Assembly (NCBI GenBank): GCA_002269645.1 | Contig: NIVC01000486.1 | Coordinates: 62,001-126,000, forward strand | Reading direction: 5' to 3' | Length of the DNA stretch: 64,000 nt | DNA from: Macrostomum lignano | Lineage: Eukaryota | Shown: positions 1 to 64,000 of the stretch, in pieces | Position numbering within the stretch: position 1 is the stretch's first letter | How the letters are laid out: each line of letters opens with the position of its first letter | The notes under the pieces: model-generated | What the model was told of the DNA's origin: nothing | Database searches by the model: none | Seen by the model: the letters and a program-made list of their open reading frames with translations, nothing else | Position numbers and translations under genes: made by a program

Positions 1-721
1 GCAGCTCTCGATACGAAACTCCACCCGTCAATCAACAGAAAGTCCTCAACAGCAGCAAGCATCTGTGACCGTAAAGAGTCACCGTCCTCCGCGATGTCGA
101 TCACATGAAGCGCGCTCGGCTCCGACTCTGTTACCTCCTCCGAGCTGGTGTCGCTGAGCTCTCTCAGAATCGAGTTCGCTCTCGGGTGGCTCTGGATGAA
201 GCGCAACTCGTCTCTAAACTGCTGGAACATTGCCGTCTTGTCCTGATCGGCCATCCTGAGCTTCTGCATGACGAACATGGGTGCAGCGTAGCCGCAGAAG
301 ACCACTGCGTGCGAGTAGGTCGACTGGTCCTTCGTGAGCGGCTTCTCCAGCTGCAGCAGGTACGCCGTTACTCGCTTCTTGTAGCCGGGACTGTCGAACT
401 CGAGACACAACTCAGTCGATGCGGTGCTCACCTTGCTGCATCCAGGAAACAGCATCTGTGGACACACACAGGATACCGGCTGGTTCTGGCTGCTCACGGC
501 GCGCTCGTCCAGCAGCAGGAAGTACTTGGGAACGACTAGGATATTGCTGGGGTTGACATCGGTGAGTCCGAAGTTTGTGAGCACTTGTTCTCGGATGAGG
601 CCTTGAGCATCGAGCAGTGACGAGAAAATCTGGCGTCGCATGTTGGGCAGCACGTAGCTGAGGAACCCGGCGGCCAGTTGCCATGCGAAGCTCTCGCCTG
701 GGCTGCTAAAGCCGCTGTTTT
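1..721 (-). CDS. Exon encoding a STING-like ligand-binding domain (runs off the window start)
   Basis: Acceptor ttcag at 722-723. Translation GESFAWQLAAGFLSYVLP...PGYKKRV...CGYAAP...QQFRDELRFI resembles the STING CTD (GLAWSYYIGYLRLILP...RVYSN...LEYATP...KLFCRTLEDIL). Near-identical to 33941-34649. Confidence 0.7.
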
Positions 722-1641
722 CTGAAAGGATTTGCAAATGGTGCGGAGAGAAGCTAATGCTATATCTTTTAAGTTTTATCTATGAAGTGATGCAGTAAGC
801 TTTTCTGGCTATGCAGATCAGCGGCGAAGTAATTGTCCATTTGAGTTGGAATTATAGTGGTGATAAATTCTTCTTTTAATGACCACCTGGGTTCCAAAAG
901 GTACGCAGAATGAATGCACAATCTCGTAAGAAACAAAGTCAATATTGTTTCAAAATTACATACTTACCTAGTTCTGTATTGTTTAAGTCTTCCAAGAGTT
1001 TTTCAACTCTTTTATTATTTAAATCGTGCAGTTTCAGCACCTTCACCATTCGAGTTGGAAGCAGCTGCGACAGGTACAGGTGACTGTCTGTTTTGCTTCT
1101 GTAGTTCTTGATTAGGTGGGCCATGCGCTTTCGTAGCCCATGACACTGTAATGTTTGCATGGTATTGACAGCAATAAGTATCCAGCCTTGACCTTGGGCT
1201 TACTACATTTGCCCTGTGCTCCAATTGCAAGTGGAGGCAAATGATTACTACAGAGTTCAACTGCAACTGAGTTTGCAAATTTGCATTAAACCGTTTGAAT
1301 TTTTGATTGTAGCCTAAAAGTCTACATTCTTCCTACATAAATCTGTGTAGGAAGAAATTGCAAAATAATAACTTTTTTACTTAATATGCATGTAACAATT
1401 TTGCCATACCAATTTATCAACAATTTTCTTAATCGCAAACTCAATCTTTCTTAATTTCCTAGCCCAAATAACTACATTTACTTGTAACTTTGCATCAATT
1501 AATCCTTTTTAAATTTTTGGTAACTATAGCGAAGTAACGAGAGGATTCAGAAAAAGGTAACAATCGTTACCTTTTTGGTTATTTGTAACGCCCAACACTG
1601 CATGCCATCAATAAGTTCCACTCTACCTTGAAAAGCTCCAT

Positions 1642-2246
1642 ACCAAGACGCTTTACACCACCAAGACGCTCTACACCACCAAGACGCTCTACACCACCAA
1701 GACGCTTTACACCACCAAGACGCTCTACACCACCAAGACGCTTTACACCACCAAGACGCTCTACACCACCAAGACGCTTTACACCACCAAGACGCTCTAC
1801 ACCACCAAGACGCTTTACACCACCAAGACGCTCTACACCACCAAGACGCTTTACACCACCAAGACGCTCTACACCACCAAGACGCTTTACACCACCAAGA
1901 CGCTCTACACCACCAAGACGCTTTACACCACCAAGACGCTTTACACCACCAAGACGCTCTACACCACCAAGACGCTTTACACCACCAAGACGCTCTACAC
2001 CACCAAGACGCTCTACACCACCAAGACGCTCTACACCACCAAGACGCTTTACACCACCAAGACGCTCTACACCACCAAGACGCTTTACACCACCAAGACG
2101 CTTTACACCACCAAGACGCTCTACACCACCAAGACGCTTTACACCACCAAGACGCTCTACACCACCAAGACGCTTTACACTACCAATTAAGACGCTTTAC
2201 ACTACCAATTAAGACGCTTTACACTACCAATTAAGACGCTTTACAC
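1642..2246. repeat. 18-bp minisatellite (CACCAAGACGCTYTACAC) grading into a 22-bp variant; resumes at 4465-4600 after the LTR
   Basis: Tandem units visible directly; the PPRRST/PPRRFT ORF is a by-product. Confidence 0.95.
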
Positions 2247-4464
2247 TGATGTAACCACGCTCTGGTCGTGGGATAGGGCATGGGAACTTTTTCGAAAGTG
2301 CCTCCTATCCCGTGTACCCTCTGCACAGAGCTGTCGAGACTCGGCCAGGTCTCCGCCCAGGCCTGGAGACTCCCGCTCTGCTGCCCCCCCTCCTACTGCC
2401 TTGGTCCCGTCTCCCCTGCCGCCACACCTGCCTTTCCGGAGCCCCCTACCCCTTTCTGTACCTCCCCCTCTACCCTACCTCTTCTGTTTTCCGCCCTATT
2501 CTTCCTGTACTTCCCCTATCCCCCCTCTTTTTGTCTCCCTCTGCACTCTTTTCCTGCGCTGCCCCCCCTCTTTCTCTGTGTCTACTTACAGTATGTTGTG
2601 TGCTCACCGTCTCCCCATCCCCTCTCAAACTCCCAAACGGTGACGCAAGCCGTGTGACCCCCCTTCCCCTCGGTGACTCATCGATGACTCATCCCCCTCT
2701 CTTGCGCAACCTTTTCTCACGCCATTGTTCTCCTCCCCAAATTTCTCATGCGACACCCACCCCACCTCCGCTTCTATTGTTCTCGTTTTTGCTTCTTTTG
2801 TTCTCTCCACCCCCACCAATTATCACATTTTCTCCGATTTTCTCTTTCTTTTGTTCTCGTTTTCGCACCTAATTATCACCTTTTCCCCAATGTTTACTTT
2901 TCTATTGTTCTCAGTTCTCCCCAATTATCCCCGTTTTCCAATTCCTTTGTTCTCGACCCCAGCCCTATTGTTCTCAATGTTTGCTTGCGCAATACTTTCG
3001 CGATTACCCGCTGCGCCAATTATCCCCCACCCCACCTCCGGATTGCGCAATTTCCCGATTTCTCATGTTGCTATGCCGGTCTCATGCTTCTCATCATGAC
3101 TCATTCTGACGTCATTCTGCCGGCAGCCAATCAGAGAGAGGGAGCCATGGTAACGACCTTGAGGAGGCGGCTGTGAGGTCTATAAAAGGAAGCGATTTCG
3201 GCATGAGAATCCTCTACTTCTGCCCACCTTCGGGCTCCTAGTCTTTCTTTAGACTTGCCGTCAGACTGAGTTCTGACCCATTCGTCTATTAGACGAATCC
3301 CTGCCGGTCCGCGGTCTGTTACCGTCAAGTTATCCTTAGCTCCCCAAGCGAGCTCGCCTATCGGCCAGCGGTCTGATACCGCCCAGCATCATCAGCATCG
3401 CCTGATTTGCATCAGCGCCTCGTCGCCTCAGCGCATCGCCGCTTCACCATCTGCCTGACTGCAGCCTACAGCCGCCCTCGGTCACTCCGCCTCTCTCTCT
3501 CTCTGTGCAGCTGCCGGTAAGTTCCTGTTACTAATTTGTGCTCTAATTGCCTTTGCTTATCCGGGGTTTGCCTATTTTCCATTGTCTGATTAGAGAGCTG
3601 AGCCCATTGTGATACCGTATCTTTTGCTGTATTTTACTCAATAGTGAAGCCGCCTAATTGCCTGATTATTCGCCTAAGGGCCTAATTATTAACTACTAAC
3701 TAACTTCATCATTATTCCATCTTTCACCATCATTTAACTCATGGCGTGCTAAGCCTTTCTCCTGGGGTGGCAAAGCATAAGGGAGTTTGGGTAAGCTAAT
3801 GGCCTCTCCCCGTGCAAAGCCCGCCTGTGAGTGCGTGCTGCGGGGCCGCGTGTGCGTGCAGTAGAGGGATTAGCGAGTCTTGGCACAGAATGGCAGTAGG
3901 AAGGTTGCAACCCCATGCTGACGCGTCCCTTCGCCCTGAGCAATCTAAACTAGAGACAGTACATGTTCGCCTCATACTACTCTTAGTAATCAAAGTCGCA
4001 AGTTAGCCTCGCTCACAGCCACAAAGGATCCCCTGCTGAGAAATCCTCCAGGATTGAGCCCAGAGTTCCCGATCATGCCCCAAGCAGAGTCCCTGTACTC
4101 GGCTGCATGCGTCTCCCCTGTTAGCCTAAATCCCCTGGTAACCAATCCAGGCGGGGCTCTAGCCTCGAGAGGTCTGGTAGAAAGATCCAGGTGCGCCAGG
4201 TCACATAGAGTGGTGGCAGCCACTCGGTCATACCATGACCGAGTGACCAACTATTGCACCTTGGCTACAGGTGGGGTCCATGTGGGTCCTTGGCCCTCTG
4301 GTCACGAAGCGCTACCAAAAGCTACTAATCATGTGGGCGGGACAGTCTGGTGCTGGAGGTCCGTCAGGTCGTTGCCCGGTCATAGGCAGCCTACGGTCAT
4401 TGCCCCCTCTAGTCATGCGTTCGTCTCTCTACGGAGCGGACAGGCGACAAGGGCGGTTACATCA
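2247..4464 (+). mobile_element. Solo LTR (2218 bp), Ty3/gypsy-like, inserted in the minisatellite
   Basis: Ends TGATGTAACC...GGTTACATCA (10-bp inverted). 4-bp TSD ACAC (2243-2246/4465-4468). CCAAT near 3127, TATAAAA at 3181. No retroviral ORF recognised. Confidence 0.8.
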
Positions 4465-4730
4465 ACACTGCCAATTAAGACGCTTTACACTACCAATTAA
4501 GACGCTTTACACTACCAAGACGGTCTACACTAAAAAGACGCTTTACATATGTATTACCAAGACGCTTTTCACTACAAAACGCTTTACACTATCAAGACCC
4601 CTACACTACAAATAAGATTCGCAATACCAATAAGATAATGATGGTTCGCTCTTATCAATAGTGTCCCCTTAATTGTTTTAAATAATTGCTTCGAGCAGAA
4701 AAAAACTAATAAGTCCTCGCGCGAGTGTCT

Positions 4731-5040
4731 CTAAATCTTGGTGAGATTCAGAAAATGATCAGCAACAACGTATAAGAACTTGTCAATCCTTACCCTCTCC
4801 ACTGTTTGTCTAAGAAGTTTGGTCAGAAGTGTTGCAGATTCCGGTTGAAATGCAGTAAAAGAGTTAAATACTAGTAGAACTTGATGACTTTCATCAATGC
4901 TGCTGTACACGGAATTCCCAGAGTTGCAAGGATGTTCTACCAGATTCAAACAGCCTCTCAGGAGATCAACGACATTGTCATAGAGTCGGTCCTCCCCGTC
5001 ACTGGAACCAACCACGATGATGGTGACGGTTCTGTTTCTG
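4731..5040 (-). CDS. Probable exon with a TIR-like fold, upstream part of the STING-like gene that ends at the window start
   Basis: Pattern LYDNVVDLLRG...SSIDESHQVLLVFNS resembles the TIR-like exons of the paralogs at 34943-35302 and 43114-44684. Boundaries approximate. Confidence 0.35.
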
Positions 5041-7265
5041 TCTGAAAAGATTTAGTCGCACTCTTACTGCATCAGAATTCGGTTGTACTAGTATTGAGAG
5101 TTATATCAGAAACTGTGCACCGTCTATATACTGTAGTAATTTAACAAACATGCGATAGAGTCACGTACCTTGATTGAAGAATTGATGGCTGCACATCTAT
5201 ACTCGATCAACATGAGATTTTATAGAATTCAATTTTTTATGCACTGAAACAGCTTCAACAGGTAAGAAAGCAAAAAGTCTTCAGTAAGTTTAAGGTTACC
5301 GTCAAGATCCGAACTTCCACTGAAGCATCTCTGCGTCAAACGGTGGTACAGCTAATAGATAAAAATAGTCAGACAGAAAAACCAAGGCAATACCGCGGAC
5401 TTGCTGTGGACGTTCCGTATGAACCCCGTCTTCGTGTCTATTATCTGCGATACAATCTAGTTTATTTTCAAGCAAATAAACTGTTACATATGACAGATTA
5501 AGAGAGCATTGAAACAACCTCACAGATAGCGCTTTATAAAAAGTGTCTACCTCTGAGTCTCTTATGTTGGCCATTTAACTATAGCCTCTATTGTAACTAC
5601 TGAACCACAACGCTAAGGCTATTTCTGAAGTCTTTTTGCAGATGCAACCAGGAGGGCCAACAGACAGTCTCCTAAATGTCCAGATCGTCTTACTAAAATT
5701 AGTTTGACGATACTACAGAGGCGTTAAAATGTTTTAATAGCGCTAGTAAAAAAATAGAAAATTCTTGTTGTTCTTCCTTCTTCTGATTACACGGAAACCT
5801 GTCGACACACCACCAGGCAGGCGCGCGGATCCAGCCCATGTTATCAGCGGCCTCCGAAAAAACCGCGACGACCGAAAGCCAACCTCAGATGACGCAGAAG
5901 AAGGGTTCGAGTGGAGGTTTCCTGGCCGAGCGGCAGAGGCGCAAAAAAGACGCGAGGCGTCGAACTTGGTAGGCGAAACTCCTCGACGTCGGCACTCCTA
6001 AGGAGAGCAGAAATAAATGTCGCAACCAATTCGTAAGCATCCTGAAGTTGTCCATGCCGCCACTGCAAAGAAAACTAAAAGACAAGGCGGTAGGACCGTC
6101 CGAGACGAGGTCCCAGTGGAGGCCCTGCGGCTTTCACAAGCGTGATGAACCGTGAACCGCGCGTACTTGATGGCGCCCACCACATGGAACACAGCACACA
6201 TTGTGCCGACCCCGAAGAAGGCCGGTACAACACAAAAAGAAAGCCAACCCTGAGATCTTGCTGAGGTACATGTACCTGGTACTGCGTATCTCCAATACGA
6301 GCATATCGGGTTACCGTTTGATCGAAATCCTCCCACTTTTCGTTCCCACGAACTTCCAGAAAGCTGAGGCCGAGCTACGATTTTAATTGCTTGAGTCCAT
6401 CAGGTTTAACGGCAGATGATCGTCGCTATCATTTCATTGTGTCGCGGTGAAACTCTGCGACACAGTGGCGCTGGAGAAACGGATGGCGACAATGTGACTC
6501 TGCCTCACTAAATCCGTATAAGAGATTTCAGTTTTGCTTTAATGCCTCAATTCTTACCAGCACATTTAGCGGTAACTCTTTTCTTGAACGTGATTTTACT
6601 ACCCGCGGTTATTTACGGATTTACAGAGAGCTGATAAATTACGCGATTCGTACGTTTTCTTTCTGTTATTTTTATACATCCTGTTCTTAAACAGCAGCTG
6701 TCCACTGCGATCGAATGACATGGCATAGCAAAAAAACAATCTAGCTCGTAATGACTGAAAAAATATCAAGCACCTGCAACAAATGGGTTCATTTCACAAT
6801 CGTAAATCACTAAGAATTTCATAGAAAACTCGATTGTATTCAGTATACATAAACTAAACAGCAACGATCGCAGACAGACAGGAATAAGCGCCAGCCCCCA
6901 CAGAAGAAAGTTAGCGTAAAAAGCCTGAACGTTATTGACTTCTTCCTGCAGAATCTGTGTAGACTAACAACGAGCTAAATACAATAATTTGGCAGTCTGG
7001 CTACATGTATAACTGTATCATGCATCAAGGAAATGTAATCAATGAAAGTAGCGACGGGTATGCAATTGTCAGGTCGTATAGAACGTCTTGATAATATTTC
7101 GAATAAAAATTATTTCTAAAATATGTAGTGACTGGCTGCTAACTGGCTATTCAGCAGCACTCACTAGCTTTCCCTAAGAGTGCTGTGATCCGCTGCACAG
7201 TAGCTCGGTCCACCTGATCTAGTGAGAGAGTTACCCTGTGCTGGGCCTAAGTGTTTACTGCCCGA

Positions 7266-7626
7266 TGACTCATCGCCTGAGCGGGCGCGGCAGCCACACA
7301 AAATGTCTTCCCCTCCCGCGCTGAGGAGGCGAAGCAGGATGACTCATCACCTGCGCGGAGTGTAATGGCTACCTGGAGGGAGTAAACAGGATGACTCATC
7401 TGCCCAAGTTCTATTTTTAGCACAGAATAAGCACGTGACTGTGCACGCACGCTGTGCGTGGCCACTGACCTTGAGTCACGCCACTGCTGCGTGACAGGGT
7501 TGCCTTATTTGGAAGTTGGCCTTGGATCACGCGTCGCTCGCATGATTCTGAGGACCAAATAAGGAAGTTTCACGCGCTCACCGCATGAAACTCACGTGAC
7601 TTTTAGGGGTCCGCTCGGCTATAAAT
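7266..7626 (+). promoter_or_regulatory. LTR U3 enhancer/promoter with four AP-1-type TGACTCA sites, two CArG-like boxes and a TATA box
   Basis: TGACTCA at 7266, 7340, 7392; TGAGTCA at 7472; CCTTATTTGG near 7504; CCAAATAAGG near 7555; TATAAAT at 7620. Motif match only. Confidence 0.5.
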
Positions 7627-8001
7627 ACGGAGCATCTGAGAGCCGTTTTTCTCCAGATCGTGAGCCGCGTTCGAGAGCTTCCTCGACTGGAGCTGCCTCT
7701 GCCTCCGAGCTCTCCTCTCTCATTTCAGGTTCTTCAGGTTTTCAGATTCGAGCAGCATTCTACTAAGACGATCGACTGTTGAGACATTTTCAGATTTGCC
7801 TTTGCTCCGAGTGACTTTGTTATTTTATTTCAGGTGACGGATAGACAACTCTGCGGACTCGTCGAGTCCGCACACCAAGGTGGCAGCAACCCTACCAAGT
7901 CAAGGCTAACGTTTTAGGTTCATTTTCAGGCAAATCGATAGGTAGTACAACGGTGCTATCTAGCTACTTCAGGAGCAGCGGGTTCTATTTCTAGGAACAT
8001 C

Positions 8002-8327
8002 AGTAGTAGGCAAAACAACTCTTCTAGACCCAGAGCACTTTTTTAACAGCCGTTTTAAGGGTCTAGAGGGGGGACACGAGGGGAAATTAAAAAAACACAT
8101 CTAAACACCCACCAACACAAAAACACATCTAAAAACCCCCTAATAACAAAAATCAATAAAAATCATTCCCAACACTTAGTATTAATCCCCTCGCGTCCCC
8201 CCTCTTAAGACCTTACAAACGGCCATTAAAATAAGGTCTGATCTAGAAGAGTTGTTTTCATTACTACTACTCTATAACCCCTCGCACGCGCCGCAGGCGC
8301 GAAGGGTCTTTTTCTGTTACTAAAAAT
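8002..8327 (+). repeat. Left TIR (326 bp)
   Basis: Reverse complement of 32498-32823; no mismatch seen by eye. Confidence 0.97.
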
Positions 8328-8337
8328 AGAACAAAAA

Positions 8338-8736
8338 ATGACACATGTTACTAATATGCAAAATCTGAATGAATTACAGGTAGGAGACCCAGTTGAATAT
8401 CGAGGTGAGGGACTTTTTGATGTGGTTGGAACAGCAGCAAATTTTGTTAAAGACAATATGGGTCTTATAGGGCAAGCAGGCTCCGCAGCAGGTTCCATAA
8501 CAAATGCTGTAAAAGGAGGAATTGAAGCAGCTAGAGCAGCAGAAGAACTAAAGAAATTGAGAGAATTTAACGACACCCTCTCACAAATAAATGCAATAAA
8601 AGATTTAAAGCTGGCACAAGCCGCACAACCAACAGAAACCCCCGCGAAAAGCACGCCAATAAGTAATAAAGATATTCAGGATTTTAATAAAATGCTAACC
8701 ACCATTAAAGGCGGAAAAGGATTAAAAAAATTTTAA
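8338..8736 (+). CDS. Small Gly/Ala-rich Polinton protein, probable virion core precursor
   Basis: 132-aa ORF with AAAAATG context and RGEGLF, VKGG, IKGGKG motifs resembling adenain cleavage sites. Confidence 0.6.
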   Translation: MTHVTNMQNLNELQVGDPVEYRGEGLFDVVGTAANFVKDNMGLIGQAGSAAGSITNAVKGGIEAARAAEELKKLREFNDTLSQINAIKDLKLAQAAQPTETPAKSTPISNKDIQDFNKMLTTIKGGKGLKKF

Positions 8737-8746
8737 CAATATAAAA

Positions 8747-9721
8747 ATGGACACGGATAATGAACGGCTATATTTTATAAGAGAAATTGTAGATACTTTA
8801 GATCTAGATGATAATAAACATAGCCACGCAATGTTAAAAAGATTGGATCGTTTAGGTAAAAAACTTGACTACGACATCGAGACGTTTAAACTTGCTGCCA
8901 AATATGCACAAGAAGGAAGGCCAATATCCTTTAAGAATCGCGGTAGAAATTATAGGCTGACAGACTCCGATGTAAAATTTTTATTGGAGACTCACACTAA
9001 AAAGGACGGCGGATTGTTACATATTTTACCAATTCTTTTAGGCCTCGGAGCAGCCGGAGCAGCCGGTTTAGCAGGCAAAAGAATTCATGATAACCGAAAA
9101 CAGTTAGCAGAATTAAAGGCAAAACAGGGAGGCATATTACCACTTGCAACTTTGTTACCAATAATTTTTGCAGGAATAGGAGCAGCTGGAGGAGTTGCTG
9201 GCGGAGCAGCTGGAATTGCAAAAGCAGTAAATGACAAAAAAGCTGCGGATGAAAAAGCCAAAAGAGAGGCCGAATTTCAAAGAAAGCAAATAACGCAGGA
9301 TGCTCAATTTAAACAGAAACTTATTGACACCATTAATAGTAGTTCAGCAACAGCTGAGCAAAAAAGAAATGCAGAAGCTAGGTTAGCGGCCGGAAAAGGT
9401 TTGCTGTTAAATGGCAGCGGTTTGGTACTAAAAGGAACAACCCAAGGAAGTGGAGTTGTAGCAGATAAACTACAAGAATTTGGTCAAACTTTAGAAAAAA
9501 CGGGTGAGAAAGCTAAAGGATTTTTTGATAATATTGGAGCTAATTTTAGGCCGGCAGTTCAGAAGATTTTTACTAAGTTAGGAAAAGATTTTAACATAAT
9601 TGAAAAACACGACGGAAGCGGATTATATCTCGAAATGAGACCAAAAGCAGGATCAGGAATTTTCTTAAATTCAAACGTTATGGGCAATGGATTGCTATTA
9701 CCAAAAGCAGATCTCGAATAG
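8747..9721 (+). CDS. Adenovirus protein X (mu)-like core precursor with two pX-type hydrophobic segments
   Basis: GGLLHILPILLGLGAAG and GGILPLATLLPIIFAGIGAAGG resemble adenoviral pX GGILPLLIPLIAAAIGA. Repeated G[SKN]G[LIV] motifs in the C-terminal half. Confidence 0.7.
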   Translation: MDTDNERLYFIREIVDTLDLDDNKHSHAMLKRLDRLGKKLDYDIETFKLAAKYAQEGRPISFKNRGRNYRLTDSDVKFLLETHTKKDGGLLHILPILLGLGAAGAAGLAGKRIHDNRKQLAELKAKQGGILPLATLLPIIFAGIGAAGGVAGGAAGIAKAVNDKKAADEKAKREAEFQRKQITQDAQFKQKLIDTINSSSATAEQKRNAEARLAAGKGLLLNGSGLVLKGTTQGSGVVADKLQEFGQTLEKTGEKAKGFFDNIGANFRPAVQKIFTKLGKDFNIIEKHDGSGLYLEMRPKAGSGIFLNSNVMGNGLLLPKADLE

Positions 9722-10665
9722 GCTCCTGGGGGGTGGGTCTGGACACCAAAAACGCAAATTAAAAAATCAATAATTCAAATACTATATAAATTATATTCTA
9801 TAAAATGGAAGCAATTTTAGCTCAAATCGACAAACCTAATATAAGAGCTGAAATGGAAGCACAAATTAGAGCAGAAATAGAAGAACAAATTAGAGCAGAA
9901 ATAGAAGCAGAAATTAGAGCAAAATATGAAAAACGTTTAGAAAAGCAATTAGATGATATTGACAACCCTAAACCACAAAGACAAAATGGGGCAGAAGTAA
10001 TAGATATAGATATTGATATAAATACAAATTATAAAGAATATTTTAAACAAATGAAAGATAAATTAAAGACCATATTAGATAACTATACTATAAGACCAAA
10101 TAACAAACGACAGCCAATTAAGTATAAAATAGAAGTTGAAACAGAATTTAAAAAACCAAATATACTTAATGCAAATTCAGAAATTGAAGTAATAAATAAC
10201 TTTTCACAAGAATCATATAAAACATTATTATCAATGGGAAATTACAACAATCAATTTAATCAAGTAGAAGCTGAGTTTGATGAATGGATAGATAAGATGA
10301 CAGAAAACGGATCTGGGTTTATATTTGTTTCATGTAATTCAGCAACAGTAAAGATTGTTCCTATTGAAATTCTTAAAGGGCGATCACATATGAAGCTATA
10401 CTTTAAATCACCAATGATTATAAATCCAGACAATAATGATAATAAATGTTTATTATGGTGTTTATTAATTCATAAATATCATAAACAAGTAGAATCACAT
10501 GTTAATAAAATATATAATTATAGACAATATGAGAATGAAATAATAATGAAAAACATCTCATACCCAGTAGCCATAGATGATATATATAAGATTGAAAAAA
10601 TGAATGGTTTAAATATTAATGTTTTTACAATTGAAGAACCAGAAGAAGAAGTAATTCTAGCCGAT

Positions 10666-10693
10666 CGGACGGAGTCCGCGACCCATCAGGTCG
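10666..10693. other. GC-rich double hairpin in frame inside polB
   Basis: CGGAC-GGA-GTCCG directly followed by CGACC-CATCA-GGTCG; CGAT recurs at a 30-bp offset. Confidence 0.8.
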
Positions 10694-12803
10694 ATAAAGA
10701 ATGGTATAAGAAAAACTGTTATTTAGTAAAACCAGCAACTGATATAACTGCACCAGATCAAATCGATCTTTTGTACATGCAGCGTGAAAATGAAACACAT
10801 TATATATACATAAAAGATATTAGTTCTTTTTTAAAAGAAAATGGAAATAGAAAGCCATTATGCAGAAACTGTTTCACATTTAAATATGATGAAACAGCTC
10901 TTAAAAACCACCAACGATTTTGTTTAGATCATAAATTTACTAATGTTGTAATGCCAGATTATGAAGATGCAACCCTAAAGTTCCAACAACATTATATGGC
11001 AATTAAAAAACCAATAGTAATATATGCTGATTTTGAAGCAACAAATGTTCCCTTAAAAGAATCACAGACGGTATCTGATGGAGAATGCACAAAAAAATTA
11101 GCACAACAGTTTCCGAATAGTTATTGTATATATGTACACTCTGTAGCTGATCATATATTTAAATCAAGGATGATTACTTACCACGGTAAGGACGCAGCAA
11201 AACACATGGCAGAATCATTAGTAAAAGCATTTGAATATATACAAAATCAATATGATAAATTATCAAAAAATATTATTATGACAGATAAGGATAGAGACAA
11301 TTATAAAAATGCAACAAATTGTTTTATGTGCAAAAGATATTTAAGTGGGAAAAATAAGATACGAGAACATTGTCATCTAACGGGAATTTATCGTGGGGCA
11401 GCATGTAGATCATGTAACGCAAAAGAAGGAAAAGGCTGTAAGGAAATACCAGTATTTTTTCATAATGGTTCCGGATATGATTTTCATTTCTTAGTTCGAG
11501 AATTGCTACATTTAGGAAAGGATGAATATGAAGTAAATATATTACCTAAAACATCAGAAAATTACATATCAATAACATATGGTAAGAAATACTCCCACCT
11601 AGTTTTTCTAGACTCCTTGAGATTCTTATCAACATCTTTAGCAAATGTTGTTTCATCATTAGTTCCAAAACCATGGGATTTAGAAATAGTAAAGAAAAAC
11701 TTTCCAATCTTATTGAATCGCTTCAAAAAGGAAAAACTATCCGAGGAAGAACTAATGCTATTAACTCGTAAGGGCATCTACCCATATGAATATGTAACAT
11801 CTAAAGAGGTATTTTCTCATACCGAATTACCCCCAATTGATAAGTTTTATTCAACATTATCACAATCAAATATAAGTGAATCTGATTATGAACACGCGCA
11901 AAAAGTATGGAAATATTTTAATTGTAAAACATTTAAAGATTATCATAATCTATATCTTAAAGCAGATGTTCTCCTATTAGCTGATGCATTTGAAAACTTT
12001 AGGAATCATACATATGAGAACTTCAAAATTGATCCCGCATATTGTTTTAGTGCACCAGGTTTAACATGGGCATGCGGTTTGAAACATACAGATGTTGAGA
12101 TTGATTTACTAACTGATCATGATATGTTGTTAATGATTGAGAGAGGAATTCGCGGCGGATTCTCGGGTGTACTAGGAGATAGATATACTAAAGTAAATAA
12201 TAAATATCTACCAAATTATAATAAAAAAGAAAAGTCATCATATGTATTATATTTAGATGCAAACAATTTATACGGGGGTTGTATGAAACAAAAATTACCA
12301 ATAGCTGATTTCCAATGGGAAAATGACCCCGATTATTACAAAAATATTCCCGAAGGAAGGGGCTGTATCGTAGAAGTGGATTTGCAATATACTCGGGAAG
12401 CAAAAGCAAAAACATATAAATATCCTTTAGCTCCAGAGCATTGTTCAGTTAATGAAAATGATTTATCACAAACACAAAAAGATTATCTTAAAGCAGATAA
12501 TGCAAAACATCTAGCAACAAAAAAATTAATATTAAATTTACATGATAAGAAAAACTATGTAGTGCATTATAAGCTTCTACAATTTTATGAAAAGCAGGGA
12601 TTAAAAGTGTCTAAAGTACATCGAACAATATCGTTTATTGAGGAAGATTGGTTAGCTAAATATATTGATTTTAATTCAAATCAGAGACAGATGTCAAAAA
12701 CAAATTTTGAGAAAGATTATTGGAAATTAATGAATAATGCTTTTTATGGAAAAACGGTTGAAAATATTAGAGATAGAACCCAATTCCATTTAGAAAAGGA
12801 TAT

Positions 12804-13887
12804 TGTAACAGTTGCCTATTATTTTGCTTACTTTGCCTATTTTTGTCTATTTTGTCTACTGATTTCACGTATAATACGAATATTTTTCTAAAAACTACAA
12901 AACATTATTTGTGCCTACATAAATGAATATTTTATCATTAGTAGTAATTATTAGTCTCAATTAGTAGCCTACCGTATAATCTAGTATTTGATTAGTTTAA
13001 ATGCGTCCGCCATTTTGTTAGCAAATTCTATATAAGCAAGAAAAATATATCGAGAGAGGATATTCCTTCGGCCTCCTCCTGCCTTACCTGCTTTGTTCGC
13101 TGAGACCTCCGCTAGTCTAGTTATTCAGCGGTTGTAACTGAACACTGTTCTAAAAATAGCTCCGTCTTAGTCATTTAAAGGCGTTCCGCCTTTCCCCTTG
13201 CGAAGCCTGTACAGTAAGAAGTGTTTAAAACTTCTTCCCCCTTTCCCGGGACGCTCAGTCTGCCCCCCTCCCCCCGAGCTTTGTCTCTTTCCCTTCTCCC
13301 AGCAGAACTGGCGCCTGCCGCTTCTGCTCCTCCCCCCCTTTAGTGGACAGTCCGTCTGCTCAGGTGTACAGCCTTATCCCCTCAGACGTTCAGTCTGCCC
13401 CCCCCCTTCCACCGGCATCCCCGCTCCCAACCCCCAATCCTTCCCAGTCAAAATTTCCCACATTCATTAGGCAGATTGCCTTCTTATCTAATGCTGCCAG
13501 CATTCCCTATTAGCATTTAGAAATCTTCCACCAGGACGCTTTCCCAGGCAACTCCGATCCATCGCGAAGCCCTTAATTCCCCTCTCCCATCTATCTTTCC
13601 CGGACTGAGAATAGAAACTGTGTCTTGCCGCTCGGACACACCACGCCACCAGGAGCAACCTACGGCTTACTCCTGTTAGTAGTATAAATTGCGCAGTTTT
13701 CCCCCGAATTCCCAAGAAATCCCCAATAGGCCCCGACCCCTGTAACGAATTGATAGGAACGCAGCTGAGAAAGGAACCCTACAACAAATTGGTGTCAGCA
13801 ATAGGAAAACTTCCCTCCCCCAAGAGCCCTATAACAAAATTTGGTAACAGCGGTGGGATTTTCTTAATAATAAACAGCCCTATAACA
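12804..13887 (+). mobile_element. Solo LTR (1084 bp) inserted in polB
   Basis: TGTAACA...TATAACA ends, 4-bp TSD ATAT (12800-12803/13888-13891), TATATAA near 13029. GC-richer than the flanking Polinton DNA. Confidence 0.9.
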
Positions 13888-14982
13888 ATATTGATAAAGC
13901 AAAGAAATATTTCTCAAAACCTAACTTTAAAGATTTTATAAAATTTGATGATAACTTTATGGGTATTCATATGAGAAATAAAACAACAAAATTTCTTAAA
14001 CCAATATTTATTGGAATGGTTGTTTTAGATTATGCAAAGCTAGTAATGTATGAATATTATTATGATGTTATAAATAAAACATGGCCAGATAACTATCCAA
14101 TATATGCAGACACCGACAGTTTGGTATTTAAGGTTGAAACACCAGATGTCTATAAAGATATGGAAAAAATTAAGGATACATTGGACACCTCCGACTATCC
14201 GGATAACCATCCTTTAAAATCAGATCAAAATAAAAAAGTTGTACTTAAAATGAAAGATGAATTAAATAGCAAAATCATAACCGAGTTTATAGCAATAAGA
14301 TCAAAATGCTATGCATTTAAAGTTTTAGGACAGGAGGGAGAGGTAAAAAAAATAAAAGGGGTATCAAGAGCGGCAGTTAAAAAGATAACATTTGATGATT
14401 ATAAAAACGTACTTTTAGATTATCTTAATACAATTGAAAATTATCATGCTCCACAATATCGATTAAATTCAGATAAGCATCAGATGTTTGTCATCGAGAC
14501 AGATAAAAAAACATTAAGTCCATTTGATGATAAAAGATATTTAGATGATAAAATAAAAACATATCCATATGGTTTAAAAGAAGAGATAAAAAACATGATA
14601 AAAGATAAAAAACAAAAAGAAGATATAATAAGCAAATATATAGAATACAAAGAAGCAATAAATAATTATTATTACGATTGTGATTGCGAATCCGAATGTG
14701 AATGTGAATATAATAAATATCTAGAATATGAAAAAGATATAGATAATTATTATGCAACATTTCCAAAAGAACTTAAAAAATTAAACAAGGAAAAAGTCTT
14801 GAATAACTGGAAGAAATTAACAGAAAAATTACTTATCGGATAAAATCCGCGACCCTTCGGGGCGGAAAAAAACCAAAGCATGTAATTGTTTAAGCATATC
14901 ATTAAGTTCAATTTCATATATTATTGAAGGCCAATTTTCTTCGCAGTCGTCAGGGTAACTTAAACATTCTTTTATTTTTTTC

Positions 14983-15201
14983 CTAAGTTTTTTTTATTTT
15001 TCTAACAAGACGATCAATTTCAATTTCAATTACTATTTCAGCATAATTAATTGCTTTTTGTATAAAACGTTTTCTTTTATCCAAGTCGTATCGGATAGGA
15101 AACATATCGTCCCCATAATCACTATAAAACATATTATTTATTTTTTTATTAATATAATTAAGTTCACGCTCTTTAGTGATAAGGATAATTTGTATCTCCA
15201 T
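14983..15201 (-). CDS. Small Polinton protein of unknown function
   Basis: AAAATG start, convergent with polB; no recognised motif. Confidence 0.5.
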   Translation of the reverse strand: MEIQIILITKERELNYINKKINNMFYSDYGDDMFPIRYDLDKRKRFIQKAINYAEIVIEIEIDRLVRKIKKT

Positions 15202-15217
15202 TTTCTTATAAAAAAAT

Positions 15218-15550
15218 TTAGTCATCTTCGTCAGTCTCCCAAACGGCAGCCAATTTTACAGTCCTGTCACTCTTTTTATTATTTGTTTGTTTTAGTTTAA
15301 ATTGCAACCCACCCTCGGTGCTGTATTTTATAATGAACGCTTTAGGTTTATTAATAACTAAAACTGGAAAATTTTTAACATCATTCCCACTTAGACATAG
15401 TATTGTTTGCCCATCTAATTGTAAAAATATCGATTGAAGTCCAATAAATTTAACCTGTCTCAAACATATAATATTATATTCTTTATTCTCCAACATATTG
15501 GGTGTGAGATAATTAATCACATTAGAATCGGTTTTGAACCAACTTTCCAT
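15218..15550 (-). CDS. Small Polinton protein of unknown function (110 aa)
   Basis: TAAAAATG start; tightly packed ORF. Confidence 0.55.
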   Translation of the reverse strand: MESWFKTDSNVINYLTPNMLENKEYNIICLRQVKFIGLQSIFLQLDGQTILCLSGNDVKNFPVLVINKPKAFIIKYSTEGGLQFKLKQTNNKKSDRTVKLAAVWETDEDD

Positions 15551-15576
15551 TTTTAATCTAAAAAAATAACAAAAAA

Positions 15577-16095
15577 ATGAAAGACATTTATGAATGTAAA
15601 AAATGTAATGTGACTATGCATAGAGCTCAAACAGCAAGCGGAGATATATATCATACCGGTATGTGCTATTCATGTTCTAAAATATATCAATTTGAAAAAA
15701 CAAAAAAGATTGAAAACTCATATTACTATTTTAAAAACACAATTTTAAGAAATCTTACAAGAGACATTTCTCATCCAATTTTAATTCCCGGAAATAATGT
15801 TTATTTATGTAACAACTTTTTCCATTTAAATAAAGGAAAGGGATTAAGTTCGAAAGACTCCGAAAGGATTTTAATTTTAGTTGGATATTATTTTAATTTT
15901 CTTATTCGAGAGAATACAAAGTTTATAAGGATAGGTAACATACCTAACGAAATGTTATTGAAAAAGTCGTTGAAATTTTTATGTATTGATAAAAAATTTA
16001 AACCTAGAATTACAAGAGAATTACCACTTTGGGAAGAATATATAACGTATGCGTTAGAAAAACTAAACAACATTAAGTTCTACCGCACTACCTGA
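15577..16095 (+). CDS. Polinton protein with an N-terminal CxxC...CxxC putative zinc ribbon (172 aa)
   Basis: ECKKC...MCYSC; AAAAATG start. Confidence 0.55.
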   Translation: MKDIYECKKCNVTMHRAQTASGDIYHTGMCYSCSKIYQFEKTKKIENSYYYFKNTILRNLTRDISHPILIPGNNVYLCNNFFHLNKGKGLSSKDSERILILVGYYFNFLIRENTKFIRIGNIPNEMLLKKSLKFLCIDKKFKPRITRELPLWEEYITYALEKLNNIKFYRTT

Positions 16096-17080
16096 CCTTG
16101 GGCTTTGTACCCCAGTACCAATAGTTTCGGGTTCGTAAATACCTAATGTTTCTATCGGTGGAGCTTTGGGTTTATCGAGTCTCAACTCTTTTAATTCCAT
16201 ATCGGTAAAAGTTTCAACATCTAAAATTCTATTTCGATCTTTTAAATATTTTTCATATAATTCAACCGCCGTTGATAACTCATGAATTGTTATCTCTCCA
16301 TCATCCAATATTTTTTGCACATATAAATACAACTGATTTTTATATTGTTTTGCAATATCTCTTAATGATTTATATTTATCCTTTCGTTTTTTAAGATATA
16401 ATTTAATTGCCATAAGTATTGATAAATTTCTGATTAATTCAAATCCTGATATTGAGCCAATCCTATATACTAAATCCTATATACTAAAAATGAAAATCTT
16501 GCTTGCTTGCTTGCTTGCTTGTAATCGATTAGAGAAAAAATGGCTTAACCGATTTTCATGAGACTTGCACTGTTCGATCAGAAATTTTCCCGTGACGGTA
16601 CATGCATCGTGGCTAAGAAATTGCTCGATGCTAAAGGCATTAAATATTCGAAAAACATGCTTTTTTGCAAAGGTCAAGCAAACTTTTCGACTTGAAATGC
16701 ATTGTACGAATGCTAGAGAAAAAATTGACTGGTTGATTCTGATTCTGAAATAGATTGCATCATAACTGAATTGTAACTCCGACTTGAATCGAAAATGCAG
16801 TGTGGAAGCGTAGCACCAGACTTGATTTATATTGCGTAACCATATTGTTAACTGATACTGACTGACTGAGAAATTGATTATGTCATAACTGCCTCGTGTG
16901 ATTTACTCCATGCTTGGAGTTTTGAAACTTATAATTATAAGTGCTAAAATTCATATTATCAAAACGATGAGAGCTAGCCTAGAGGTAAACAGACTGACTG
17001 CTAAATGCAGGGACGATGGTTCGAATTTTTAGAGAGTGGAATTTTTTTAATTAAAGCTTTTTAACACCAAGAAGAAAACT

Positions 17081-20000
17081 AAAAAATCATAGAAGCGTCA
17101 TGTAAAAAATCATAGAAGCGTCATGTAAACAATCATAGAAGCGTCATGTAAAAAATCATGGAAGCGTCATGAAAAAACCATAGGAGCGTCATGAAAAAAT
17201 CATAGAAGCATCATGTAAAAATCATGGAAGCGTCATGTAAAAAATCATAGAAGCGTCATGTAAAAATCATAGAAGCGTCAAGTAAACAATCATAGAAGCG
17301 TCATGTAAAAAATCATAGAAGCGTCATGTAAACAATCATAGAAGCGTCATGTAAAAAATCATAGAAGCGTCATGTAAACAATCATAGAAGCGTCATGCAA
17401 AAAATCATAGAAGTGTCATGTAAAAAATCATGGAAGCGTCATGTAAAAATCATAGAAGCGTCATGAAAAAATCATGGAAGCGTCATGTAAAAAATCATGG
17501 AAGCGTCATGAAAAAAAACCATGGAAGCGTCATGTAAAAAATCATAGAAGTGTCATGTAAAAAATCATGGAAGCGTCATGTAAAAAATCATAGAAGCGTC
17601 ATGTAAAAATCATAGAAGCGTCATGTAAAAATCATAGAAGCGTCATGTAAAAAATCATGGAAGCGTCATGTAAAAATCATAGTAGCGTCATGTAAAAAAT
17701 CATAGAAGCGTCATGAAAAAATCATAGAAGCGTCATGAAAAAAACATAGGAGCGTCATGAAAAAATCATAGAAGCGTCATGTAAAAAATCATGGAAGCGT
17801 CATGAAAAAAAACCATGGAAGCGTCATGTAAAAAATCATAGAAGTGTCATGTAAAAAATCATGGAAGCGTCATGTAAAAAATCATAGAAGCGTCATGTAA
17901 AAATCATAGAAGCGTCATGTAAAAATCATAGAAGCGTCATGTAAAAAATCATGGAAGCGTCATGTAAAAATCATAGTAGCGTCATGTAAAAAATCATAGA
18001 AGCGTCATGAAAAAATCATAGAAGCGTCATGAAAAAAACATAGGAGCGTCATGAAAAAATCATAGAAGCGTCATGTAAAAATCATAGAAGCGTCATGAAA
18101 AAATCATGGAAGCGTCATGTAAAAAATCATGGAAGCGTCATGTAAAAATCATAATAGCGTCATGTAAAAAATCATAGAAGTGTCATGTAAAAAATCATGG
18201 AAGCGTCATGTAAACAATCATAGAAGCGTCATGTAAAAAATCATAGAAGCGTCATGTAAACAATCATAGAAGCGTCATGTAAAAAATCATAGAAGCGTCA
18301 TGTAAACAATCATAGAAGCGTCATGCAAAAAATCATAGAAGTGTCATGTAAAAAATCATGGAAGCGTCATGTAAAAATCATAGAAGCGTCATGAAAAAAT
18401 CATGGAAGCGTCATGTAAAAAATCATAGAAGCGTCATGAAAAAATCATAGCAGCGTCATGAAAAAAAACCATGGAAGCGTCATGTAAAAATCATAGAAGT
18501 GTCATGTAAAAAATCATGGAAGCGTCATGTAAAAATCATAGAAGCGTCATGTAAAAATCATAGAAGCGTCATGTAAAAAATCATGGAAGCGTCATGTAAA
18601 AATCATAGTAGCGTCATGTAAAAAATCATAGAAGCGTCATGAAAAAATCATAGAAGCGTCATGAAAAAAATCATAGAAGTGTCATGTAAAAAATCATGGA
18701 AGCGTCATGTAAAAATCATAGAAGTGTCATGTAAAAAATCATGGAAGCGTCATGTAAAAAATCATAGAAGCGTCATGTAAAAATCATAGAAGCGTCATGT
18801 AAAAATCATAGAAGCGTCATGTAAAAAATCATGGAAGCGTCATGTAAAAATCATAGTAGCGTCATGTAAAAAATCATAGAAGCGTCATGAAAAAATCATA
18901 GAAGCGTCATGTAAAAATCATAGAAGCGTCATGTAAACAATCATAGAAGCGTCCTGCAGATATCGTAGAAGCGTCATGAAATAATCATAGAAGCGTCATG
19001 TAAAAAGCATAGAAGCGTCATGTAAAAAATCATAGAAGCGTCATGTAAACAATCATAGAAGCGTCATGTAAAAAATCATAGAAGCGTCATGTAAACAATC
19101 ATAGAAGCGTCATGTAAAAAATCATAGAAGCGTCATGTAAACAATCATAGAAGCGTCATGCAAAAAATCATAGAAGTGTCATGTAAAAAATCATGGAAGC
19201 GTCATGTAAAAATCATAGAAGCGTCATGAAAAAATCATGGAAGCGTCATGTAAAAAATCATAGAAGCGTCATGAAAAAATCATAGAAGCGTCATGAAAAA
19301 AAACCATGGAAGCGTCATGTAAAAATCATAGAAGTGTCATGTAAAAAATCATGGAAGCGTCATGTAAAAAATCATAGAAGCGTCATGTAAAAATCATAGA
19401 AGCGTCATGTAAAAAGCATAGAAGCGTCATGTAAAAAATCATAGAAGCGTCATGTAAACAATCATAGAAGCGTCATGTAAAAAATCATAGAAGCGTCATG
19501 TAAACAATCATAGAAGCGTCATGCAAAAAATCATAGAAGTGTCATGTAAAAAATCATGGAAGCGTCATGTAAAAATCATAGAAGCGTCATGAAAAAATCA
19601 TGGAAGCGTCATGTAAAAAATCATAGAAGCGTCATGAAAAAATCATAGAAGCGTCATGAAAAAAAACCATGGAAGCGTCATGTAAAAATCATAGAAGTGT
19701 CTTGTAGAAAATCATGGAAGCGTCATGTAAAAAATCATAGAAGCGTCATGTAAAAATCATAGAAGCGTCATGTAAAAATCATAGAAGCGTCATGTAAAAA
19801 ATCATGGAAGCGTCATGTAAAAATCATAGTAGCGTCATGTAAAAAATCATAGAAGCGTCATGAAAAAATCATAGAAGCGTCATGAAAAAAACATAGGAGC
19901 GTCATGAAAAAATCATAGAAACGTCATGTAAAAATCATAGAAGCGTCATGTAAAAATCATAGAATCGTCATATAAAAAGCATAGAAGCGTCATGTAAACA

Positions 20001-20480
20001 ATCATAGAAGCGTCATATACAAAGCATAGAAGCGTCATATAAACAATCACAGAAGCGTCATGAAAAAATCATGGAAGCGTCATGTAAAAATCATAGAAGT
20101 GTCATGTAAAAAATCATGGAAGCGTCATGAAAAAATCATAGAAGCGTCATGAAAAAATCATAGAAGCGTCCTGCAGAAATCGTAGAAGCATCATGTAAAC
20201 AATCATAGAAGCGTCATGTAAACAATCATCGAAGCGTCATGAAATAATCATAGAAGCGTCATGTAAAAAGCATAGAAGCGTCATGTAAAAAGCATAGAAG
20301 CGTCATGTAAAAAGCATAGAAGCGTCATGTAAACAATCATAGAAGCGTCATGAAAAAATCATAGAAGCCTCATTTAAAAACTAATGAAAGCGTCATTTAA
20401 AAAAATAAGAAGCATCATGGAAGAATAAAAGAAGTGTAATGTAAAAATCAAAAGAAGCGTCATGTCAGACATTAAGGATG
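17081..20480. repeat. About 22-bp satellite array (AAAAATCATAGAAGCGTCATGT, roughly 150 units) inside the Helitron
   Basis: Tandem units with A-tract length variation and recurring higher-order blocks. Confidence 0.97.
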
Positions 20481-21256
20481 TCATGTAAAAATGAAATGCA
20501 GCTATAATGCTGTGCTGGGAAGAAAAACTGAGACGTAAAGGCTCTCAGAGAATAACTGAGATTACGAGGGGGGGGGTTGTTTCTGGGATCTCAAAGCAAA
20601 AGTCAGAAGCTACTTCAAAGTTCATGTACTTTACTCAATTTTTTATTGCATTCTTTGTTGGCTCGCCATGGGGGGGGGGGGTGCTGATAGAAGAAGAGTC
20701 ATGTAAAAAATAAAAGTAGCACTATGTATACATAAAAGACAAGTCATGTCGAAGTTAAAAGATTCATTTGGGAATTGCTACGATGTCAAAGCTTGGTGGA
20801 AATCGTTATAGTGCTGTGATTCTTAAAGAAGGAATCACTAAAATGTCAAGGCTTAGGGGAGAAGAATTGCTGAGATTTCAAGGCTTTAGGTTGGGTTAAA
20901 GTTATGTTTAGGTCAGGTGTGGGTTGAGGGTTATATTTTATCGGGTTTCAAGGTTAACAGTGGATTTTTTAGATTTCAAGGTTTATGGGGGCCATCGCTG
21001 ACATGTCAAGGCTTACGGACGCGGGGGGGAATAGCTGAGATGTCAAGGCTCACGGGGGTATAAATGAGATTTCAAGGCTAAAGTCAGAAGCTACATGTAG
21101 TTTATTGAAAACTTTTTATTACATTATTTGATGCCTCCTCAGGCGAGGGATCGCTGATAAAAAAAGCGTTATGTAAAAAATAAAAGAAGCTTATCGCTAT
21201 AATGCTGTAGTAGTGCTATAATGACTCTTAGAGAGAATTACTGAAATTTCAATGCT

Positions 21257-21295
21257 TTAGGGTTAGGTTAGGGTTAGGGTTAGGGTTAGGGTTAG
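21257..21295 (+). repeat. Interstitial telomere-type (TTAGGG)n tract inside the Helitron
   Basis: Five TTAGGG, one TTAGG and one partial unit. Confidence 0.8.
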
Positions 21296-21762
21296 AAGGT
21301 TGACAGATATTTTTAGATTTCCAAGGCTTATTGGGGGCATTGCTGAGATGTCAAGGGGGGAAGTTGATATGTTAAAGCTGGGGGGGGGAATTACTGACAT
21401 GTCAAGGCTTACAAGGTTTGACAGGAGATTTTTTAAGATTTCAAGGATACATGTAGCTTATTAAAAAAACGTGTAAAGCATTTCTTTGGCTCCCCAACGG
21501 GGGGCGTAGATTGCTAGTTGAAATACCTAAAAATAATTGAGATAAATTAAGAGTTGGAATAGATTGTAAAATACCTAAAACGATTACACATAACATCGAT
21601 AAGCTTCCAAAACCAATATTGAAAAAATCCATATTTCTGATATGGTTTGAAATCCTTCTTACTTTTTTAACATATAAATTATAATCATAGTTAATACGAT
21701 CAACATTACTTAACATGTGACCTTTACGTTGGTTAAAATGGTCACGTTCCCTTTTATCTGCC

Positions 21763-22089
21763 TCAGATACTGACATTTTCGTCTATTTTTAATAGCACCA
21801 AAATGAATTCCCCGCGCTCTTTGGGTATTTGTCCGGAGCTTAATAGGTATTGTATCGGAGTGATTCTTTCTTTTTTCTCCCATTTAAATCCTATTTTCCA
21901 AAACTCTTGAAGTATAATATGATTTTTTAACAATTTAATTAATTCTTGAAGTTTCTTATTATCCTGAACATTCACATGACTAAATAAATATTTGGTATGA
22001 GATTTGTATGTTTTTATATTTGATTCTTGTTTAGGAATAGGAATAATAACATTATTTTGCCGCATCGATGGGGTTCTACTAAAAGCCAT
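21763..22089 (-). CDS. Small Polinton protein of unknown function (108 aa)
   Basis: TATAAAATG start; overlaps the next ORF start. Confidence 0.6.
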   Translation of the reverse strand: MAFSRTPSMRQNNVIIPIPKQESNIKTYKSHTKYLFSHVNVQDNKKLQELIKLLKNHIILQEFWKIGFKWEKKERITPIQYLLSSGQIPKERGEFILVLLKIDENVSI

Positions 22090-23113
22090 TTTATATATAA
22101 ATATTTTATATAGCTACGGGTGGTTTTTCTAAATAACCAGTAGAAGGAAAAACATAACCAAACGATGTGCTACCACAAACGGCTGCGCCACGAATAAAAT
22201 GTGCGGCATCTGCTCCTCCAGTTCGAGCACCAAAACCCATAAGGGTTCCAGCTTTATCTAAAGTTCCCCAATTTCCACTATCGTATGTGAAAACGTTCTG
22301 GCCAATTAGCGTATAAGCATCACCAGCAACATTGTATGTGTTTATTTGATACCAAACTCTTTGATTTAAAATATTAATTTCAAATAAATGCCAATCGCCG
22401 TTATCAATATTTGCATAAGTTATAGTTTGATCAGCATCATTAAGAACATCATTACGAACTGTTGCTCCGTCTGATTTTATATTACTCCAAACAACTCCAA
22501 CTCTATCATGCCATTCACTCGCAAACACAATCAAGCCGGCGTTGGTTGTTAACCCGGATCCAAATTCACTTGTTGGTCGTTCGTGACAATATGCATAAAA
22601 CCAAACCGCATCAGCACCACTTCCTGTGGCATTAGCAACTCGGAAATAGAAGGAGGCGGATATATTACGAAAATGGGTGAAATTAAATTGCAACGCTCCA
22701 GACTGACCACTTGCTTCATCAGTAATTCTAGCTCCATTTTGATAATCAATATAAGTAGCGTCACCAACAAAACTTCCAGTTGGAAAAATATCGCCGGCGG
22801 TGGTTGGATTTTGATATCCAGTCCAATTGCAAATCACAGGCTCGTACAAAGCGGCATCAATCGCGGGTATTCCATCCAATTTTATTTTATCGTTAAAAGA
22901 CATTCGGCCATCCGCCGTTTGGGTTACTCGCGTATCAACATAACCTTTAGTAACAACGGAAGTGTTATCGTTTATAGTAGAGATATTAGTAATTGTATTA
23001 CCACCCATATCAATTGATTGATCAACCACTCCTAAATTTGAGGTAAGGTAGCACGCTTTAGCAGGCAGAGAAAAACAAAAGTTAAAATCAACATAGATTA
23101 CAATTAATTCTTT

Positions 23114-23158
23114 CTACCGACGCGTTTCGGACCAACAATGGCCATCTTCAGGGTCTAG
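23114..23158 (-). ncRNA. Hammerhead ribozyme (Penelope-type, minimal palindromic stem III)
   Basis: ACC-CUGAAGA-UGGCCAUUGUUGGUCC-GAAACGCGUC-GGU core. Confidence 0.75.
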
Positions 23159-23995
23159 TGTATTTTTAACACTCACAACAACTTTATATAAGTGAACAAA
23201 TGTTAACTGTACAGTCCAAAGGGCATGTCATGGGCAGAATTTTCCAAAAATGTTAAGCATATAGATTGCAAGTACATTGTTCAGACTTGTGCCTTTACTT
23301 AGAATACATTGAGCAAATGGCCCGCACCACTATGGGAGAGCTGAATATTCAGATTAGGTTTTTGGTCTTTAATGTACATGGATTCAAGTATGTTGAGTCT
23401 AAAATCAGTTCTACACCGATCAATAATTATAAACTGCTGAGTTTGCTCAATTTCGCAACAACTGTTGCAACTGAGCAGGTGGTCTTGGATAGCCGACCTT
23501 TTCAACCAATGCTCTCTGACTCTGGTGTACAGGTGCCTTTTAGTTTTACCTATATAGGTAATGTTCTGGTCAACAGAACAAGAGAATTTATACACAACAC
23601 CTGCCGCCAGAACAAGAGGAACATGGGATTTCAGTCTACTAACGTATTGGCCAACCTTAGCAGTGCGGAAAACAATCTTAATAGGCGTGTTAAAGAATTA
23701 ACAAGAATACTCAAACCGATTATTGGATTATTGATCGGTGTAGAACTGATTTTAGACTCAACATACTTGAATCCATGTACATTAAAGACCAAAAACCTAA
23801 TCTGAATATTCAGCTCTCCCATAGTGGTGCGGGCCATTTGCTCAATGTATTCTAAGTAAAGGCACAAGTCTGAACAATGTACTTGCAATCTATATGCTTA
23901 ACATTTTTGGAAAATTCTGCCCATGACATGCCCTTTGGACTGTACAGTTAACATTTGTTCACTTATATAAAGTTGTTGTGAGTGTTAAAAATACA

Positions 23996-24040
23996 CTAGA
24001 CCCTGAAGATGGCCATTGTTGGTCCGAAACGCGTCGGTAG
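23996..24040 (+). ncRNA. Hammerhead ribozyme, inverted copy
   Basis: CTGAAGA at 24003, GAAAC at 24026, predicted cleavage after GUC at 24035. Confidence 0.75.
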
Positions 24041-25144
24041 AAAGAATTAATTGTAATCTATGTTGATTTTAACTCCTAAATTTAAATCAAGAATTGTAAA
24101 CGTCTGTCTATAAATCTGGAAGGTTGACAGACCTGGGTTGGTTGAACCCGAGGTTGATGTAAGACAGAACAATCTGAAATATTAATATGTTTTATCAAAA
24201 TTTTGTGTTACATTAATTGTTTGAGTTGAGTTATTTATTTCTACAGAACTAGCCGCAGGTATTAATACATCCCAACTTGTATTGTCATTACTTCCCTCAA
24301 ATCGCCATGATGCTGGGTGTTCGGTTGAAGGTGATGGTCTCCCACGCAAATCAATTTTATAACACATTATTGCGGAAGGGCATTGGACTTGAATCCAATA
24401 ATCGGTTTGAGTATTATTTGTTGCCCAATCTGTTGAATCGTCACCATCAAACGCTTTCCAGCTTGCAAAATCGGTTGTATTAAATTCGGTGCTTGCGGTT
24501 ATTGCAAAACCATTTCCACTCCAATCTGCCATGGTAGGTATGTGACCAGTTTCAACCGTTTGGAATCGATCTTGTTTTGGGGCTCCACCCCCAACTAAAT
24601 TATCAACCTCCGTTTTGGTATAAGAATCAGCAACATTCCGTTTTAAATTTAAGGAATTATCAACTTCGGTTTTGGTATAAGAATCGGCAACATTCCGTTT
24701 CAAATTTAAGGAATTATCAACTTCGGTTTTGGTATAAGAATCAGCAACATTCCGTTTTAAATTTAAGGAATTATCAACTTCGGTTTTGGTATAAGAATCA
24801 GTTATATCTCTTTTCAAATTTAATGAATCATCAATTTGAGTTCGAGAATAAGAATCAGCAATATCTCTTTTTAAATTTATTAAATTATCTATTTCAGTTT
24901 TGGTATATGAATCGGCCGTATTGCGTTTTAAATTGAATGAATTATCTATTTGAGTTTTGGTATAAGAATCTGCAACATTTCTTTTTAAATTTAGTTTAGT
25001 ATCAACTTCACTTTTTTTATAACCTTCATCTTCATTAATATATCGGTTATCTCCGAATGTGACGCTTATTCCACCAGACGTACCACCGCCAGTACTTGTT
25101 GTTCCGTTCCATGAGGGTGTTCCAGAAAATAACATTTTTACTGT

Positions 25145-25585
25145 CTATTTTATAGAGTCTAAAATCGCTTTAAATACTTCGGGGGTTACACGAGCTTCAT
25201 TCGAAAGTCGATATAAAAAATACAACACCGCTTGTCCGCAATAACTTTTGTCAAAGGTTTGAAATTGTTCGTGATGATCTCCACATAAACGATTTTTAGT
25301 ATGATTAAATTTATCTCTTATTTCCTGTAACGGAGGAAGCGCGTATGAATCAAAAAAATAAACAAGTTTAGGTTTGGAATAAACTGCCGACCAATGAACA
25401 CCATTTTCTTTTGTCGTTTCGATGTTGACAATGAAACATCCATATATTGGTAAATCTTTTATCTCATCCCGCATAACATATCTGAATGGTTTTATTTTTA
25501 GTTGCCGCGCCCAATTTGTTAATTCGATATTGCTTGTTGTGTCTGTTCCATATCTTTGTTTAAAATCATCCCACGTCATGGTCAT
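25145..25585 (-). CDS. Adenain-like cysteine protease
   Basis: GVHWSAVY (His), YFFDSY (Asp), QTFDKSYCGQ (Gln/Cys). Confidence 0.93.
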   Translation of the reverse strand: MTMTWDDFKQRYGTDTTSNIELTNWARQLKIKPFRYVMRDEIKDLPIYGCFIVNIETTKENGVHWSAVYSKPKLVYFFDSYALPPLQEIRDKFNHTKNRLCGDHHEQFQTFDKSYCGQAVLYFLYRLSNEARVTPEVFKAILDSIK

Positions 25586-25615
25586 TTTATGTTCCTGAAA
25601 AACTCTTGGTTTTGG

Positions 25616-25756
25616 TTAGTTTTGTAGGTTTGGATTTAACAGTTCCTTTCGGATTTTTTCTGCCTGTAATTGTTTTAATTTTGTTAATTCGATTTCATAA
25701 TTATCTTTTGCATTTTGAACTTTCTCTGATTGTTTTTTTAAACTATTGTTACCCAT
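25616..25756 (-). CDS. 46-aa coiled-coil-like ORF below the ORF-track cutoff (MGNNSLKKQSEK...)
   Basis: TAAAAATG start; fills the gap between the penton and protease genes. Confidence 0.5.
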   Translation of the reverse strand: MGNNSLKKQSEKVQNAKDNYEIELTKLKQLQAEKIRKELLNPNLQN

Positions 25757-25800
25757 TTTTACTATAGGAAACGGACAATGTCCTCGAACCGAAGGTTCGG

Positions 25801-26586
25801 CTAAACCTGTTTTATACGTAAAATCACTGTTATTGACTGCCCACCAAAACTTATTAATCTATCGGTTTCGTCTACAATCCTAATATAAATTGATTGAACA
25901 CTATATTGATTTAATGGGTAATATATTGGGGTTTGAGGTGAAACAATCATTTTCTCTCCAATTGGAACAGCAAGAAATGGGATTGAATAAATAATTCCAC
26001 GTTGAACCAAAACTCCGTTATCGTCTGTTATATAACCGCCGTTTGATATGTCGGTTGTTATATTAATTGTGTTGACTCCGCCCTCGATATTTCCAACTGT
26101 ATCGCCGGTGCTTGATGTGGTAACTATTCGGGAATTAAATCCAAGTATGGTTCTGAGTGAATTTGTAATTGTAAAATCAACCTGATATCCGGATTCTAGG
26201 GAGAGTGTGAATCTGCCAGATGGTAAATCAACACCTATAACAATCGCGCCCGCTACCCAATCGCCGTTAGCTGTTAATTCTCCTTCTATATAAGCGTTCA
26301 AATCAGTATAGCTATACGCACCCGGGCTAACACTAAATGTTGTCCAATTGGCTCCGGAATCTTTAGAATATCTAAATTGATTATTTGTTGCATTAATTAA
26401 TTGAGGCATGTTGAAAACCGAAAATAATATCAAACCTATTTTATAACTTAGGCTTTGATCAAGTTGTAACGGATCGCGCAATTGAATCCGTTGCTCGCTG
26501 GTTGTCATTATAAACTGTAAAGTTGTACTAAATTTTGAATTAGTTCTATCTACCAATTGTTTTATAGTATTTAAATTTGTTGCCAT
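25801..26586 (-). CDS. Minor capsid protein (penton, single jelly roll)
   Basis: TNNQFRY...SPGAYSYTDLN...LRTILGF...PIYYPL...IRIVDETDRLISFGG pattern of Polinton minor capsids. Confidence 0.85.
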   Translation of the reverse strand: MATNLNTIKQLVDRTNSKFSTTLQFIMTTSEQRIQLRDPLQLDQSLSYKIGLILFSVFNMPQLINATNNQFRYSKDSGANWTTFSVSPGAYSYTDLNAYIEGELTANGDWVAGAIVIGVDLPSGRFTLSLESGYQVDFTITNSLRTILGFNSRIVTTSSTGDTVGNIEGGVNTINITTDISNGGYITDDNGVLVQRGIIYSIPFLAVPIGEKMIVSPQTPIYYPLNQYSVQSIYIRIVDETDRLISFGGQSITVILRIKQV

Positions 26587-26634
26587 TTTTATAGTGGTAA
26601 ATCGCCCCGTAGGGTCGCGTTCCGAAGGAACGAA

Positions 26635-27399
26635 CTAAGTCTCTTCTTCCTCATTATCTTCTTTTATCAGATCTCTTAAGATTCGATTTTTCCTTTCTAA
26701 CCTAGGGTTGATATATATATGTTTGTATTGGCTGTCATCCCAAATTTTTTTACACATACTTTTAAATGGTTTTATATCCAACCCGGGATTAAATCTAGCG
26801 TGTATATTTTGTAAATCATAATTATCTAAATCAAACATTACACAACAACTTGCATTGTTTTTTATAATCGATTCTAATTCTCTAAAGGACTGTGTTAGAT
26901 AAAAAGCTCCAATTCCATCTCCTCTACCACTAACAAAAATTTCCTTTTGTAATTCTTGATCGCCGTCGTTAATACAATCATCAAAAATAATTAGTGTTTT
27001 ATCATTTTTTGGAATTTGATGATAGGGTAACCGGGTCGATACTCTAACAGTTGGGGCTCGTTCGGTGATGTTTTCCGGTTGTTGTGCCATTGTTTTACAT
27101 AAATCCTCAATGTCATCGAGTGTAAATCGCGGTTCGTCATCATCCTCATATTGCTCATATGCTCTTAACATTCTAAACAAGACATCTTTTTTTAATTTGT
27201 TTTTTAATCCATGTTTAAGAAATTCATAATATTTTATTCTAGGTTTGTTAGTATAAATTATTAAATTATTATAGTCTATCATTCCATCGGTTGTTAACAG
27301 GTCATAAACAAAGTGTGTTTTTCCTTTACCCGACCCACCAATTACTAAACAAAGAAAAGGATCATTTGGAAATATCTTATTGTGTTTTGCTTTTACCAT
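26635..27399 (-). CDS. A32-like (FtsK-HerA) genome packaging ATPase
   Basis: Walker A GGSGKGKT, Walker B LIIFDD, GR....FYLTQSF motif. Confidence 0.93.
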   Translation of the reverse strand: MVKAKHNKIFPNDPFLCLVIGGSGKGKTHFVYDLLTTDGMIDYNNLIIYTNKPRIKYYEFLKHGLKNKLKKDVLFRMLRAYEQYEDDDEPRFTLDDIEDLCKTMAQQPENITERAPTVRVSTRLPYHQIPKNDKTLIIFDDCINDGDQELQKEIFVSGRGDGIGAFYLTQSFRELESIIKNNASCCVMFDLDNYDLQNIHARFNPGLDIKPFKSMCKKIWDDSQYKHIYINPRLERKNRILRDLIKEDNEEEET

Positions 27400-27484
27400 T
27401 TTTAAAGATAAAATTTAAATTGGTGCGACGGTCGGAGACCTGCGCCGCTTACAGCGGGGCGACGTGCTTTGCACTGCGCTCATT

Positions 27485-28957
27485 TTACAATGGCGCGTCC
27501 CGAACGATAGTGCCATCAGCTTTAGCAATTGATAAATATTCCTCTAGAAACAATACGTGGGCGTCGATTGCCTGATTACCGGTTTTATTAATCTCTAACA
27601 TATAATTAAGTCCAATATTGGCTACGTTTTCTTTCTGTGCCGTTAGATCATAAACAACCACTGGATGGATGTTTAGAAACTCTGTGGGAGTGTACTGAGG
27701 AACGGCAAACGCTTCATTTTTGGCATAATCTTGATAATATTTTATAAAATCATTAACATCATTATTTGCAATATTTAGATTAAGAGGATCTTTAACCGGA
27801 TAGTATTGGTCATCAACCTGCAGGCGGATATTCTGAACATTAAACTCGTTAATAGCCGCAACCGCATTATCTGTTGCAGTGGCCGCTTGTGCTGCTATGG
27901 CACCCGATTGAAGCCAATATAAATCCCCGTTTGCTCTTTTACTCCTTCTATTTGTTATCTTAAACCAAACAAAAATATATCTCACCCGACGTTTTGATGT
28001 CAGTATTTGCCACTGGAATGAATCCTGATTGTTATTAATGGTTCGCATAAAATGTCTACGATTCAAATAAAATATTTCTTGATCATGCGTTAACTGATTA
28101 TCGACATGTTTTAATAGTGGTGCTGTTACCTCGATAGTTGGCACGACTAATTGTATTGATGCTATACTAACTGCTATATCGGTTGAAATCGAGGTTCCAT
28201 AAAGTATCCTAGGCTGATACCCACCAGATATTTGCAACTGTACCCCAAATTTTAATCCTTTCCATACCCGATTTGGTGAGAAGAATCCAAATAGTGGAAA
28301 GATTGAAAAGTCCTGCTCATATGCCGTTGCCGTGGTTAAAACTGCAACTGGGAATTTATTCCGACGATCTATAAAACCGGTGTTAATATCTTTTGTATTA
28401 GTCATAGTGGTTACAACTGGAACTATATTGGTATTAAGGTAAGCAATTAGAGCTGCAGTATCTGCACCAGCTGCGTTTTGTACATTAGGGAAAACTACTG
28501 CTTGACCGTTACCTTTATCAGGCATCCACCCAACATTATCACCAACTTGTTTTGATAAATAAGTATAATTTAAATGTTTCAAAACTCCATTAATCTCTGC
28601 GGGGTTTGATGATGTCTCAACCTCGGCACCATTAACAGTTAGTTGAGCTTGGGAAAAACATTTATAAAACCAATCATTTTCTATTATTATTCCGGATCGA
28701 TCTGCGATATCTCCGGCTGCAAGAGCAGTTCCATCATTTCTAGTATACAACCATCTAACGCGGAAAAATGCATTTTTCATATCCAATATGGTGTTGGTTG
28801 CGCCGATGTCAAAAGCTACCGTTCTGCTAGTAAAGTTATTTGTATTATCACTTGTTGGTAGGGTATAATTTAAATCTCTTGCTCTGGCCTCATTAATATA
28901 CTGGCGGTGCTTTTTGAAATAAAATTTATCACTCCATATAGTTTTTGTTTCAGCCAT
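27485..28957 (-). CDS. Major capsid protein (double jelly roll), intact 490 aa
   Basis: Size, position next to the ATPase and penton, and motifs LDMKNAFFRV, FSQAQLTVNGAEVE, IRLQVDDQYYP, PVVVYDLT. Confidence 0.8.
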   Translation of the reverse strand: MAETKTIWSDKFYFKKHRQYINEARARDLNYTLPTSDNTNNFTSRTVAFDIGATNTILDMKNAFFRVRWLYTRNDGTALAAGDIADRSGIIIENDWFYKCFSQAQLTVNGAEVETSSNPAEINGVLKHLNYTYLSKQVGDNVGWMPDKGNGQAVVFPNVQNAAGADTAALIAYLNTNIVPVVTTMTNTKDINTGFIDRRNKFPVAVLTTATAYEQDFSIFPLFGFFSPNRVWKGLKFGVQLQISGGYQPRILYGTSISTDIAVSIASIQLVVPTIEVTAPLLKHVDNQLTHDQEIFYLNRRHFMRTINNNQDSFQWQILTSKRRVRYIFVWFKITNRRSKRANGDLYWLQSGAIAAQAATATDNAVAAINEFNVQNIRLQVDDQYYPVKDPLNLNIANNDVNDFIKYYQDYAKNEAFAVPQYTPTEFLNIHPVVVYDLTAQKENVANIGLNYMLEINKTGNQAIDAHVLFLEEYLSIAKADGTIVRDAPL

Positions 28958-28991
28958 TTTTTTAAGTTAAAAAAGTTTTTTATGTTAAAAA

Positions 28992-29687
28992 ATGAGCCAA
29001 TTTATGGACGTTGATGGAGAGTTAGCGATTTATAAAGAGAAGCAAAGATATTCTGATTTTGTTAGAAATTTACAAAAAAGAAAGTTAGGAATAGAATTAG
29101 CTGGCGAAAGATTTGCTGCTCCTTTTGTTAATCCTATTACGGGGAAAATTAGTGAACTAGAAAAAACAGATAAAGGCCTTCTGGAAAAAACAGATAAAGG
29201 CCTTCTGGAAAAAATTGCTAAAAATACGGAGCCAAAAGAGGATGAAATTTTGGATGAGCCGCCTGCTTATGAGGTTGATAACGCACTATTGAGAGTTGCA
29301 GAGATTAGGGCTGCAGAAAGGGATGGAGTTGAACAATTTCAAAGAGATGCGCCACGTAGTATTGCTGTTACAGATTTAGGTAGTGGTAATTATCGAATTG
29401 GTGGAGTTGATAAAAATCGAAATGAACTATATAGAGAATTGGGCGGAGCATTTAATATTATTACGAACCCTAGGGTAAAATTTAGCCCCAATTTATATAC
29501 TAGAGGTGAATTAGTAAGTGCAAAAAATTTTTATGATGAGTTAGGAGTACCAGCTATTAAAAATACCAGCTTGTATAAAAGGATTGTTAATTCTATAAAT
29601 AACATGCCGGCTGTTGGTGAAGGATTTAAAACTCCTAGAAAACTTGTTTTAGCTGCCGCGAAAGCTGCTGGACATACAGGTATTTAA
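28992..29687 (+). CDS. Polinton protein of unknown function (231 aa), possibly related to the conserved PZ-type ORF
   Basis: AAAAATG start; VGEGF and LAAAKAAGHTG motifs. Family assignment is tentative. Confidence 0.55.
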   Translation: MSQFMDVDGELAIYKEKQRYSDFVRNLQKRKLGIELAGERFAAPFVNPITGKISELEKTDKGLLEKTDKGLLEKIAKNTEPKEDEILDEPPAYEVDNALLRVAEIRAAERDGVEQFQRDAPRSIAVTDLGSGNYRIGGVDKNRNELYRELGGAFNIITNPRVKFSPNLYTRGELVSAKNFYDELGVPAIKNTSLYKRIVNSINNMPAVGEGFKTPRKLVLAAAKAAGHTGI

Positions 29688-29715
29688 TTAATTGTTAAAT
29701 TTATTTTTTTATAAA

Positions 29716-30330
29716 ATGGAATCTAAATTTTGTAATAAATGTAAAGAAGAGAAAATTTTGGATTATTTTAGATTTCGTAGAGATCAAAATAGATATTATA
29801 GTATTTGCAAACCTTGTGAGAGAAAGTATGATAAAGAATGGTATGAGAAAAATCGTGAATATAAGCTTCAATGGAAAAAAGAATATGATAAAAATAATAT
29901 AGAAAGGCGCAGAAAATATCAAAATGAAAGAAGATTAACTGATGAAAATTACAAACTTATTTTAAACACACGAAATAGAATATATTCTCTTCTAAAATCT
30001 AATAATGCTCGAAAAAATAATCATACTGTTGATTACCTTGGTTGCTCAATTGAATTCTTTACTGATTGGTTAAATTTCACAAAACATTATTATGTGCCAA
30101 AAGATTATATTGGTGTTTTGCATGTTGACCATTTTATTCCTGCTTCATCTTTTGATTATCGCGATGAAGAACAAATTAAAAAGTCTGAAAATTGGAGAAA
30201 TAAAAGATACTTAGTTGCTGTAGATAATATTTCAAAAAATGATAAACAACCAACCATAGAAGAATTTGCAAAACAATTGGTGCTTTCAAGTATTTTTAAG
30301 GCTATTAAAAATGAGCCAATTAGTGTTTGA
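29716..30330 (+). CDS. Free-standing HNH homing-endonuclease-like protein (204 aa)
   Basis: N-terminal CNKC...CKPC zinc motif, basic helical region, YLGCS..F..WL and LHVDHFIPASSFD...N...DNISK, as in giant-virus-type HNH proteins. Confidence 0.8.
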   Translation: MESKFCNKCKEEKILDYFRFRRDQNRYYSICKPCERKYDKEWYEKNREYKLQWKKEYDKNNIERRRKYQNERRLTDENYKLILNTRNRIYSLLKSNNARKNNHTVDYLGCSIEFFTDWLNFTKHYYVPKDYIGVLHVDHFIPASSFDYRDEEQIKKSENWRNKRYLVAVDNISKNDKQPTIEEFAKQLVLSSIFKAIKNEPISV

Positions 30331-31940
30331 AGGAGGATTGTTAGATGTTCAAAAAGGATTAACAAGCTTACCACCAATCTTTACTACTGGAAGGTATACA
30401 AATAAATTACACATCCCATCTTACAACTTCGCGGGTGGAGCTCGAGCTGTGCCCGAGTGGTAGATGCAAAGCTACTGCTAGTCACTATTAGTGGCAACAC
30501 CAGCCGCTCACTCAATCCCCTAAAGCTTCAAGTACCACTTTGTTTTCGAAAGATTACAAAGGAACAGAGGTAACTCCTCTTCCCAACGGTAACAAGCTTG
30601 AAGATAAATATATGGGCAAGAGTGAATCGAAAACCTAACCTCATATGACTTGAGTATGGTTGAGATGCAACGACTGTACGCTGGTGGGCTTGAAGGACTT
30701 AGTCAATCCTTATGATAGCTTAAGACACAGTCTACTCCTTTGTGAAAGCAAAGGTATAAAGGCCGGGTTGACTCGACTCGATCTCCGATTAAATCCTGAT
30801 AATACACCAAAAGCCGATTCAATTCCCATTAACGGTATTGATTGGTTAGCATACTATCATGACTTAGCATACAGAGATGCTGATAAGAACTCACCCGAGG
30901 AAGCATTAAGATTAAAACATGAAGCTGATAGAAAAATGATTCAAGGATTAGATAACTTACAGGGGTTATCGGTAAGCCAAAGATTAACTCGGTGGATGGT
31001 TAAAAAAATCTTACAATCTAAAGTTAAATTTGGATTGGGAATTAATTACAATCAACATGGAAATAATTGTGTTGAGTGTTTATTATTAAGTGGCAGTGGG
31101 TTAAGTTCTGATGAGGCAAAGATTCTTCATAAAGAATATCGAAAACCTAAATTTTATAGAAAAATCATGAACTTCAAAAAGAATGAAATTTGGTATGCTG
31201 ATTTAATGTCTATGCCGATCGAAAGAGGATATAAATATATCTTAACCATATTAGATGGTTTTACTCGATATGCGTGGGCTGTTCCTTTAAAATCCAAAAA
31301 AGGAGAGGATGTTGCGGCTGCTTTTAGAAGTCTTGGAGAAAAAAGTGAACGATCGAACGGAGTTCGCGTTCTTTCAGAACGATTATGTGTTGATGAGGGA
31401 AAAGAATTTTACAATCCTCATATGTATAAATTATATCATTTTGAAAAAGGACAAGAAAGGAAGAAAGGCGCGAATGGGGAGTATATTAATAAAATTTATT
31501 CTATTTATGGAGAAAGTAAAAACGCATTAATAGAAAGATTTAATCGAACTGTAGGTAAGAAATTGTGGTTTCAGTTTAGTCTTAATGGTAACCAAAAGTG
31601 GGTAAAAATATTACCAGACGTTGTGAAAGATTATAACAATTCATATCATTCGGCTATAAAGATGACTCCTCAACAAGCTTATAACAATCCTGAAAAAGTT
31701 AAAGTTACTTTTGGAGAATTTGAAAAAAATAAAAAGAAATCTTTTAAGGTTGGTGATTCTGTTTATATCTATAAATGGAAAAATAAGTTTGAAAAGGGAA
31801 GAAAAGGATATTGGAAAATAAGTGAGAAATTTACCATCAGTAGGGTTTTAAATACCAATCCTACAACCTATATAATTGCTGATAAGGATGGTGAAGAAAT
31901 ATTGGGTTCGTTTTATGAGAACCAATTAATACTAGTTTAA
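30311..31940 (+). CDS. Parvovirus-type phospholipase A2 fused to a retroviral-like DDE integrase, interrupted by a group I intron
   Basis: Exon 1 ends LHIPSYNFAG. Exon 2 (PG)TRLDLRLNPD...INGIDWLAYYHDLAY carries the HD dyad. Integrase motifs WYAD, LCVDEGKEF, IERFNRT, YNNSYHSAIKMTP, then an SH3-like C-terminus. Confidence 0.9.
30437..30762 (+). ncRNA. ORF-less group I self-splicing intron with a P5abc extension (IC/IE-like)
   Basis: P1 CGGGU/GCCCG(30451-55); P3 30498-504/30680-86; P4 30508-13/30620-25; P5a 30526-32/30597-603; P5b with GAAA loop; P5c; P6; P7 A(C)GACUG 30670-76/CAGUCU 30728-33; J8/7 AAGACA; P8; P9 30737-54 with GAAA. The 3' G could be 30761, 30762 or 30770. Confidence 0.9.
31354..31381. 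other. GC-rich double hairpin in frame inside the integrase
   Basis: CGAAC-GGA-GTTCG directly followed by CGTTC-TTTCA-GAACG; CGAT recurs at a 30-bp offset. Confidence 0.8.
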
Positions 31941-31944
31941 TTTT

Positions 31945-32169
31945 TTATTTGAGGCAACAAGGTAGTAAATTTTTTATTACAAACAAAAACAATATTATTA
32001 CTATTATTGTTACTAATATTATTATTGACATTTGTTCAACGGTGATTAGACTTAAATTTTGATTAAGTTCATTAACCGGCACATTTCCGATGTAGGAATA
32101 ATTTACCTTCATTTTTTTATATATATTTTTCATAATAAATGTCGTTTCTGTTATAGAATAATAATTCAT
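31945..32169 (-). CDS. Small protein with one C-terminal transmembrane segment (74 aa)
   Basis: Hydrophobic IIILVTIIVIILFLFVI; AAAATG start. Confidence 0.55.
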   Translation of the reverse strand: MNYYSITETTFIMKNIYKKMKVNYSYIGNVPVNELNQNLSLITVEQMSIIILVTIIVIILFLFVIKNLLPCCLK

Positions 32170-32184
32170 TTTTTAAATATTTTT

Positions 32185-32499
32185 TTACATAAAAATTTCA
32201 ATTTCATTCTCAGAATCACTGGTTTCATATGAACTATTTGTTGATTCGGAATCTGTTGATCTAACCTCCCAATCATCCGAATTTAAATAATCTCCAAGTT
32301 GAAATATTAACTCTCCCTCTTGTTCTAAATCATACATCTCATCTAGCTCTAATGGATAAAGTTTTAGGTCATGCTTGTCGTCATATTTTAAATAAACTTC
32401 ATCAATTATTCCGTTCAAGATATGTTGTTTTATTATCTCTGCATTTTTAGCAACAGTCTCAAAAGTATCACTAACAGAAAAGGTGTAAACTCGGCTCAT
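32185..32499 (-). CDS. Small acidic Polinton protein (104 aa) starting at the inner edge of the right TIR
   Basis: TAAAAATG supplied by the TIR. Confidence 0.6.
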   Translation of the reverse strand: MSRVYTFSVSDTFETVAKNAEIIKQHILNGIIDEVYLKYDDKHDLKLYPLELDEMYDLEQEGELIFQLGDYLNSDDWEVRSTDSESTNSSYETSDSENEIEIFM

Positions 32500-32823
32500 T
32501 TTTAGTAACAGAAAAAGACCCTTCGCGCCTGCGGCGCGTGCGAGGGGTTATAGAGTAGTAGTAATGAAAACAACTCTTCTAGATCAGACCTTATTTTAAT
32601 GGCCGTTTGTAAGGTCTTAAGAGGGGGGACGCGAGGGGATTAATACTAAGTGTTGGGAATGATTTTTATTGATTTTTGTTATTAGGGGGTTTTTAGATGT
32701 GTTTTTGTGTTGGTGGGTGTTTAGATGTGTTTTTTTAATTTCCCCTCGTGTCCCCCCTCTAGACCCTTAAAACGGCTGTTAAAAAAGTGCTCTGGGTCTA
32801 GAAGAGTTGTTTTGCCTACTACT
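32498..32823 (-). repeat. Right TIR (326 bp)
   Basis: Reverse complement of 8002-8327; overlaps the ATG of ORF 32185-32499. Confidence 0.97.
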
Positions 32824-33282
32824 AACATCTTTCAGAACCCGAGAAGGAGTAGTACTTCAAATACATGCACAGAAAAGCAGATTGAAATAATATTTAAGTG
32901 AAGTATGTGGTAGTAATTTTGAGATATTTATTTCACCAACGAAAAACACCAACAAATGTTGATTTATTGGCAAGCAACAACTGGCACAAAAATGGATTTT
33001 CATATTTATCATACAATACTCTCGAGAAGTTGCATGTGTGAAGGCTTCACAGGAGAATTAGGAATTCTAATGACTAACAAGCTTAGAGTACAGCAACTAA
33101 CTAGTCAATCGGGTTGATGACTATTGAGAGATTAGTTATATCCATACATTACAAAAAGAAGAAATGCACGTGTGTTAGTCTGCTGCTATCAACAAGCTGA
33201 GCAAAAACCTAACAAATTATTTTCGCCTTGCCCTACCAGTAGGTGACGTCATCACATTCGGTCACTTTGACAAATTACATCG

Positions 33283-35302
33283 TCAATTAAATAACATCTT
33301 AGACAAGCTGGCGGCAAAGTCGGCGCTCGGATCCATCGACGAACTCTCGTCTTCGAAACCCGTGACGTCATCCCATTCGACCACCCTGAAACGGTTGCCT
33401 CCCTCCTCGGCGAACTTGGTCAGAGCGTCGCGGAACTCGGCCAGATGAGCTCGCACATCGCCAGTCCTGATGCCGCCGACTCTGCATTCTGCCTGCTTCC
33501 GGATGCCGAGTACACAGGTGGGAATTTCGAACGCGATTCTCCTCGATCGCCAGTCGTGCACTCGGAACGAGTAGCGCCTGCCGCTGGCCGCTCGGAACTC
33601 GTGCACACTCGACTGAGCTCCGAGCTCCGCGAGCTGGCTCCGCAACTTGGACTCGTCCGGGTAGCGACCGCTCTTCGGGATCACGAACGTGTACGGCAGG
33701 TCGAACGGGATTGGCTCTGCAGAGCTGGACAGCTGCTGCATGTCTGAAATGAGCACAGATGCTCAGTTAGACCAGCAGCTATCACCTAGCTAATAGCAGA
33801 CGTCATATCCGTCTTAAATAAGTCGCTACTTACAATCACTGAGGGGCTGCGCGAATCCGATCCACGTGTTTGCCGCCATCGCGAACGCCATCGACATCAG
33901 GGGAAGCTCGTCTCTGACCGACTCTGCGCTTGACTGCTGAGCAGCTCTCGATACGAAACTCCACCCGTCTATTAATAGGAAATCCTCAACTGCAGCAAGC
34001 ATTTGCCACCTCAAAGAGTCACCGTCCTCCGCGATGTCGATCACCTGAAGCACGCTTGGCTCCGACTCTGCTACCTCCTCCGAGCTGGTGTCGCTAAGCT
34101 CTCTCAGAATCGAGTTCGCTCTCGGGTGGCTCTGGATGAAGCGCAACTCGTCTCTAAACTGCTGGAACATTGCCGTCTTGTCCTGATCGGCCATCCTGAG
34201 CTTCTGCATGACGAACATGGGTGCAGCGTAGCCGCAGAAGACCACTGCGTGCGAGTAGGTCGACTGGTCCTTCGTGAGCGGCTTCTCCAGCTGCAGCAGG
34301 TACGCCGTTACTCGCTTCTTGTAGCCGGGACTGTCGAACTCGAGACACAACTCAGTCGATGCGGTGCTCACCTTGCTGCATCCAGGAAACAGCATCTGTG
34401 GACACACACAGGATACCGGCTGGTTCTGGCTGCTCACGGCGCGCTCGTCCAGCAGCAGGAAGTACTTGGGAACGACTAGGATATTGCTGGGGTTGACATC
34501 GGTGAGTCCGAAGTTTGTGAGCACTTGTTCTCGGATGAGGCCTTGAGCATCGAGCAGTGACGAGAAAATCTGGCGTCGCATGTTGGGCAGCACGTAGCTG
34601 AGGAACCCGGCGGCCAGTTGCCATGCGAAGCTCTCGCCTGGGCTGCTAAACGAGTTGTCTGAAAAGGTGCGCATTGTGAAGGGTTTTTCGTTAGTTTGTA
34701 TTTACACATACTGTACAGAAGTAATGTATGGTTATGTTTTTAAACTTTGACCTACCATTGTGATTTGATCTCAGATTTTCTTCGAATTTTTCCATGGATA
34801 ACGCTTGAAGATCGTAGGACCAGAAGACATCGCTGCGGTTCTTTCGATGCGTTTCGGTATCGTTGTGATTGTCATTGTTTTTCACTAGATGGAGAACTTT
34901 CCTTCTTTTGTTGAGGCACTGGAAAATAAATAAAATTCCTAGTTAATCCATGTGGTTGTTTGATATTCTATGTCCATATAATGAAACAGAAATGTCAATT
35001 TGGCATACCAAATCTACGGCTAGTGACCATAGTAACCGTATTCGATGTGTTTTCATCTCAGGCTTTTGATTTTCTACTATCACAATTGCATCGGAGACTT
35101 CTATTTGCTTCTTAAGTTCCAAAGTGTCTTTCACATCAGAAACAACATCTACTTGGCCAAGTATACGCTTGAAGAGTCTTAGCAGACAGTCGCGTTCAAC
35201 AATTCCTTGCGCGAGGGCTCCGATGATAATTACCAAAATCATCGTCTGAAAGGTGAAGAAGCAAAAGTTGAAATCAGTACGAAAACTTTCAGTACTTTCC
35301 AA
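33283..35302 (-). CDS. Multi-exon TIR-like/STING-like gene (exons about 34943-35300, 33834-34658, 33283-33743)
   Basis: STING-like domain 1 (FAWQLAAGFLSYVLP...). Partial domain 2 LPYTFVIP...GRRYSFRV...AFEIPTC...GG...AEFRDAL...FRVVEW matches the STING C-terminal half. Canonical AG/GT sites. Confidence 0.7.
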
Positions 35303-37663
35303 GCCGTAGAAGATTAACTAATTTAGATTTTATTTATTCAGAGCAGCCAAATCAAAATTTTCTGCGTCGACTGGTATGAATAGCCGAGTTGCATTTTTTG
35401 CATGTCTCGTAATAAAGCAAATTATACTAATTATACGGATTCCGGATTAAGCGTATTCCATTTCACGTTCCATTCATAAGAGTTCGACTTCCTAACTCAT
35501 CCACACGTGGGTCATTCTGAGCAAATTTTAAGTGCTAAGCAAATTAGTTAGCTACCGATCTACCAGTGTAGGAAACCAGTGTGTATTTGCACTGATGAAA
35601 AGGCTTTTGGGATGGACGTTCGACATTTACCGATGTTTCTAGCTGCTGGCTTCAATTCTGTTCAGGTCAATGGACTTCAAGTAAGACTAGAGCCGAGACA
35701 AGAGTACTGTTTGAAGATAAATGCAAAGGCTTTTGGTTGGAAATTTGTGCTTATTGAAGCTAAGCCTATAAAGTGCGGCACTTTCTGCTCTAGACCAAAA
35801 CGGCATTTAATCCAACACTTTTTTCTAGAATTTTAAGTATTCTATTTACCTATCATTTCAAGCGATGAGTTGAAGTTGGAGCCAGTCGAAAAATAATTGT
35901 CCCTTAATAGTGTCAAATGGCACATGAAGAACAGACAGAAAGAAATGGAAACAAATTGTCGATATCGATATGTAACAAATCGCAAATCCACTTGTTCTGT
36001 TTGGCACAGTAATATGCTGATTAGCATAATATAGTGTCATAACTGTGCTAACTGCAGAAAGGACAGTTGCGGACAATTCTAAATGTGTCAATTAGCACGT
36101 TTTTGGCACAGTTGGCAGAGTTGCAGATTTTGCTAGGACAACTATTTTCCGCCGGGAGTGTATTAAACTTGTTTCATGCGCTCATATAGTGCTACTTAGA
36201 TAAGTAGTTTGTCACGATTCTCACCAAAGTAATGGCGCATATGTATTCAGGAGAATTGGTAAACGTGTCAGTCCTTAAACGATTTCTTTGGTAAAAAATA
36301 CGAGTCTCAGCTGGGCGCACAGTTAACGAGCCACAAGCTTAACAACTATGGTTGAGAATTCACTGAAACCTCAGTAAGAAAATTGTGAGATCTAGAAATT
36401 TTGGCAAGCTAATTCTACGTCTTATTTTACAGTCGCATCTGCAGCATTCACTGTATATATCCCCACAGTCCAACCACAAAATTTACTCAATTGAAAAGCT
36501 TTAATCTTTTCTCTTCAATGCACTTACCAGTAAACGATTTTAGGTTGATTCCCAAGACTTTCGAAATCTCTCGATTTAGGCTTTTCTCGTTGAATGCTGG
36601 TAATTTGAAATCGCAGCAAGTTGACGATAGAGGAGTAGGAAAACGAATCTCAGAAGCTTAGGGCTTCAAAGTATAAGGAAAGACAACAGAGAAATCCGCT
36701 GACAATCCACGGCATTTCCACGGGTGTTCAGGGGTGAAGCCGCGGCAAGAGTGCATTCAGTGCGAAGCATTACTTGTTTGCGACGCATCATGGCTATTTT
36801 TAGAAATCATGCGACTCAGGCCACTGGAATGGAATGCCCACGGAAAAACCGTCCTGTCTGAACATGGAACTAAATACAGCAAATTCATAACTTCAACATT
36901 CTACTTATATAAGCTTACAAGCGGAATTTTGTTTTCTTTTTGTTTTTAATAATCGTCGATTACTCAAACAAAGGCCTCAAAATTGTTTTATACTTGTAAA
37001 TAATTATTTAGACTCACTGTTACTACTTCAAACAGCGGATGCTGAACGATTTTAACCATAAATGAAATACTGATTAGGCAGGGCTTAGCCAGAGGGAGCA
37101 AAGGGTGGCGGCTAAAAAATTACGAGTATACACGTTATTGGCGCTCCGTTGTACTCAAATAAAACGGCATCCCCAAAAATAGCGCCACGATGCGCAAATA
37201 ACAAAATAAAAGCTAATTTTCAACTGTTTCATCTAAAAATATTCAACTATTATACCGAATTATCGATATATTTTATGAAAACATCAAAACTTTGCTATGG
37301 AAAAAAGAACCTACTATAAAATGACAACAAAGCGATTGAAATAGCCGAACAGGCCAATACATACTGACGAGCGAAATTGGCGAAAATAGAATTATAAACC
37401 GGGCCGATACAATATGTATTTTATTCACATCAGCAAACTATAGGCTAAGTTTTTGTCTTTATAAAGAGACATTTTACCAGTCTAATTATAATTCAATTTC
37501 TGAGCAGGTAATAAGAAACAAATTGTGATAAATATGAGGAAAATAAGAGTACAGACTAATGCATGCAAGCAAGTTTAAGAAACCTATACTGAAAAAACAA
37601 ACGGTGTTAATTTGTGTAGTAACCTAATCGTAGTTTGATTTAAAGAACTTTCTTGATTCGTCA

Positions 37664-38170
37664 TCAGCGAAGACCCTCTCGCGCGCGTCCGACGGCGCCA
37701 AGTGTCGACAGAAATTTTTCGTCAGGCCAGTCCAGAACCCGAAGAAGTTCAGCCAGCATGGTCTTGAATGCCATGATGTACTCGTAAAGGTTCTGCTTCA
37801 GTCTCGTCCGACACACGCCTCCGACGCCGCTCTTGGCTTGCCCGGGAAGGTTCAGCACGCACGGCGGCACATCAAAGGCCACTCTTAGCTCTCCGCGCGA
37901 GTTTGACTTTGATGTGCAAAAACAGAAACTGTAATAGCTGTTCTCGTTTTCTTCAAACTGACTCGAAGCTCACTTGGACTGGTACAAAAAAATGATCGAA
38001 CGTGAGCGTAACGATGTTGTTTTGACACCAGCACATTGTCCTGATAATTTGAAACGGATTCGCTGCCAAGAAACGACAATGAGGCCGACTCTGCTGGCGC
38101 TGGACTGCTTGCTGTCTGAAAGTCCGGTACGTAGATCGAACTTGAATTTTAGATTTCTGCGAGTTCTGGA
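37664..38170 (-). pseudogene. Further paralogous STING-like C-terminal exon, possibly degenerate
   Basis: SKSNSRGELRVAFDVPPCVLNLPGQAKSGVGGVCRTRLKQNL is close to the paralog at 41990-42489. Confidence 0.55.
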
Positions 38171-39469
38171 TAGATTTGGACTAGCCACTTGCCCACCCCC
38201 TCTGGGGGGTAAAAGGACACCCAAAAGATTAAGACTCAACCCCCCACTCTGAAAGTTTCTTTACCGTTGTAGAAAATTAATTCATCTTACAGTTATCATG
38301 CATCAAGACATGCAGCAATACCTTTGGAATTTCGTCGCAATGCCTTATCAATTTGTTGCAGATTATTAGACCATCGAAATTTAGATCAAAAGCAGACTGG
38401 TTCGCAGGTCAGCAACACGGACCTGCAGGCTTCCAGATGGCTCCATGCTTCAGCGTCAACCGCTTGAGAAATCCTGAACCATTGGTCAGCATGAATGTTT
38501 TATGATGCTATTTTACTTTTAAGAGAGGCAAAATTACAAAACCCGATCATTTACTTTCGTAGCGCTATGGGATTATAAACATTACAAAAGCTAAATTTGA
38601 ATTATTTATATTTTATCACCGTCTGCACCTTCAAACTGCAAGTTAAGCACTCCATAGTCGTTTGTCTGATAACTGACTCGCCAATTTTTCTGACTAGAAA
38701 CTGAAAGTCGGGCTTCAATAACTTTTTCTACTTGTAAATAAGCCTTGAACAAGAGACGTTCGATTTGCAACTGATCTATAGAAGTCCGAAATGAGAAGAG
38801 GTGATCTGTTTTATGCTAGAATCAGCAAACTTTTAGACGCTAACACATTCGCTTGATTTGTTAGCTCAAACTGATTTAACTTAACATGCAGCCCAGATGC
38901 ACATACCTGACTCGACATGCTTTACGACGAAGATGTTAAAGCGACAGGGCGATCAGACATTGCTTTTTTTGAAAGCGGGTATTGCAAAATAAGTTGCCGA
39001 ATAGGAAACTCGAAAGCAGAAATTCAAACCTGCATAGTTCAGTAAATTGCTCTCTATCGCAGCAAAATTTGTGGCAAAAGCGCAGAGAAATACGCTGAAT
39101 CTCCGCGGCAGTTCCACGGATGCGCCCTGGACTACCCCAGTCGAGTGGCGAAGTCACAAATGGAATTATTTTTAGCTATTACTTGTACATAAGTTGAGAA
39201 TTATTTGCAATTTGATAAAAGAAAACTAAACCCGAATCATAGGTTCCGCTTAATGGAATCAAATAAGTATGCCGCTAATAAACAAGAAATTTTGATCACT
39301 CTAGATTTCTAGAAATAACCGAAGATGCATTGTTATGTGAACTCTTAAAATGAATCATCAAATGATTTCTTCGACGCACTACAAGTATTTAATCAATAGA
39401 ATATTATAGAATTTTTTCTATCTAAGAGCATATATTTTTCTAATATGTCTTACGCAAGCCAGGAGCGAA

Positions 39470-39870
39470 GACTATGGAGAGTGTTGTCTAGGGCAGCGGA
39501 GACTATGGAGAGTGTTGTCTATGGCAGCGGAGACTATGGAGAGTGTTGTCTAGGGCAGCGGAGACTATGGAGAGTGTTGTCTATGGCAGCGGAGACTATG
39601 GAGAGTGTTGTCTATGGCAGCGGAGACTATGGAGAGTGTTGTCTAGGGCAGCGGAGACTATGGAGAGTGTTGTCTATGGCAGCGGAGACTATGGAGAGTG
39701 CTGTCTATGGCAGCGGAGACTATGGAGAGTCTGTCTATGGCAGCGGAGACTATGGAGAGTCTGTCTATGGCAGCGGAGACTATGGAGAGTCTGTCTATGG
39801 CAGCGGAGACTATGGAGAGTCTGTCTATGGCAGCGGAGACTATGGAGAGTGCTGTCTATGGCAGCGGAGA
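39470..39870. repeat. 30/31-bp minisatellite (GGCAGCGGAGACTATGGAGAGT...)
   Basis: Tandem units visible directly. Confidence 0.95.
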
Positions 39871-41099
39871 ATACTTACTGAGATTCCCCGCTAGCAAAAC
39901 ACTAGTGGGATAAATTCAGTTCTGTTGTGTTTATATCTCAAAATAAAAAATTGAAGTGATTTGGAAGAATTGTCTAACCACCAATGCAAAACAAATTTTT
40001 GGCAAAGCCTGTGACTAAAATATCTAATACAAAAACAAATTAGATGCCCCTTATAAACGATTTTTCATCACTTCATGGTCTTGGAACAAGTTTTCATTTA
40101 AAAAGTCTGTTCCAACTACTCAAACATTCTTGATGCGATCAAATTTCCCAGAGAAAAAAGTATTAAGCAAGAAGGACCCTTTATGGCAATATAGTTCGAA
40201 TGGTTAAAATAAAACATTTCAACGCTTTTGCATAGCAATTTGCTTTTGCATTTTCAAAGGTGCCTAGAATGGCTCGTAGACACTAATAGACCCCTGGCAA
40301 TGCAGTAAGCAACCAGACAAACTAAAGCTGGCTGTAAACTAAGAAAATAGCGCCGTTCCAAGGCTTGTGTCAGTTTTTATCAACTTTCATAAATTAATAA
40401 ATTGTGCAAGTAAGCAAACACATACTAGGGCCGGGGCATTTTAGTCACTATCGGCAGGCGTATGCATTGCACAAAACAGATGAGTGCTCGGTGCAGTGCA
40501 GCACAGCAACAAGCTACTCGTACCTGCGGTCGCATTTTGAGCCGGCAGCCTGCTTTTTCTACTCTTCGAAGCAGAAAGAGACAAACTGTAGCTGCACTAG
40601 GTAGCTAGATAAGAACCGCCTGGTTACTAAGCTAAAGTAAAAAAAAATTTCAAGATTGTCCAAATAATAGACTAATTTTTATGAATAAAAAATGAGTAGA
40701 TTACTGAATTTTATTAATTGGACTGAATCCAATTTAGAATCACGTCGTAATTATGATTTCTGGCATAGCACGCAGAACTTGATTTTAAACATCACATGCC
40801 TACGACTTATTAATGGCGCAGAGAATTATTAATGAATTACAGCATGTCTATCACCTCACAGAGGATTAGGCAGCAAGACATTGGTTATGCATGACAATAT
40901 CAAAACATAAAATGAAGTGTTAAAGTTAACGATGTCTGCTAGATGTTAGGTTCAAATCATGCCTGCTGAATGGACATTTTTCTAGATAAATAATTATTGT
41001 AAACCTTTTAAACGATTATTGGAATAACACAGTTAGAACAGGGGTCTGCAATTTTTTCTACCTCAAGGCCAGATAAAGAATCAAGCTCATGGCTGCGGA

Positions 41100-41310
41100 C
41101 CAGGTGAGAGAGGAAAGGAGAGGGAATAGAAATGAGAGATAAGAGGGGAGAGGAGGGGCGAGAGATGCGGGGAGAGAGGGAAGGGAAGAGAGGAGGGAGA
41201 GAGGAGAGGGGAGAAAGACGGAGAGAAGAGGTCAGAGAGAAGAGATGGAAGAGGAGAGAGGGGAGGGGAGAGAGGAGACAAGAGGAGAGGAAGAGAAGAG
41301 AGAGCTGAAA
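41100..41310. repeat. GA-rich low-complexity purine tract
   Basis: Degenerate (GA)n. Confidence 0.9.
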
Positions 41311-41989
41311 AGACACAAACCTTGAGCGGGCCGGATTGCTATTTGTGAAGTTTCAGAGGAACCGAGGGCCGGATAGAGAGGCTTCGCGGGTCGGAGTTTG
41401 CCGACCCCCGACTTAGAACGAAACAATGAAAGGTTTCGACTAAAAATTAACCAAGAAAAGCAGAAGCTTACGTTAACAAACTGAAGGAAAATACTGCTAG
41501 CAGATAATTTAAAAAATCTAACAATTAATTAAACTGACTAAAGAAAACCGCTTTACCATTTTTCCTACTAATTACTGACAAAAATGATCATCACGCATAT
41601 TGTATGTGGAAATTTAGTGGCAAGTATACATAAGGAAATTAGCGCTCATTTGGATGGTTAATGAATTTTTAATGAAACAAACTAAAAAAAATTTCGACTT
41701 CTGGCAAACTGAATACAAGACTGCAACAGACATGGTCGATAATTACAAGTTAGGTGAGGAATTAGAAAAAGGCACAGCACAAAATCACAGCTACTGTTTA
41801 ATCCAGAGTTAAAAGTAGCTTTGACATAATTAGCATCTAATACTATTGTAAATAATAATGAATCCGATCATGTATCGACGCGTGCAGGACTGTTCGTCAG
41901 ATGGGTCTCAAGGAAATGGTGAAAATCTTTTTGGCAGATAAGGAAACCCGCTCCTTAAACAGCAGTCGTACTTGGAGTGGGCTAGCATT

Positions 41990-44900
41990 TTACTCCAAGC
42001 GAAGATTTGCCACATCAGCATGCTCAGCTTCGACATCAGCGAATACGAAGTCCCGCAGGCTCTCTGTGTACTCGCGCGTCGGATGGCGCCAAGTTTCGGG
42101 AGGAAATTTGTCGTCAGGCCAGTCCAGCACTTGAACGTATTTCTGCCATTCCATGCACTCCAGCATGGTTTTGAATGCCATGATGTACTCGTCAAGGTTC
42201 TGCTTCAGTCTCGTCCGACGCACGCCTCCGAAGCCGCTCTTGGCTTGCTTGCGAAGGTTCAGCACGCACGGCGGCACCTCAAAGGCCACGCTTAGCTCTC
42301 GCGAGTTTGACTTCCAAGTGTACAAGCAGAACCGATAGTTTCTGCCCTCGCTTTGAAACGTGTCTTTCTTAAAAGTGACTCCCAGCTTACTGAGCTGCTC
42401 TTGCAGTTCGGAATACTCAGGATACCGCGCACTGCGTGGTACAACGTACTTGTAAGGCAGCTTGAACGGCAGTCTGCCGGCTTGTTCACCTGGGTAAAGA
42501 TTCAGGCGATTTTGTTAAAATAAATCATTTTCACGCACCCACTAGCGGTGTACATGATACTGTAGTACCGTAGCTGTAAATATGCAACTGCTGCCGACAA
42601 ACTAAGACTTACATACAACCAAATGATGAACAAATCCAAAACAAGAGTTTGCAGCCATTGAATAAGCCATGGACATCAGAGGAAGGTTTTCATCGACCTT
42701 GATAGTAGGATTTCTAAGATCTAAAATTTTCAATTGTAAACAGTAAAAATATGACCAAATAAAACTTTTGACTAAGATTCACTAATTCCTAGAGAAACTT
42801 AAACGTACTTAAAACGAACTTACTTAGACGTTGAACTAGTTCGTGGAATGAACAATTCTTTGATTCTCCCTCAGAGAAAGCAAACTGAATATTGTCTAAT
42901 CTGTCGTTTGCTAGACTCAGGATGGACACAACATTATTCTCAGGAAGAATTTGTAATGAAGACGGTAGGACGCTGTAGATGTCTCTATTGATATCCGGAG
43001 TGATGACAACGACAACCAGATTATACTCTTGACGCATGTGAATCTGAAATTTACCAATTACTTTGATATGATATAACGATGTAACATTACCAGTCAACGA
43101 AAAGAAAACTTACGTAAGTTACAGCTGATGTTATGTCCCGAAGCAGGTCATTGTGCTCACTATCTGTGTAGGCACAGCTGCTGTACTCACTGTTGAAATC
43201 CTCCAAGTCTTTAAGAGATGCAAACAGAACCATTCGCCGGCATTTGACGAGAACTTCGGCAAAGGTATTATTTAACAGCCGAAAATTTTCTACACGAAAG
43301 CCTTCCTTCTCGAGCCTATCAACGACAGCATCGTGAAGCTCTTCGACTGACTTTGAAAACTTGACAACTAAAACATCACTATCAACTTGATGATGATCAT
43401 CAATCGATCGGATAGGTTCATTGCGGCGATCATTTAAAATTTCCTCCTTGATGCGGGAGAGAAAGAGTTGACGCCAGTTATCGTCGGACTCCCCCTTCTT
43501 ACGCTCAACAATGCAAGCTGCTTTGTCGAAATTCGCAGAGTTGTCAGACTGGACGTCTACAGAACCGAATTTTGCAAGCAGCTCGTTTGCTTTGGGGTGG
43601 TTCAAAATGAACTGCAACTCTTCCTTGAAGAGCTTGTAGGCATTATGCAGCATTTCTTCTGAAACATCTAAATCTTTGATTCCTCGAAGCTCGCGAATGA
43701 CAGTGACTGGAGGAGCGAAGCCTCCTAAGATTATTGCGTGGCTGTAGCGCTCAGACTGAGAAATATTCAATTCCTCGACGAATTTGACAAGATAGAGAGG
43801 AATTGTTTTGGAATAACCTGGACTTTCAAACTCTAATGTTAAAAAAGTAGGTTGCGCACAATTTTGCGGTGCACACAATTCCTCATTGTCTGCAGGACCA
43901 GGATTCGAAGTCATTACTGGTTCACTCAGTGTGCGTTGAATCTTGCAACATGTAGCATTAGGACATTTAGCAAAAAGCTCCAACGGGTTTGGATTCACGT
44001 GACTGTCACTGTCGATGTCGTCCTCTTTCAGCAGCACAAAGTACTTCTTCAAAACAAATATTTTTTTTGGATCAATGCTGCTAAGACCACATTGATCGAG
44101 CAATTCTGCTCTTAAGAGGCTACTCTCATTAGTTACTTGGTCTTTCAAAACCGTGCCGATATTAGGCAAAATGTATGCCAAGAAACCTGTGGCATACTGC
44201 CAAGCAAGACCGTTTCCAAGGCTCCCAAATACCATACTTTTGCTTACTTCTACAGCTACCTCTTCAGTCAGCCACGCTTGGACAGATTCTTGAATTTTGC
44301 CAAAATTGCAGGGCCCAACTGCACGGACAAAGTTCTGAATGCGGTGGTTTTTAAGCACGGTGTCTCCGTCAGATCCATCAGAGGAAGCGTACATCTTGAC
44401 GATGTACATGACTGGCTCTCTCAGAGCAATCATCCTGTCAAAAGCCATCTGGTACAGATGACCGCGAGCGTGGCTCGAGATTTCTCCTGGCGGCTTGAAG
44501 TACACAACGATCACTTTGTCACACTCAGCCATGTTGTCAGAAATGGCATTCCATTCAAAGCAATTTGGATCTCGTTGGCGCAAACGAAATCCCGAGTGCA
44601 GAAGGAAGTTGATAAGCGAATCGAAACCATCCATCTGTTTGCTGCTGGCTGCTGAATCGCCAACAGGTAGCGCAAAGATAATGTCTGAAATAAAAACAAA
44701 AATTACTGAAATATTGCTGCTTACAATACAATATGGCATACAGTATCTGAGACTTAATTACATGTAAATCCTATCTACCTTTTTTTAGCCATATTTGCAA
44801 CTCGGCTTCCATGTTCTCAGCTGATATTCTTCTGACATCTTCGCGTTTTCTGACTTTTTCTAGCAGCTTTTCTGCCGCAAGATTTTCCGCTTCGACAATG

Positions 44901-45255
44901 AGGACACACTTGTTGCAGTCTTTGGCTCGCTGGAATGCGCAATAATAACACGGGATACTAGTGTGGGCCTGAATAATGTTGAGAGTACTCCCAGAAACAC
45001 TCGAGAATCAAAACCAATTACCTCGAGAAGACGCTCAACATTGCCGATAAATTTGTAAGACCATCCTTTCGACACAACCAGAATGAGTCGATCAGAGTTC
45101 TCGACATCATTAAGTGTTTGAGTCTCAACGACATGGCAGGATTCGGAATCAAGAACAGCCTGAATTCTCTGCCTGATGTCGCTTGGATCGCAGACGAGCA
45201 CAACCGACTGACTGCGGGTTGGCTGAAGGCTTGCTGCTGCCTCTTCTGCGTCAGC
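41990..45255 (-). CDS. Multi-exon gene: several TIR-like domains, a STING-like domain and a second partial STING-like domain
   Basis: Exons about 44779-45255 (small internal intron), 43114-44684, 42824-43043 and 41990-42489. GNGLAWQYATGFLAYILP, GYSKTIPLY, FAPPVTVI and AYKLFKEELQFIL match the STING CTD. TIR-like segments: ISDNMAECDKVIVVY, LEKEGFRV...KCRRMVLFAS. Confidence 0.75.
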
Positions 45256-45601
45256 CTGGAAGTGAGAGCTAAGATATTAGACAACAATATATTAAAGAAT
45301 AGTAAAATAATATACAATAATTTACTAATCAAAACAAAATGACATCAGAACAACATGCAGTATTTTCCGCTGCTAATTTCTTAACACGGCCGATAGCTAC
45401 GAGAAATTTATAAATTAATAACACGAAAAGCAGCTACTAAAGCAACGTAAACGTGTTGCTTTGTTATCAGTATGCATTTATTAATAACATTCGGGGCCAA
45501 GTGACAACAAAATGCACATGTCAAATGAACTCTACTAATTCATCCGACTCAATTTAATTCTAATAAAGTTGCTAAATTGGTGGTGGCTTGAAGTTCGACA
45601 A

Positions 45602-48600
45602 CTACTCTTTTAACTTGTAGTCGAAGTCGGGCGAATCATTGTAGTCGTGCGGCAGCTCTGGCTTGAGCACGACGTGCCAATTGAGCAGCGGTGTGTCAGC
45701 TCGCTTAGGCAGAGTGTACACGGTCTTGTGCACCGGCTTGCGGTAGGCACCCAACTGCTCCATCTGCTCGCTGTACGGGGGCCAGATGCGCGCCTTTTCG
45801 TCGGGTGTTGGCACTCGCGGCTCCTGTTTAAAGGTGACAGTTAAAATCAATTGGAATCTTATTGACAATCTTTATAGTCTGGTAGTATGGTTGTCGCGAC
45901 TTTATTAGTCATTTCTTAGTTCATCTGCACTTGTATCTTGTTTACTGTTTTCTCTCTCCCTCTCTGTCTAGTTCAGTCTTGTTATTCTTATCTATCTCTC
46001 TCCCTAGCTGCCTTCTGATTGGCTCCTCAATCTCGCCTCTTGCCTTGCACACCAACACCACCCCTCTTTTTCTTATCTTCACTTTACCCCCTCTAGTTTA
46101 ATGACATTAATATACCCGGTTGAGCCCTGCGCCTAGGGATTCCAAAATCCCGACAATTTACAATCCCGGGATTGAGAAATCCTGAAATCCCGATGGTTTA
46201 AAATCCCGGGATCACTAATCCCGGAAAATCCCGACTGAGAGTAATCCCGGGATTGAAATCCCGTGTTTTGAGGCTAAATCCCGGGATCCCGGGATTGGAA
46301 TGCCTACCTGCGCCCCACTTGCTTGTGTTTGGTGTTAAACTCTAATTAACTTATCTTATTTACTTTACTTGACGCCGAACAAAAATACCCGAACTTAAAA
46401 ATAATGTAGACTTAATGTAGACTTAGAATTATAGCAGAAAAACAACTTGTAGCTTTCTGAAAAAATTACGTTGTACAAGCTAAATTATTAGTTGAACCTA
46501 TAAAAACTTTTTACTGTGAAAATTAACCAACAAAATTCAAAATTCGTGCTATTTTTGCTCTACTAAAATTCAAACTGGCAGTTGAGCAGCTGTTGCAGAT
46601 GGACTGGGAGGTGTTGCCCTCTTTTATTTTTATCCTTAACCAAACTTTTTTAAAGAAGTTCTCATGGGATTTTTTTCTTCAAAGCTGGCCCATGTTTACA
46701 AACCTGGCTTGGAGCGTCTTGTAATTCGTTGACACTTGACAGACTGTTGTTGCAGCTGGGAGTGACAAAGGGGATGTCAACTTAAGCACCAGAATGGAAC
46801 CCGAAGTTCAGGCCCTGGGTCCGGGATGAGATGTCTCGGCGATTCTAGTCGTCTGGGCCGACAAGTTATCGATTGCAGTCGGTTTGGTCCGGAGCTGAAC
46901 TTCGGGCTCCATTCCAGAGCCTTAAGTTGACACAAAATCCCCATTTTATCCCCTTTATCCCCTCGGACCCCAAGTCAGGGCCTGGGATGAGATGTCTCGG
47001 CGATTCTAGTCGTCTGGGCCGACAAGCTATCGATTGCAGTCGGTTTGGTCCGGAGCTGAACTTCGGGCTCAATTCTGGTGCTTAAGTTGACATCCCCTTT
47101 GTTGAGTAGAATGTTACATATGCATTGGTAAAGCGCAAGAGCTTTCCGGATGACATAATATTTTACTTTCTTAGTGCACCTTTGCCCTGTGATATATCTA
47201 AATATACATAGACTATTTTAAGGCCAACGTTGCTTTATCAAAAGCACCACGGATAGAGGGTTAGCCAGGCTTCTTTGAGACCCCAGCGGCCTATGACAAC
47301 AGCAGCCACAAGCCAAGTGTACGGAGGATACGACCCCTCTTGATTCGCTAGATCCGTCGCCGTCTACACACTTATAGTTAGACGGCGACTTACACTTATA
47401 GTTTCAAACAATATAAGTATACTCAGCAACAGTCAAAAGTTCCACCCACCAAGCGAGATGAAAATTTTCTCACATATTGCGACAAATTCTCACTCACAAT
47501 TCAACCCTCAAGTTACGCAACTAAGCCGCGGCGAGGAAAGGAAAGTTGACTGTATCAATAACTTGTAATAAATGTCAGTCGCACAAAATCAGAAAAATTT
47601 TTAATGCAATATTCAGTTAGAATCGCGATGCTAAATAACGCGTGTGGGATCCCCTCGCACGCAGAAGTGCGCGATCCTGCGGGGCATCCCCAGGATGAGG
47701 CGGCGCAGAAAGTCCTGGAGAAGCTGCTGCCAAGCGTTTTCAATGGCATGACGCAGCTCCGCAACATTCTGTGGTGGATTCTCTTTTCGAATGCTGCGTT
47801 TTAGGAAGTTCCAGACATGCTCGATGGGACCCATGTCTGGGGACCGGGAAGGCCAGCGCAGAGTGCGCAGCTGTAGCTGTTCTTTCAGTTGACTAACAGC
47901 ATCGGCTCGGTGTGGCGGCGCGTTGTCCTCCTGGACCATTAAGCAGACCCAAGCCACCCCCAAGTGGCAATAAGATATGTTCGTGCCGTAAGTTGCGTCA
48001 CTCGCAATAAGTGAAAAAATCATCTCACTTTTTTTATTAGAGGCAGGGGGTTGTGTGCACCCTGGCGCACTTTAAGCGACATAGGCACACAACCGGCGAG
48101 AGGCATTACTGCCCATTCCGCCGACTCCCCTGAGCAGGCATACAAGCGCGCGGATACGTACGCAGGCACACACTCACACAGGAGTGTACAGCGGCCCTAA
48201 CTTTATCAATTGTTAGGCATGTACACTTCACTGCGCCTTGGGGGTTGGCTCTCAAGGCCGTTAATTGCACGAGCAGAGCCAAGCCGAGATTCCAATTCAG
48301 CCCCAAATTAATGTGACTGCACTTGGAATCGAGCCTGGGTCGCTGGCACACCAGGGGCCCGTGCTATAGAATACTCTTAACTCCTAAATCCTTAAGAGTG
48401 TCCCAACTCCTAGCTCCTAGCTGGCTTTTCTGTGCTATAGAATCAAGAGTAAATGTTAAGAGCTAGGAGGCTCCTTAAGGACGTTAGGAGACTCCTGGGT
48501 GAATTTAGGAGAACTCATTAAGGTCCGTGGCATGCTATAGAATTAGGAGAGGAAGTCTAGGAGCTAGGAGTTGGCTTTTAGGAGTGATTCTAGGTGCGTG

Positions 48601-50094
48601 TGTCCTATAGAATGAGAAAATTTCGCTCCTAACTCTTGACTCCTAAGCCAGAGTTCAAGGGCCAATTTTCACTCTTAGACAAGCTAGGATTATAATGTTT
48701 TCGGACAGCGAATCGGATTCTGATGAGGAAGTGCAGCGACGGCTCTCACAAATGATATTTTTTTAGCTACCGCTGGGCTACGCCCCCCCTAATCATCTCA
48801 CTTAGTGGGGTGGAAATTTTGACTGTTGCTGAGTATATGAAATAGAAATATAATAATAATACTCCAACCGTCAATTGAGCACAGTCACCAACCTGAAAGC
48901 TATACGGATCCCACTTGGGTCGGAGCAGCATGAGCGGCGGCGCCAGTTCGCTAAACCGATCCGGATGCTGCCTGATGAGATGAGCCTCTATAGCCGGCGG
49001 GTATCGGCACACCGATTCGATCACTTGCACAGGCGCCGGCTCAAAGCTGCGCGATTTGAATTCCTCTTCGCGCTCTCTCGGCACCAGCACCCAGTCGGGC
49101 AGGTGAGTGCCAGGTATGAGGGTCGGCGTGCCCTCCGCTTCGTCAGGCGGCGACATCAGCCGGCCGCGGAACACCTCCGTGCCCCACACGCGACAGCGGC
49201 GCCGAGAAGCGTCGCCAAGCACCGGCTCGACTCGGGTTGGCACGCAGTAGCATGGCTCTTTGTACCTGGTTTGGTAATTGGATAGGATTTGATGGCTCTT
49301 TGTACCTGGTTTGGTAATTGGATAGGATTTGATGGCTCTTTGTACCTGGTTTGGTAATTGGATAGGATTTGATGGCTCTTTGTACCTGGTTTGGTAATTG
49401 GATAGGATTTGATGGCTCTTTGTACCTGATTTGGTAATTGACATGATTTGATGGCCCTTTGTACCTGAATTGGTAATTGGATAGGATTTGATGGCTCTTT
49501 GTACCTGGTTTGGTAATTGGATAGGATTTGATGGCTCTTTGTACCTGGATTGGTAATTGGATAGGATTTGATGGCCCTTTGTACCTGAATTGGTAATTGG
49601 ATAGGATTTGATGGCTCTTTGTACCTGGATTGGTAATTGGATAGGATTTGATGGCTCTTTGTACCTGGTTTGGTAATTGACATGATTTGATGGCCCTTTG
49701 TACCTGGTTTGGTAATTGGATAGGATTTGATGGCTCTTTGTACCTGGTTTGGTAATTGGATAGGATTTGATGGCTCTTTGTACCTGAATTGGTAATTGGA
49801 TAGGATTTGATGGCTCTTTGTACCTGGATTGGTAATTGACAAGATTTTATGGCTCAGGCCCTCCATGTTACTATACATGTAGTGACTGACAGGTTATCAT
49901 GGAGAGATGGATAAGAGAAGTGCCAGCCATTTTGAAATCGCAGTTTGATATAAACAAACTCACTTAGCGGCGTGATTCAGCCGATAGAAGCAGCGCCCAA
50001 CGCCCAGATCTTTCAGCTGGATGGCCAGCTCGGCAAAGAATTTGCCAGTAAGAATTGGCGGCGCCATGCGGCCATAGTATTTCACGCGGGGCAT
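45602..50094 (-). CDS. MRPS34: Mitochondrial ribosomal protein S34-like gene (exons 49964-50094, 48893-49265, probable 45602-45823)
   Basis: LKDLGVGR, KYKEPCY..TRV, RVWGTEVFRG, DWVLVPREREEEF and YPP match MRPS34 motifs; splice phases are compatible. The third exon is less certain. Confidence 0.75.
46134..46306. mobile_element. hAT-type MITE (173 bp)
   Basis: TIR TAGGGATTCCAA/TTGGAATGCCTA, 8-bp TSD CCTGCGCC (46126-33/46307-14), internal ATCCCG(GGAT) repeats. Confidence 0.85.
46765..47102. mobile_element. MITE-like element with about 46-bp imperfect TIRs and an internal duplication of about 105 bp
   Basis: ACAAAGGGGATGTCAACTTAAGCACCAGAAT inverted at both ends; no convincing TSD. Confidence 0.6.
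47660..47940 (-). pseudogene. Tc1/mariner transposase C-terminal fragment
   Basis: QEDNAPPH...WPSRSPDMGPIEHVW motif. Confidence 0.85.
49252..49845. repeat. 40-bp intronic minisatellite that includes the MRPS34 exon-2 acceptor
   Basis: Minus-strand unit ...TTACCAAACCAG/GTACAAAGAGCCAT..., about 15 copies. Confidence 0.95.
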
Positions 50095-51414
50095 TGCCGT
50101 TGCGCTGGAAGTGCGCGTAGTGTTTATAATATAGTATCATATAGTAACGAGCTTCGAAAAAAATAGTCAATAGAGGCCACTTACCATTGCGGGCAGTTTC
50201 AATTAAATCTACACTAGCCTACTGGTTCTCAGTTAGTTACAACAGCGCACAAGCGGCAGTTGTAAGTGGAAAGAAAAGCTTTTATTATAAAGTTAACTTA
50301 AGCCTCGTCTTTTATGAGACCAGCAATACGGTCTGGGGTTTTAAGCTAGCATTACAGAAAGTATAAAAGGCAAAACTGTCGGTTCACAACACAAGCAGAC
50401 AAGTGGCTTAAAACTGCAATAGTCTAGCATAGACTCTACATAAGGGCAGACATGGATAAATGTACACAGACGGATAGAATGTACAGCGAGATGAAAAGTC
50501 ACTAAAATTAGAACCGCAAGTTCTATTCCACTGAACTAAGCGCGCAGACAGACTATGGGGGGATAGGAAAACAGTCAAAGCCAGAGATTCGTAGTAAAAT
50601 AATTTTCTTCCGAACTAAAAAACTACTGAATCGTCAAACTACTCTACTTGTAGTAGGCGCCTATAAAATCTGTAGGTATAAATTAGGCAAAAAACGAAGG
50701 CAGTAGAGACTAATGCTTAAAAGTGTCGAGTAATAGTGACACAAATGAAGTAATTTCTATTTTTTCTGCAAAACCTCAAAAGCCTGCAGTATGTGAAACC
50801 GGAGTAAACAAAGCATTTATGCATAAAGACACTATAAAAAGCTTTGTATCAAATTATATCATATCAAATTTTATTATCAAAAACTGTACAGAACGCATTA
50901 ATAATAATACTGTGTGCAGAGTATGAGAGGCTTGATTGCCATCTGCCAGATTGTGCTACTACCAGTAGTTATTTTTTCAAATTTAGTATGCGCATCAGTA
51001 ATAATAAAAGAATCAAATTAATATCTAGGCAATGTAAAGTAAATCCGAGAACGATGCTCTGATTCTGAAAAAAAACACTTGGCAAGACAATTTTATTATC
51101 AATTTAAGCCAGTTGGGATCTAAAACATGTATAAATAAACAGCTCTAATCAGTGATTGCTTATTTATTAGGCACGACAGAAAATGATGCGAAGGACCATC
51201 ACCTGAGGTATTGCTGGCGCTATGCGAAAGGAACTGCAATCGCGATTGTAAAAAGCGAGATTTAATTTACAAGGAATCACCATATGTACTCTAATATTAG
51301 AGTACAAAAAACTTCAATTGAAAATTTGGCTGAAAAGTTTGGAATTAAATAATATTCACCAAGTGTTGCGAGACTGGAAGAAACCTGCTGTGGGTTCAAT
51401 GAAATGGAATGTTC

Positions 51415-51965
51415 AGTGGCGATTCTCAGGGAAGGTTCAGTGGCGATTCTCAGGGAAGGTTCAGTGGCGATTCTCAGGGAAGGTTCAGTGGCGATTCTCA
51501 GGGAAGGTTCAGCGGCGATTCTCAGGGAAGGTTCAGCGGCGATTCTCAGGGAAGGTTCAGTGGCGATTCTCAGGGAAGGTTCAGCGGTGATTCTCAGGGA
51601 AGGTTCAGCGGCGATTCTCAGGGAAGGTTCAGTGGCGATTCTCAGGGAAGGTTCAGTGGCGATTCTCACTGAAGGCTCAGTGTAGATTCTCACTGAAGGC
51701 TCAGTGGAGATTCTCAGGGAAGGTTCAGTGGCGATTCTCACTGAAGGCTCAGTGTAGATTCTCACTGAAGGCTCAGTGGAGATTCTCAGGGAAGGTTCAG
51801 TGGCGATTCTCACTGAAGGCTCAGTGTAGATTCTCACTGAAGGCTCAGTGGAGATTCTCAGGGAAGGTTCAGTGGCGATTCTCACTGAAGGTTCAGTGGC
51901 GATTCTCAGGGAAGGTTCAGTGGCGATTCTCAGGGAAGGTTCAGTGGCGATTCTCAGGGAAGGTT
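51415..51965. repeat. 24-bp minisatellite (TTCAGTGGCGATTCTCAGGGAAGG)
   Basis: Tandem units visible directly. Confidence 0.95.
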
Positions 51966-51973
51966 GTACACAC

Positions 51974-52367
51974 CATGCGGGAGGCCACACTGGAGAGAGA
52001 GAAGCGGCACCGAGAAAAGCGACTATTGTCACCGCCTGGCAGCCATGCCGCGAACACAGGCGGACTGGCACAGGCCCGCCAGGCCGCGGTTCCAGCCGGT
52101 GCCGCACGGCGACTCCTGGCTGCACATCCCGGAGCGCAGCGCAAGGTCGCGCGCCTCCAGCAGGACGGCGCAGACCCGGCCGGCGCCGACGTTTACGCTG
52201 GCGACGCCGCGACAGACCAGCTCCCAGTCAGTGCCGTCGGGGAAATCGCGGGGCTGAACGTTGCGACGCCGATAGAGGCAGCCGGATTCGTCAACTGCCC
52301 ACAGCTCGCGCCCGTCTGCTGACACCTGCGATTGAGGCGGGGGTTCAGGAACTCTATGTGGACAGAC

Positions 52368-52420
<53 letters not shown>

Positions 52421-52500
52421 GACAGACGGACAGACACTTAGGCAGGCAGACAGACAGACAGGCAGAAAGATAGACAGGACACAGACGGACAGACAGACAC

Positions 52501-52561
<61 letters not shown>

Positions 52562-52570
52562 GAGACAGAC

Positions 52571-52614
<44 letters not shown>

Positions 52615-55600
52615 CGACAGACAGACAGACAGACAGACCTGAGTCAGCTTGGCGCCGTCATCCGGCAGCCCCACAATCGACCAGCTGCAGCCGAGCGGCT
52701 GGTCGGCCGACAGTCCCAGCCGGGAGTAGCAGCGGCCGTCGGCGCCGATGGCGTAAAGCCGCCAGCCTGAGCCGGCGGAGCAGCTAATTAGGGGCACCTG
52801 GAATAACAGACCAGACGATTAAGTAATGATGATTCGGGATTTCAAATTACACTTAGGATAGTAAATTCGCTTTTTTTTCCCATGGAAAATTATATTTTTG
52901 GATTCCTCATGAAATTTCCTTTCTGAGATTTACCTTGAGAATCTCTTTTTGGGATTCCCTATTTTTGGGGATTCCCCATGAAAATTCCCTTAAATGGGAT
53001 TCACCATGGGAATTCCTGTTTTGGATTTACCATCTATTCTGGGATTACCGATGGAAATTTCCTTGGGATTCCCCATCATTTTTGGCATTATCCATGGGAA
53101 TTCCCTTTGGGATTTACCTTGGAAATTCACTTTTGGGATTCCCCATAATTTTTGGGATTCACCACGGAAATTTGCTTCGAGATTACAAATAAAATATCTA
53201 TATGAGGGACCCCCCCCCCTGAATAAGTCAAATTGGAATCGTAATGAATAATATGGTTACCTCGCAGGCAATAAGCGACCAGCGATCGCCGGCCGGATTG
53301 GAATCGGCGTCAAAGCCCGCCCGGTGCAGCAGCTGCCCATTGTAGGCCACAGCGTAGGCTACGGAAGAATCCGGCGCCAAGGACACCTGCTTGAGGGCTA
53401 CGGTGCCCGGCACGGCTAGCCAAGGCCCGGCGTCCAGCACAACATAGGTTCGGCTCCATTTTCTACGTCTCAGACCGGTATTCCATCGCTTGGTCTGCGG
53501 CGTGGAAATCATCGGGAGTGCATGCTAAACTGTTGACACTGGCTATCACTGACATCTTGTCACTGGCTATCACTAACATCTTGGCACTGGCTATCACTGA
53601 CATCTTGTCACTGGCTATCACTGACATTATCGCAGTGGCTATCAGTGACATCTTGGCACTGGCTATCACTGACATTATCGCAGTGGCTATCAGTGACATC
53701 TTGGCACTGGCTATCACTGAAATCTTGGCACTGGCTATCACTGACATCTTGGCACTGGCTATCACTGAAATCTTGGCACTGGCTATCACTGACATCTTGT
53801 CACTGGCTATCACTGACATCTTGTCACTGGCTATCACTGACATTATCGCAGTGACTATCAGTGACATCTTGGCACTGGCTATCACTGACATCTTGTCACT
53901 GGCTATCACTGACATTATCGCACTGGCTATCACTGACATTATCGCACTGGCTATCACTGACATTATCGCACTGGCTATCACTTACATCTTGGCACTGGCT
54001 ATCACTGACATCTTGGCACTGGCTATCACTGACATCTTGGCAATGGCTATCACTGACATCTTGTCACTGGCTTTCAGTGATATCTTGGCACTGGCTATCA
54101 CTGACACTTGGCACTGGCTATCACTGACATCTTGGCACTGGCTATCACTGACATCTTGGCACTGGCTATCACGAACATCTTGGCACTGGCTATCACTGAC
54201 ATCTTGGCACTGGCTATCAGTGACATCTTGGCACTGGCTTTCAGTGATATCTTGGCACTGGCTATCACTGACACTTGGCACTGGCTATCACTGACATCTT
54301 GGCACTGGCTATCACTGACATCTTGGCACTGGCTATCACTGACATTATCGCACTGGTTATCACTGACATCTTGGCACTGGCTATCACTGACATCTTGGCA
54401 CTGGCTATCACTGACATCTTGGCACTGGCTATCACTGACATTATCGCACTGGCTATCACTGACATCTTGGCACTGGCTATCACTGACATTATCGCACTGG
54501 CTATCACTGACATTATCGCACTGGCTATAAATGACATCTTGGCACTGGCTATCACTGACATTATCGCACTGGCTATCACTGACATCTTGGCACTGGCTAT
54601 CACTGACATCTTGGCACTGGCTATCACTGACATCTTGGCAATGGCTATCACTGACATCTATTCACTGGCTTTCAGTGATATCTTGGCACTGGCTATCACT
54701 GACACTTGGCACTGGCTATCACTGACATCTTGGCACTGGCTATCACTGACATCTTGGCACTGGCTATCACTGACATTATCGCACTGGCTATCACTGACAT
54801 CTTGGCACTGGCTATCACTGACATTATCGCACTGGCTATCACTGACGTTATCGCACTGGCTATCACTGACATCTTGGCACTGGCTATCACTGACATTATC
54901 GCACTGGCTATCACTGACATCTTGGCACTGGCTATCACTGACATCTTGGCACTGGCTATCACTGACATCTTGGCACTGGCTATCACTGACATCTTGGCAC
55001 TGGCTATCACTGACATCTTGGCACTGGCTTAGTACTTGAAAAACACGGATTCGGGCAGCAAAAATACGTACCTTTGAGTAAGGCCCTTTCAGTTCCTTTG
55101 CGTACTGCCAGCCGTGCTCATCAGTGTCCTCGGCAGAAATTCGCACGGCCCAGTCGGTCTCCCAGACCCAGTTGGCCTCGCAGCCGGCGCCGATGAGGGC
55201 CTCCTTGGGCAGAGCGTCGCTCCAGGAGGCGGCGTTGCCGGCAACAGCAGCGGCCGCGGCCTGCTCATTGGGAGGCGAGTGGTGCAGGAAGCCGCGATCC
55301 GTGTAGCCGGACAGGGGCCGCCAGTGCTGGTACTCGTAGGCGCAGCACACATGCCTGCGTTTTATTAGGGGGTGTGGGTTGGTAAGATAACCTGCATATG
55401 CAATTTGGAGCATAACTATTTGGATATGAGTACATGGAAACTTATTTAACTTCTCGCAGGTGATAAAGTCATAGATAGAGGGCGATTCTCGCAGGTGATA
55501 AAGTCATAGATAGAGGGCGATTCTCACAGGCGATAAAGTCATAGATAGAGGGCGATTCTCACAGGTGATAAAGTCATAGATAGAGGGCGATTCTCACAGG

Positions 55601-56541
55601 CGATAAAGTCATAGATAGAGGGCGATTCTCACAGGTGATAAAGTCATAGATAGAGGGCGATTATCACAGGTGATAGAGCCATAGATAGAGGGCGATTATC
55701 ACAGGCGATAAAGTCATAGATAGAGGGCGATTGTCACAGGTGATAAAGTTCTAGATAGAGGGCGATTATCACAGGTGATAGAATCATAGATAAAAGGCGA
55801 TTATCACAGGTGATAGAGCCATAGATAGAGGGCGATTATCACAGGTGATAGAATCATAGATAGAGGGCGACTCTCACAGGTGATAGAGCCATAGATAGAG
55901 GGCGATTATCACAGGTGATAGAGCCATAGATAGAGGGCGACTCTCACAGGTGATAATGCCAGAAAGTGTTTTTTTTGAGAATCTCATACGGGAATTTAAG
56001 CCCTAAATCGAAACAATACGAGCTAGTGAAATCGCTGCAATTTGTAACAAGGAGTAAATTAAGCGAATGATACAACACCAGCTAGTTTCGCCAACCTGTC
56101 CACAATCTCGTTCGATTCGCCAGACTCCGGCGCGTACACGAACGGCCTGCCGTCCCCGGTGAGGGCCCACAGCACGGAGCGGCTGCCGCACAGCTGCATG
56201 AAATGACCGCCAACCCGACGCCAGTGCCGACGCGACACGCTCACGTCGCTATTGTCGATGATATTGTCGTCGACTTCCTCGCCAATCTGAGTGTCGCTGT
56301 CATCGCAATCATCGCTGACTAGAACGTCGCCGCGTACAGTCAGCACTAGAAGGCAGGCGCCGATGCGGATGCTCGGCAACTGCTGGCTGGACAAGCTGAC
56401 TGAGCGTTGGCGGCGCTGCTGCTGCTCCTGGCGTCGACGTTGAGCGTCGTGCAGCAGATGGCGACGCGAGTTTTGCGACCGAATGAGAAGGCGCAGCGCG
56501 GCCAGCCAGTCGGCGCAGTCGCGATCGGTGGCGCAGGTCAC
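51974..56541 (-). CDS. TECPR1: TECPR1-like gene, 3' exons (56096-56541, 55072-55354, 53261-53494, 52639-52797, 51974-52325)
   Basis: End of a PH domain (DWLAALR), DysF motif YEYQHWRPLSGY...W.WETDW...DEHGWQYA...RRRKWSR, and tectonin repeats (LWAVDESGCLYRR...GTDW). Canonical splice sites. Confidence 0.8.
52360..52638. repeat. (GACA)n intronic microsatellite
   Basis: Begins at the GT donor on the minus strand. Confidence 0.97.
53535..55030. repeat. 24-bp intronic minisatellite (CACTGGCTATCACTGACATCTTGG)
   Basis: About 60 tandem units. Confidence 0.97.
55455..55955. repeat. 35-bp intronic minisatellite
   Basis: TTCTCACAGGTGATAAAGTCATAGATAGAGGGCGA units. Confidence 0.95.
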
Positions 56542-56589
56542 CTGAGAGTCGACGGGGATTTTTGAGATTCTCGACAAGGACGCTTTAAG

Positions 56590-56945
56590 AATAACGGATT
56601 CACTTCCGTTTCTAGGAAAATTTGAAGGCTGATTCTGCGCAGAATAACGGGTTCTACTTCCCTTTCTAGGAAAATTTGAAGGCTGATTCTGCGCAGAATA
56701 ACGGGTTCTACTTCCCTTTCTAGGAAAATTTGAAGGCTGATTCTACGCAGAATAACGAATTCACTTCCGTTTCTAGGAAATTTGAAGGCTGATTCTACGC
56801 AGAATAACGGGTTCTACTTCCGTTTCTAGAAAAATTTGAAGGCGGATTCTACGCAGAATAACGGGTTCTACTTCCGTTTCTAGAAAAATTTGAAGGCGGA
56901 TTCTACGCAGAATAACGGGTTCTACTTACGTTTCTAGGAAAATTT
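56590..56945. repeat. 54-bp intronic minisatellite
   Basis: AGAATAACGGGTTCTACTTCC...GGCTGATTCTRCGC units. Confidence 0.95.
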
Positions 56946-58352
56946 GAAGGGTGATTTTACGCAAACTACCGATAGTTATTTTCTGACCCCTGACTTTTGC
57001 AGAGATCTTGCACGAAGAATGGCTTGTGTTGTGTCTATAAGTAAACTGCTTGACAACAACAAATTTAGGGCTGCTGCACAGTCCACGCCCGTGCACGGTG
57101 ATAAACATGTTTAGGGACCAGTGGAACGGGCATGACTACTTGCCCGTTCGAAAATTAGGAGCCTAGACTGAAGCCCCGCCTGGACTTTGGTCCGCTTATT
57201 TGTCCGATTCCCATCCGATTTTTGACCGATTTCCGTACGAAATTCAGAAGCGGACGAAATTCACCCGGTTTTCGTCCGATTTCGACGTCGTACGAAGCTG
57301 CGGACCAAATATCGGGCGAATCATCCGCTTCTTTTTGATGTTTCGTCCGAATTTCATTCGATTTCTCGTCCGCTTCCATTCCAGGCCAAAAGCGGACGAG
57401 AAAGTGTACGAGAAAGCGGATGAATTTCGGATGAGGGAAAAATTTGTCCGATCTGTCGTCCGGTTTTTTATCCGACTGTTTGTCCGCTCCAATTTCAGAA
57501 AAATGCGTGCAGGCCGATACTTTGTGAACTGTATAAATTCTTTCGCTCTTGTTTGCGTTCGGTACTGTATTCAGCGTTGGCCTAAGCCACGTTTTTTTAA
57601 AACGCTTCGTTATTGCAATTACTTCAACTGTACCATTTTGTGCTCACTTTTGACACTATTGTTAAATAATAACTGAACCAATTCTGCTATGCAAGTTGCA
57701 GCCTTGACCTTCCGATCCTTATTTCAATAGCCTTAAATAATCTTAAAATCAGTATATACATATGTGCCGTCATTTAATATTAGTAAGTAGTAATAATTAT
57801 TAATGGGTAGTTATTATTGGTAGTATTAATTATAGTATAGTATCGCTTAGAATAGTATTATAGTATAGCTGAGCATAACATAGTATAGTATTAGTATAGT
57901 GTAGCTTAGTATCAGTAAGCTAGGTGAATTCAGCTTCGTGTGTCACTCAATCTTACAGCATAAACAATGGAGAATGACGAAGATGACGCTAAGTTTCGTC
58001 GTGCACAGTTCATGAAGCGCTATCGCGTACGCCGGAAGATTCAAGACCGCACTCGGCGACGATCCCACTCACGTTCTCCGCTCCGAGTTGGGCCACCAGG
58101 CGAACAATCGGGTTCTTCTGTTGCTTGCGTACCACCGGTTGAGGACAATGACGCCAACAGTAATGCGGCTGCCAATGGCAAACATGGTTCTGCCGGAACG
58201 TCATGTCCAGGTGGGACTTTTAACGTTTTGTGGTTTTCTTTTATTTGCTAAGCGTGTCGGGTCGTGACTTGCAAGCCAGATTTCGCAATCTTCGTTATAT
58301 AACATTATCGCGTTAGCCGGTCTATTTTGCTTCTACCACAAGACGACTCTTT

Positions 58353-61231
58353 ATGATGCATTGTTGCCCCCAACTGTGTCACATATTAGGTCCCACTGGC
58401 AGCGCTTCATCCAGTCAGTCTGGCGAGGACGCCGCTGCTCAGTCAGCTGACGAGGATGCAGCCAATCAATCATCTGACGAGGATGCCGCTGCTCAATCAT
58501 CTGACGAGGATGCCGCTGCTCAATCATCTGACGAGGATGCCGCTACTCAATCATCTGACGAGGATGCCGCTGCTCAATCAGCTGACGAGGATGCCGCTGC
58601 TCAATCAGCTGACGAGGATGCCGCTGCTCAATCAGCTGACGAGGATGCCGCTGCTCAATCAGCTGACGAGGATGCCGCTGCTCAATCATCTGACGAGGAT
58701 GCCGCTGCTCAATCATCTGACGAGGATGCCGCTGCTCAATCATCTGACGAGGATGCCGCTGCTCAATCAGCTGACGAGGATGCCGCTGCTCAATCATCTG
58801 ACGAGGATGCCGCTGCTCAATCATCTGACGAGGATGCCGCTGCTCAATCATCTGACGAGGATGCCGCTGCTCAGTCATCTGACGAGGGCGCCACCAGTTT
58901 GCAGTCGTCCGGTGAGGACGCCGCCGACAATGATGACGATAATGAGGGTGACGACGAACCGCAGCTGCAAGACGAAGTACTGCAGCAGAGATGGCATGAA
59001 GCGTTGCCTGTCTCGTTCGGCGAAGCAATGGTCGAAATCCATCTCTGTGCCAGGGATCTGCGCCTTCCACGGGGCGGCACTACCAGAATTTTGGCAATGC
59101 TGTGCCGTCTTGTGCCGAACAATATTCTCCCACGGACTGAGAAAGCGCTTCTGAATGCATCCAGATCGTCACAGTCGATTTTGGGCACTGCCTCGTGTCA
59201 CACGGTATGCAATAACTGTCACCGTAGCAACCGTGGTCGGTGCGATCCAAATGAATCGCTTTGCGAACACTGTAATTCAAATAAGGTGAATAACTTTTGG
59301 ACATTCAACATCCGACGACAGATCCAAACGCTAGCTAGCTCCTGTGGCCTTATGGAGAATGTCGTCTTCCCTGCTGACCAGATCGTCGATCCTGGCGTTG
59401 TCCACTTTGTGAATGGGGACCTGTATAGGTGTTTCCTCGAAACCATTGATCCTCAAAGTCGTCAAAGTCGCAGTGACCTGACATACACGTTCTGCGCCGA
59501 CGGTTTCTCTCTTTTCTCCACTAGCGGTGTTGAAATGTGCCCAGTGTATCTGTGTGTAAACGAAGTTCACGACAGGCTGAAGTCGCGATTCGTGATCATA
59601 TGCGGTGTCTGGGCGGGCAAGCAGAAGGTGCATCCGAGGGCTTTTCTACCCATCGTCGTTGACGAGCTAACATTGCTCCGAACTCGTGGACTGTCAATTA
59701 CTGATGGTCATGGCGTGCGACATCACATTCGTCTGCACCCAGTACTAGGTCTTTTTGACGCGCCAGCTCGAGCGGATGCGTTGTGTATGAAGCGCTTTTC
59801 TGCCAAATTCGGATGTGATAAGTGCTACATTCAATCAGCGCTACACCCTTCCGGATTCGGCCGCATATTCAAAGTGGAAATTACTCCAGCTATGCTGCAT
59901 GCGGCAGCTCGGCTTGGATGCGTGCAAACGACTGTCCGCTCGATGAATGATACACACACCCTGGCGGAGTACCACGACCGACACGTTCACCAGCCCAACG
60001 CAGACACTCTAGGTGTTCGTGGCACTCTCCACTAGGACGGTTAGCTGGATTCGACTTTATCAGAGGGACCCCGCCATGCTACTTGCATCAGCTTGAGGCG
60101 GGCCTGTTTAGGAGAATGCTGTTCCAGATGCTTCTTGTCCAGCATGAGAAACCCGATCGCGGCCAGAGCAACTGTCCCGACTTGCATACTCGGTCAGCCG
60201 AGATAGACGAGCGTCTGCTGAGGATCAGAGTACCGCGGTGTGTGCAGCGCCATACTGTCCGGCCCGTGAGGGAACTGCGGCACCTGCGTGGTCACGAGTT
60301 GGAGATGTGGCTGCTCATTTACGCCCCGCTCGTTTTGCAAGGCATTCTCGCTGACTCACACTATCAGCACCTGTGCATCCTATCTGCTTGTGTCTTCTGG
60401 ATGAGCAGGGAAGGGTCACCGATGAGCGAGCTGCAGCACGTCGAGGTCTCGCTGCGACATTTTCACGCCAATCTAGTTCGGCTGTACTCCGCGAGGGCTT
60501 TGACCTACAATGCGCACCAGGTGTGCGTGCATATGCTGCCGCATGTGTCTCTGGCTGGTCCACTGCACAAGCAGTCTGCCGGACTTTTTGAGTCCATGCA
60601 TACCAAGCTTCGGAGACTTCTTCACGGCTCACGCCGAACGGATGTGGAACTGGTCGGTGCAGTGGAGCGGTGCTTCGCCACAATTCAATCGGGAGCGCGA
60701 CTTCGGGTCAACGAGGCCCCACAGCCGGTTGCCATGCGCCGTACAGAATCCACTGTCATAAATGGCATTCTGCTCCTGCGTCCCGCTAGTATGGTGAACG
60801 GCTGGCGCAGTGTCACCTTGCCATCTGGTTGGACTTTTGAAGTCTTTAAACTGACGGGTGCAGATCAGGCAGGGCACGTGGATCAGCGCCGAATTCCATC
60901 TGCGTTTGTTGCTGTTGTGGGCTGTCAACCTACAGTGTTCAGGTTTGCCCGCGTTCAAAATCTGCAACTCGTCGGCCAGGAGGTCATCGTCGGACTTGCT
61001 AGTTTGCCTGTCCTTCATTCGGACTGGAATCCGTTGGAAGCGCTGGCTGCTGTTCCCGCGACTTCGCCGAATCGCGGTTGCTCCTTCGCTCACATCCGGC
61101 AGCTGGCAGCCGATCCATTTGGAAACCTAGGTGACGAATTTCAGGTCCCTGTGACCGACATTCTCGGCGCATGTGTTTTGATGGACACGCATATTGCCTT
61201 GATGCCGCATCCGCAGACTTGTTTTGCTTAG
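58353..61231 (+). pseudogene. CACTA/EnSpm-superfamily transposase with one frameshift near 60025
   Basis: TFCADGFSLF...PVY...GKQK...VDEL..L...G, DAPARA...K....GCDKC, GFD...CYLHQ and HELEMW...TYNAHQ...GPL....FES motifs. GVRGT/SPLGRL joins with a 1-nt shift. 27-bp QSSDEDAAA repeat at about 58420-58880. Confidence 0.8.
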
Positions 61232-61656
61232 GCACCTGTCTGCATGCATTATTTATGCTCCTACGTCTTGCAGCATATGCTTCCAAACATACTTGCTATT
61301 GTCACATGGTCATGCTTATGCTACTTACATGCTTACATTAGAAATATGTGCTATGTTTTTCTTCTTCGCTGATGTCACTCGTTTTTTATAACTCTGGCAT
61401 CTCATAAATTGATCCACTGTAATACCTTGTCGTATCATAAATTCACACTTTTACGCCGGTGCGTGACTGGCGACTGCGTCGGCTGCTTCCAGCTGCTGTT
61501 AATGCGAGAATTGTTTAGCACGAGCACGAGAATCGCGCAATAAGGACTGCTATAAATTATATATTTGTGCTGACATAAGTACACAGATGAGGTGGAATGA
61601 TTAAACGCTTTCTCCACTTAAATTGCTAATACCTAGAACCACACGTTGCTGCTTCG

Positions 61657-63860
61657 TTGTTTTCCTTACGAATATCGTCTCAGGCTATAATGGAAGGGTT
61701 TTATACGCCTCGTGACGTCATGACAACTACTTCCACTAATTCTATGTTCATTGATTTTCAGCAAGCATTCATGGAGAAGCGTCCAAGACCTGCAAAGTGG
61801 CTTCGGAAGGAACAACCGATTGAGGAACGCTGGCTGCGCGAAATGCGCGCCAGTGTAGTAGCGAAACAAGCTGCTGTCTCCGCTGACGCTGTTCGGACTA
61901 ATGTCGAATATTCCGCTGGTGCAGGTGAACCGGAAATGGAAGCGCAGTCGGAAAATCTATTCGCCTTCTATGGCAACCTGAGTCCGGCCAGCAGGGCCCA
62001 TATTGCGGCTGAGCAAAACTATTTCTTCGACGTCGGAGCCTCCGAACCAGCTTCGACTCTAGAGACTGCAGAATTACGTTCGAGCACTTGCATAAATGAG
62101 GCTCATGATGAAAGAGCCCGACTGCACGAGAAATGTGTTCGGGCGCTACAGCGCGCAGAAGTTGCCGTGCAGGTAAGAATTTATGCACGTATTGGTGGGA
62201 GGGTTACTTAGTAGAGAAAATCGGGACTGTTAACTTCAGCATGTCTTTATTTATACCATCTGTAGGAATACCGCGAAGCAATGGATGAGCTCGAGACTTT
62301 CGATCTTCGCAGTCAAGGCGAGTCAGTCTCTGTGTGCTGTACAGGCAGTTCTCTGTTTGCTAACTTCGACCCCGACGCTGACTCCAATAGCCGCTCGCCA
62401 TCACCTGTCTTCAACAAGACTGTAAATGTCTGCTCGTACCGCGCTTACGTAGAGGGCCGGCACTGGTCGGAAGATGGAATGAATGGCCTTCTTGCCGCAG
62501 CCGCGGAGGAAACTGAGGGAACAATATATTCGATGTAGCCCGTTTCTCCTTACAATTATATCCAGAATATATGTACCTGAAAATGGGATTCTGCAAATCC
62601 TGAAAATTAGTGATAACTAATTTCCCCCCGTCCCCATCGATCGCGGATCAGCATTGAAATCGGTTAAAGCATTTAACACACATTTCCACAGCTTCTATAT
62701 ATTTGTCCATGTACTGGCGGTATAACCGCGATGAACAATGTCATTGATCGGCGAATAATAAAATATAATTCCTCAAGCTTCCACTTTCTGCACTTTCCGT
62801 TCCTCTTTTTATTTGCTTCATTTCTTAGTGGCTAAATGATGAATAGTATGAGCTACTTAGAAAGTATTTTGCTAATTACATATAGGATTCCTCGAAACAC
62901 CTTCATTTGCACGTGCAGCGCAATGACGTCCAAAGCTTCTGGCAAGGCATCCGTGAAGACAGCTACGTCGGAATCGTCTACAGAAAAAAGAAAGCGCAAG
63001 GCTTCCAACCATTGTCAGCAGCCTGCTAAACCACACAGCAAGAAGCCATCCAAGAAAAGTAAGTCGCATTCCTGCGACTCGGTTGCAGCGCCTCGAGGTT
63101 CGAAACAGTTGAATCCAACTGCTGTCTCGGCGCCTCCAACTGCTGTCTCGGCGCCTCCTGCTGCTGTCTCGGCGCCTCCTACTGCTGTCTCGGCGCCTCC
63201 TGCTTCTGTCTCGGCGCCTCCTACTGCTGTCTCGGCGCCTCCTGCTTCTGTCTCGGCGCCTCCTGCTGCTGTCTCGGCGCCTCCTGCTGCTGTCTCGGCG
63301 CCTCCTGCTGCTGTCTCGGCGCCTCCTGCTGCTGTCTCGGCGCCGCTAGCTGCTATATGGGCGCTTCCAACGGCTGTCTCGGCGCCTTCAACTGCTGCAG
63401 CCCCGACTGAAATTGCAGTGTCGCTCGAGGCTGAAAACGCTGATAACGATCAGGAAATTGGTGAAATGCAGGGCTACAAAATGGAGGACAAAGAGCGTTT
63501 TTTGTGTTTCAATACAAACACTTTCACATGCGTACAGAGGTTGTCTCCACATCAAGTAGTACTGCGCCGCTCATTGTGTCTCGTCGACGTGGAGTGATTG
63601 GGCGAATCGCGATTGGCGAAGAAGTCCTGATCGTAACCGCAAAAACAAATCGCCAGAAGGCTAAGCGCTGGTTTGGCACCTTAATCAAGGGGCCATTCCA
63701 GAGGAAGGCCGAGGCTACCGGCGAGGCGGCCATGACAAACGTTCATGCCACACCAGTTGACCTGCCTAGAGCGTGCGCCTCATGCCACAGCCTTCTCATA
63801 GAGCTTCAGCGGAGCTCGAGCCTAGTAGAAACACTGCGTGAGAATCGTTCCCGTATATAA
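61657..63860 (+). CDS. Probable spliced second gene of the CACTA-like element, with a 21-bp AVSAPP(A/T) repeat
   Basis: Co-oriented ORF blocks with apparent GT/AG breaks downstream of the transposase; no recognised domain. Confidence 0.35.
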
Positions 63861-64000
63861 CTACCAGTATACTCGCATAAATCGTGATCGCAAAGATGTT
63901 ACATATTGCCTCGGTAATAATGCGAATGCGCTTTTTCACAATTATATTGCACAGGTACTGAACTCCGCAAGAAGGCGTCATTGGAGCAGACTTTCAACAG

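Follow-up and report, generated by a model that had tools for sequence, protein, structure and literature searches.

For mitochondrial double-hairpin elements (DHEs), Paquin et al. 2000 is cited. Rickettsia palindromic elements (RPE) are palindromic selfish DNA that is read in frame within proteins, and bacterial REP/REPIN sequences are short DNA hairpins that are moved in trans and carry a GTAG or CGTC tag. Helitrons possess a 5' TC and a 3' CTRR end. According to the available text of PMC10288648, they are inserted between an A and a T of the host; the DHEs of Allomyces are reported without a flanking duplication in the accessible parts of PMC10085805 and PMC2800124. The accessible literature leaves open by what means mitochondrial hairpin elements without genes are mobilised, and the units described here, which reside in a Polinton, bear on this question.

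The window, i.e. the complete stretch of 64,000 nucleotides that was analysed, contains a full-length Polinton/Maverick on the plus strand (8002..32823) with 326-bp terminal inverted repeats (TIRs) and AGTAGT ends. The assignment is based on the TIRs, a 6-bp target duplication (7996-8001 and 32824-32829), and genes for pPolB, integrase, A32 ATPase, protease and capsid proteins. The protease and capsid genes gave no Pfam match and are presumptively named from their position and the usual Polinton gene order; a search for capsid homologues yielded three proteins, none of them with DNA context. The pPolB gene (9805..14843, plus strand) encodes an internal endonuclease VII domain; an insertion of 1.09 kb (about 12800-13888) splits the gene in this copy. 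A stand-alone HNH/endonuclease VII-type ORF (29716..30330, plus strand; phrog_1035, E 3.7e-10) adjoins with its 3' end a hot spot of unit insertion at about 30314. The retroviral-like integrase (rve; 30936..31940, plus strand) contains the DDE residues D89, D153 and E200.

The initial annotation had reported two double hairpins of 28 nt each (10666-10693 and 31354-31381) in which CGAT recurs at 30 bp. Both are real, and the spacing is as described. However, the true unit consists of a leading dinucleotide, mostly AT, followed by the 13-nt hairpin A and the 15-nt hairpin B, and CGAT need not be duplicated. Likewise, the geometry of two adjacent hairpins was confirmed, but the proposed YWTCA loop is not a family feature, because hairpin B canonically has a 6-bp stem and a 3-nt loop. 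The first unit (10664..10693, plus strand) adds ten residues in frame to a variable loop in the N-terminal region of pPolB; filled, empty and remnant alleles exist among the copies. The second (31352..31381, plus strand) is an in-frame part of the integrase, directly ahead of the second catalytic Asp (D153), and occurs in one of 30 copies. A third intact unit (14835..14864, plus strand), which had been missed, provides the TAA stop codon (14841-14843) of the C-terminal pPolB frame. Two further loci had also been overlooked. A degenerate unit (25770..25799, plus strand) directly follows the stop codon of the minor capsid gene, and the gap that separates the ATPase stop codon from the start of the minor capsid gene contains two back-to-back B-type hairpins, likewise degenerate and without assigned strand (26601..26632), at a hot spot for which many alleles exist. 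Between the major capsid and ATPase genes, two stacked, optional GC hairpin modules (27425..27478, strand not assigned) are related to the 30-nt units and differ from them in flanks and lengths. A B-like hairpin with a 6-bp stem and a GCA loop (8287..8301, plus strand) is found near the inner end of the left TIR and is mirrored in the right TIR. It is possibly the source of the units or an old insertion.

An origin of the hairpins by chance or assembly error was ruled out by shuffling and by contigs from other runs, which also show 30-nt differences and a unit-bearing joint. Perfect 5-3-5/5-5-5 double hairpins with at least 50% GC occur only twice in the 24.8-kb Polinton, namely at the two positions noted initially. 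In 200 dinucleotide shuffles their mean number was 0.005, and two or more were never observed (0/200). The z values for DNA folding of the two units are -2.7 to -3.0 on both strands; those for RNA folding are merely -1.8 and -1.0. After folding, the unit is left with a 5' tail of 2 nt, and its 3' end is recessed. No Rfam family matched between 8000 and 33000 at E 0.5.

Stem pairing was counted on variants that had been collected by means of a pattern specifying sequence only. The resulting 82 distinct 28-mers are combinations of 36 A and 48 B modules. At five of the six free stem positions 93-98% of the variants are paired, which exceeds all 2000 shuffles. The free positions show two to four Watson-Crick types and few G-T pairs. 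A mispair (A-G or A-A) affects one stem position in 25 of the 82 variants, and the private integrase unit displays a double stem change. GNA triloops are stable in DNA; they occur, on either strand, in 14/36 A and 22/48 B modules compared to 12.5% expected by chance. The Watson-Crick covariation and the preference for GNA triloops therefore point to folding as single-stranded DNA.

A genome scan with the family pattern gave 466 matches, compared to none for a control pattern. Among the first 100 matches listed, at least 97 are associated with Polintons: 88 have a listed match to integrase or polB no more than 20 kb away, and the other 12 mostly map onto Polinton genes. The matches belong to Polinton copies spread over many large contigs and not to mitochondrial DNA; host DNA outside Polintons is almost free of them. 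The main Polinton family comprises over 100 copies in the genome. In about 30 sampled copies, units occupied roughly 35 sites; they have either orientation and are single or stacked, with some copies filled and others empty. Their locations include the protease and ATPase genes, small ORFs and intergenic DNA, and many are in the middle of genes. Polymorphism was observed at all 21 aligned sites, the length steps within genes mostly being exactly 30 nt. The suspected 10-residue insertions were borne out by the comparison of copies. In the integrase, the 30 nt are absent from 29 of the 30 best copies. In polB, 14 of 30 copies could be resolved, of which three are filled, four cleanly empty, and seven contain a short remnant. 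The 14835 site is filled in 7 of 22 alleles, including the window and one allele with a 1-nt loss. Units persist in genes because an insert of 30 nt preserves the reading frame and because the sites that have survived lie in loops or at termini.

Tandem stacks comprise two or three units; single-module inserts, B-B inserts and remnants were observed as well. The A and B modules are exchanged between units. A second pPolB gene, which has no tblastn match to the pPolB of the window, contains two stacked in-frame units; new sites therefore do not need flanking homology. In another Polinton family (58% identity in the integrase, 23% in the capsid), one copy carries one unit at a site common to the main family, and another copy, of which 8.5 kb were scanned, contained none.

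The exact ends of the unit and its target can be read because more than 100 copies provide both filled and empty alleles for some 35 sites. Insertion is oriented and occurs 5' of a purine, mostly at G|AT, with precise ends and apparently without the need for a target duplication. Position +1 is a purine in 37 of 37 targets, position +2 is a T in 34, and position -1 is a G in 19 (p 2e-6). C at +3 was found in only 10 targets (p 0.085, not significant), and a symmetric GATC target was rejected. At 14836, at 14956, at three positions near 11085 and at 30314, a left AT is combined with a different right dinucleotide, and it is the right one that is kept in empty alleles. A flanking duplication is absent at six or more positions. 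It is apparent at three or four non-AT sites, where the left dinucleotide equals the target (AC/AC, GT/GT); 23 sites are AT/AT and can be read either way. The unit usually carries its own leading dinucleotide. At nearly all sites its ends are precise and no donor flank is present.

The units are, with a probability of about 0.9, gene-less selfish mobile DNA. Of the original proposal of a structure-selected mini-element or cis-signal, the mobile mini-element is supported by presence/absence alleles, roughly 35 sites and covarying stems; the cis-signal is not supported. For their movement, cut-and-join on displaced single strands during Polinton replication, with an HNH/endonuclease VII-type protein as candidate enzyme, is tentatively the best explanation, at somewhat less than even odds. 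The unit would move as folded single-stranded DNA while Polintons replicate extrachromosomally by strand displacement, a setting in which donor and target single strands would come together. That host DNA is almost never hit would be due to this meeting of strands outside the chromosome. The 30-nt unit would be released at G|AT by nicking, or by cutting and joining, that recognises the hairpins. In closed form it would be a dumbbell with G|AT restored at the joint; the unit would then be joined into a new G|AT site. Due to the small size of the Polinton replicon there are just a few candidate enzymes; the favoured one is the HNH/endonuclease VII-type protein or, alternatively, the corresponding domain within pPolB. 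A heteroduplex of a filled and an empty allele would be a four-armed junction and thus a possible substrate for such an enzyme, whose cleavage would favour spread at occupied sites. Polymorphic sites, confinement to Polintons, the oriented target, covariation and the encoded endonuclease VII/HNH domains are in agreement with this mechanism. Several observations, however, argue against it. The HNH ORF may be an unrelated homing-type passenger, because it is a variable cassette (mostly 55-99% amino acid identity among full-length matches) that turned up in just about two thirds of the copies retrieved. Endonuclease VII domains are frequent in Maverick pPolBs, and these many relatives are not known to carry units. 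A pure no-duplication model does not predict the AC/AC and GT/GT sites, the recurrent stem mispair is not in its favour, and among the assembled contigs, which alone were examined, there was no free or circular unit.

It is possible, but doubtful, that no dedicated cutter is involved and that pPolB switches templates: it would jump between co-replicating copies at an overlap of 2-4 nt (GAT or CGAT), copy the unit and jump back, with slippage and fold-back correction producing stacks, module swaps and double stem changes. This would account for the confinement to Polintons, the mixed donor and target origin of the left dinucleotide, the tandem stacks, the A/B shuffling, single-module and B-B inserts and remnants, and the double change in the private integrase unit. 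It is difficult to reconcile with precise ends at nearly all sites and with the lack of accompanying donor flank. Mimicry of the target by the 3' arm, hinted at by three sites, did not hold generally (40 matches to the target flank versus 40.5 expected, p 0.59). As the 3' arm is no nearer to the target flank than chance, just about 3 nt of overlap are usable for such a switch.

A more specific form of cut-and-join is unlikely as it stands. Here the unit would be a minimal parasite of the viral replicon whose two hairpins mimic a four-way junction, such that the virus's own predicted junction-cutting nuclease excises the 30-mer, rejoins it at G|AT and drives it into empty alleles. If true, this junction-nuclease route could explain the mobility of mitochondrial DHEs.

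Still less probable is the action in trans of an HUH (rolling-circle type) transposase from host Helitrons or a co-infecting virus on Polinton single strands. Oriented insertion, hairpins and the lack of an obligatory duplication are HUH traits in the available text of PMC10288648, and the genome contains at least 150 matches to Helitron Rep. However, the Y1 transposase family PF01797 had no match in the genome (a control search responded in 6/14), the 3' end of the unit is CG and not CTRR, and host DNA, where Helitrons insert, is nearly free of units. Moreover, no longer partner sharing the left end was found: a search with the left-end hairpin lacking its partner hairpin, restricted to the main A modules, gave nine matches compared to 12 for the control, and five of the nine are units with a 2-nt loss. 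It is quite improbable that the Polinton integrase takes the folded unit for a DNA end and joins it; the enzyme is encoded in cis with its DDE residues and the folded unit offers a 5' tail and a recessed 3' end, but integrase insertions produce 6-bp duplications and AGT ends, and units have neither. Selected cis-signals (transcript end, packaging or replication pause), a function initially suggested for the two key enzyme genes, are the least credible reading: several hot spots do lie at gene ends or in intergenic gaps and a B-like hairpin is part of the TIR, but empty alleles exist at every aligned site, orientation is mixed, units also occur in other genes, many mid-gene, and in intergenic DNA, and the integrase unit is found in only one of 30 copies.

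Outside this genome, each of two family patterns had one match in viral_contigs, the first of which is a GC-rich phage gene without stems, and metagenome_contigs contained at least 118 matching stretches. Of 120 matches scored from three scans of both sets, one has perfect stems and nine have one mismatch. All ten are in loci with 58-73% GC and were read as chance or unrelated, and no related Polinton locus was found in either set. In three runs guessed to be RNA, polB contigs have 30 nt of gaps within 13888-14839, which is no proof of transcription. A literature search, largely outside subscription journals, returned no description of such units in Polintons or giant viruses. The units indicate that this Polinton family trades DNA among its copies in a compartment closed to host DNA, and they show selfish DNA supplying virus genes with loops of ten residues and with new termini.

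Several known classes do not match the unit. It is no MITE or class II transposon, given that terminal inverted repeats do not go beyond a symmetry of 2-4 nt and that the duplication is not constant. Identity with REP/REPIN (RAYT) fails because none of the 82 variants carries a GTAG or CGTC tag and PF01797 has no match in the genome. A non-autonomous Helitron does not fit either, given the CG at the 3' end and the A that travels with the unit at several sites. Like RPE, the unit is palindromic and in frame, but it is much shorter. Its mode appears to resemble that of mitochondrial DHEs and GC clusters. As far as the accessible parts of PMC10085805 and PMC2800124 describe them, the DHEs of Allomyces and fission yeasts and the repetitive hairpin elements of sponges are, like the Polinton unit, short, GC-rich, gene-less and composed of two hairpins; both are optional between relatives. 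The DHEs are, per these papers, kept in transcripts. In contrast to the DHEs as described, the Polinton units are integrated in the nucleus, have a fixed 30-nt form that keeps the frame, occupy many sites in core virus genes and are oriented at G|AT. With the GC clusters of yeast mitochondria (GC42), the available text of PMC4478555 suggests common mobility, palindromic structure, fast turnover, merger and shuffling of modules, and changes concentrated in loops. Direct repeats, AG or ACT, border GC42 (same text), whereas the Polinton unit is shorter, its flanks are mostly AT, and duplication is not obligatory.

The two double-hairpin stretches, at 10664-10693 in the pPolB gene and at 31352-31381 in the integrase gene, were recovered from the window sequence as the initial annotation had described them, and none of 200 shuffles reached two such double hairpins. 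No other perfect double hairpin of that geometry with at least 50% GC occurs in the Polinton. Relative to shuffles, both stretches fold better as DNA (z of -2.7 to -3.0 on both strands) than as RNA (z of -1.8 and -1.0). The proposal that both are insertions is borne out by related copies. The 30 nt are absent from 29 of the 30 best integrase loci, the window copy alone being filled, and the segment F130 to D153 comprises 14-19 residues in 115 of 120 aligned integrases compared to 24 in the window. In the predicted fold of the window integrase, the extra residues occupy a helix end and the next loop (pLDDT about 80 versus 95-98 around), and the core would be left intact. For the polB stretch, 14 of 30 loci were resolvable: three contain the unit, four lack it, and seven carry a short 3' remnant. 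The corresponding loop comprises 44 residues in the window and 18-29 in the 13 of 29 relatives in which both anchors were found.

Both stretches lie within a full-length Polinton/Maverick (8002-32823) with 326-bp TIRs, AGTAGT ends and a 6-bp duplication. Pfam identified a pPolB with an endonuclease VII domain, an rve integrase and an A32 ATPase; the protease and capsid genes were named by position and the usual gene order of such elements. The host genome (764 Mb), whose size and transposon content suggest an animal, contains more than 100 close copies; among the best 120 of 1375 candidates, which were scored, most integrase matches are 91-97% identical. The window copy exceeds its relatives by about 7 kb because of a 3.4-kb array of 22-23-bp repeats (17080-20465) and other insertions. 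A GC-richer insertion of 1.09 kb (12800-13888) with TG..CA-like ends, which breaks polB in this copy, looks like a solo LTR. Another (23080-24074), with 348-bp perfect inverted arms, splits a fibre-like gene; as in Penelope-like elements, each arm contains a hammerhead-like core, to which Rfam gave no match. On either side of the Polinton lies a copy of a host repeat at least 300 bp long (1-300 and 33941-34240), the two being 95% identical, and the window outside the Polinton is rich in minisatellites.

The two stretches belong to a family of units that are real, mobile and selfish. A pattern of their shared frame has 466 matches genome-wide and none for the reversed control. Among the first 100, whose locations are known, for 88 a listed integrase or polB match is found no more than 20 kb away, and two more, with sequences as at site 21733, lie 22.7 kb from one. 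The remaining ten were fetched: seven lie in Polinton genes, an eighth is close to a short Polinton match, a ninth falls in a stretch resembling a TIR, and the tenth has no assignment. In 0.9 Mb of fetched loci, including about 30 near-complete Polinton copies, a sequence-only pattern yielded 145 contexts with 82 distinct 28-mers (control 0). The contexts form 38 clusters, a few of which share one physical site, leaving about 35 sites; five contexts could not be placed on the window, and a further 17 were excluded because another unit precedes them. In both orientations, units are found in the polB, protease, ATPase and integrase genes, in small ORFs and between genes; the major capsid gene contains no site among the sampled copies. 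Where two or three units are stacked, they repeat every 30 nt; A and B hairpins combine freely. The family was not found outside the source organism, either in viral contigs or, among the matches listed, in metagenome contigs. In one fetched locus (L162:400-450), a full unit lies within the apparent TIR of another Polinton family; in another (L161:399-428), a unit is located upstream of an ORF weakly matching an Eco47II-like nuclease (E 6e-4), beyond any mapped Polinton gene. The C-terminal tail (16075-16110) of the ORF at 16063-16413 resembles a decayed unit and is ordinary coding sequence in most copies.

Each unit opens with a dinucleotide, which is AT in 113 of 145 contexts, followed by hairpin A (13 nt) and hairpin B (15 nt); both hairpins begin with C and end with G. 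Six stem positions are not fixed by the pattern; five of them are paired in 93-98% and the sixth in 67%, values that all exceed the highest of 2000 column shuffles in a statistic that treats variants as independent, ignoring their kinship. The pairs differ by Watson-Crick swaps with few G-T, and GNA loops occur, on either strand, in 14 of 36 A modules and 22 of 48 B modules; we take both features to fit DNA mini-hairpins. The insertion targets are oriented: all 37 have a purine at +1, 34 have T at +2, 19 have G at -1 (p 2e-6) and 10 have C at +3 (p 0.085), counts that include a few rows trimmed wrongly by the script. AT flanks the unit on both sides in 23 of the 38 clusters, which resembles a duplication. 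AT is found on the left at 14836, 14956, 30314 and three positions near 11085, whereas the right side and the empty alleles are GA, GT, AC or AA; here, the AT therefore arrived with the unit. Three or four sites have on their left a copy of a non-AT target. Duplication is thus not obligatory, and the two-base overlap can derive from either partner.

Within ORFs, in-frame stops were found in 6 of 56 site-by-sequence cases versus 9.8 expected. Five fall within the final eight codons of the protease or ATPase gene; the other probably reflects a wrong frame assignment. Once the eight terminal cases are excluded, the count is 1 of 48 versus about 6.8 expected (summed from rows; the cases are not independent). 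The third window unit (14835-14864) provides the polB stop, a few codons early. In non-coding gaps, insert lengths other than 30 nt are also present. These gaps contain optional GC hairpin modules of other lengths at about 22100 and at 27425-27478, with alleles in loci L096-L154, and some are joined to standard B hairpins; this suggests that the preference for 30 nt stems solely from preservation of the frame. In a Polinton copy on contig G000:C166 (L146:3031-6180, minus strand), the polB slot is filled by a different pPolB of 1050 residues (PF03175, E 2e-18), which has no tblastn match to the window pPolB although the genes beside it are 85-97% identical; the polymerase has been swapped as a whole. 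The unmatched pPolB holds two stacked units in frame; new sites therefore need no flanking homology.

The units are mobile, have exact ends and an oriented target, and are nearly confined to Polintons. We tentatively favour a nuclease-assisted single-strand route (probability about 0.4). The unit would move in single-stranded form while the Polinton replicates extrachromosomally by strand displacement, a mode established for protein-primed replicons; this would explain the confinement to Polintons. Two candidate enzymes are encoded in cis, one by a stand-alone HNH/endonuclease VII-type ORF (29716-30330) and the other by the endonuclease VII domain of pPolB. The ORF matches phrog_1035 (E 3.7e-10), and its Atlas neighbours, all under 0.9, are unnamed viral proteins and HNH clusters. 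Its absence from some Polinton copies, as a variable cassette, argues against it as the mover. Its full-length matches share about 55 to 99% of residues versus 91-97% for most integrases, a spread that marks it as a fast-swapped cassette. A template switch of the polymerase is a somewhat unlikely route: the ends are precise and the unit arm has no extra homology to the target (p 0.59), which favours enzymatic cut-and-join over plain template switching, if not decisively. Movement by an HUH enzyme in trans is improbable; oriented, duplication-free insertion is an HUH trait according to PMC10288648, and Helitrons are plentiful in the genome, in which neither a Y1 transposase nor, for the main A modules, a longer partner element with the unit's left end was found. 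The integrase is a very improbable mover, and a role of the units as a cis-signal, which the initial annotation had considered, is less probable still.

No description of such units in Polintons was listed in the literature searches, in which few subscription journals were covered. Classification as MITE, REP or Helitron was rejected. What makes the units valuable is the large series of alleles, from which the insertion rule can be fixed and the range of candidate movers narrowed. Mitochondrial double-hairpin elements are reported in PMC2800124 to be retained in transcripts and, in Allomyces, to lack a flanking duplication, and yeast GC clusters show module shuffling and AG or ACT repeats, their mechanism being open according to PMC4478555. 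Location or ends rule out membership in either group. In their behaviour, the units nevertheless resemble both the mitochondrial double-hairpin elements (PMC10085805, PMC2800124) and the yeast GC clusters (PMC4478555).

Follow-up and report, generated by a model that had tools for sequence, protein, structure and literature searches.

The PLA2-integrase gene and its intron

The window (the whole 64,000-nucleotide stretch of DNA analysed here) harbours a family-1 Polinton (8002..32823), bounded by 326-bp terminal inverted repeats (TIRs, 8002-8327 and 32498-32823) of 100% identity and flanked by a 6-bp target duplication (7996-8001 and 32824-32829). The element encodes an rve integrase, an A32 packaging ATPase and protein X, and the TIRs, target duplication, integrase and ATPase together identify it as a Polinton/Maverick. 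From motifs and size, we take the gene at 9805-14843 to be a putative PolB and that at 27485-28957 to be a putative capsid gene; Pfam gave no name to either. The putative PolB (9805-12891) also contains an embedded Endonuclease VII-like domain (PF02945, residues 501-552), and a ~1.1-kb, GC-richer insertion with an LTR-type look lies within the gene (12806-13890). Elsewhere inside the element are a ~3.3-kb satellite (20-22-bp unit) with other non-viral sequence (16420-21440) and an insertion bearing a perfect 348-bp inverted repeat (23080-24074). No methylase family was recognized in the element among the 22 window ORFs or ORF parts scanned, and PF00145 has 12 matches elsewhere in the assembly that contains the window (G000, 764 Mb).

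The region of interest lies on the forward strand, where a 231-aa gene (28992..29687, 81-92% identity across the sister loci compared) is followed by a free-standing HNH gene of 204 aa (subtype H1, 29716..30330), which combines an N-terminal CxxC zinc module, a helical linker and an HNH domain. The HNH ORF overlaps the next gene by 20 nt (PLA2 ATG at 30311), and its stop lies 106 bp upstream of the 5′ splice site of a group I intron; ORFs and the P1 helix thus bear out the arrangement described in an earlier note on this DNA (an HNH gene ending at 30330, overlapping the PLA2 start at 30311 and lying about 106 bp from an intron). The interrupted gene is a PLA2 fused to an rve integrase (PF08398 and PF00665), a fusion absent from that note. 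Exon 1 (30311..30436) ends in the Gly codon of the Gly-Pro pair of the Ca-binding loop, and exon 2 (30763..31940) carries the PLA2 remainder and the integrase, an exon structure supported by intron-less natural copies in family 1 (L041, L059 and L157) and in a second Polinton family (L133, family 2).

The intron (type A, 326 nt, 30437..30762) splits this Gly/Pro codon pair and was delimited by its match to Rfam RF00028, splice-site homology and fold. The RF00028 match covers 30453-30754 (E 1.6e-9) and at 42.9 bits lies below the gathering score of 50, with sister introns scoring 60-89 bits, and the folding z-score is -3.5, a value that none of 100 shuffles reached. At the 5′ splice site (30436/30437), P1 pairs CGGGU with GCCCG through a U-G pair (-8.4 kcal/mol) and covaries to CAGGU/GCCUG in a sister type-C intron; the core has the G-binding G-C pair, and compensatory differences among types A, C and D also occur in P3, P4 and P7 (read by eye). 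Judging from the sequence, position 30762 is most likely the terminal G, since this lets the 3′ exon open with the Pro codon, as it does in every other intron type; P10 energies favoured no single 3′ splice site, nearby candidates pairing about equally well with the guide. The intron had been described as encoding no ORF, and indeed no ATG-initiated ORF of at least 60 aa was found in type A. Its P4 (UCACUC/GAGUGA) and J3/4 are atypical (30490-30690), and the whole looks chimeric, with P2-P5abc resembling type C and P8-P9 resembling both type D and the intron of metagenome contig L244. One type-A copy has an 833-bp transposon-like insertion in the P8 region (L028:2936-4094).

In 24/24 type-A copies, the frame that results from joining the exons at the predicted junction runs into a stop after two codons of exon 2, and 76 of the 105 parsed type-C and type-D introns end in A rather than G, with the G-C pair of P7 kept and the rest of P7 rewritten. 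These two features raise the question of whether most of the introns splice productively. The plainer reading is one of null alleles that drive carries along or that other copies complement in trans. The pentamer targeted by the guide also has a second copy just 3′ of the junction, which, together with the equal pairing of alternative 3′ sites, makes extra RNA processing conceivable. No type-A splice joint was seen in the contigs of four runs presumed to be RNA; a single joint across the intron was rejected as evidence of splicing, its letters being those of the intron-less DNA allele L041. Type C ending in A (e.g., L090, L092, L141) is the commonest intron form in the family.

Nuclease genes in the upstream slot

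The catalytic residues of the HNH protein (D138, H139, N162 and N171) show no variation across 89 aligned homologues. Its SENWRNKRYL segment, previously raised as a possible sign of a dead nuclease, aligns with the HYTNLQPL stretch usual in the family; with the motif conserved, the frame intact in 67 of 95 family-1 copies (11/13 for H1 alone) and dN/dS below 1 (0.26-0.63, 7 pairs), the reading of a dead enzyme was rejected. Subtypes have the nuclease half in common and differ in the N-terminal half, their N-terminal modules being mosaic. The family is very large (49,860 representatives at E 0.001), and the Pfam HNH profile matches 4 of the 89 members, the window protein not being among them. 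The fold model is weak in the catalytic half (pLDDT 63), and the zinc module alone matched Hpy99I (Z 5.8, rmsd 1.7, 40 aligned); sequence and fold searches found no solved relative of the catalytic domain, and a search of NCBIfam returned nothing useful. Relatives occur at 48 viral loci, 36 of which were scanned, and in 5/36 the HNH lies within a group I intron; for four of these five, the intron visibly lies in what we presume, from motifs, to be a giant-virus capsid gene. Giant-virus genes at L246, L249, L257, L267 and L283 hold several group I introns that code for HNH and GIY-YIG-like proteins, with cores closely resembling those of the Polinton introns. We infer that the HNH protein works like a homing endonuclease, and it is probably a rival free-standing homing gene for a slot that it shares with a second nuclease, related to Eco47II.

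To survey this slot, we searched G000 with PLA2 exon 2 and scored 150 of 505 candidates, which with region fetches gave 160 loci; removal of 14 duplicates, 4 truncated loci and 8 loci of family 2 left a set of 134 family-1 copies (L163-L166, with another HNH and intron C, are not counted among them). The Gly/Pro site holds intron A in 24 copies, intron C in 107 and no intron in 3, and the slot upstream of PLA2 is occupied by H1 (13 copies), another HNH (82), a 167-aa Eco47II-like nuclease (37) or an acidic protein (2). In the latter two copies (L022 and L061), the acidic protein has 153 aa and the 3′ end of an HNH gene comes after it; the acidic protein also lies upstream in L059 and L157. Separate searches in which all candidates were scored gave 15 places for H1 and 24 for intron A. 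The two additional H1 copies are rearranged and have no PLA2 (L161 and L162 in G000:C87, an identical pair in which H1 lies head-to-head with the other end of the element, with neither PLA2 nor intron).

The earlier note had proposed that the HNH gene and the intron form a collaborative-homing pair, and had suggested looking for their co-occurrence and for co-conversion tracts. Co-occurrence holds in one direction: H1 is accompanied by intron A in 13/13 copies retaining PLA2 (0/110 others; Fisher p 6e-12, for copies that are related and not independent). In the other direction it does not, as 11 of the 24 intron-A copies have a different slot gene (another HNH in 3, the Eco47II-like nuclease in 7, the acidic gene in 1), with an identical 326-nt intron found beside H1, H2 and Eco47II-like genes, and all three intron-less copies carry an HNH gene, two of them with intact frame and motif. 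All 37 copies with the Eco47II-like gene have an intron; the share of intron-less copies is not significantly different from that among HNH copies (0/37 vs. 3/95, p 0.56).

A co-conversion-like tract was found: H1, exon 1 and intron A lie in a ~1.1-kb block (29750..30850) near-identical among nine copies, with 0-4 mismatches per 100 bp between the copy in the window and eight other H1 copies. Outside the block, mismatches per 100 bp rise to ~7-18 upstream (7-18 in the 231-aa gene, against copies with near-identical HNH and intron) and to 5-14 in the next 200-300 bp downstream. Such a near-identical block within diverged flanks suggests that it moved recently. Across 16 intron-A copies (325-326 nt) with three different slot genes, diversity drops from 0.076 upstream to 0.0012 in the intron and is 0.03-0.05 downstream (0.03-0.08 for the flanks overall), and type-C introns vary by 0.05, which suggests that intron A has moved without H1 too, or that the slot gene was swapped later. 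Nucleotide diversity peaks in the exon beside the intron (0.15-0.21 vs. 0.02-0.09 earlier in exon 1, and 0.12-0.13 just after the intron), and this high diversity of the flanking codons fits an HNH target nearby. The block pattern may also be explained by linkage and recombination alone, without drive.

GGNCC avoidance and the Eco47II-like nuclease

The second nuclease of the slot belongs with the RE_Eco47II family (PF09553), which matched an intronic form of the protein over the cut-off (E 3.7e-6) and the free-standing form under it (E 3.9e-5). Its fold model is confident (pLDDT 92.6), with EcoO109I as the top match (Z 9.7, rmsd 3.8, 160 aligned; next Z 5.9), an enzyme whose site is RGGNCCY; pointing away from a GGNCC specificity, HinfI was found in 22% of members of an Atlas look-alike cluster. 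With dN/dS of 0.22-0.29, the sequences indicate a gene under purifying selection. Among giant-virus relatives, a C5 methylase adjoins the nuclease in 7/7 loci tested, of 10 found. From family, fold and the motif depletion described below, we infer a GGNCC specificity.

The intronic form comes from family 2 in the same assembly, where a canonical group I intron at the same Gly/Pro site encodes a 66%-identical nuclease. Family-2 copies fell into 61 distinct loci, with both intron ends in 26, the 5′ end only in 9, no intron in 22 and an ambiguous state in 4, from searches in which 40 of ~185 candidates were scored in both, so that these counts are not frequencies. No Eco47II-like nuclease was seen near the 22 intron-less copies in the DNA fetched. 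At one locus (L168, G000:C1874), a truncated exon 1 and an intron 5′ end lie upstream of an intact, intron-less family-2 PLA2 gene. The nuclease is likewise inside a group I intron at the Gly/Pro site in contig L244, and several of its database homologues continue into intron-core-like sequence (read by eye). A search of viral contigs with the family-2 PLA2 gave no match, and of the viral HNH or nuclease loci, L244 alone proved to have a PLA2 next to it. Among the loci fetched, no HNH lies inside an intron at the Gly/Pro site.

A Gly codon followed by a Pro codon (GGN-CCN) always spells GGNCC, so that an intron between the two splits this site: the predicted target is present at the junction of intron-less alleles and destroyed by the insertion (GGN/CC). 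In the Polinton of the window, GGNCC is absent from 17.7 kb (0 vs. 22.8 expected, 60 shuffles), a count that leaves out three later insertions picked before counting; six GGNCC lie within the element boundaries, all inside these insertions. Host flanks show no such deficit (81 vs. 83.6 expected), and Gly-Pro pairs are also missing from the element (0 vs. 8.8 expected). Among 1024 gapped 4-mers, GGNCC is the most depleted (counted on both strands, 0 vs. 34; the next motif has a ratio of 0.43). Over ~400 kb of family-1 loci, we counted 12 GGNCC, corresponding to the 3 intron-less junctions, 6 sites that belong to a foreign insertion and 3 upstream sites occurring singly (two of which resemble the foreign insertion), and two family-2 stretches have none (0 vs. 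6.8 and 0 vs. 6.5 expected). Intron-less alleles keep the junction GGNCC in 3 family-1 and 19 family-2 copies, and 3 further intron-less family-2 copies have escaped it through a Pro-to-Gln change. Within family 1, the Eco47II-like nuclease was never found with an unprotected site (0/37, p 0.56, weak alone). The giant viruses speak rather against a GGNCC specificity: clear GGNCC depletion was seen in only one of 10 giant-virus loci (L243, 23 vs. 83.9 expected), and giant-virus contigs L234-L236, with an Eco47II-like gene and a C5 methylase, show strong GANTC depletion instead; GANTC is not depleted in the Polinton.

Taken together, these data probably reflect a methylase-free restriction or homing conflict centred on GGNCC, with the Eco47II-like enzyme rather than the HNH as the likely cutter. 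In the scenario we propose, an Eco47II-family endonuclease orphaned from giant-virus restriction-modification systems would cut GGNCC, and Polintons would have purged this site genome-wide, as the depletion counts indicate. The Gly-Pro pair of the PLA2 Ca-binding loop is the sole GGNCC that cannot be purged without a protein change, and a group I intron between the two codons removes this forced site from the DNA. When genomes meet, an intron-less rival would be cut at the very point of insertion, to be destroyed or else repaired from the genome that has the intron, in which case the intron would spread. With the nuclease inside the intron in family 2 and free-standing just upstream of an ORF-less intron in family 1, the latter arrangement would amount to collaborative homing. 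The HNH would compete for the upstream slot, most likely cutting or nicking nearby exon or slot sequence and dragging exon 1 and the intron along by co-conversion. A 4-base cutter without methylase should also damage host DNA (81 sites in 39 kb), so that its expression is presumably restricted.

It is tempting to go further, to a fuller account whose chances we put at about even. Polintons would wield the orphan restriction enzyme as a methylase-free weapon, with all GGNCC deleted and the self-splicing intron acting as the "modification" that hides the Gly-Pro site. The free-standing and intron-encoded nucleases would represent the before and after of the birth of a mobile intron, with HNH homing genes competing for the slot, and frame-breaking or A-terminated introns would persist either because shielding matters more than splicing or thanks to an unusual second step of processing.

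Alternative readings and known systems

The reading closest to the earlier note is that the nuclease acting on the intron-less PLA2 junction, by cutting or nicking, is H1 itself and that intron A protects against it, both homing together, beside or instead of the GGNCC enzyme. The constant presence of intron A with H1, the near-identical block in diverged flanks, the intact HNH motif and the giant-virus relatives encoded within introns all agree with this, as does the intron-adjacent exon being the most variable part of the gene, which is expected near a nuclease target. The same intron A, however, also accompanies H2 and Eco47II-like genes, related HNH genes sit in all three intron-less copies (two intact), none was seen inside an intron at this site among the loci fetched, and a distance of 106 bp would in any case keep two genes linked by descent; we consider this reading unlikely. 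The earlier note identified the right class of system and probably the wrong enzyme: its homing logic fits the locus and the shared block, but the HNH is not a necessary partner, because intron A occurs with other slot genes, HNH genes occur without the intron and the GGNCC evidence points to the Eco47II-like nuclease.

A scenario without any homing, in which an outside enzyme (e.g., from a co-infecting giant virus with GGNCC restriction-modification) selected for both avoidance and intron while slot genes and blocks reflect ordinary recombination, appears improbable to us. Giant viruses do possess this nuclease family plus a methylase, the Polinton copies are mosaic throughout, and structural constraint may account for part of the intron conservation. 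Against it, Polintons encode the nuclease themselves and keep it under purifying selection, two independent sources have it inside an intron at the predicted cut site, and intron A is far less diverse than its flanks (0.0012 vs. 0.03-0.08) or than type-C introns (0.05).

If the GGNCC conflict is correct, the system offers a target, predicted from sequence and easy to assay, for a conflict of the homing type among endogenous viruses of eukaryotes, whose extrachromosomal co-replication has so far been hard to show. It would also be a natural snapshot of the proposed route from a free-standing nuclease and an ORF-less intron to a composite mobile intron. Site avoidance plus an intron hints at one more way in which a genome may protect itself from a restriction enzyme, and at a reason for introns sitting in Gly-Pro motifs, and the loci are a source of numerous natural variants of group I introns whose core is unusual or whose last base is A. 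Group I introns have reportedly been described in animal polinton-like elements. No paper in the literature searched, which covered few subscription titles, connects a restriction-type nuclease with avoidance of GGNCC and an intron in a Polinton.

Several components have precedents. Group I introns of a similar kind (RF00028, ~300-380 nt) and HNH genes are already reported from Polinton-like viruses (PMC12220804), where, in protist elements, the introns are found in a short gene that lies upstream of the capsid gene and, in the available portion of that text, have no nuclease or target assigned. Collaborative homing has been mentioned for other such viruses (PMC11296320). Adintoviruses have a PLA2-like gene (PLA2X) near protein X (PMC8502044), as here; in the Polinton, PLA2 is fused to the integrase. 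The Eco47II/Sau96I family is tied to GGNCC in two reports (PMC10305163, "without certainty", and PMC9465063), and the Polinton nuclease resembles these type II systems (PF09553) in family, fold and predicted site, its giant-virus relatives being paired with C5 methylases. In contrast to type II restriction-modification, no methylase was found in the Polinton, and self-protection would come from site loss and the intron.

Viral conflict offers further close parallels. In Bodo saltans virus, group I introns with HNH or GIY-YIG nucleases are described as weapons against competing viruses (PMC5871332); there too, introns mask a nuclease target in an essential gene and ORF-less introns are proposed to home in trans, and relatives of our HNH sit in introns of presumed giant-virus capsid genes. 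Unlike in that case, the element here is a Polinton, its enzyme is of the PD-(D/E)XK restriction type and its site of 5 bases is testable. In phages, collaborative homing is known for the cyanophage psbA intron with its free-standing endonuclease and for T4 mobE trans-homing (PMC3984707, PMC2988022). As in those systems, a group I intron without an ORF and a free-standing nuclease converge on one conserved site, nuclease genes are interchangeable in one slot, and a composite intron is the proposed next stage. The Polinton differs in being a eukaryotic endogenous virus, with one nuclease both free-standing and intron-encoded in the same genome, and in pairing a short-site, restriction-type nuclease with genome-wide avoidance, whereas the phages use a long-site homing enzyme.

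Follow-up and report, generated by a model that had tools for sequence, protein, structure and literature searches.

The flatworm Macrostomum lignano carries a tandem array of genes for proteins with two STING-like domains in each chain, one of them recognised by its predicted fold and the other by weak, specific and colinear sequence similarity, which agrees with an earlier reading of the letters alone (the sequence-only reading) that had placed two such domains in each protein. The explanation that we consider best, and hold to be probable, is that the array encodes a Macrostomum-specific family of soluble two-STING proteins that serve as cytosolic receptors for cyclic dinucleotides or related nucleotides.

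A tandem array of long and short forms

The stretch of M. lignano DNA analysed here, 64,000 nucleotides in length and called the window, contains three paralogous minus-strand genes and one gene fragment:

41990..45255, minus strand: gene A (P0001, BOX15_Mlig031753g3), the long form, 927 aa, an NCBI model placed by tblastn mapping; exons 45255-45022, 44929-44779, 44684-43114, 43043-42824, 42720-42613 and 42489-41990, with a TAA stop codon at 41992-41990
37665..37951, minus strand: relic of a STING2 domain, C-terminal half, ~95 codons in an open frame, located by tblastn
33283..35242, minus strand: gene B, a short form, 560 aa, intact ORF; exons 35242-35009, 34918-34756, 34658-33834 and 33743-33283 (TGA stop codon); introns GT-AG, each 90-97 nt long
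about 5196 to below 1, minus strand: gene L (P0004), a short form, 582 aa, crossing the left edge of the window and recorded in L001; exons 5042-4794, 1157-969 and 722 to below 1 (100%, 95% and 100% identity by tblastn)

These loci lie close to the four minus-strand positions given earlier, and the tandem expansion proposed for them was borne out by tblastn mapping and by two further copies in L001, where the array continues past the left edge of the window. Of the up to four paralogs then counted, three are genes, but the one at 38170-37664 is a mere fragment of ~95 codons, 67% identical to P0001 aa 807-890 (tblastn) and 84% identical in DNA to 42073-42313 of gene A, with no upstream exons found by tblastn; the left-edge gene had also been drawn up to 5574, and the ORF at 5302-5574 falls outside the recorded P0004 gene model.

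The translation of the six gene A exons is identical to NCBI P0001, and every intron in the two genes A and B has GT-AG ends, those of gene A being 70-123 nt long. P0001 is annotated with an incomplete 5′ end, which abuts a ...cttccag acceptor (45256/45255). Given that the M. lignano spliced leader ends in ATG (PMC8629364), this acceptor suggests that gene A has no more coding exons upstream. Gene A reads N1, N2, STING1, MID and STING2, all on the minus strand:

44779..45216, minus strand: N1, about aa 14-128, placed by an alternating strand/helix pattern
44243..44684, minus strand: N2, an alpha/beta domain, about aa 129-275, placed by alignments A1 and A5
43429..44232, minus strand: STING1, about aa 280-547, with weak STING sequence similarity
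42830..43377, minus strand: MID, about aa 565-722, ~165 aa, spanning the intron 43113-43044
42020..42691, minus strand: STING2, about aa 735-918, in exons 5-6, placed by AF2 and Foldseek

The X-STING-X-STING order of gene A recurs in P0002 and P0003. Gene B and gene L each consist of an N-domain, STING1 and STING2, with STING1 directly joined to STING2 and the intervening domain absent. A single 1571-nt exon of gene A holds N2, STING1 and the first half of MID, the same domains being spanned by a 550-aa ORF (43087-44739), and one gene B exon carries STING1 plus helix 1 of STING2, likewise spanned by a 282-aa ORF (33826-34674). Because the domains share single exons in both genes, their co-linearity is independent of splicing.

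Intact ORFs were found in at least six family copies, and some copies are 99.5% identical to one another. Gene B is 89% identical to P0004 over aa 153-559 of the latter, and window positions 1-727 (gene L) and 33941-34664 (gene B) are 97% identical in DNA. The order Tectonin, MRP-S34, gene A′, gene B′ is likewise found at a second locus, on another contig. The array region is rich in repeats, and one model, P0005, is clearly mis-merged, joining MRP-S34 to a gene A-like protein. The dN/dS values are 0.17-0.36 across the family, 0.18-0.29 for gene B versus its paralogs and 0.28 for gene B versus its homeologous copy in L002, and both STING domains are under purifying selection (dN/dS 0.30 and 0.41).

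No transmembrane segment was found in P0001 to P0004, in which the maximal Kyte-Doolittle 19-residue mean is 1.15-1.49 and the hydropathy peaks coincide either with STING2 helix 1 or with a region predicted to be beta, consistent with the soluble proteins envisaged by the sequence-only reading. No gene for a cGLR or a CD-NTase was noticed among the ORFs of the window.

Two STING-like domains in one chain

The AF2 model of gene A, built like the others on an alignment of only 3-4 sequences, reaches a pLDDT of about 60-82 across roughly residues 750-918. In a Foldseek search of the PDB with this model, all 50 of the matches listed were STING ligand-binding domains (best E = 1.6e-6, probability 1.00), with target TM-scores of 0.5-0.69. 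The Foldseek table for this model gives no aligned query residues, and we ascribe the matches to STING2 because only there does the model combine a sheet with usable confidence. These matches support STING2 as a predicted complete, compact STING-fold domain, so that the STING-like character proposed for the C-terminal domain is confirmed at the level of fold, but the domain appears complete rather than partial.

Sequence searches with STING2 gave no significant match. The residue correspondences come from a non-significant hhalign alignment to STING (E = 0.061), in which F755, R811, Y/F813 and E832 of STING2 align with Y167, R238, Y240 and E260 of human STING, and a proline occupies the position of human T263; F755, R811 and E832 are invariant across the family.

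STING1 was recognised by sequence, its AF2 pLDDT of 19-37 being too low for fold reading. The Pfam STING_LBD profile (PF15009) did match P0001, yet with 18.5 bits (E = 0.0014) against a gathering score of 27, and P0002 with 18.7 bits, also below 27, both matches covering helix 1 only (residues 285-314); at E <= 10, the profile had no match in P0003, P0004 or isolated STING2 segments. A STING1 family profile gave 69 PDB matches at E <= 10 (best E = 0.014), the best 60 of which were all STING. In hhalign comparisons, STING1 aligned with the human STING ligand-binding domain over 140 colinear columns (E = 2.6e-4, probability 42%) and with a 14-sequence vertebrate STING profile at E = 2.8e-3. This similarity, weak but specific and colinear, supports STING1 as a putative divergent STING ligand-binding domain.

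Helix 1 of STING1 carries the signature G-L/F-A-W-x-x-x-x-G-F/Y-L-x-x-x-L-P, and in gene A the domain has a ~30-residue insertion relative to the short paralogs. By hhalign, STING1 has F at human Y167, retains Y at Y240, and has G at E260, P/A at T263 and S at R232; at R238, R occurs in the short paralogs only, and T in P0001. STING1 and STING2 have no detectable similarity to each other.

The alpha/beta domains and known STING systems

The non-STING domains had been read as TIR-like, with two of them between the STINGs. MID models as one domain of ~165 aa, and the TIR identity of these domains is not established: TIR-type Pfam families (PF01582 TIR, PF13676 TIR_2) and SEFIR had no match at E <= 1 in any exon or protein, no TIR chain was retrieved at E <= 10 by the N2 and MID family profiles searched against the PDB, and the Foldseek matches of MID to SEFIR and TIR chains are non-significant. 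Modelled alone, MID reaches a pLDDT of 65 and a pTM of 0.66, with a flavodoxin-like topology (bA-aA-bB-aB-bC-aC-bD-aD-bE-aE), which is also that of the TIR fold with its five-stranded parallel sheet. In MID, the invariant D76, L77 and E78 (alignment A6) come after strand C, a conceivable counterpart of the catalytic glutamate of NAD-cleaving TIRs. Its best Foldseek match is 9ot1_E, a chain of an IL-17R/ACT1 assembly (E = 2.2e-3, probability 0.99), which we take to be a SEFIR-domain protein, followed by the TIR-bearing chain of a bacterial TIR-STING (E = 4.1e-3, probability 1.00) and by the TIRs of TcpB, TLR6, TLR15 and SARM1 (E = 0.01-0.03). TIR or SEFIR chains account for 15 of the top 50 matches, none at E <= 1e-3 and with TM-scores of 0.3-0.55, and CheY-like receivers and KaiC are mixed into the list at similar E-values. 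Taken together, these models hint at a TIR-type identity only weakly.

N2, which adjoins STING1 upstream and can be aligned with the domain at the N-terminus of P0004, of gene B and of P0003, has an AF2 pLDDT below 45 and no detectable relationship to the MID family. Its best PDB profile match, to a sulfotransferase P-loop (E = 0.011), was judged to be due to chance. N1 is predicted as alternating helices with few short strands at a pLDDT of 24-47, and had no Pfam or PDB sequence match.

An exhaustive phmmer search with P0001 of 1.84 billion representative proteins returned only P0001, P0003 and P0004 at E <= 0.001, with no detectable similarity to oyster TIR-STING or to any other STING, and two word-indexed searches of 5.8 billion proteins returned M. 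lignano proteins only. PADLOC and the relevant NCBIfam models had no match at E <= 1.

The architecture nevertheless has a precedent, because published annotations give some oyster STINGs two STING domains plus two TIR domains, and the earlier suggestion of an undescribed layout is not supported; TIR-bearing STINGs have been noted for Lophotrochozoa generally (10.1101/2022.12.18.520954). The oyster and other lophotrochozoan TIR-STINGs are, like the flatworm family, soluble proteins without a transmembrane domain, present in multiple copies in a spiralian host, and share with it an alpha/beta domain that immediately precedes a STING domain on its N-terminal side. For the oyster double form, the source gives domain content and no order, the alternating repeat being our reading. 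Oyster TIR-STING (6wt7) is among the Foldseek matches of gene A (E = 4.5e-6). In contrast to the flatworm domains, the oyster domains match standard TIR and STING profiles, and any TIR identity is putative in the flatworm family. The direct joining of STING to STING is confined to the flatworm short forms, and gene A has the extra N-terminal N1, unlike oyster TIR-STING.

Canonical animal STING, such as human STING, shares its ligand-binding fold with flatworm STING2 and its helix-1 signature with STING1, and its lid and 'EYATP' segment have colinear equivalents in the flatworm domains. The flatworm proteins differ in lacking transmembrane helices, including the N-terminal four-helix domain, and in having two STING domains per chain; sequence matches are confined to the ligand-binding domain and lie below the Pfam gathering score. 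Bacterial CBASS TIR-STING (9LMQ/9LMR, a TIR-STING/c-di-GMP filament) shares the order of a soluble alpha/beta domain followed by STING, and 9lmq and 9lmr chains are among the Foldseek matches of both the whole gene A protein and MID alone, whereas the flatworm genes are spliced, contain tandem STING domains and have no adjacent CD-NTase. The ligand-driven filament that activates the N-terminal domain of the bacterial protein is a plausible mechanistic template.

Proposed mechanism, alternatives and meaning

We regard the family as the highly divergent flatworm equivalent of lophotrochozoan TIR-STINGs, including the oyster double forms; its ligand binding, its mode of STING-STING pairing and its output are inferred. 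In gene A, a flavodoxin-like domain, possibly of TIR/SEFIR (STIR) type, would precede each STING, giving an (X-STING) x 2 layout with an extra N-terminal domain, and gene B and P0004 would represent forms in which the second X domain is missing. A cyclic dinucleotide or related nucleotide signal would bind at the STING-STING interface and cause the attached alpha/beta domains to oligomerise, and these may then provide scaffolds for signalling or consume NAD as enzymes. A bolder version, which we think unlikely, has STING1 and STING2 of one chain pairing as an asymmetric single-chain pseudo-dimer with one ligand pocket, in which the STING2 half-site would keep the equivalents of R238, Y240 and E260 and the STING1 half-site would have diverged, carrying G where human STING has E260 and varying at the R238 position. 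Such a protein would work as a STING receptor in monomeric form, adapted to a nucleotide signal that is asymmetric or non-canonical, and this in animals presumed to be without any cGAS-STING axis.

The double STING might itself be an artefact of annotation or assembly, formed from merged adjacent single-STING genes or mis-assembled repeats, an origin that the mis-merged P0005, the repeat-rich region and the near-identical copies would fit; however, the junctions lie within single exons and in the continuous 550-aa and 282-aa ORFs, and the architecture is repeated in at least six copies and at the syntenic locus on another contig, and we regard such an artefact as highly improbable. The STING fold might alternatively have been kept while nucleotide sensing was lost, leaving a lineage-specific scaffold or adaptor with a degenerate pocket. 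The extreme divergence of the family, with no profile match above threshold, and the STING1 substitutions at E260 (G), R232 (S) and, in P0001, R238 (T) are compatible with such a loss, as are reports that flatworms are without cGAS, NF-kB and IRF3 (PMC4117786) and that immune cGLRs are absent from most flatworms (PMC9980059). Yet STING2 has invariant equivalents of R238 and E260, Y/F at Y240 and an aromatic residue at Y167 (by the non-significant alignment), both STING domains are under purifying selection, and it has been proposed that eukaryotic STINGs lacking a cognate CD-NTase respond to nucleotides of exogenous origin (PMC10732462), and to us a non-sensing scaffold seems rather doubtful.

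A conceivable alternative, to which we give somewhat less than even credence, concerns the output: the non-STING domains may be generic flavodoxin-like modules (receiver-like or P-loop-like), neither NADases nor TIR adaptors, with signalling by another route, such as oligomerisation only or partner recruitment. Generic modules would account for the lack of TIR, TIR_2 and SEFIR profile matches and of TIR chains in the PDB profile searches, for the mixture of CheY-like receivers, KaiC and others in the MID Foldseek list, and for the missing kinship between N2 and MID, although the highest-probability MID matches are to SEFIR and to the bacterial TIR-STING chain, TIR or SEFIR make up nearly a third of the top 50, and the placement just upstream of STING resembles that in known TIR-STING proteins.

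For the family of soluble two-STING receptors that we favour, what is new is the presence of STING-type proteins, extremely divergent, in a flatworm; double TIR-STING content was already annotated in oyster. Macrostomum is an early-branching flatworm. Flatworms, like nematodes, have been reported to have lost STING (PMC4117786), but Macrostomum at least keeps STING-fold proteins that are too divergent for standard profiles. Since profiles missed them, fold-level searches may revise the maps of STING presence and absence that underlie reconstructions of how cGAS-STING immunity evolved. In the short STING-STING proteins, nature provides a compact means of testing whether two unlike domains of a single chain can build a STING pocket. 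M. lignano is a model open to transgenesis and RNAi, and the function of the family is therefore testable in vivo.

Gene array and domain architecture

The window is eukaryotic DNA. Its 550-aa ORF at 43087-44739 on the minus strand matches the 927-aa NCBI protein P0001 of Macrostomum lignano (BOX15_Mlig031753g3) at 100% identity; its identity to P0002, a protein from another contig, is 90%. The gene loci were mapped by tblastn of the proteins onto the window together with splice-site reading.

Family loci in the window
45255-41990, minus strand: gene A, six exons; translation exactly P0001; introns GT..AG, 70-123 nt
37951-37665, minus strand: fragment of ~95 codons that duplicates the last domain's C-terminal half
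35242-33283, minus strand: gene B, four exons; 560-aa ORF intact
5042-4794, 1157-969 and 722 to below 1, minus strand: exons of gene L (P0004, 582 aa), which crosses the left window edge

Two further family copies lie on the same contig beyond the left edge (L001), and a second locus on another contig (L002) has the same order as here, with a Tectonin-like gene, MRP-S34, gene A' and gene B'. Together with the mapped loci, these bear out the tandem paralog cluster proposed in the sequence-only reading. Four short copies compared pairwise gave dN/dS of 0.17-0.29, and comparison of the two loci gave 0.28-0.36, with no internal stops in any copy. The genes are therefore under purifying selection; the family is real, constrained and expanded. 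A family-profile search for further members added solely P0005 (UniRef A0A1I8G5R6), a public model that wrongly joins MRP-S34 and a gene A-like gene, and the genomic locus of the family protein P0003 was looked for and not found.

Alignment of P0001 to P0004 defined the domain blocks, of which STING1 and STING2 denote the first and the C-terminal STING-like domain.

Domain blocks of gene A (approximate residues)
aa 14-128: N1
aa 129-275: N2
aa 280-547: STING1
aa 565-722: MID
aa 735-918: STING2

P0003 has the order N, STING1, MID and STING2. MID is absent from P0004 and gene B, where N and STING1 are followed by STING2 after a linker of only ~20-40 residues. Because a single exon of gene A holds N2, STING1 and half of MID, and a single exon of gene B holds STING1 and the first helix of STING2, the architecture is independent of splicing. 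The family proteins contain no transmembrane segment, as had been read from the sequence. Neither STING1 and STING2, which share no detectable similarity, nor N2 and MID gave a significant internal match in hhalign, and a simple (X-STING) duplication is therefore not demonstrated by sequence.

Surroundings of the array

P0001 is annotated as 5'-partial, with its first codon directly after a ...cttccag acceptor, ~350 nt past the stop codon of MRP-S34. The spliced leader of M. lignano has ATG at its end (PMC8629364), which makes a leader-donated start codon in frame with 45255 plausible. MRP-S34 (mitochondrial ribosomal protein S34; exons 45603-45860 and 48767-49444, minus strand) lies directly upstream of gene A and shares its strand, the last MRP-S34 exon ending ~350 nt from the first annotated codon of gene A, and the pairing recurs at L002; the two possibly form an operon with spliced-leader trans-splicing.

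Genes L and B are separated by a spacer with a 24.8-kb low-GC block (8002-32823, 28-38% GC). Its terminal inverted repeats of 326 bp match perfectly (8002-8327 and 32823-32498), and a target-site duplication of 6 bp flanks it (AACATC; 7996-8001 and 32824-32829). The block looks like a recently inserted Polinton/Maverick-type element, and the array's syntenic spacer at L001 18787-21174 has no such element.

Among the ORFs of the Polinton-like element
9805-12891 and 13959-14843: B-family DNA polymerase, with DANNLYG and YADTDS motifs
24182-25135: fibre-like, with an F5/8 type C domain
26635-27399: Pox_A32-like packaging ATPase
27485-28957: capsid-sized, 490 aa
30660-31940: rve-type integrase

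The polymerase frame is divided into its two ORFs by ~1.07 kb (12892-13958) of 38% GC, against about 28% in the flanks, with no clear inverted repeats or duplication marking an insertion; the gene may be interrupted or intron-containing. The element also carries a 3.4-kb satellite (17080-20465) of ~150 copies of the 23-nt unit TAAAAAATCATAGAAGCGTCATG with 89% matches. Between its fibre-like ORFs of 307 and 317 aa, two inverted copies of 348 bp that match perfectly (23080-23427 and 23727-24074) enclose ~300 bp, a segment that could be invertible or recombinogenic.

Minisatellite arrays with periods of 18-54 nt are numerous (1642-2230, 39464-39870, 49252-49855, 51406-51965, 53533-55029, 55451-55956, 56588-56963, 58419-58887 and 63119-63387), several of them in introns or apparent coding ORFs; that at 1642-2230 lies within the 3.6-kb intron of gene L, and a 560-aa ORF owes its SSDEDAAAQ repeats to that at 58419-58887. 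A 130-aa ORF at 47631-48023 (minus strand) looks, as read from the sequence, like the C-terminal portion of a Tc1/mariner-type transposase (…PPHRA…RSPDMGPIEHVWNFLK…) and is probably a transposon remnant. ORFs with tectonin-like segments at about 52000-56600 (minus strand) occupy the position of the Hyd_WA/Tectonin gene at L002.

STING-like and alpha/beta domains

Pfam STING_LBD scored 18.5-18.7 bits against P0001 and P0002 (cut-off 27, E about 1e-3), covering helix 1 of STING1 only; neither P0003 nor P0004 nor any of the STING2 segments gave a match. A four-sequence STING1 profile gave 69 matches at E <= 10 among all PDB sequences, and the best 60 of these were all STING chains (best E = 0.014; human residues 155-193). 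In hhalign the profile matched the human STING ligand-binding domain (LBD) at E = 2.6e-4 over 140 colinear columns, which comprise helix 1, the lid segment, the 'EYATP' segment and the next helix, and matched a 14-sequence vertebrate profile at E = 2.8e-3. The human STING query was 100% identical to a PDB chain, and a search with it returned vertebrate STINGs only. These profile matches reasonably support STING1 as a putative STING-fold domain.

Sequence searches with STING2 gave no significant match. Within the whole-protein AlphaFold model, usable confidence is confined to STING2 (pLDDT about 60-82), whose modelled helix-strand order is that of STING. Foldseek with the whole-protein model gave 167 PDB matches at E <= 1e-3, the best 50 of which were all STING LBDs (E from 1.6e-6, probability 1.00, target TM-score up to 0.69), from human, pig, rat, bovine, sea anemone, coral, oyster TIR-STING and bacterial TIR-STING. 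As the output printed no query ranges, we infer that these matches stem from STING2, because STING1 was modelled without a sheet and at a pLDDT below 40. The predicted STING fold of STING2 is thus well supported, and of the two STING-like domains first proposed, the second stands on fold matches and the first, more cautiously, on weak profile matches.

The claim of TIR-like domains fared less well. The TIR, TIR_2 and SEFIR profiles matched no part of the proteins, and the N2-family and MID profiles matched no TIR chain in the PDB. MID modelled alone (pLDDT 65, pTM 0.66) has the topology bA-aA-bB-aB-bC-aC-bD-aD-bE-aE, and would thus be one flavodoxin-like domain in place of the two TIR-like domains previously read between the STINGs. 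Foldseek with this model gave nothing at E <= 1e-3; the best match was an IL-17R/ACT1 assembly chain, 9ot1_E (E = 2.2e-3, probability 0.99), which we take to be a SEFIR domain, followed by a bacterial TIR-STING chain (E = 4.1e-3, probability 1.00). TIR or SEFIR domains made up 15 of the top 50 matches, the others being CheY-like receivers, KaiC and more, and MID may be called STIR-like at best. N1 and N2 (pLDDT below 47) show an alternating strand/helix pattern, and an alignment mixing all putative alpha/beta domains (A4) was too poor as a profile. A match of N2 to heparan sulfate 2-O-sulfotransferase (E = 0.011, 47 residues) was judged chance, and a sulfotransferase P-loop was rejected. The TIR identity of the non-STING domains is unproven.

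A candidate receptor family and its relatives

We lean towards these proteins being soluble receptors with spiralian TIR-STING proteins as their ancestors; a nucleotide ligand would bind at a STING-STING interface and bring the attached alpha/beta domains together to signal. The paired STINGs could be both those of one chain, forming a single-chain asymmetric pocket, or partners in other chains. That the output domains are not TIR, a possibility that overlaps with this receptor reading and for which the MID matches leave room, is a substantial but lesser prospect. Ligand binding may instead have been lost, which seems rather unlikely. At the human pocket positions, STING1 has an aromatic residue at Y167, keeps Y240, has G at E260 and retains R at R238 only in short paralogs. 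For STING2, a colinear hhalign alignment to human STING that is not significant places the family-invariant R811, E832 and F755 opposite R238, E260 and Y167, and Y/F813 opposite Y240. Because domain junctions lie inside single exons, we rejected the idea that merging of gene models produced the double-STING architecture; an annotation artefact is barely credible.

Exhaustive phmmer of P0001 against 1.84 billion representative proteins returned three clusters only, all of its own family, and PADLOC and NCBIfam gave nothing relevant. The lack of PADLOC, NCBIfam or non-Macrostomum phmmer matches, together with the GT-AG introns, led us to reject a bacterial or horizontal origin. Flatworms were reported to have lost STING (PMC4117786), and immune cGLRs are reported to be absent from most platyhelminths (Li et al. 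2023, PMC9980059). TIR-STING fusions are known in oyster (PMC10732462) and noted for Lophotrochozoa generally (10.1101/2022.12.18.520954), and annotated oyster STINGs include forms with two STING and two TIR domains. Contrary to what the sequence-only reading had supposed, the domain content is therefore not undescribed. What is new here is the occurrence in a flatworm, the extreme divergence, and the short forms in which STING is joined directly to STING.
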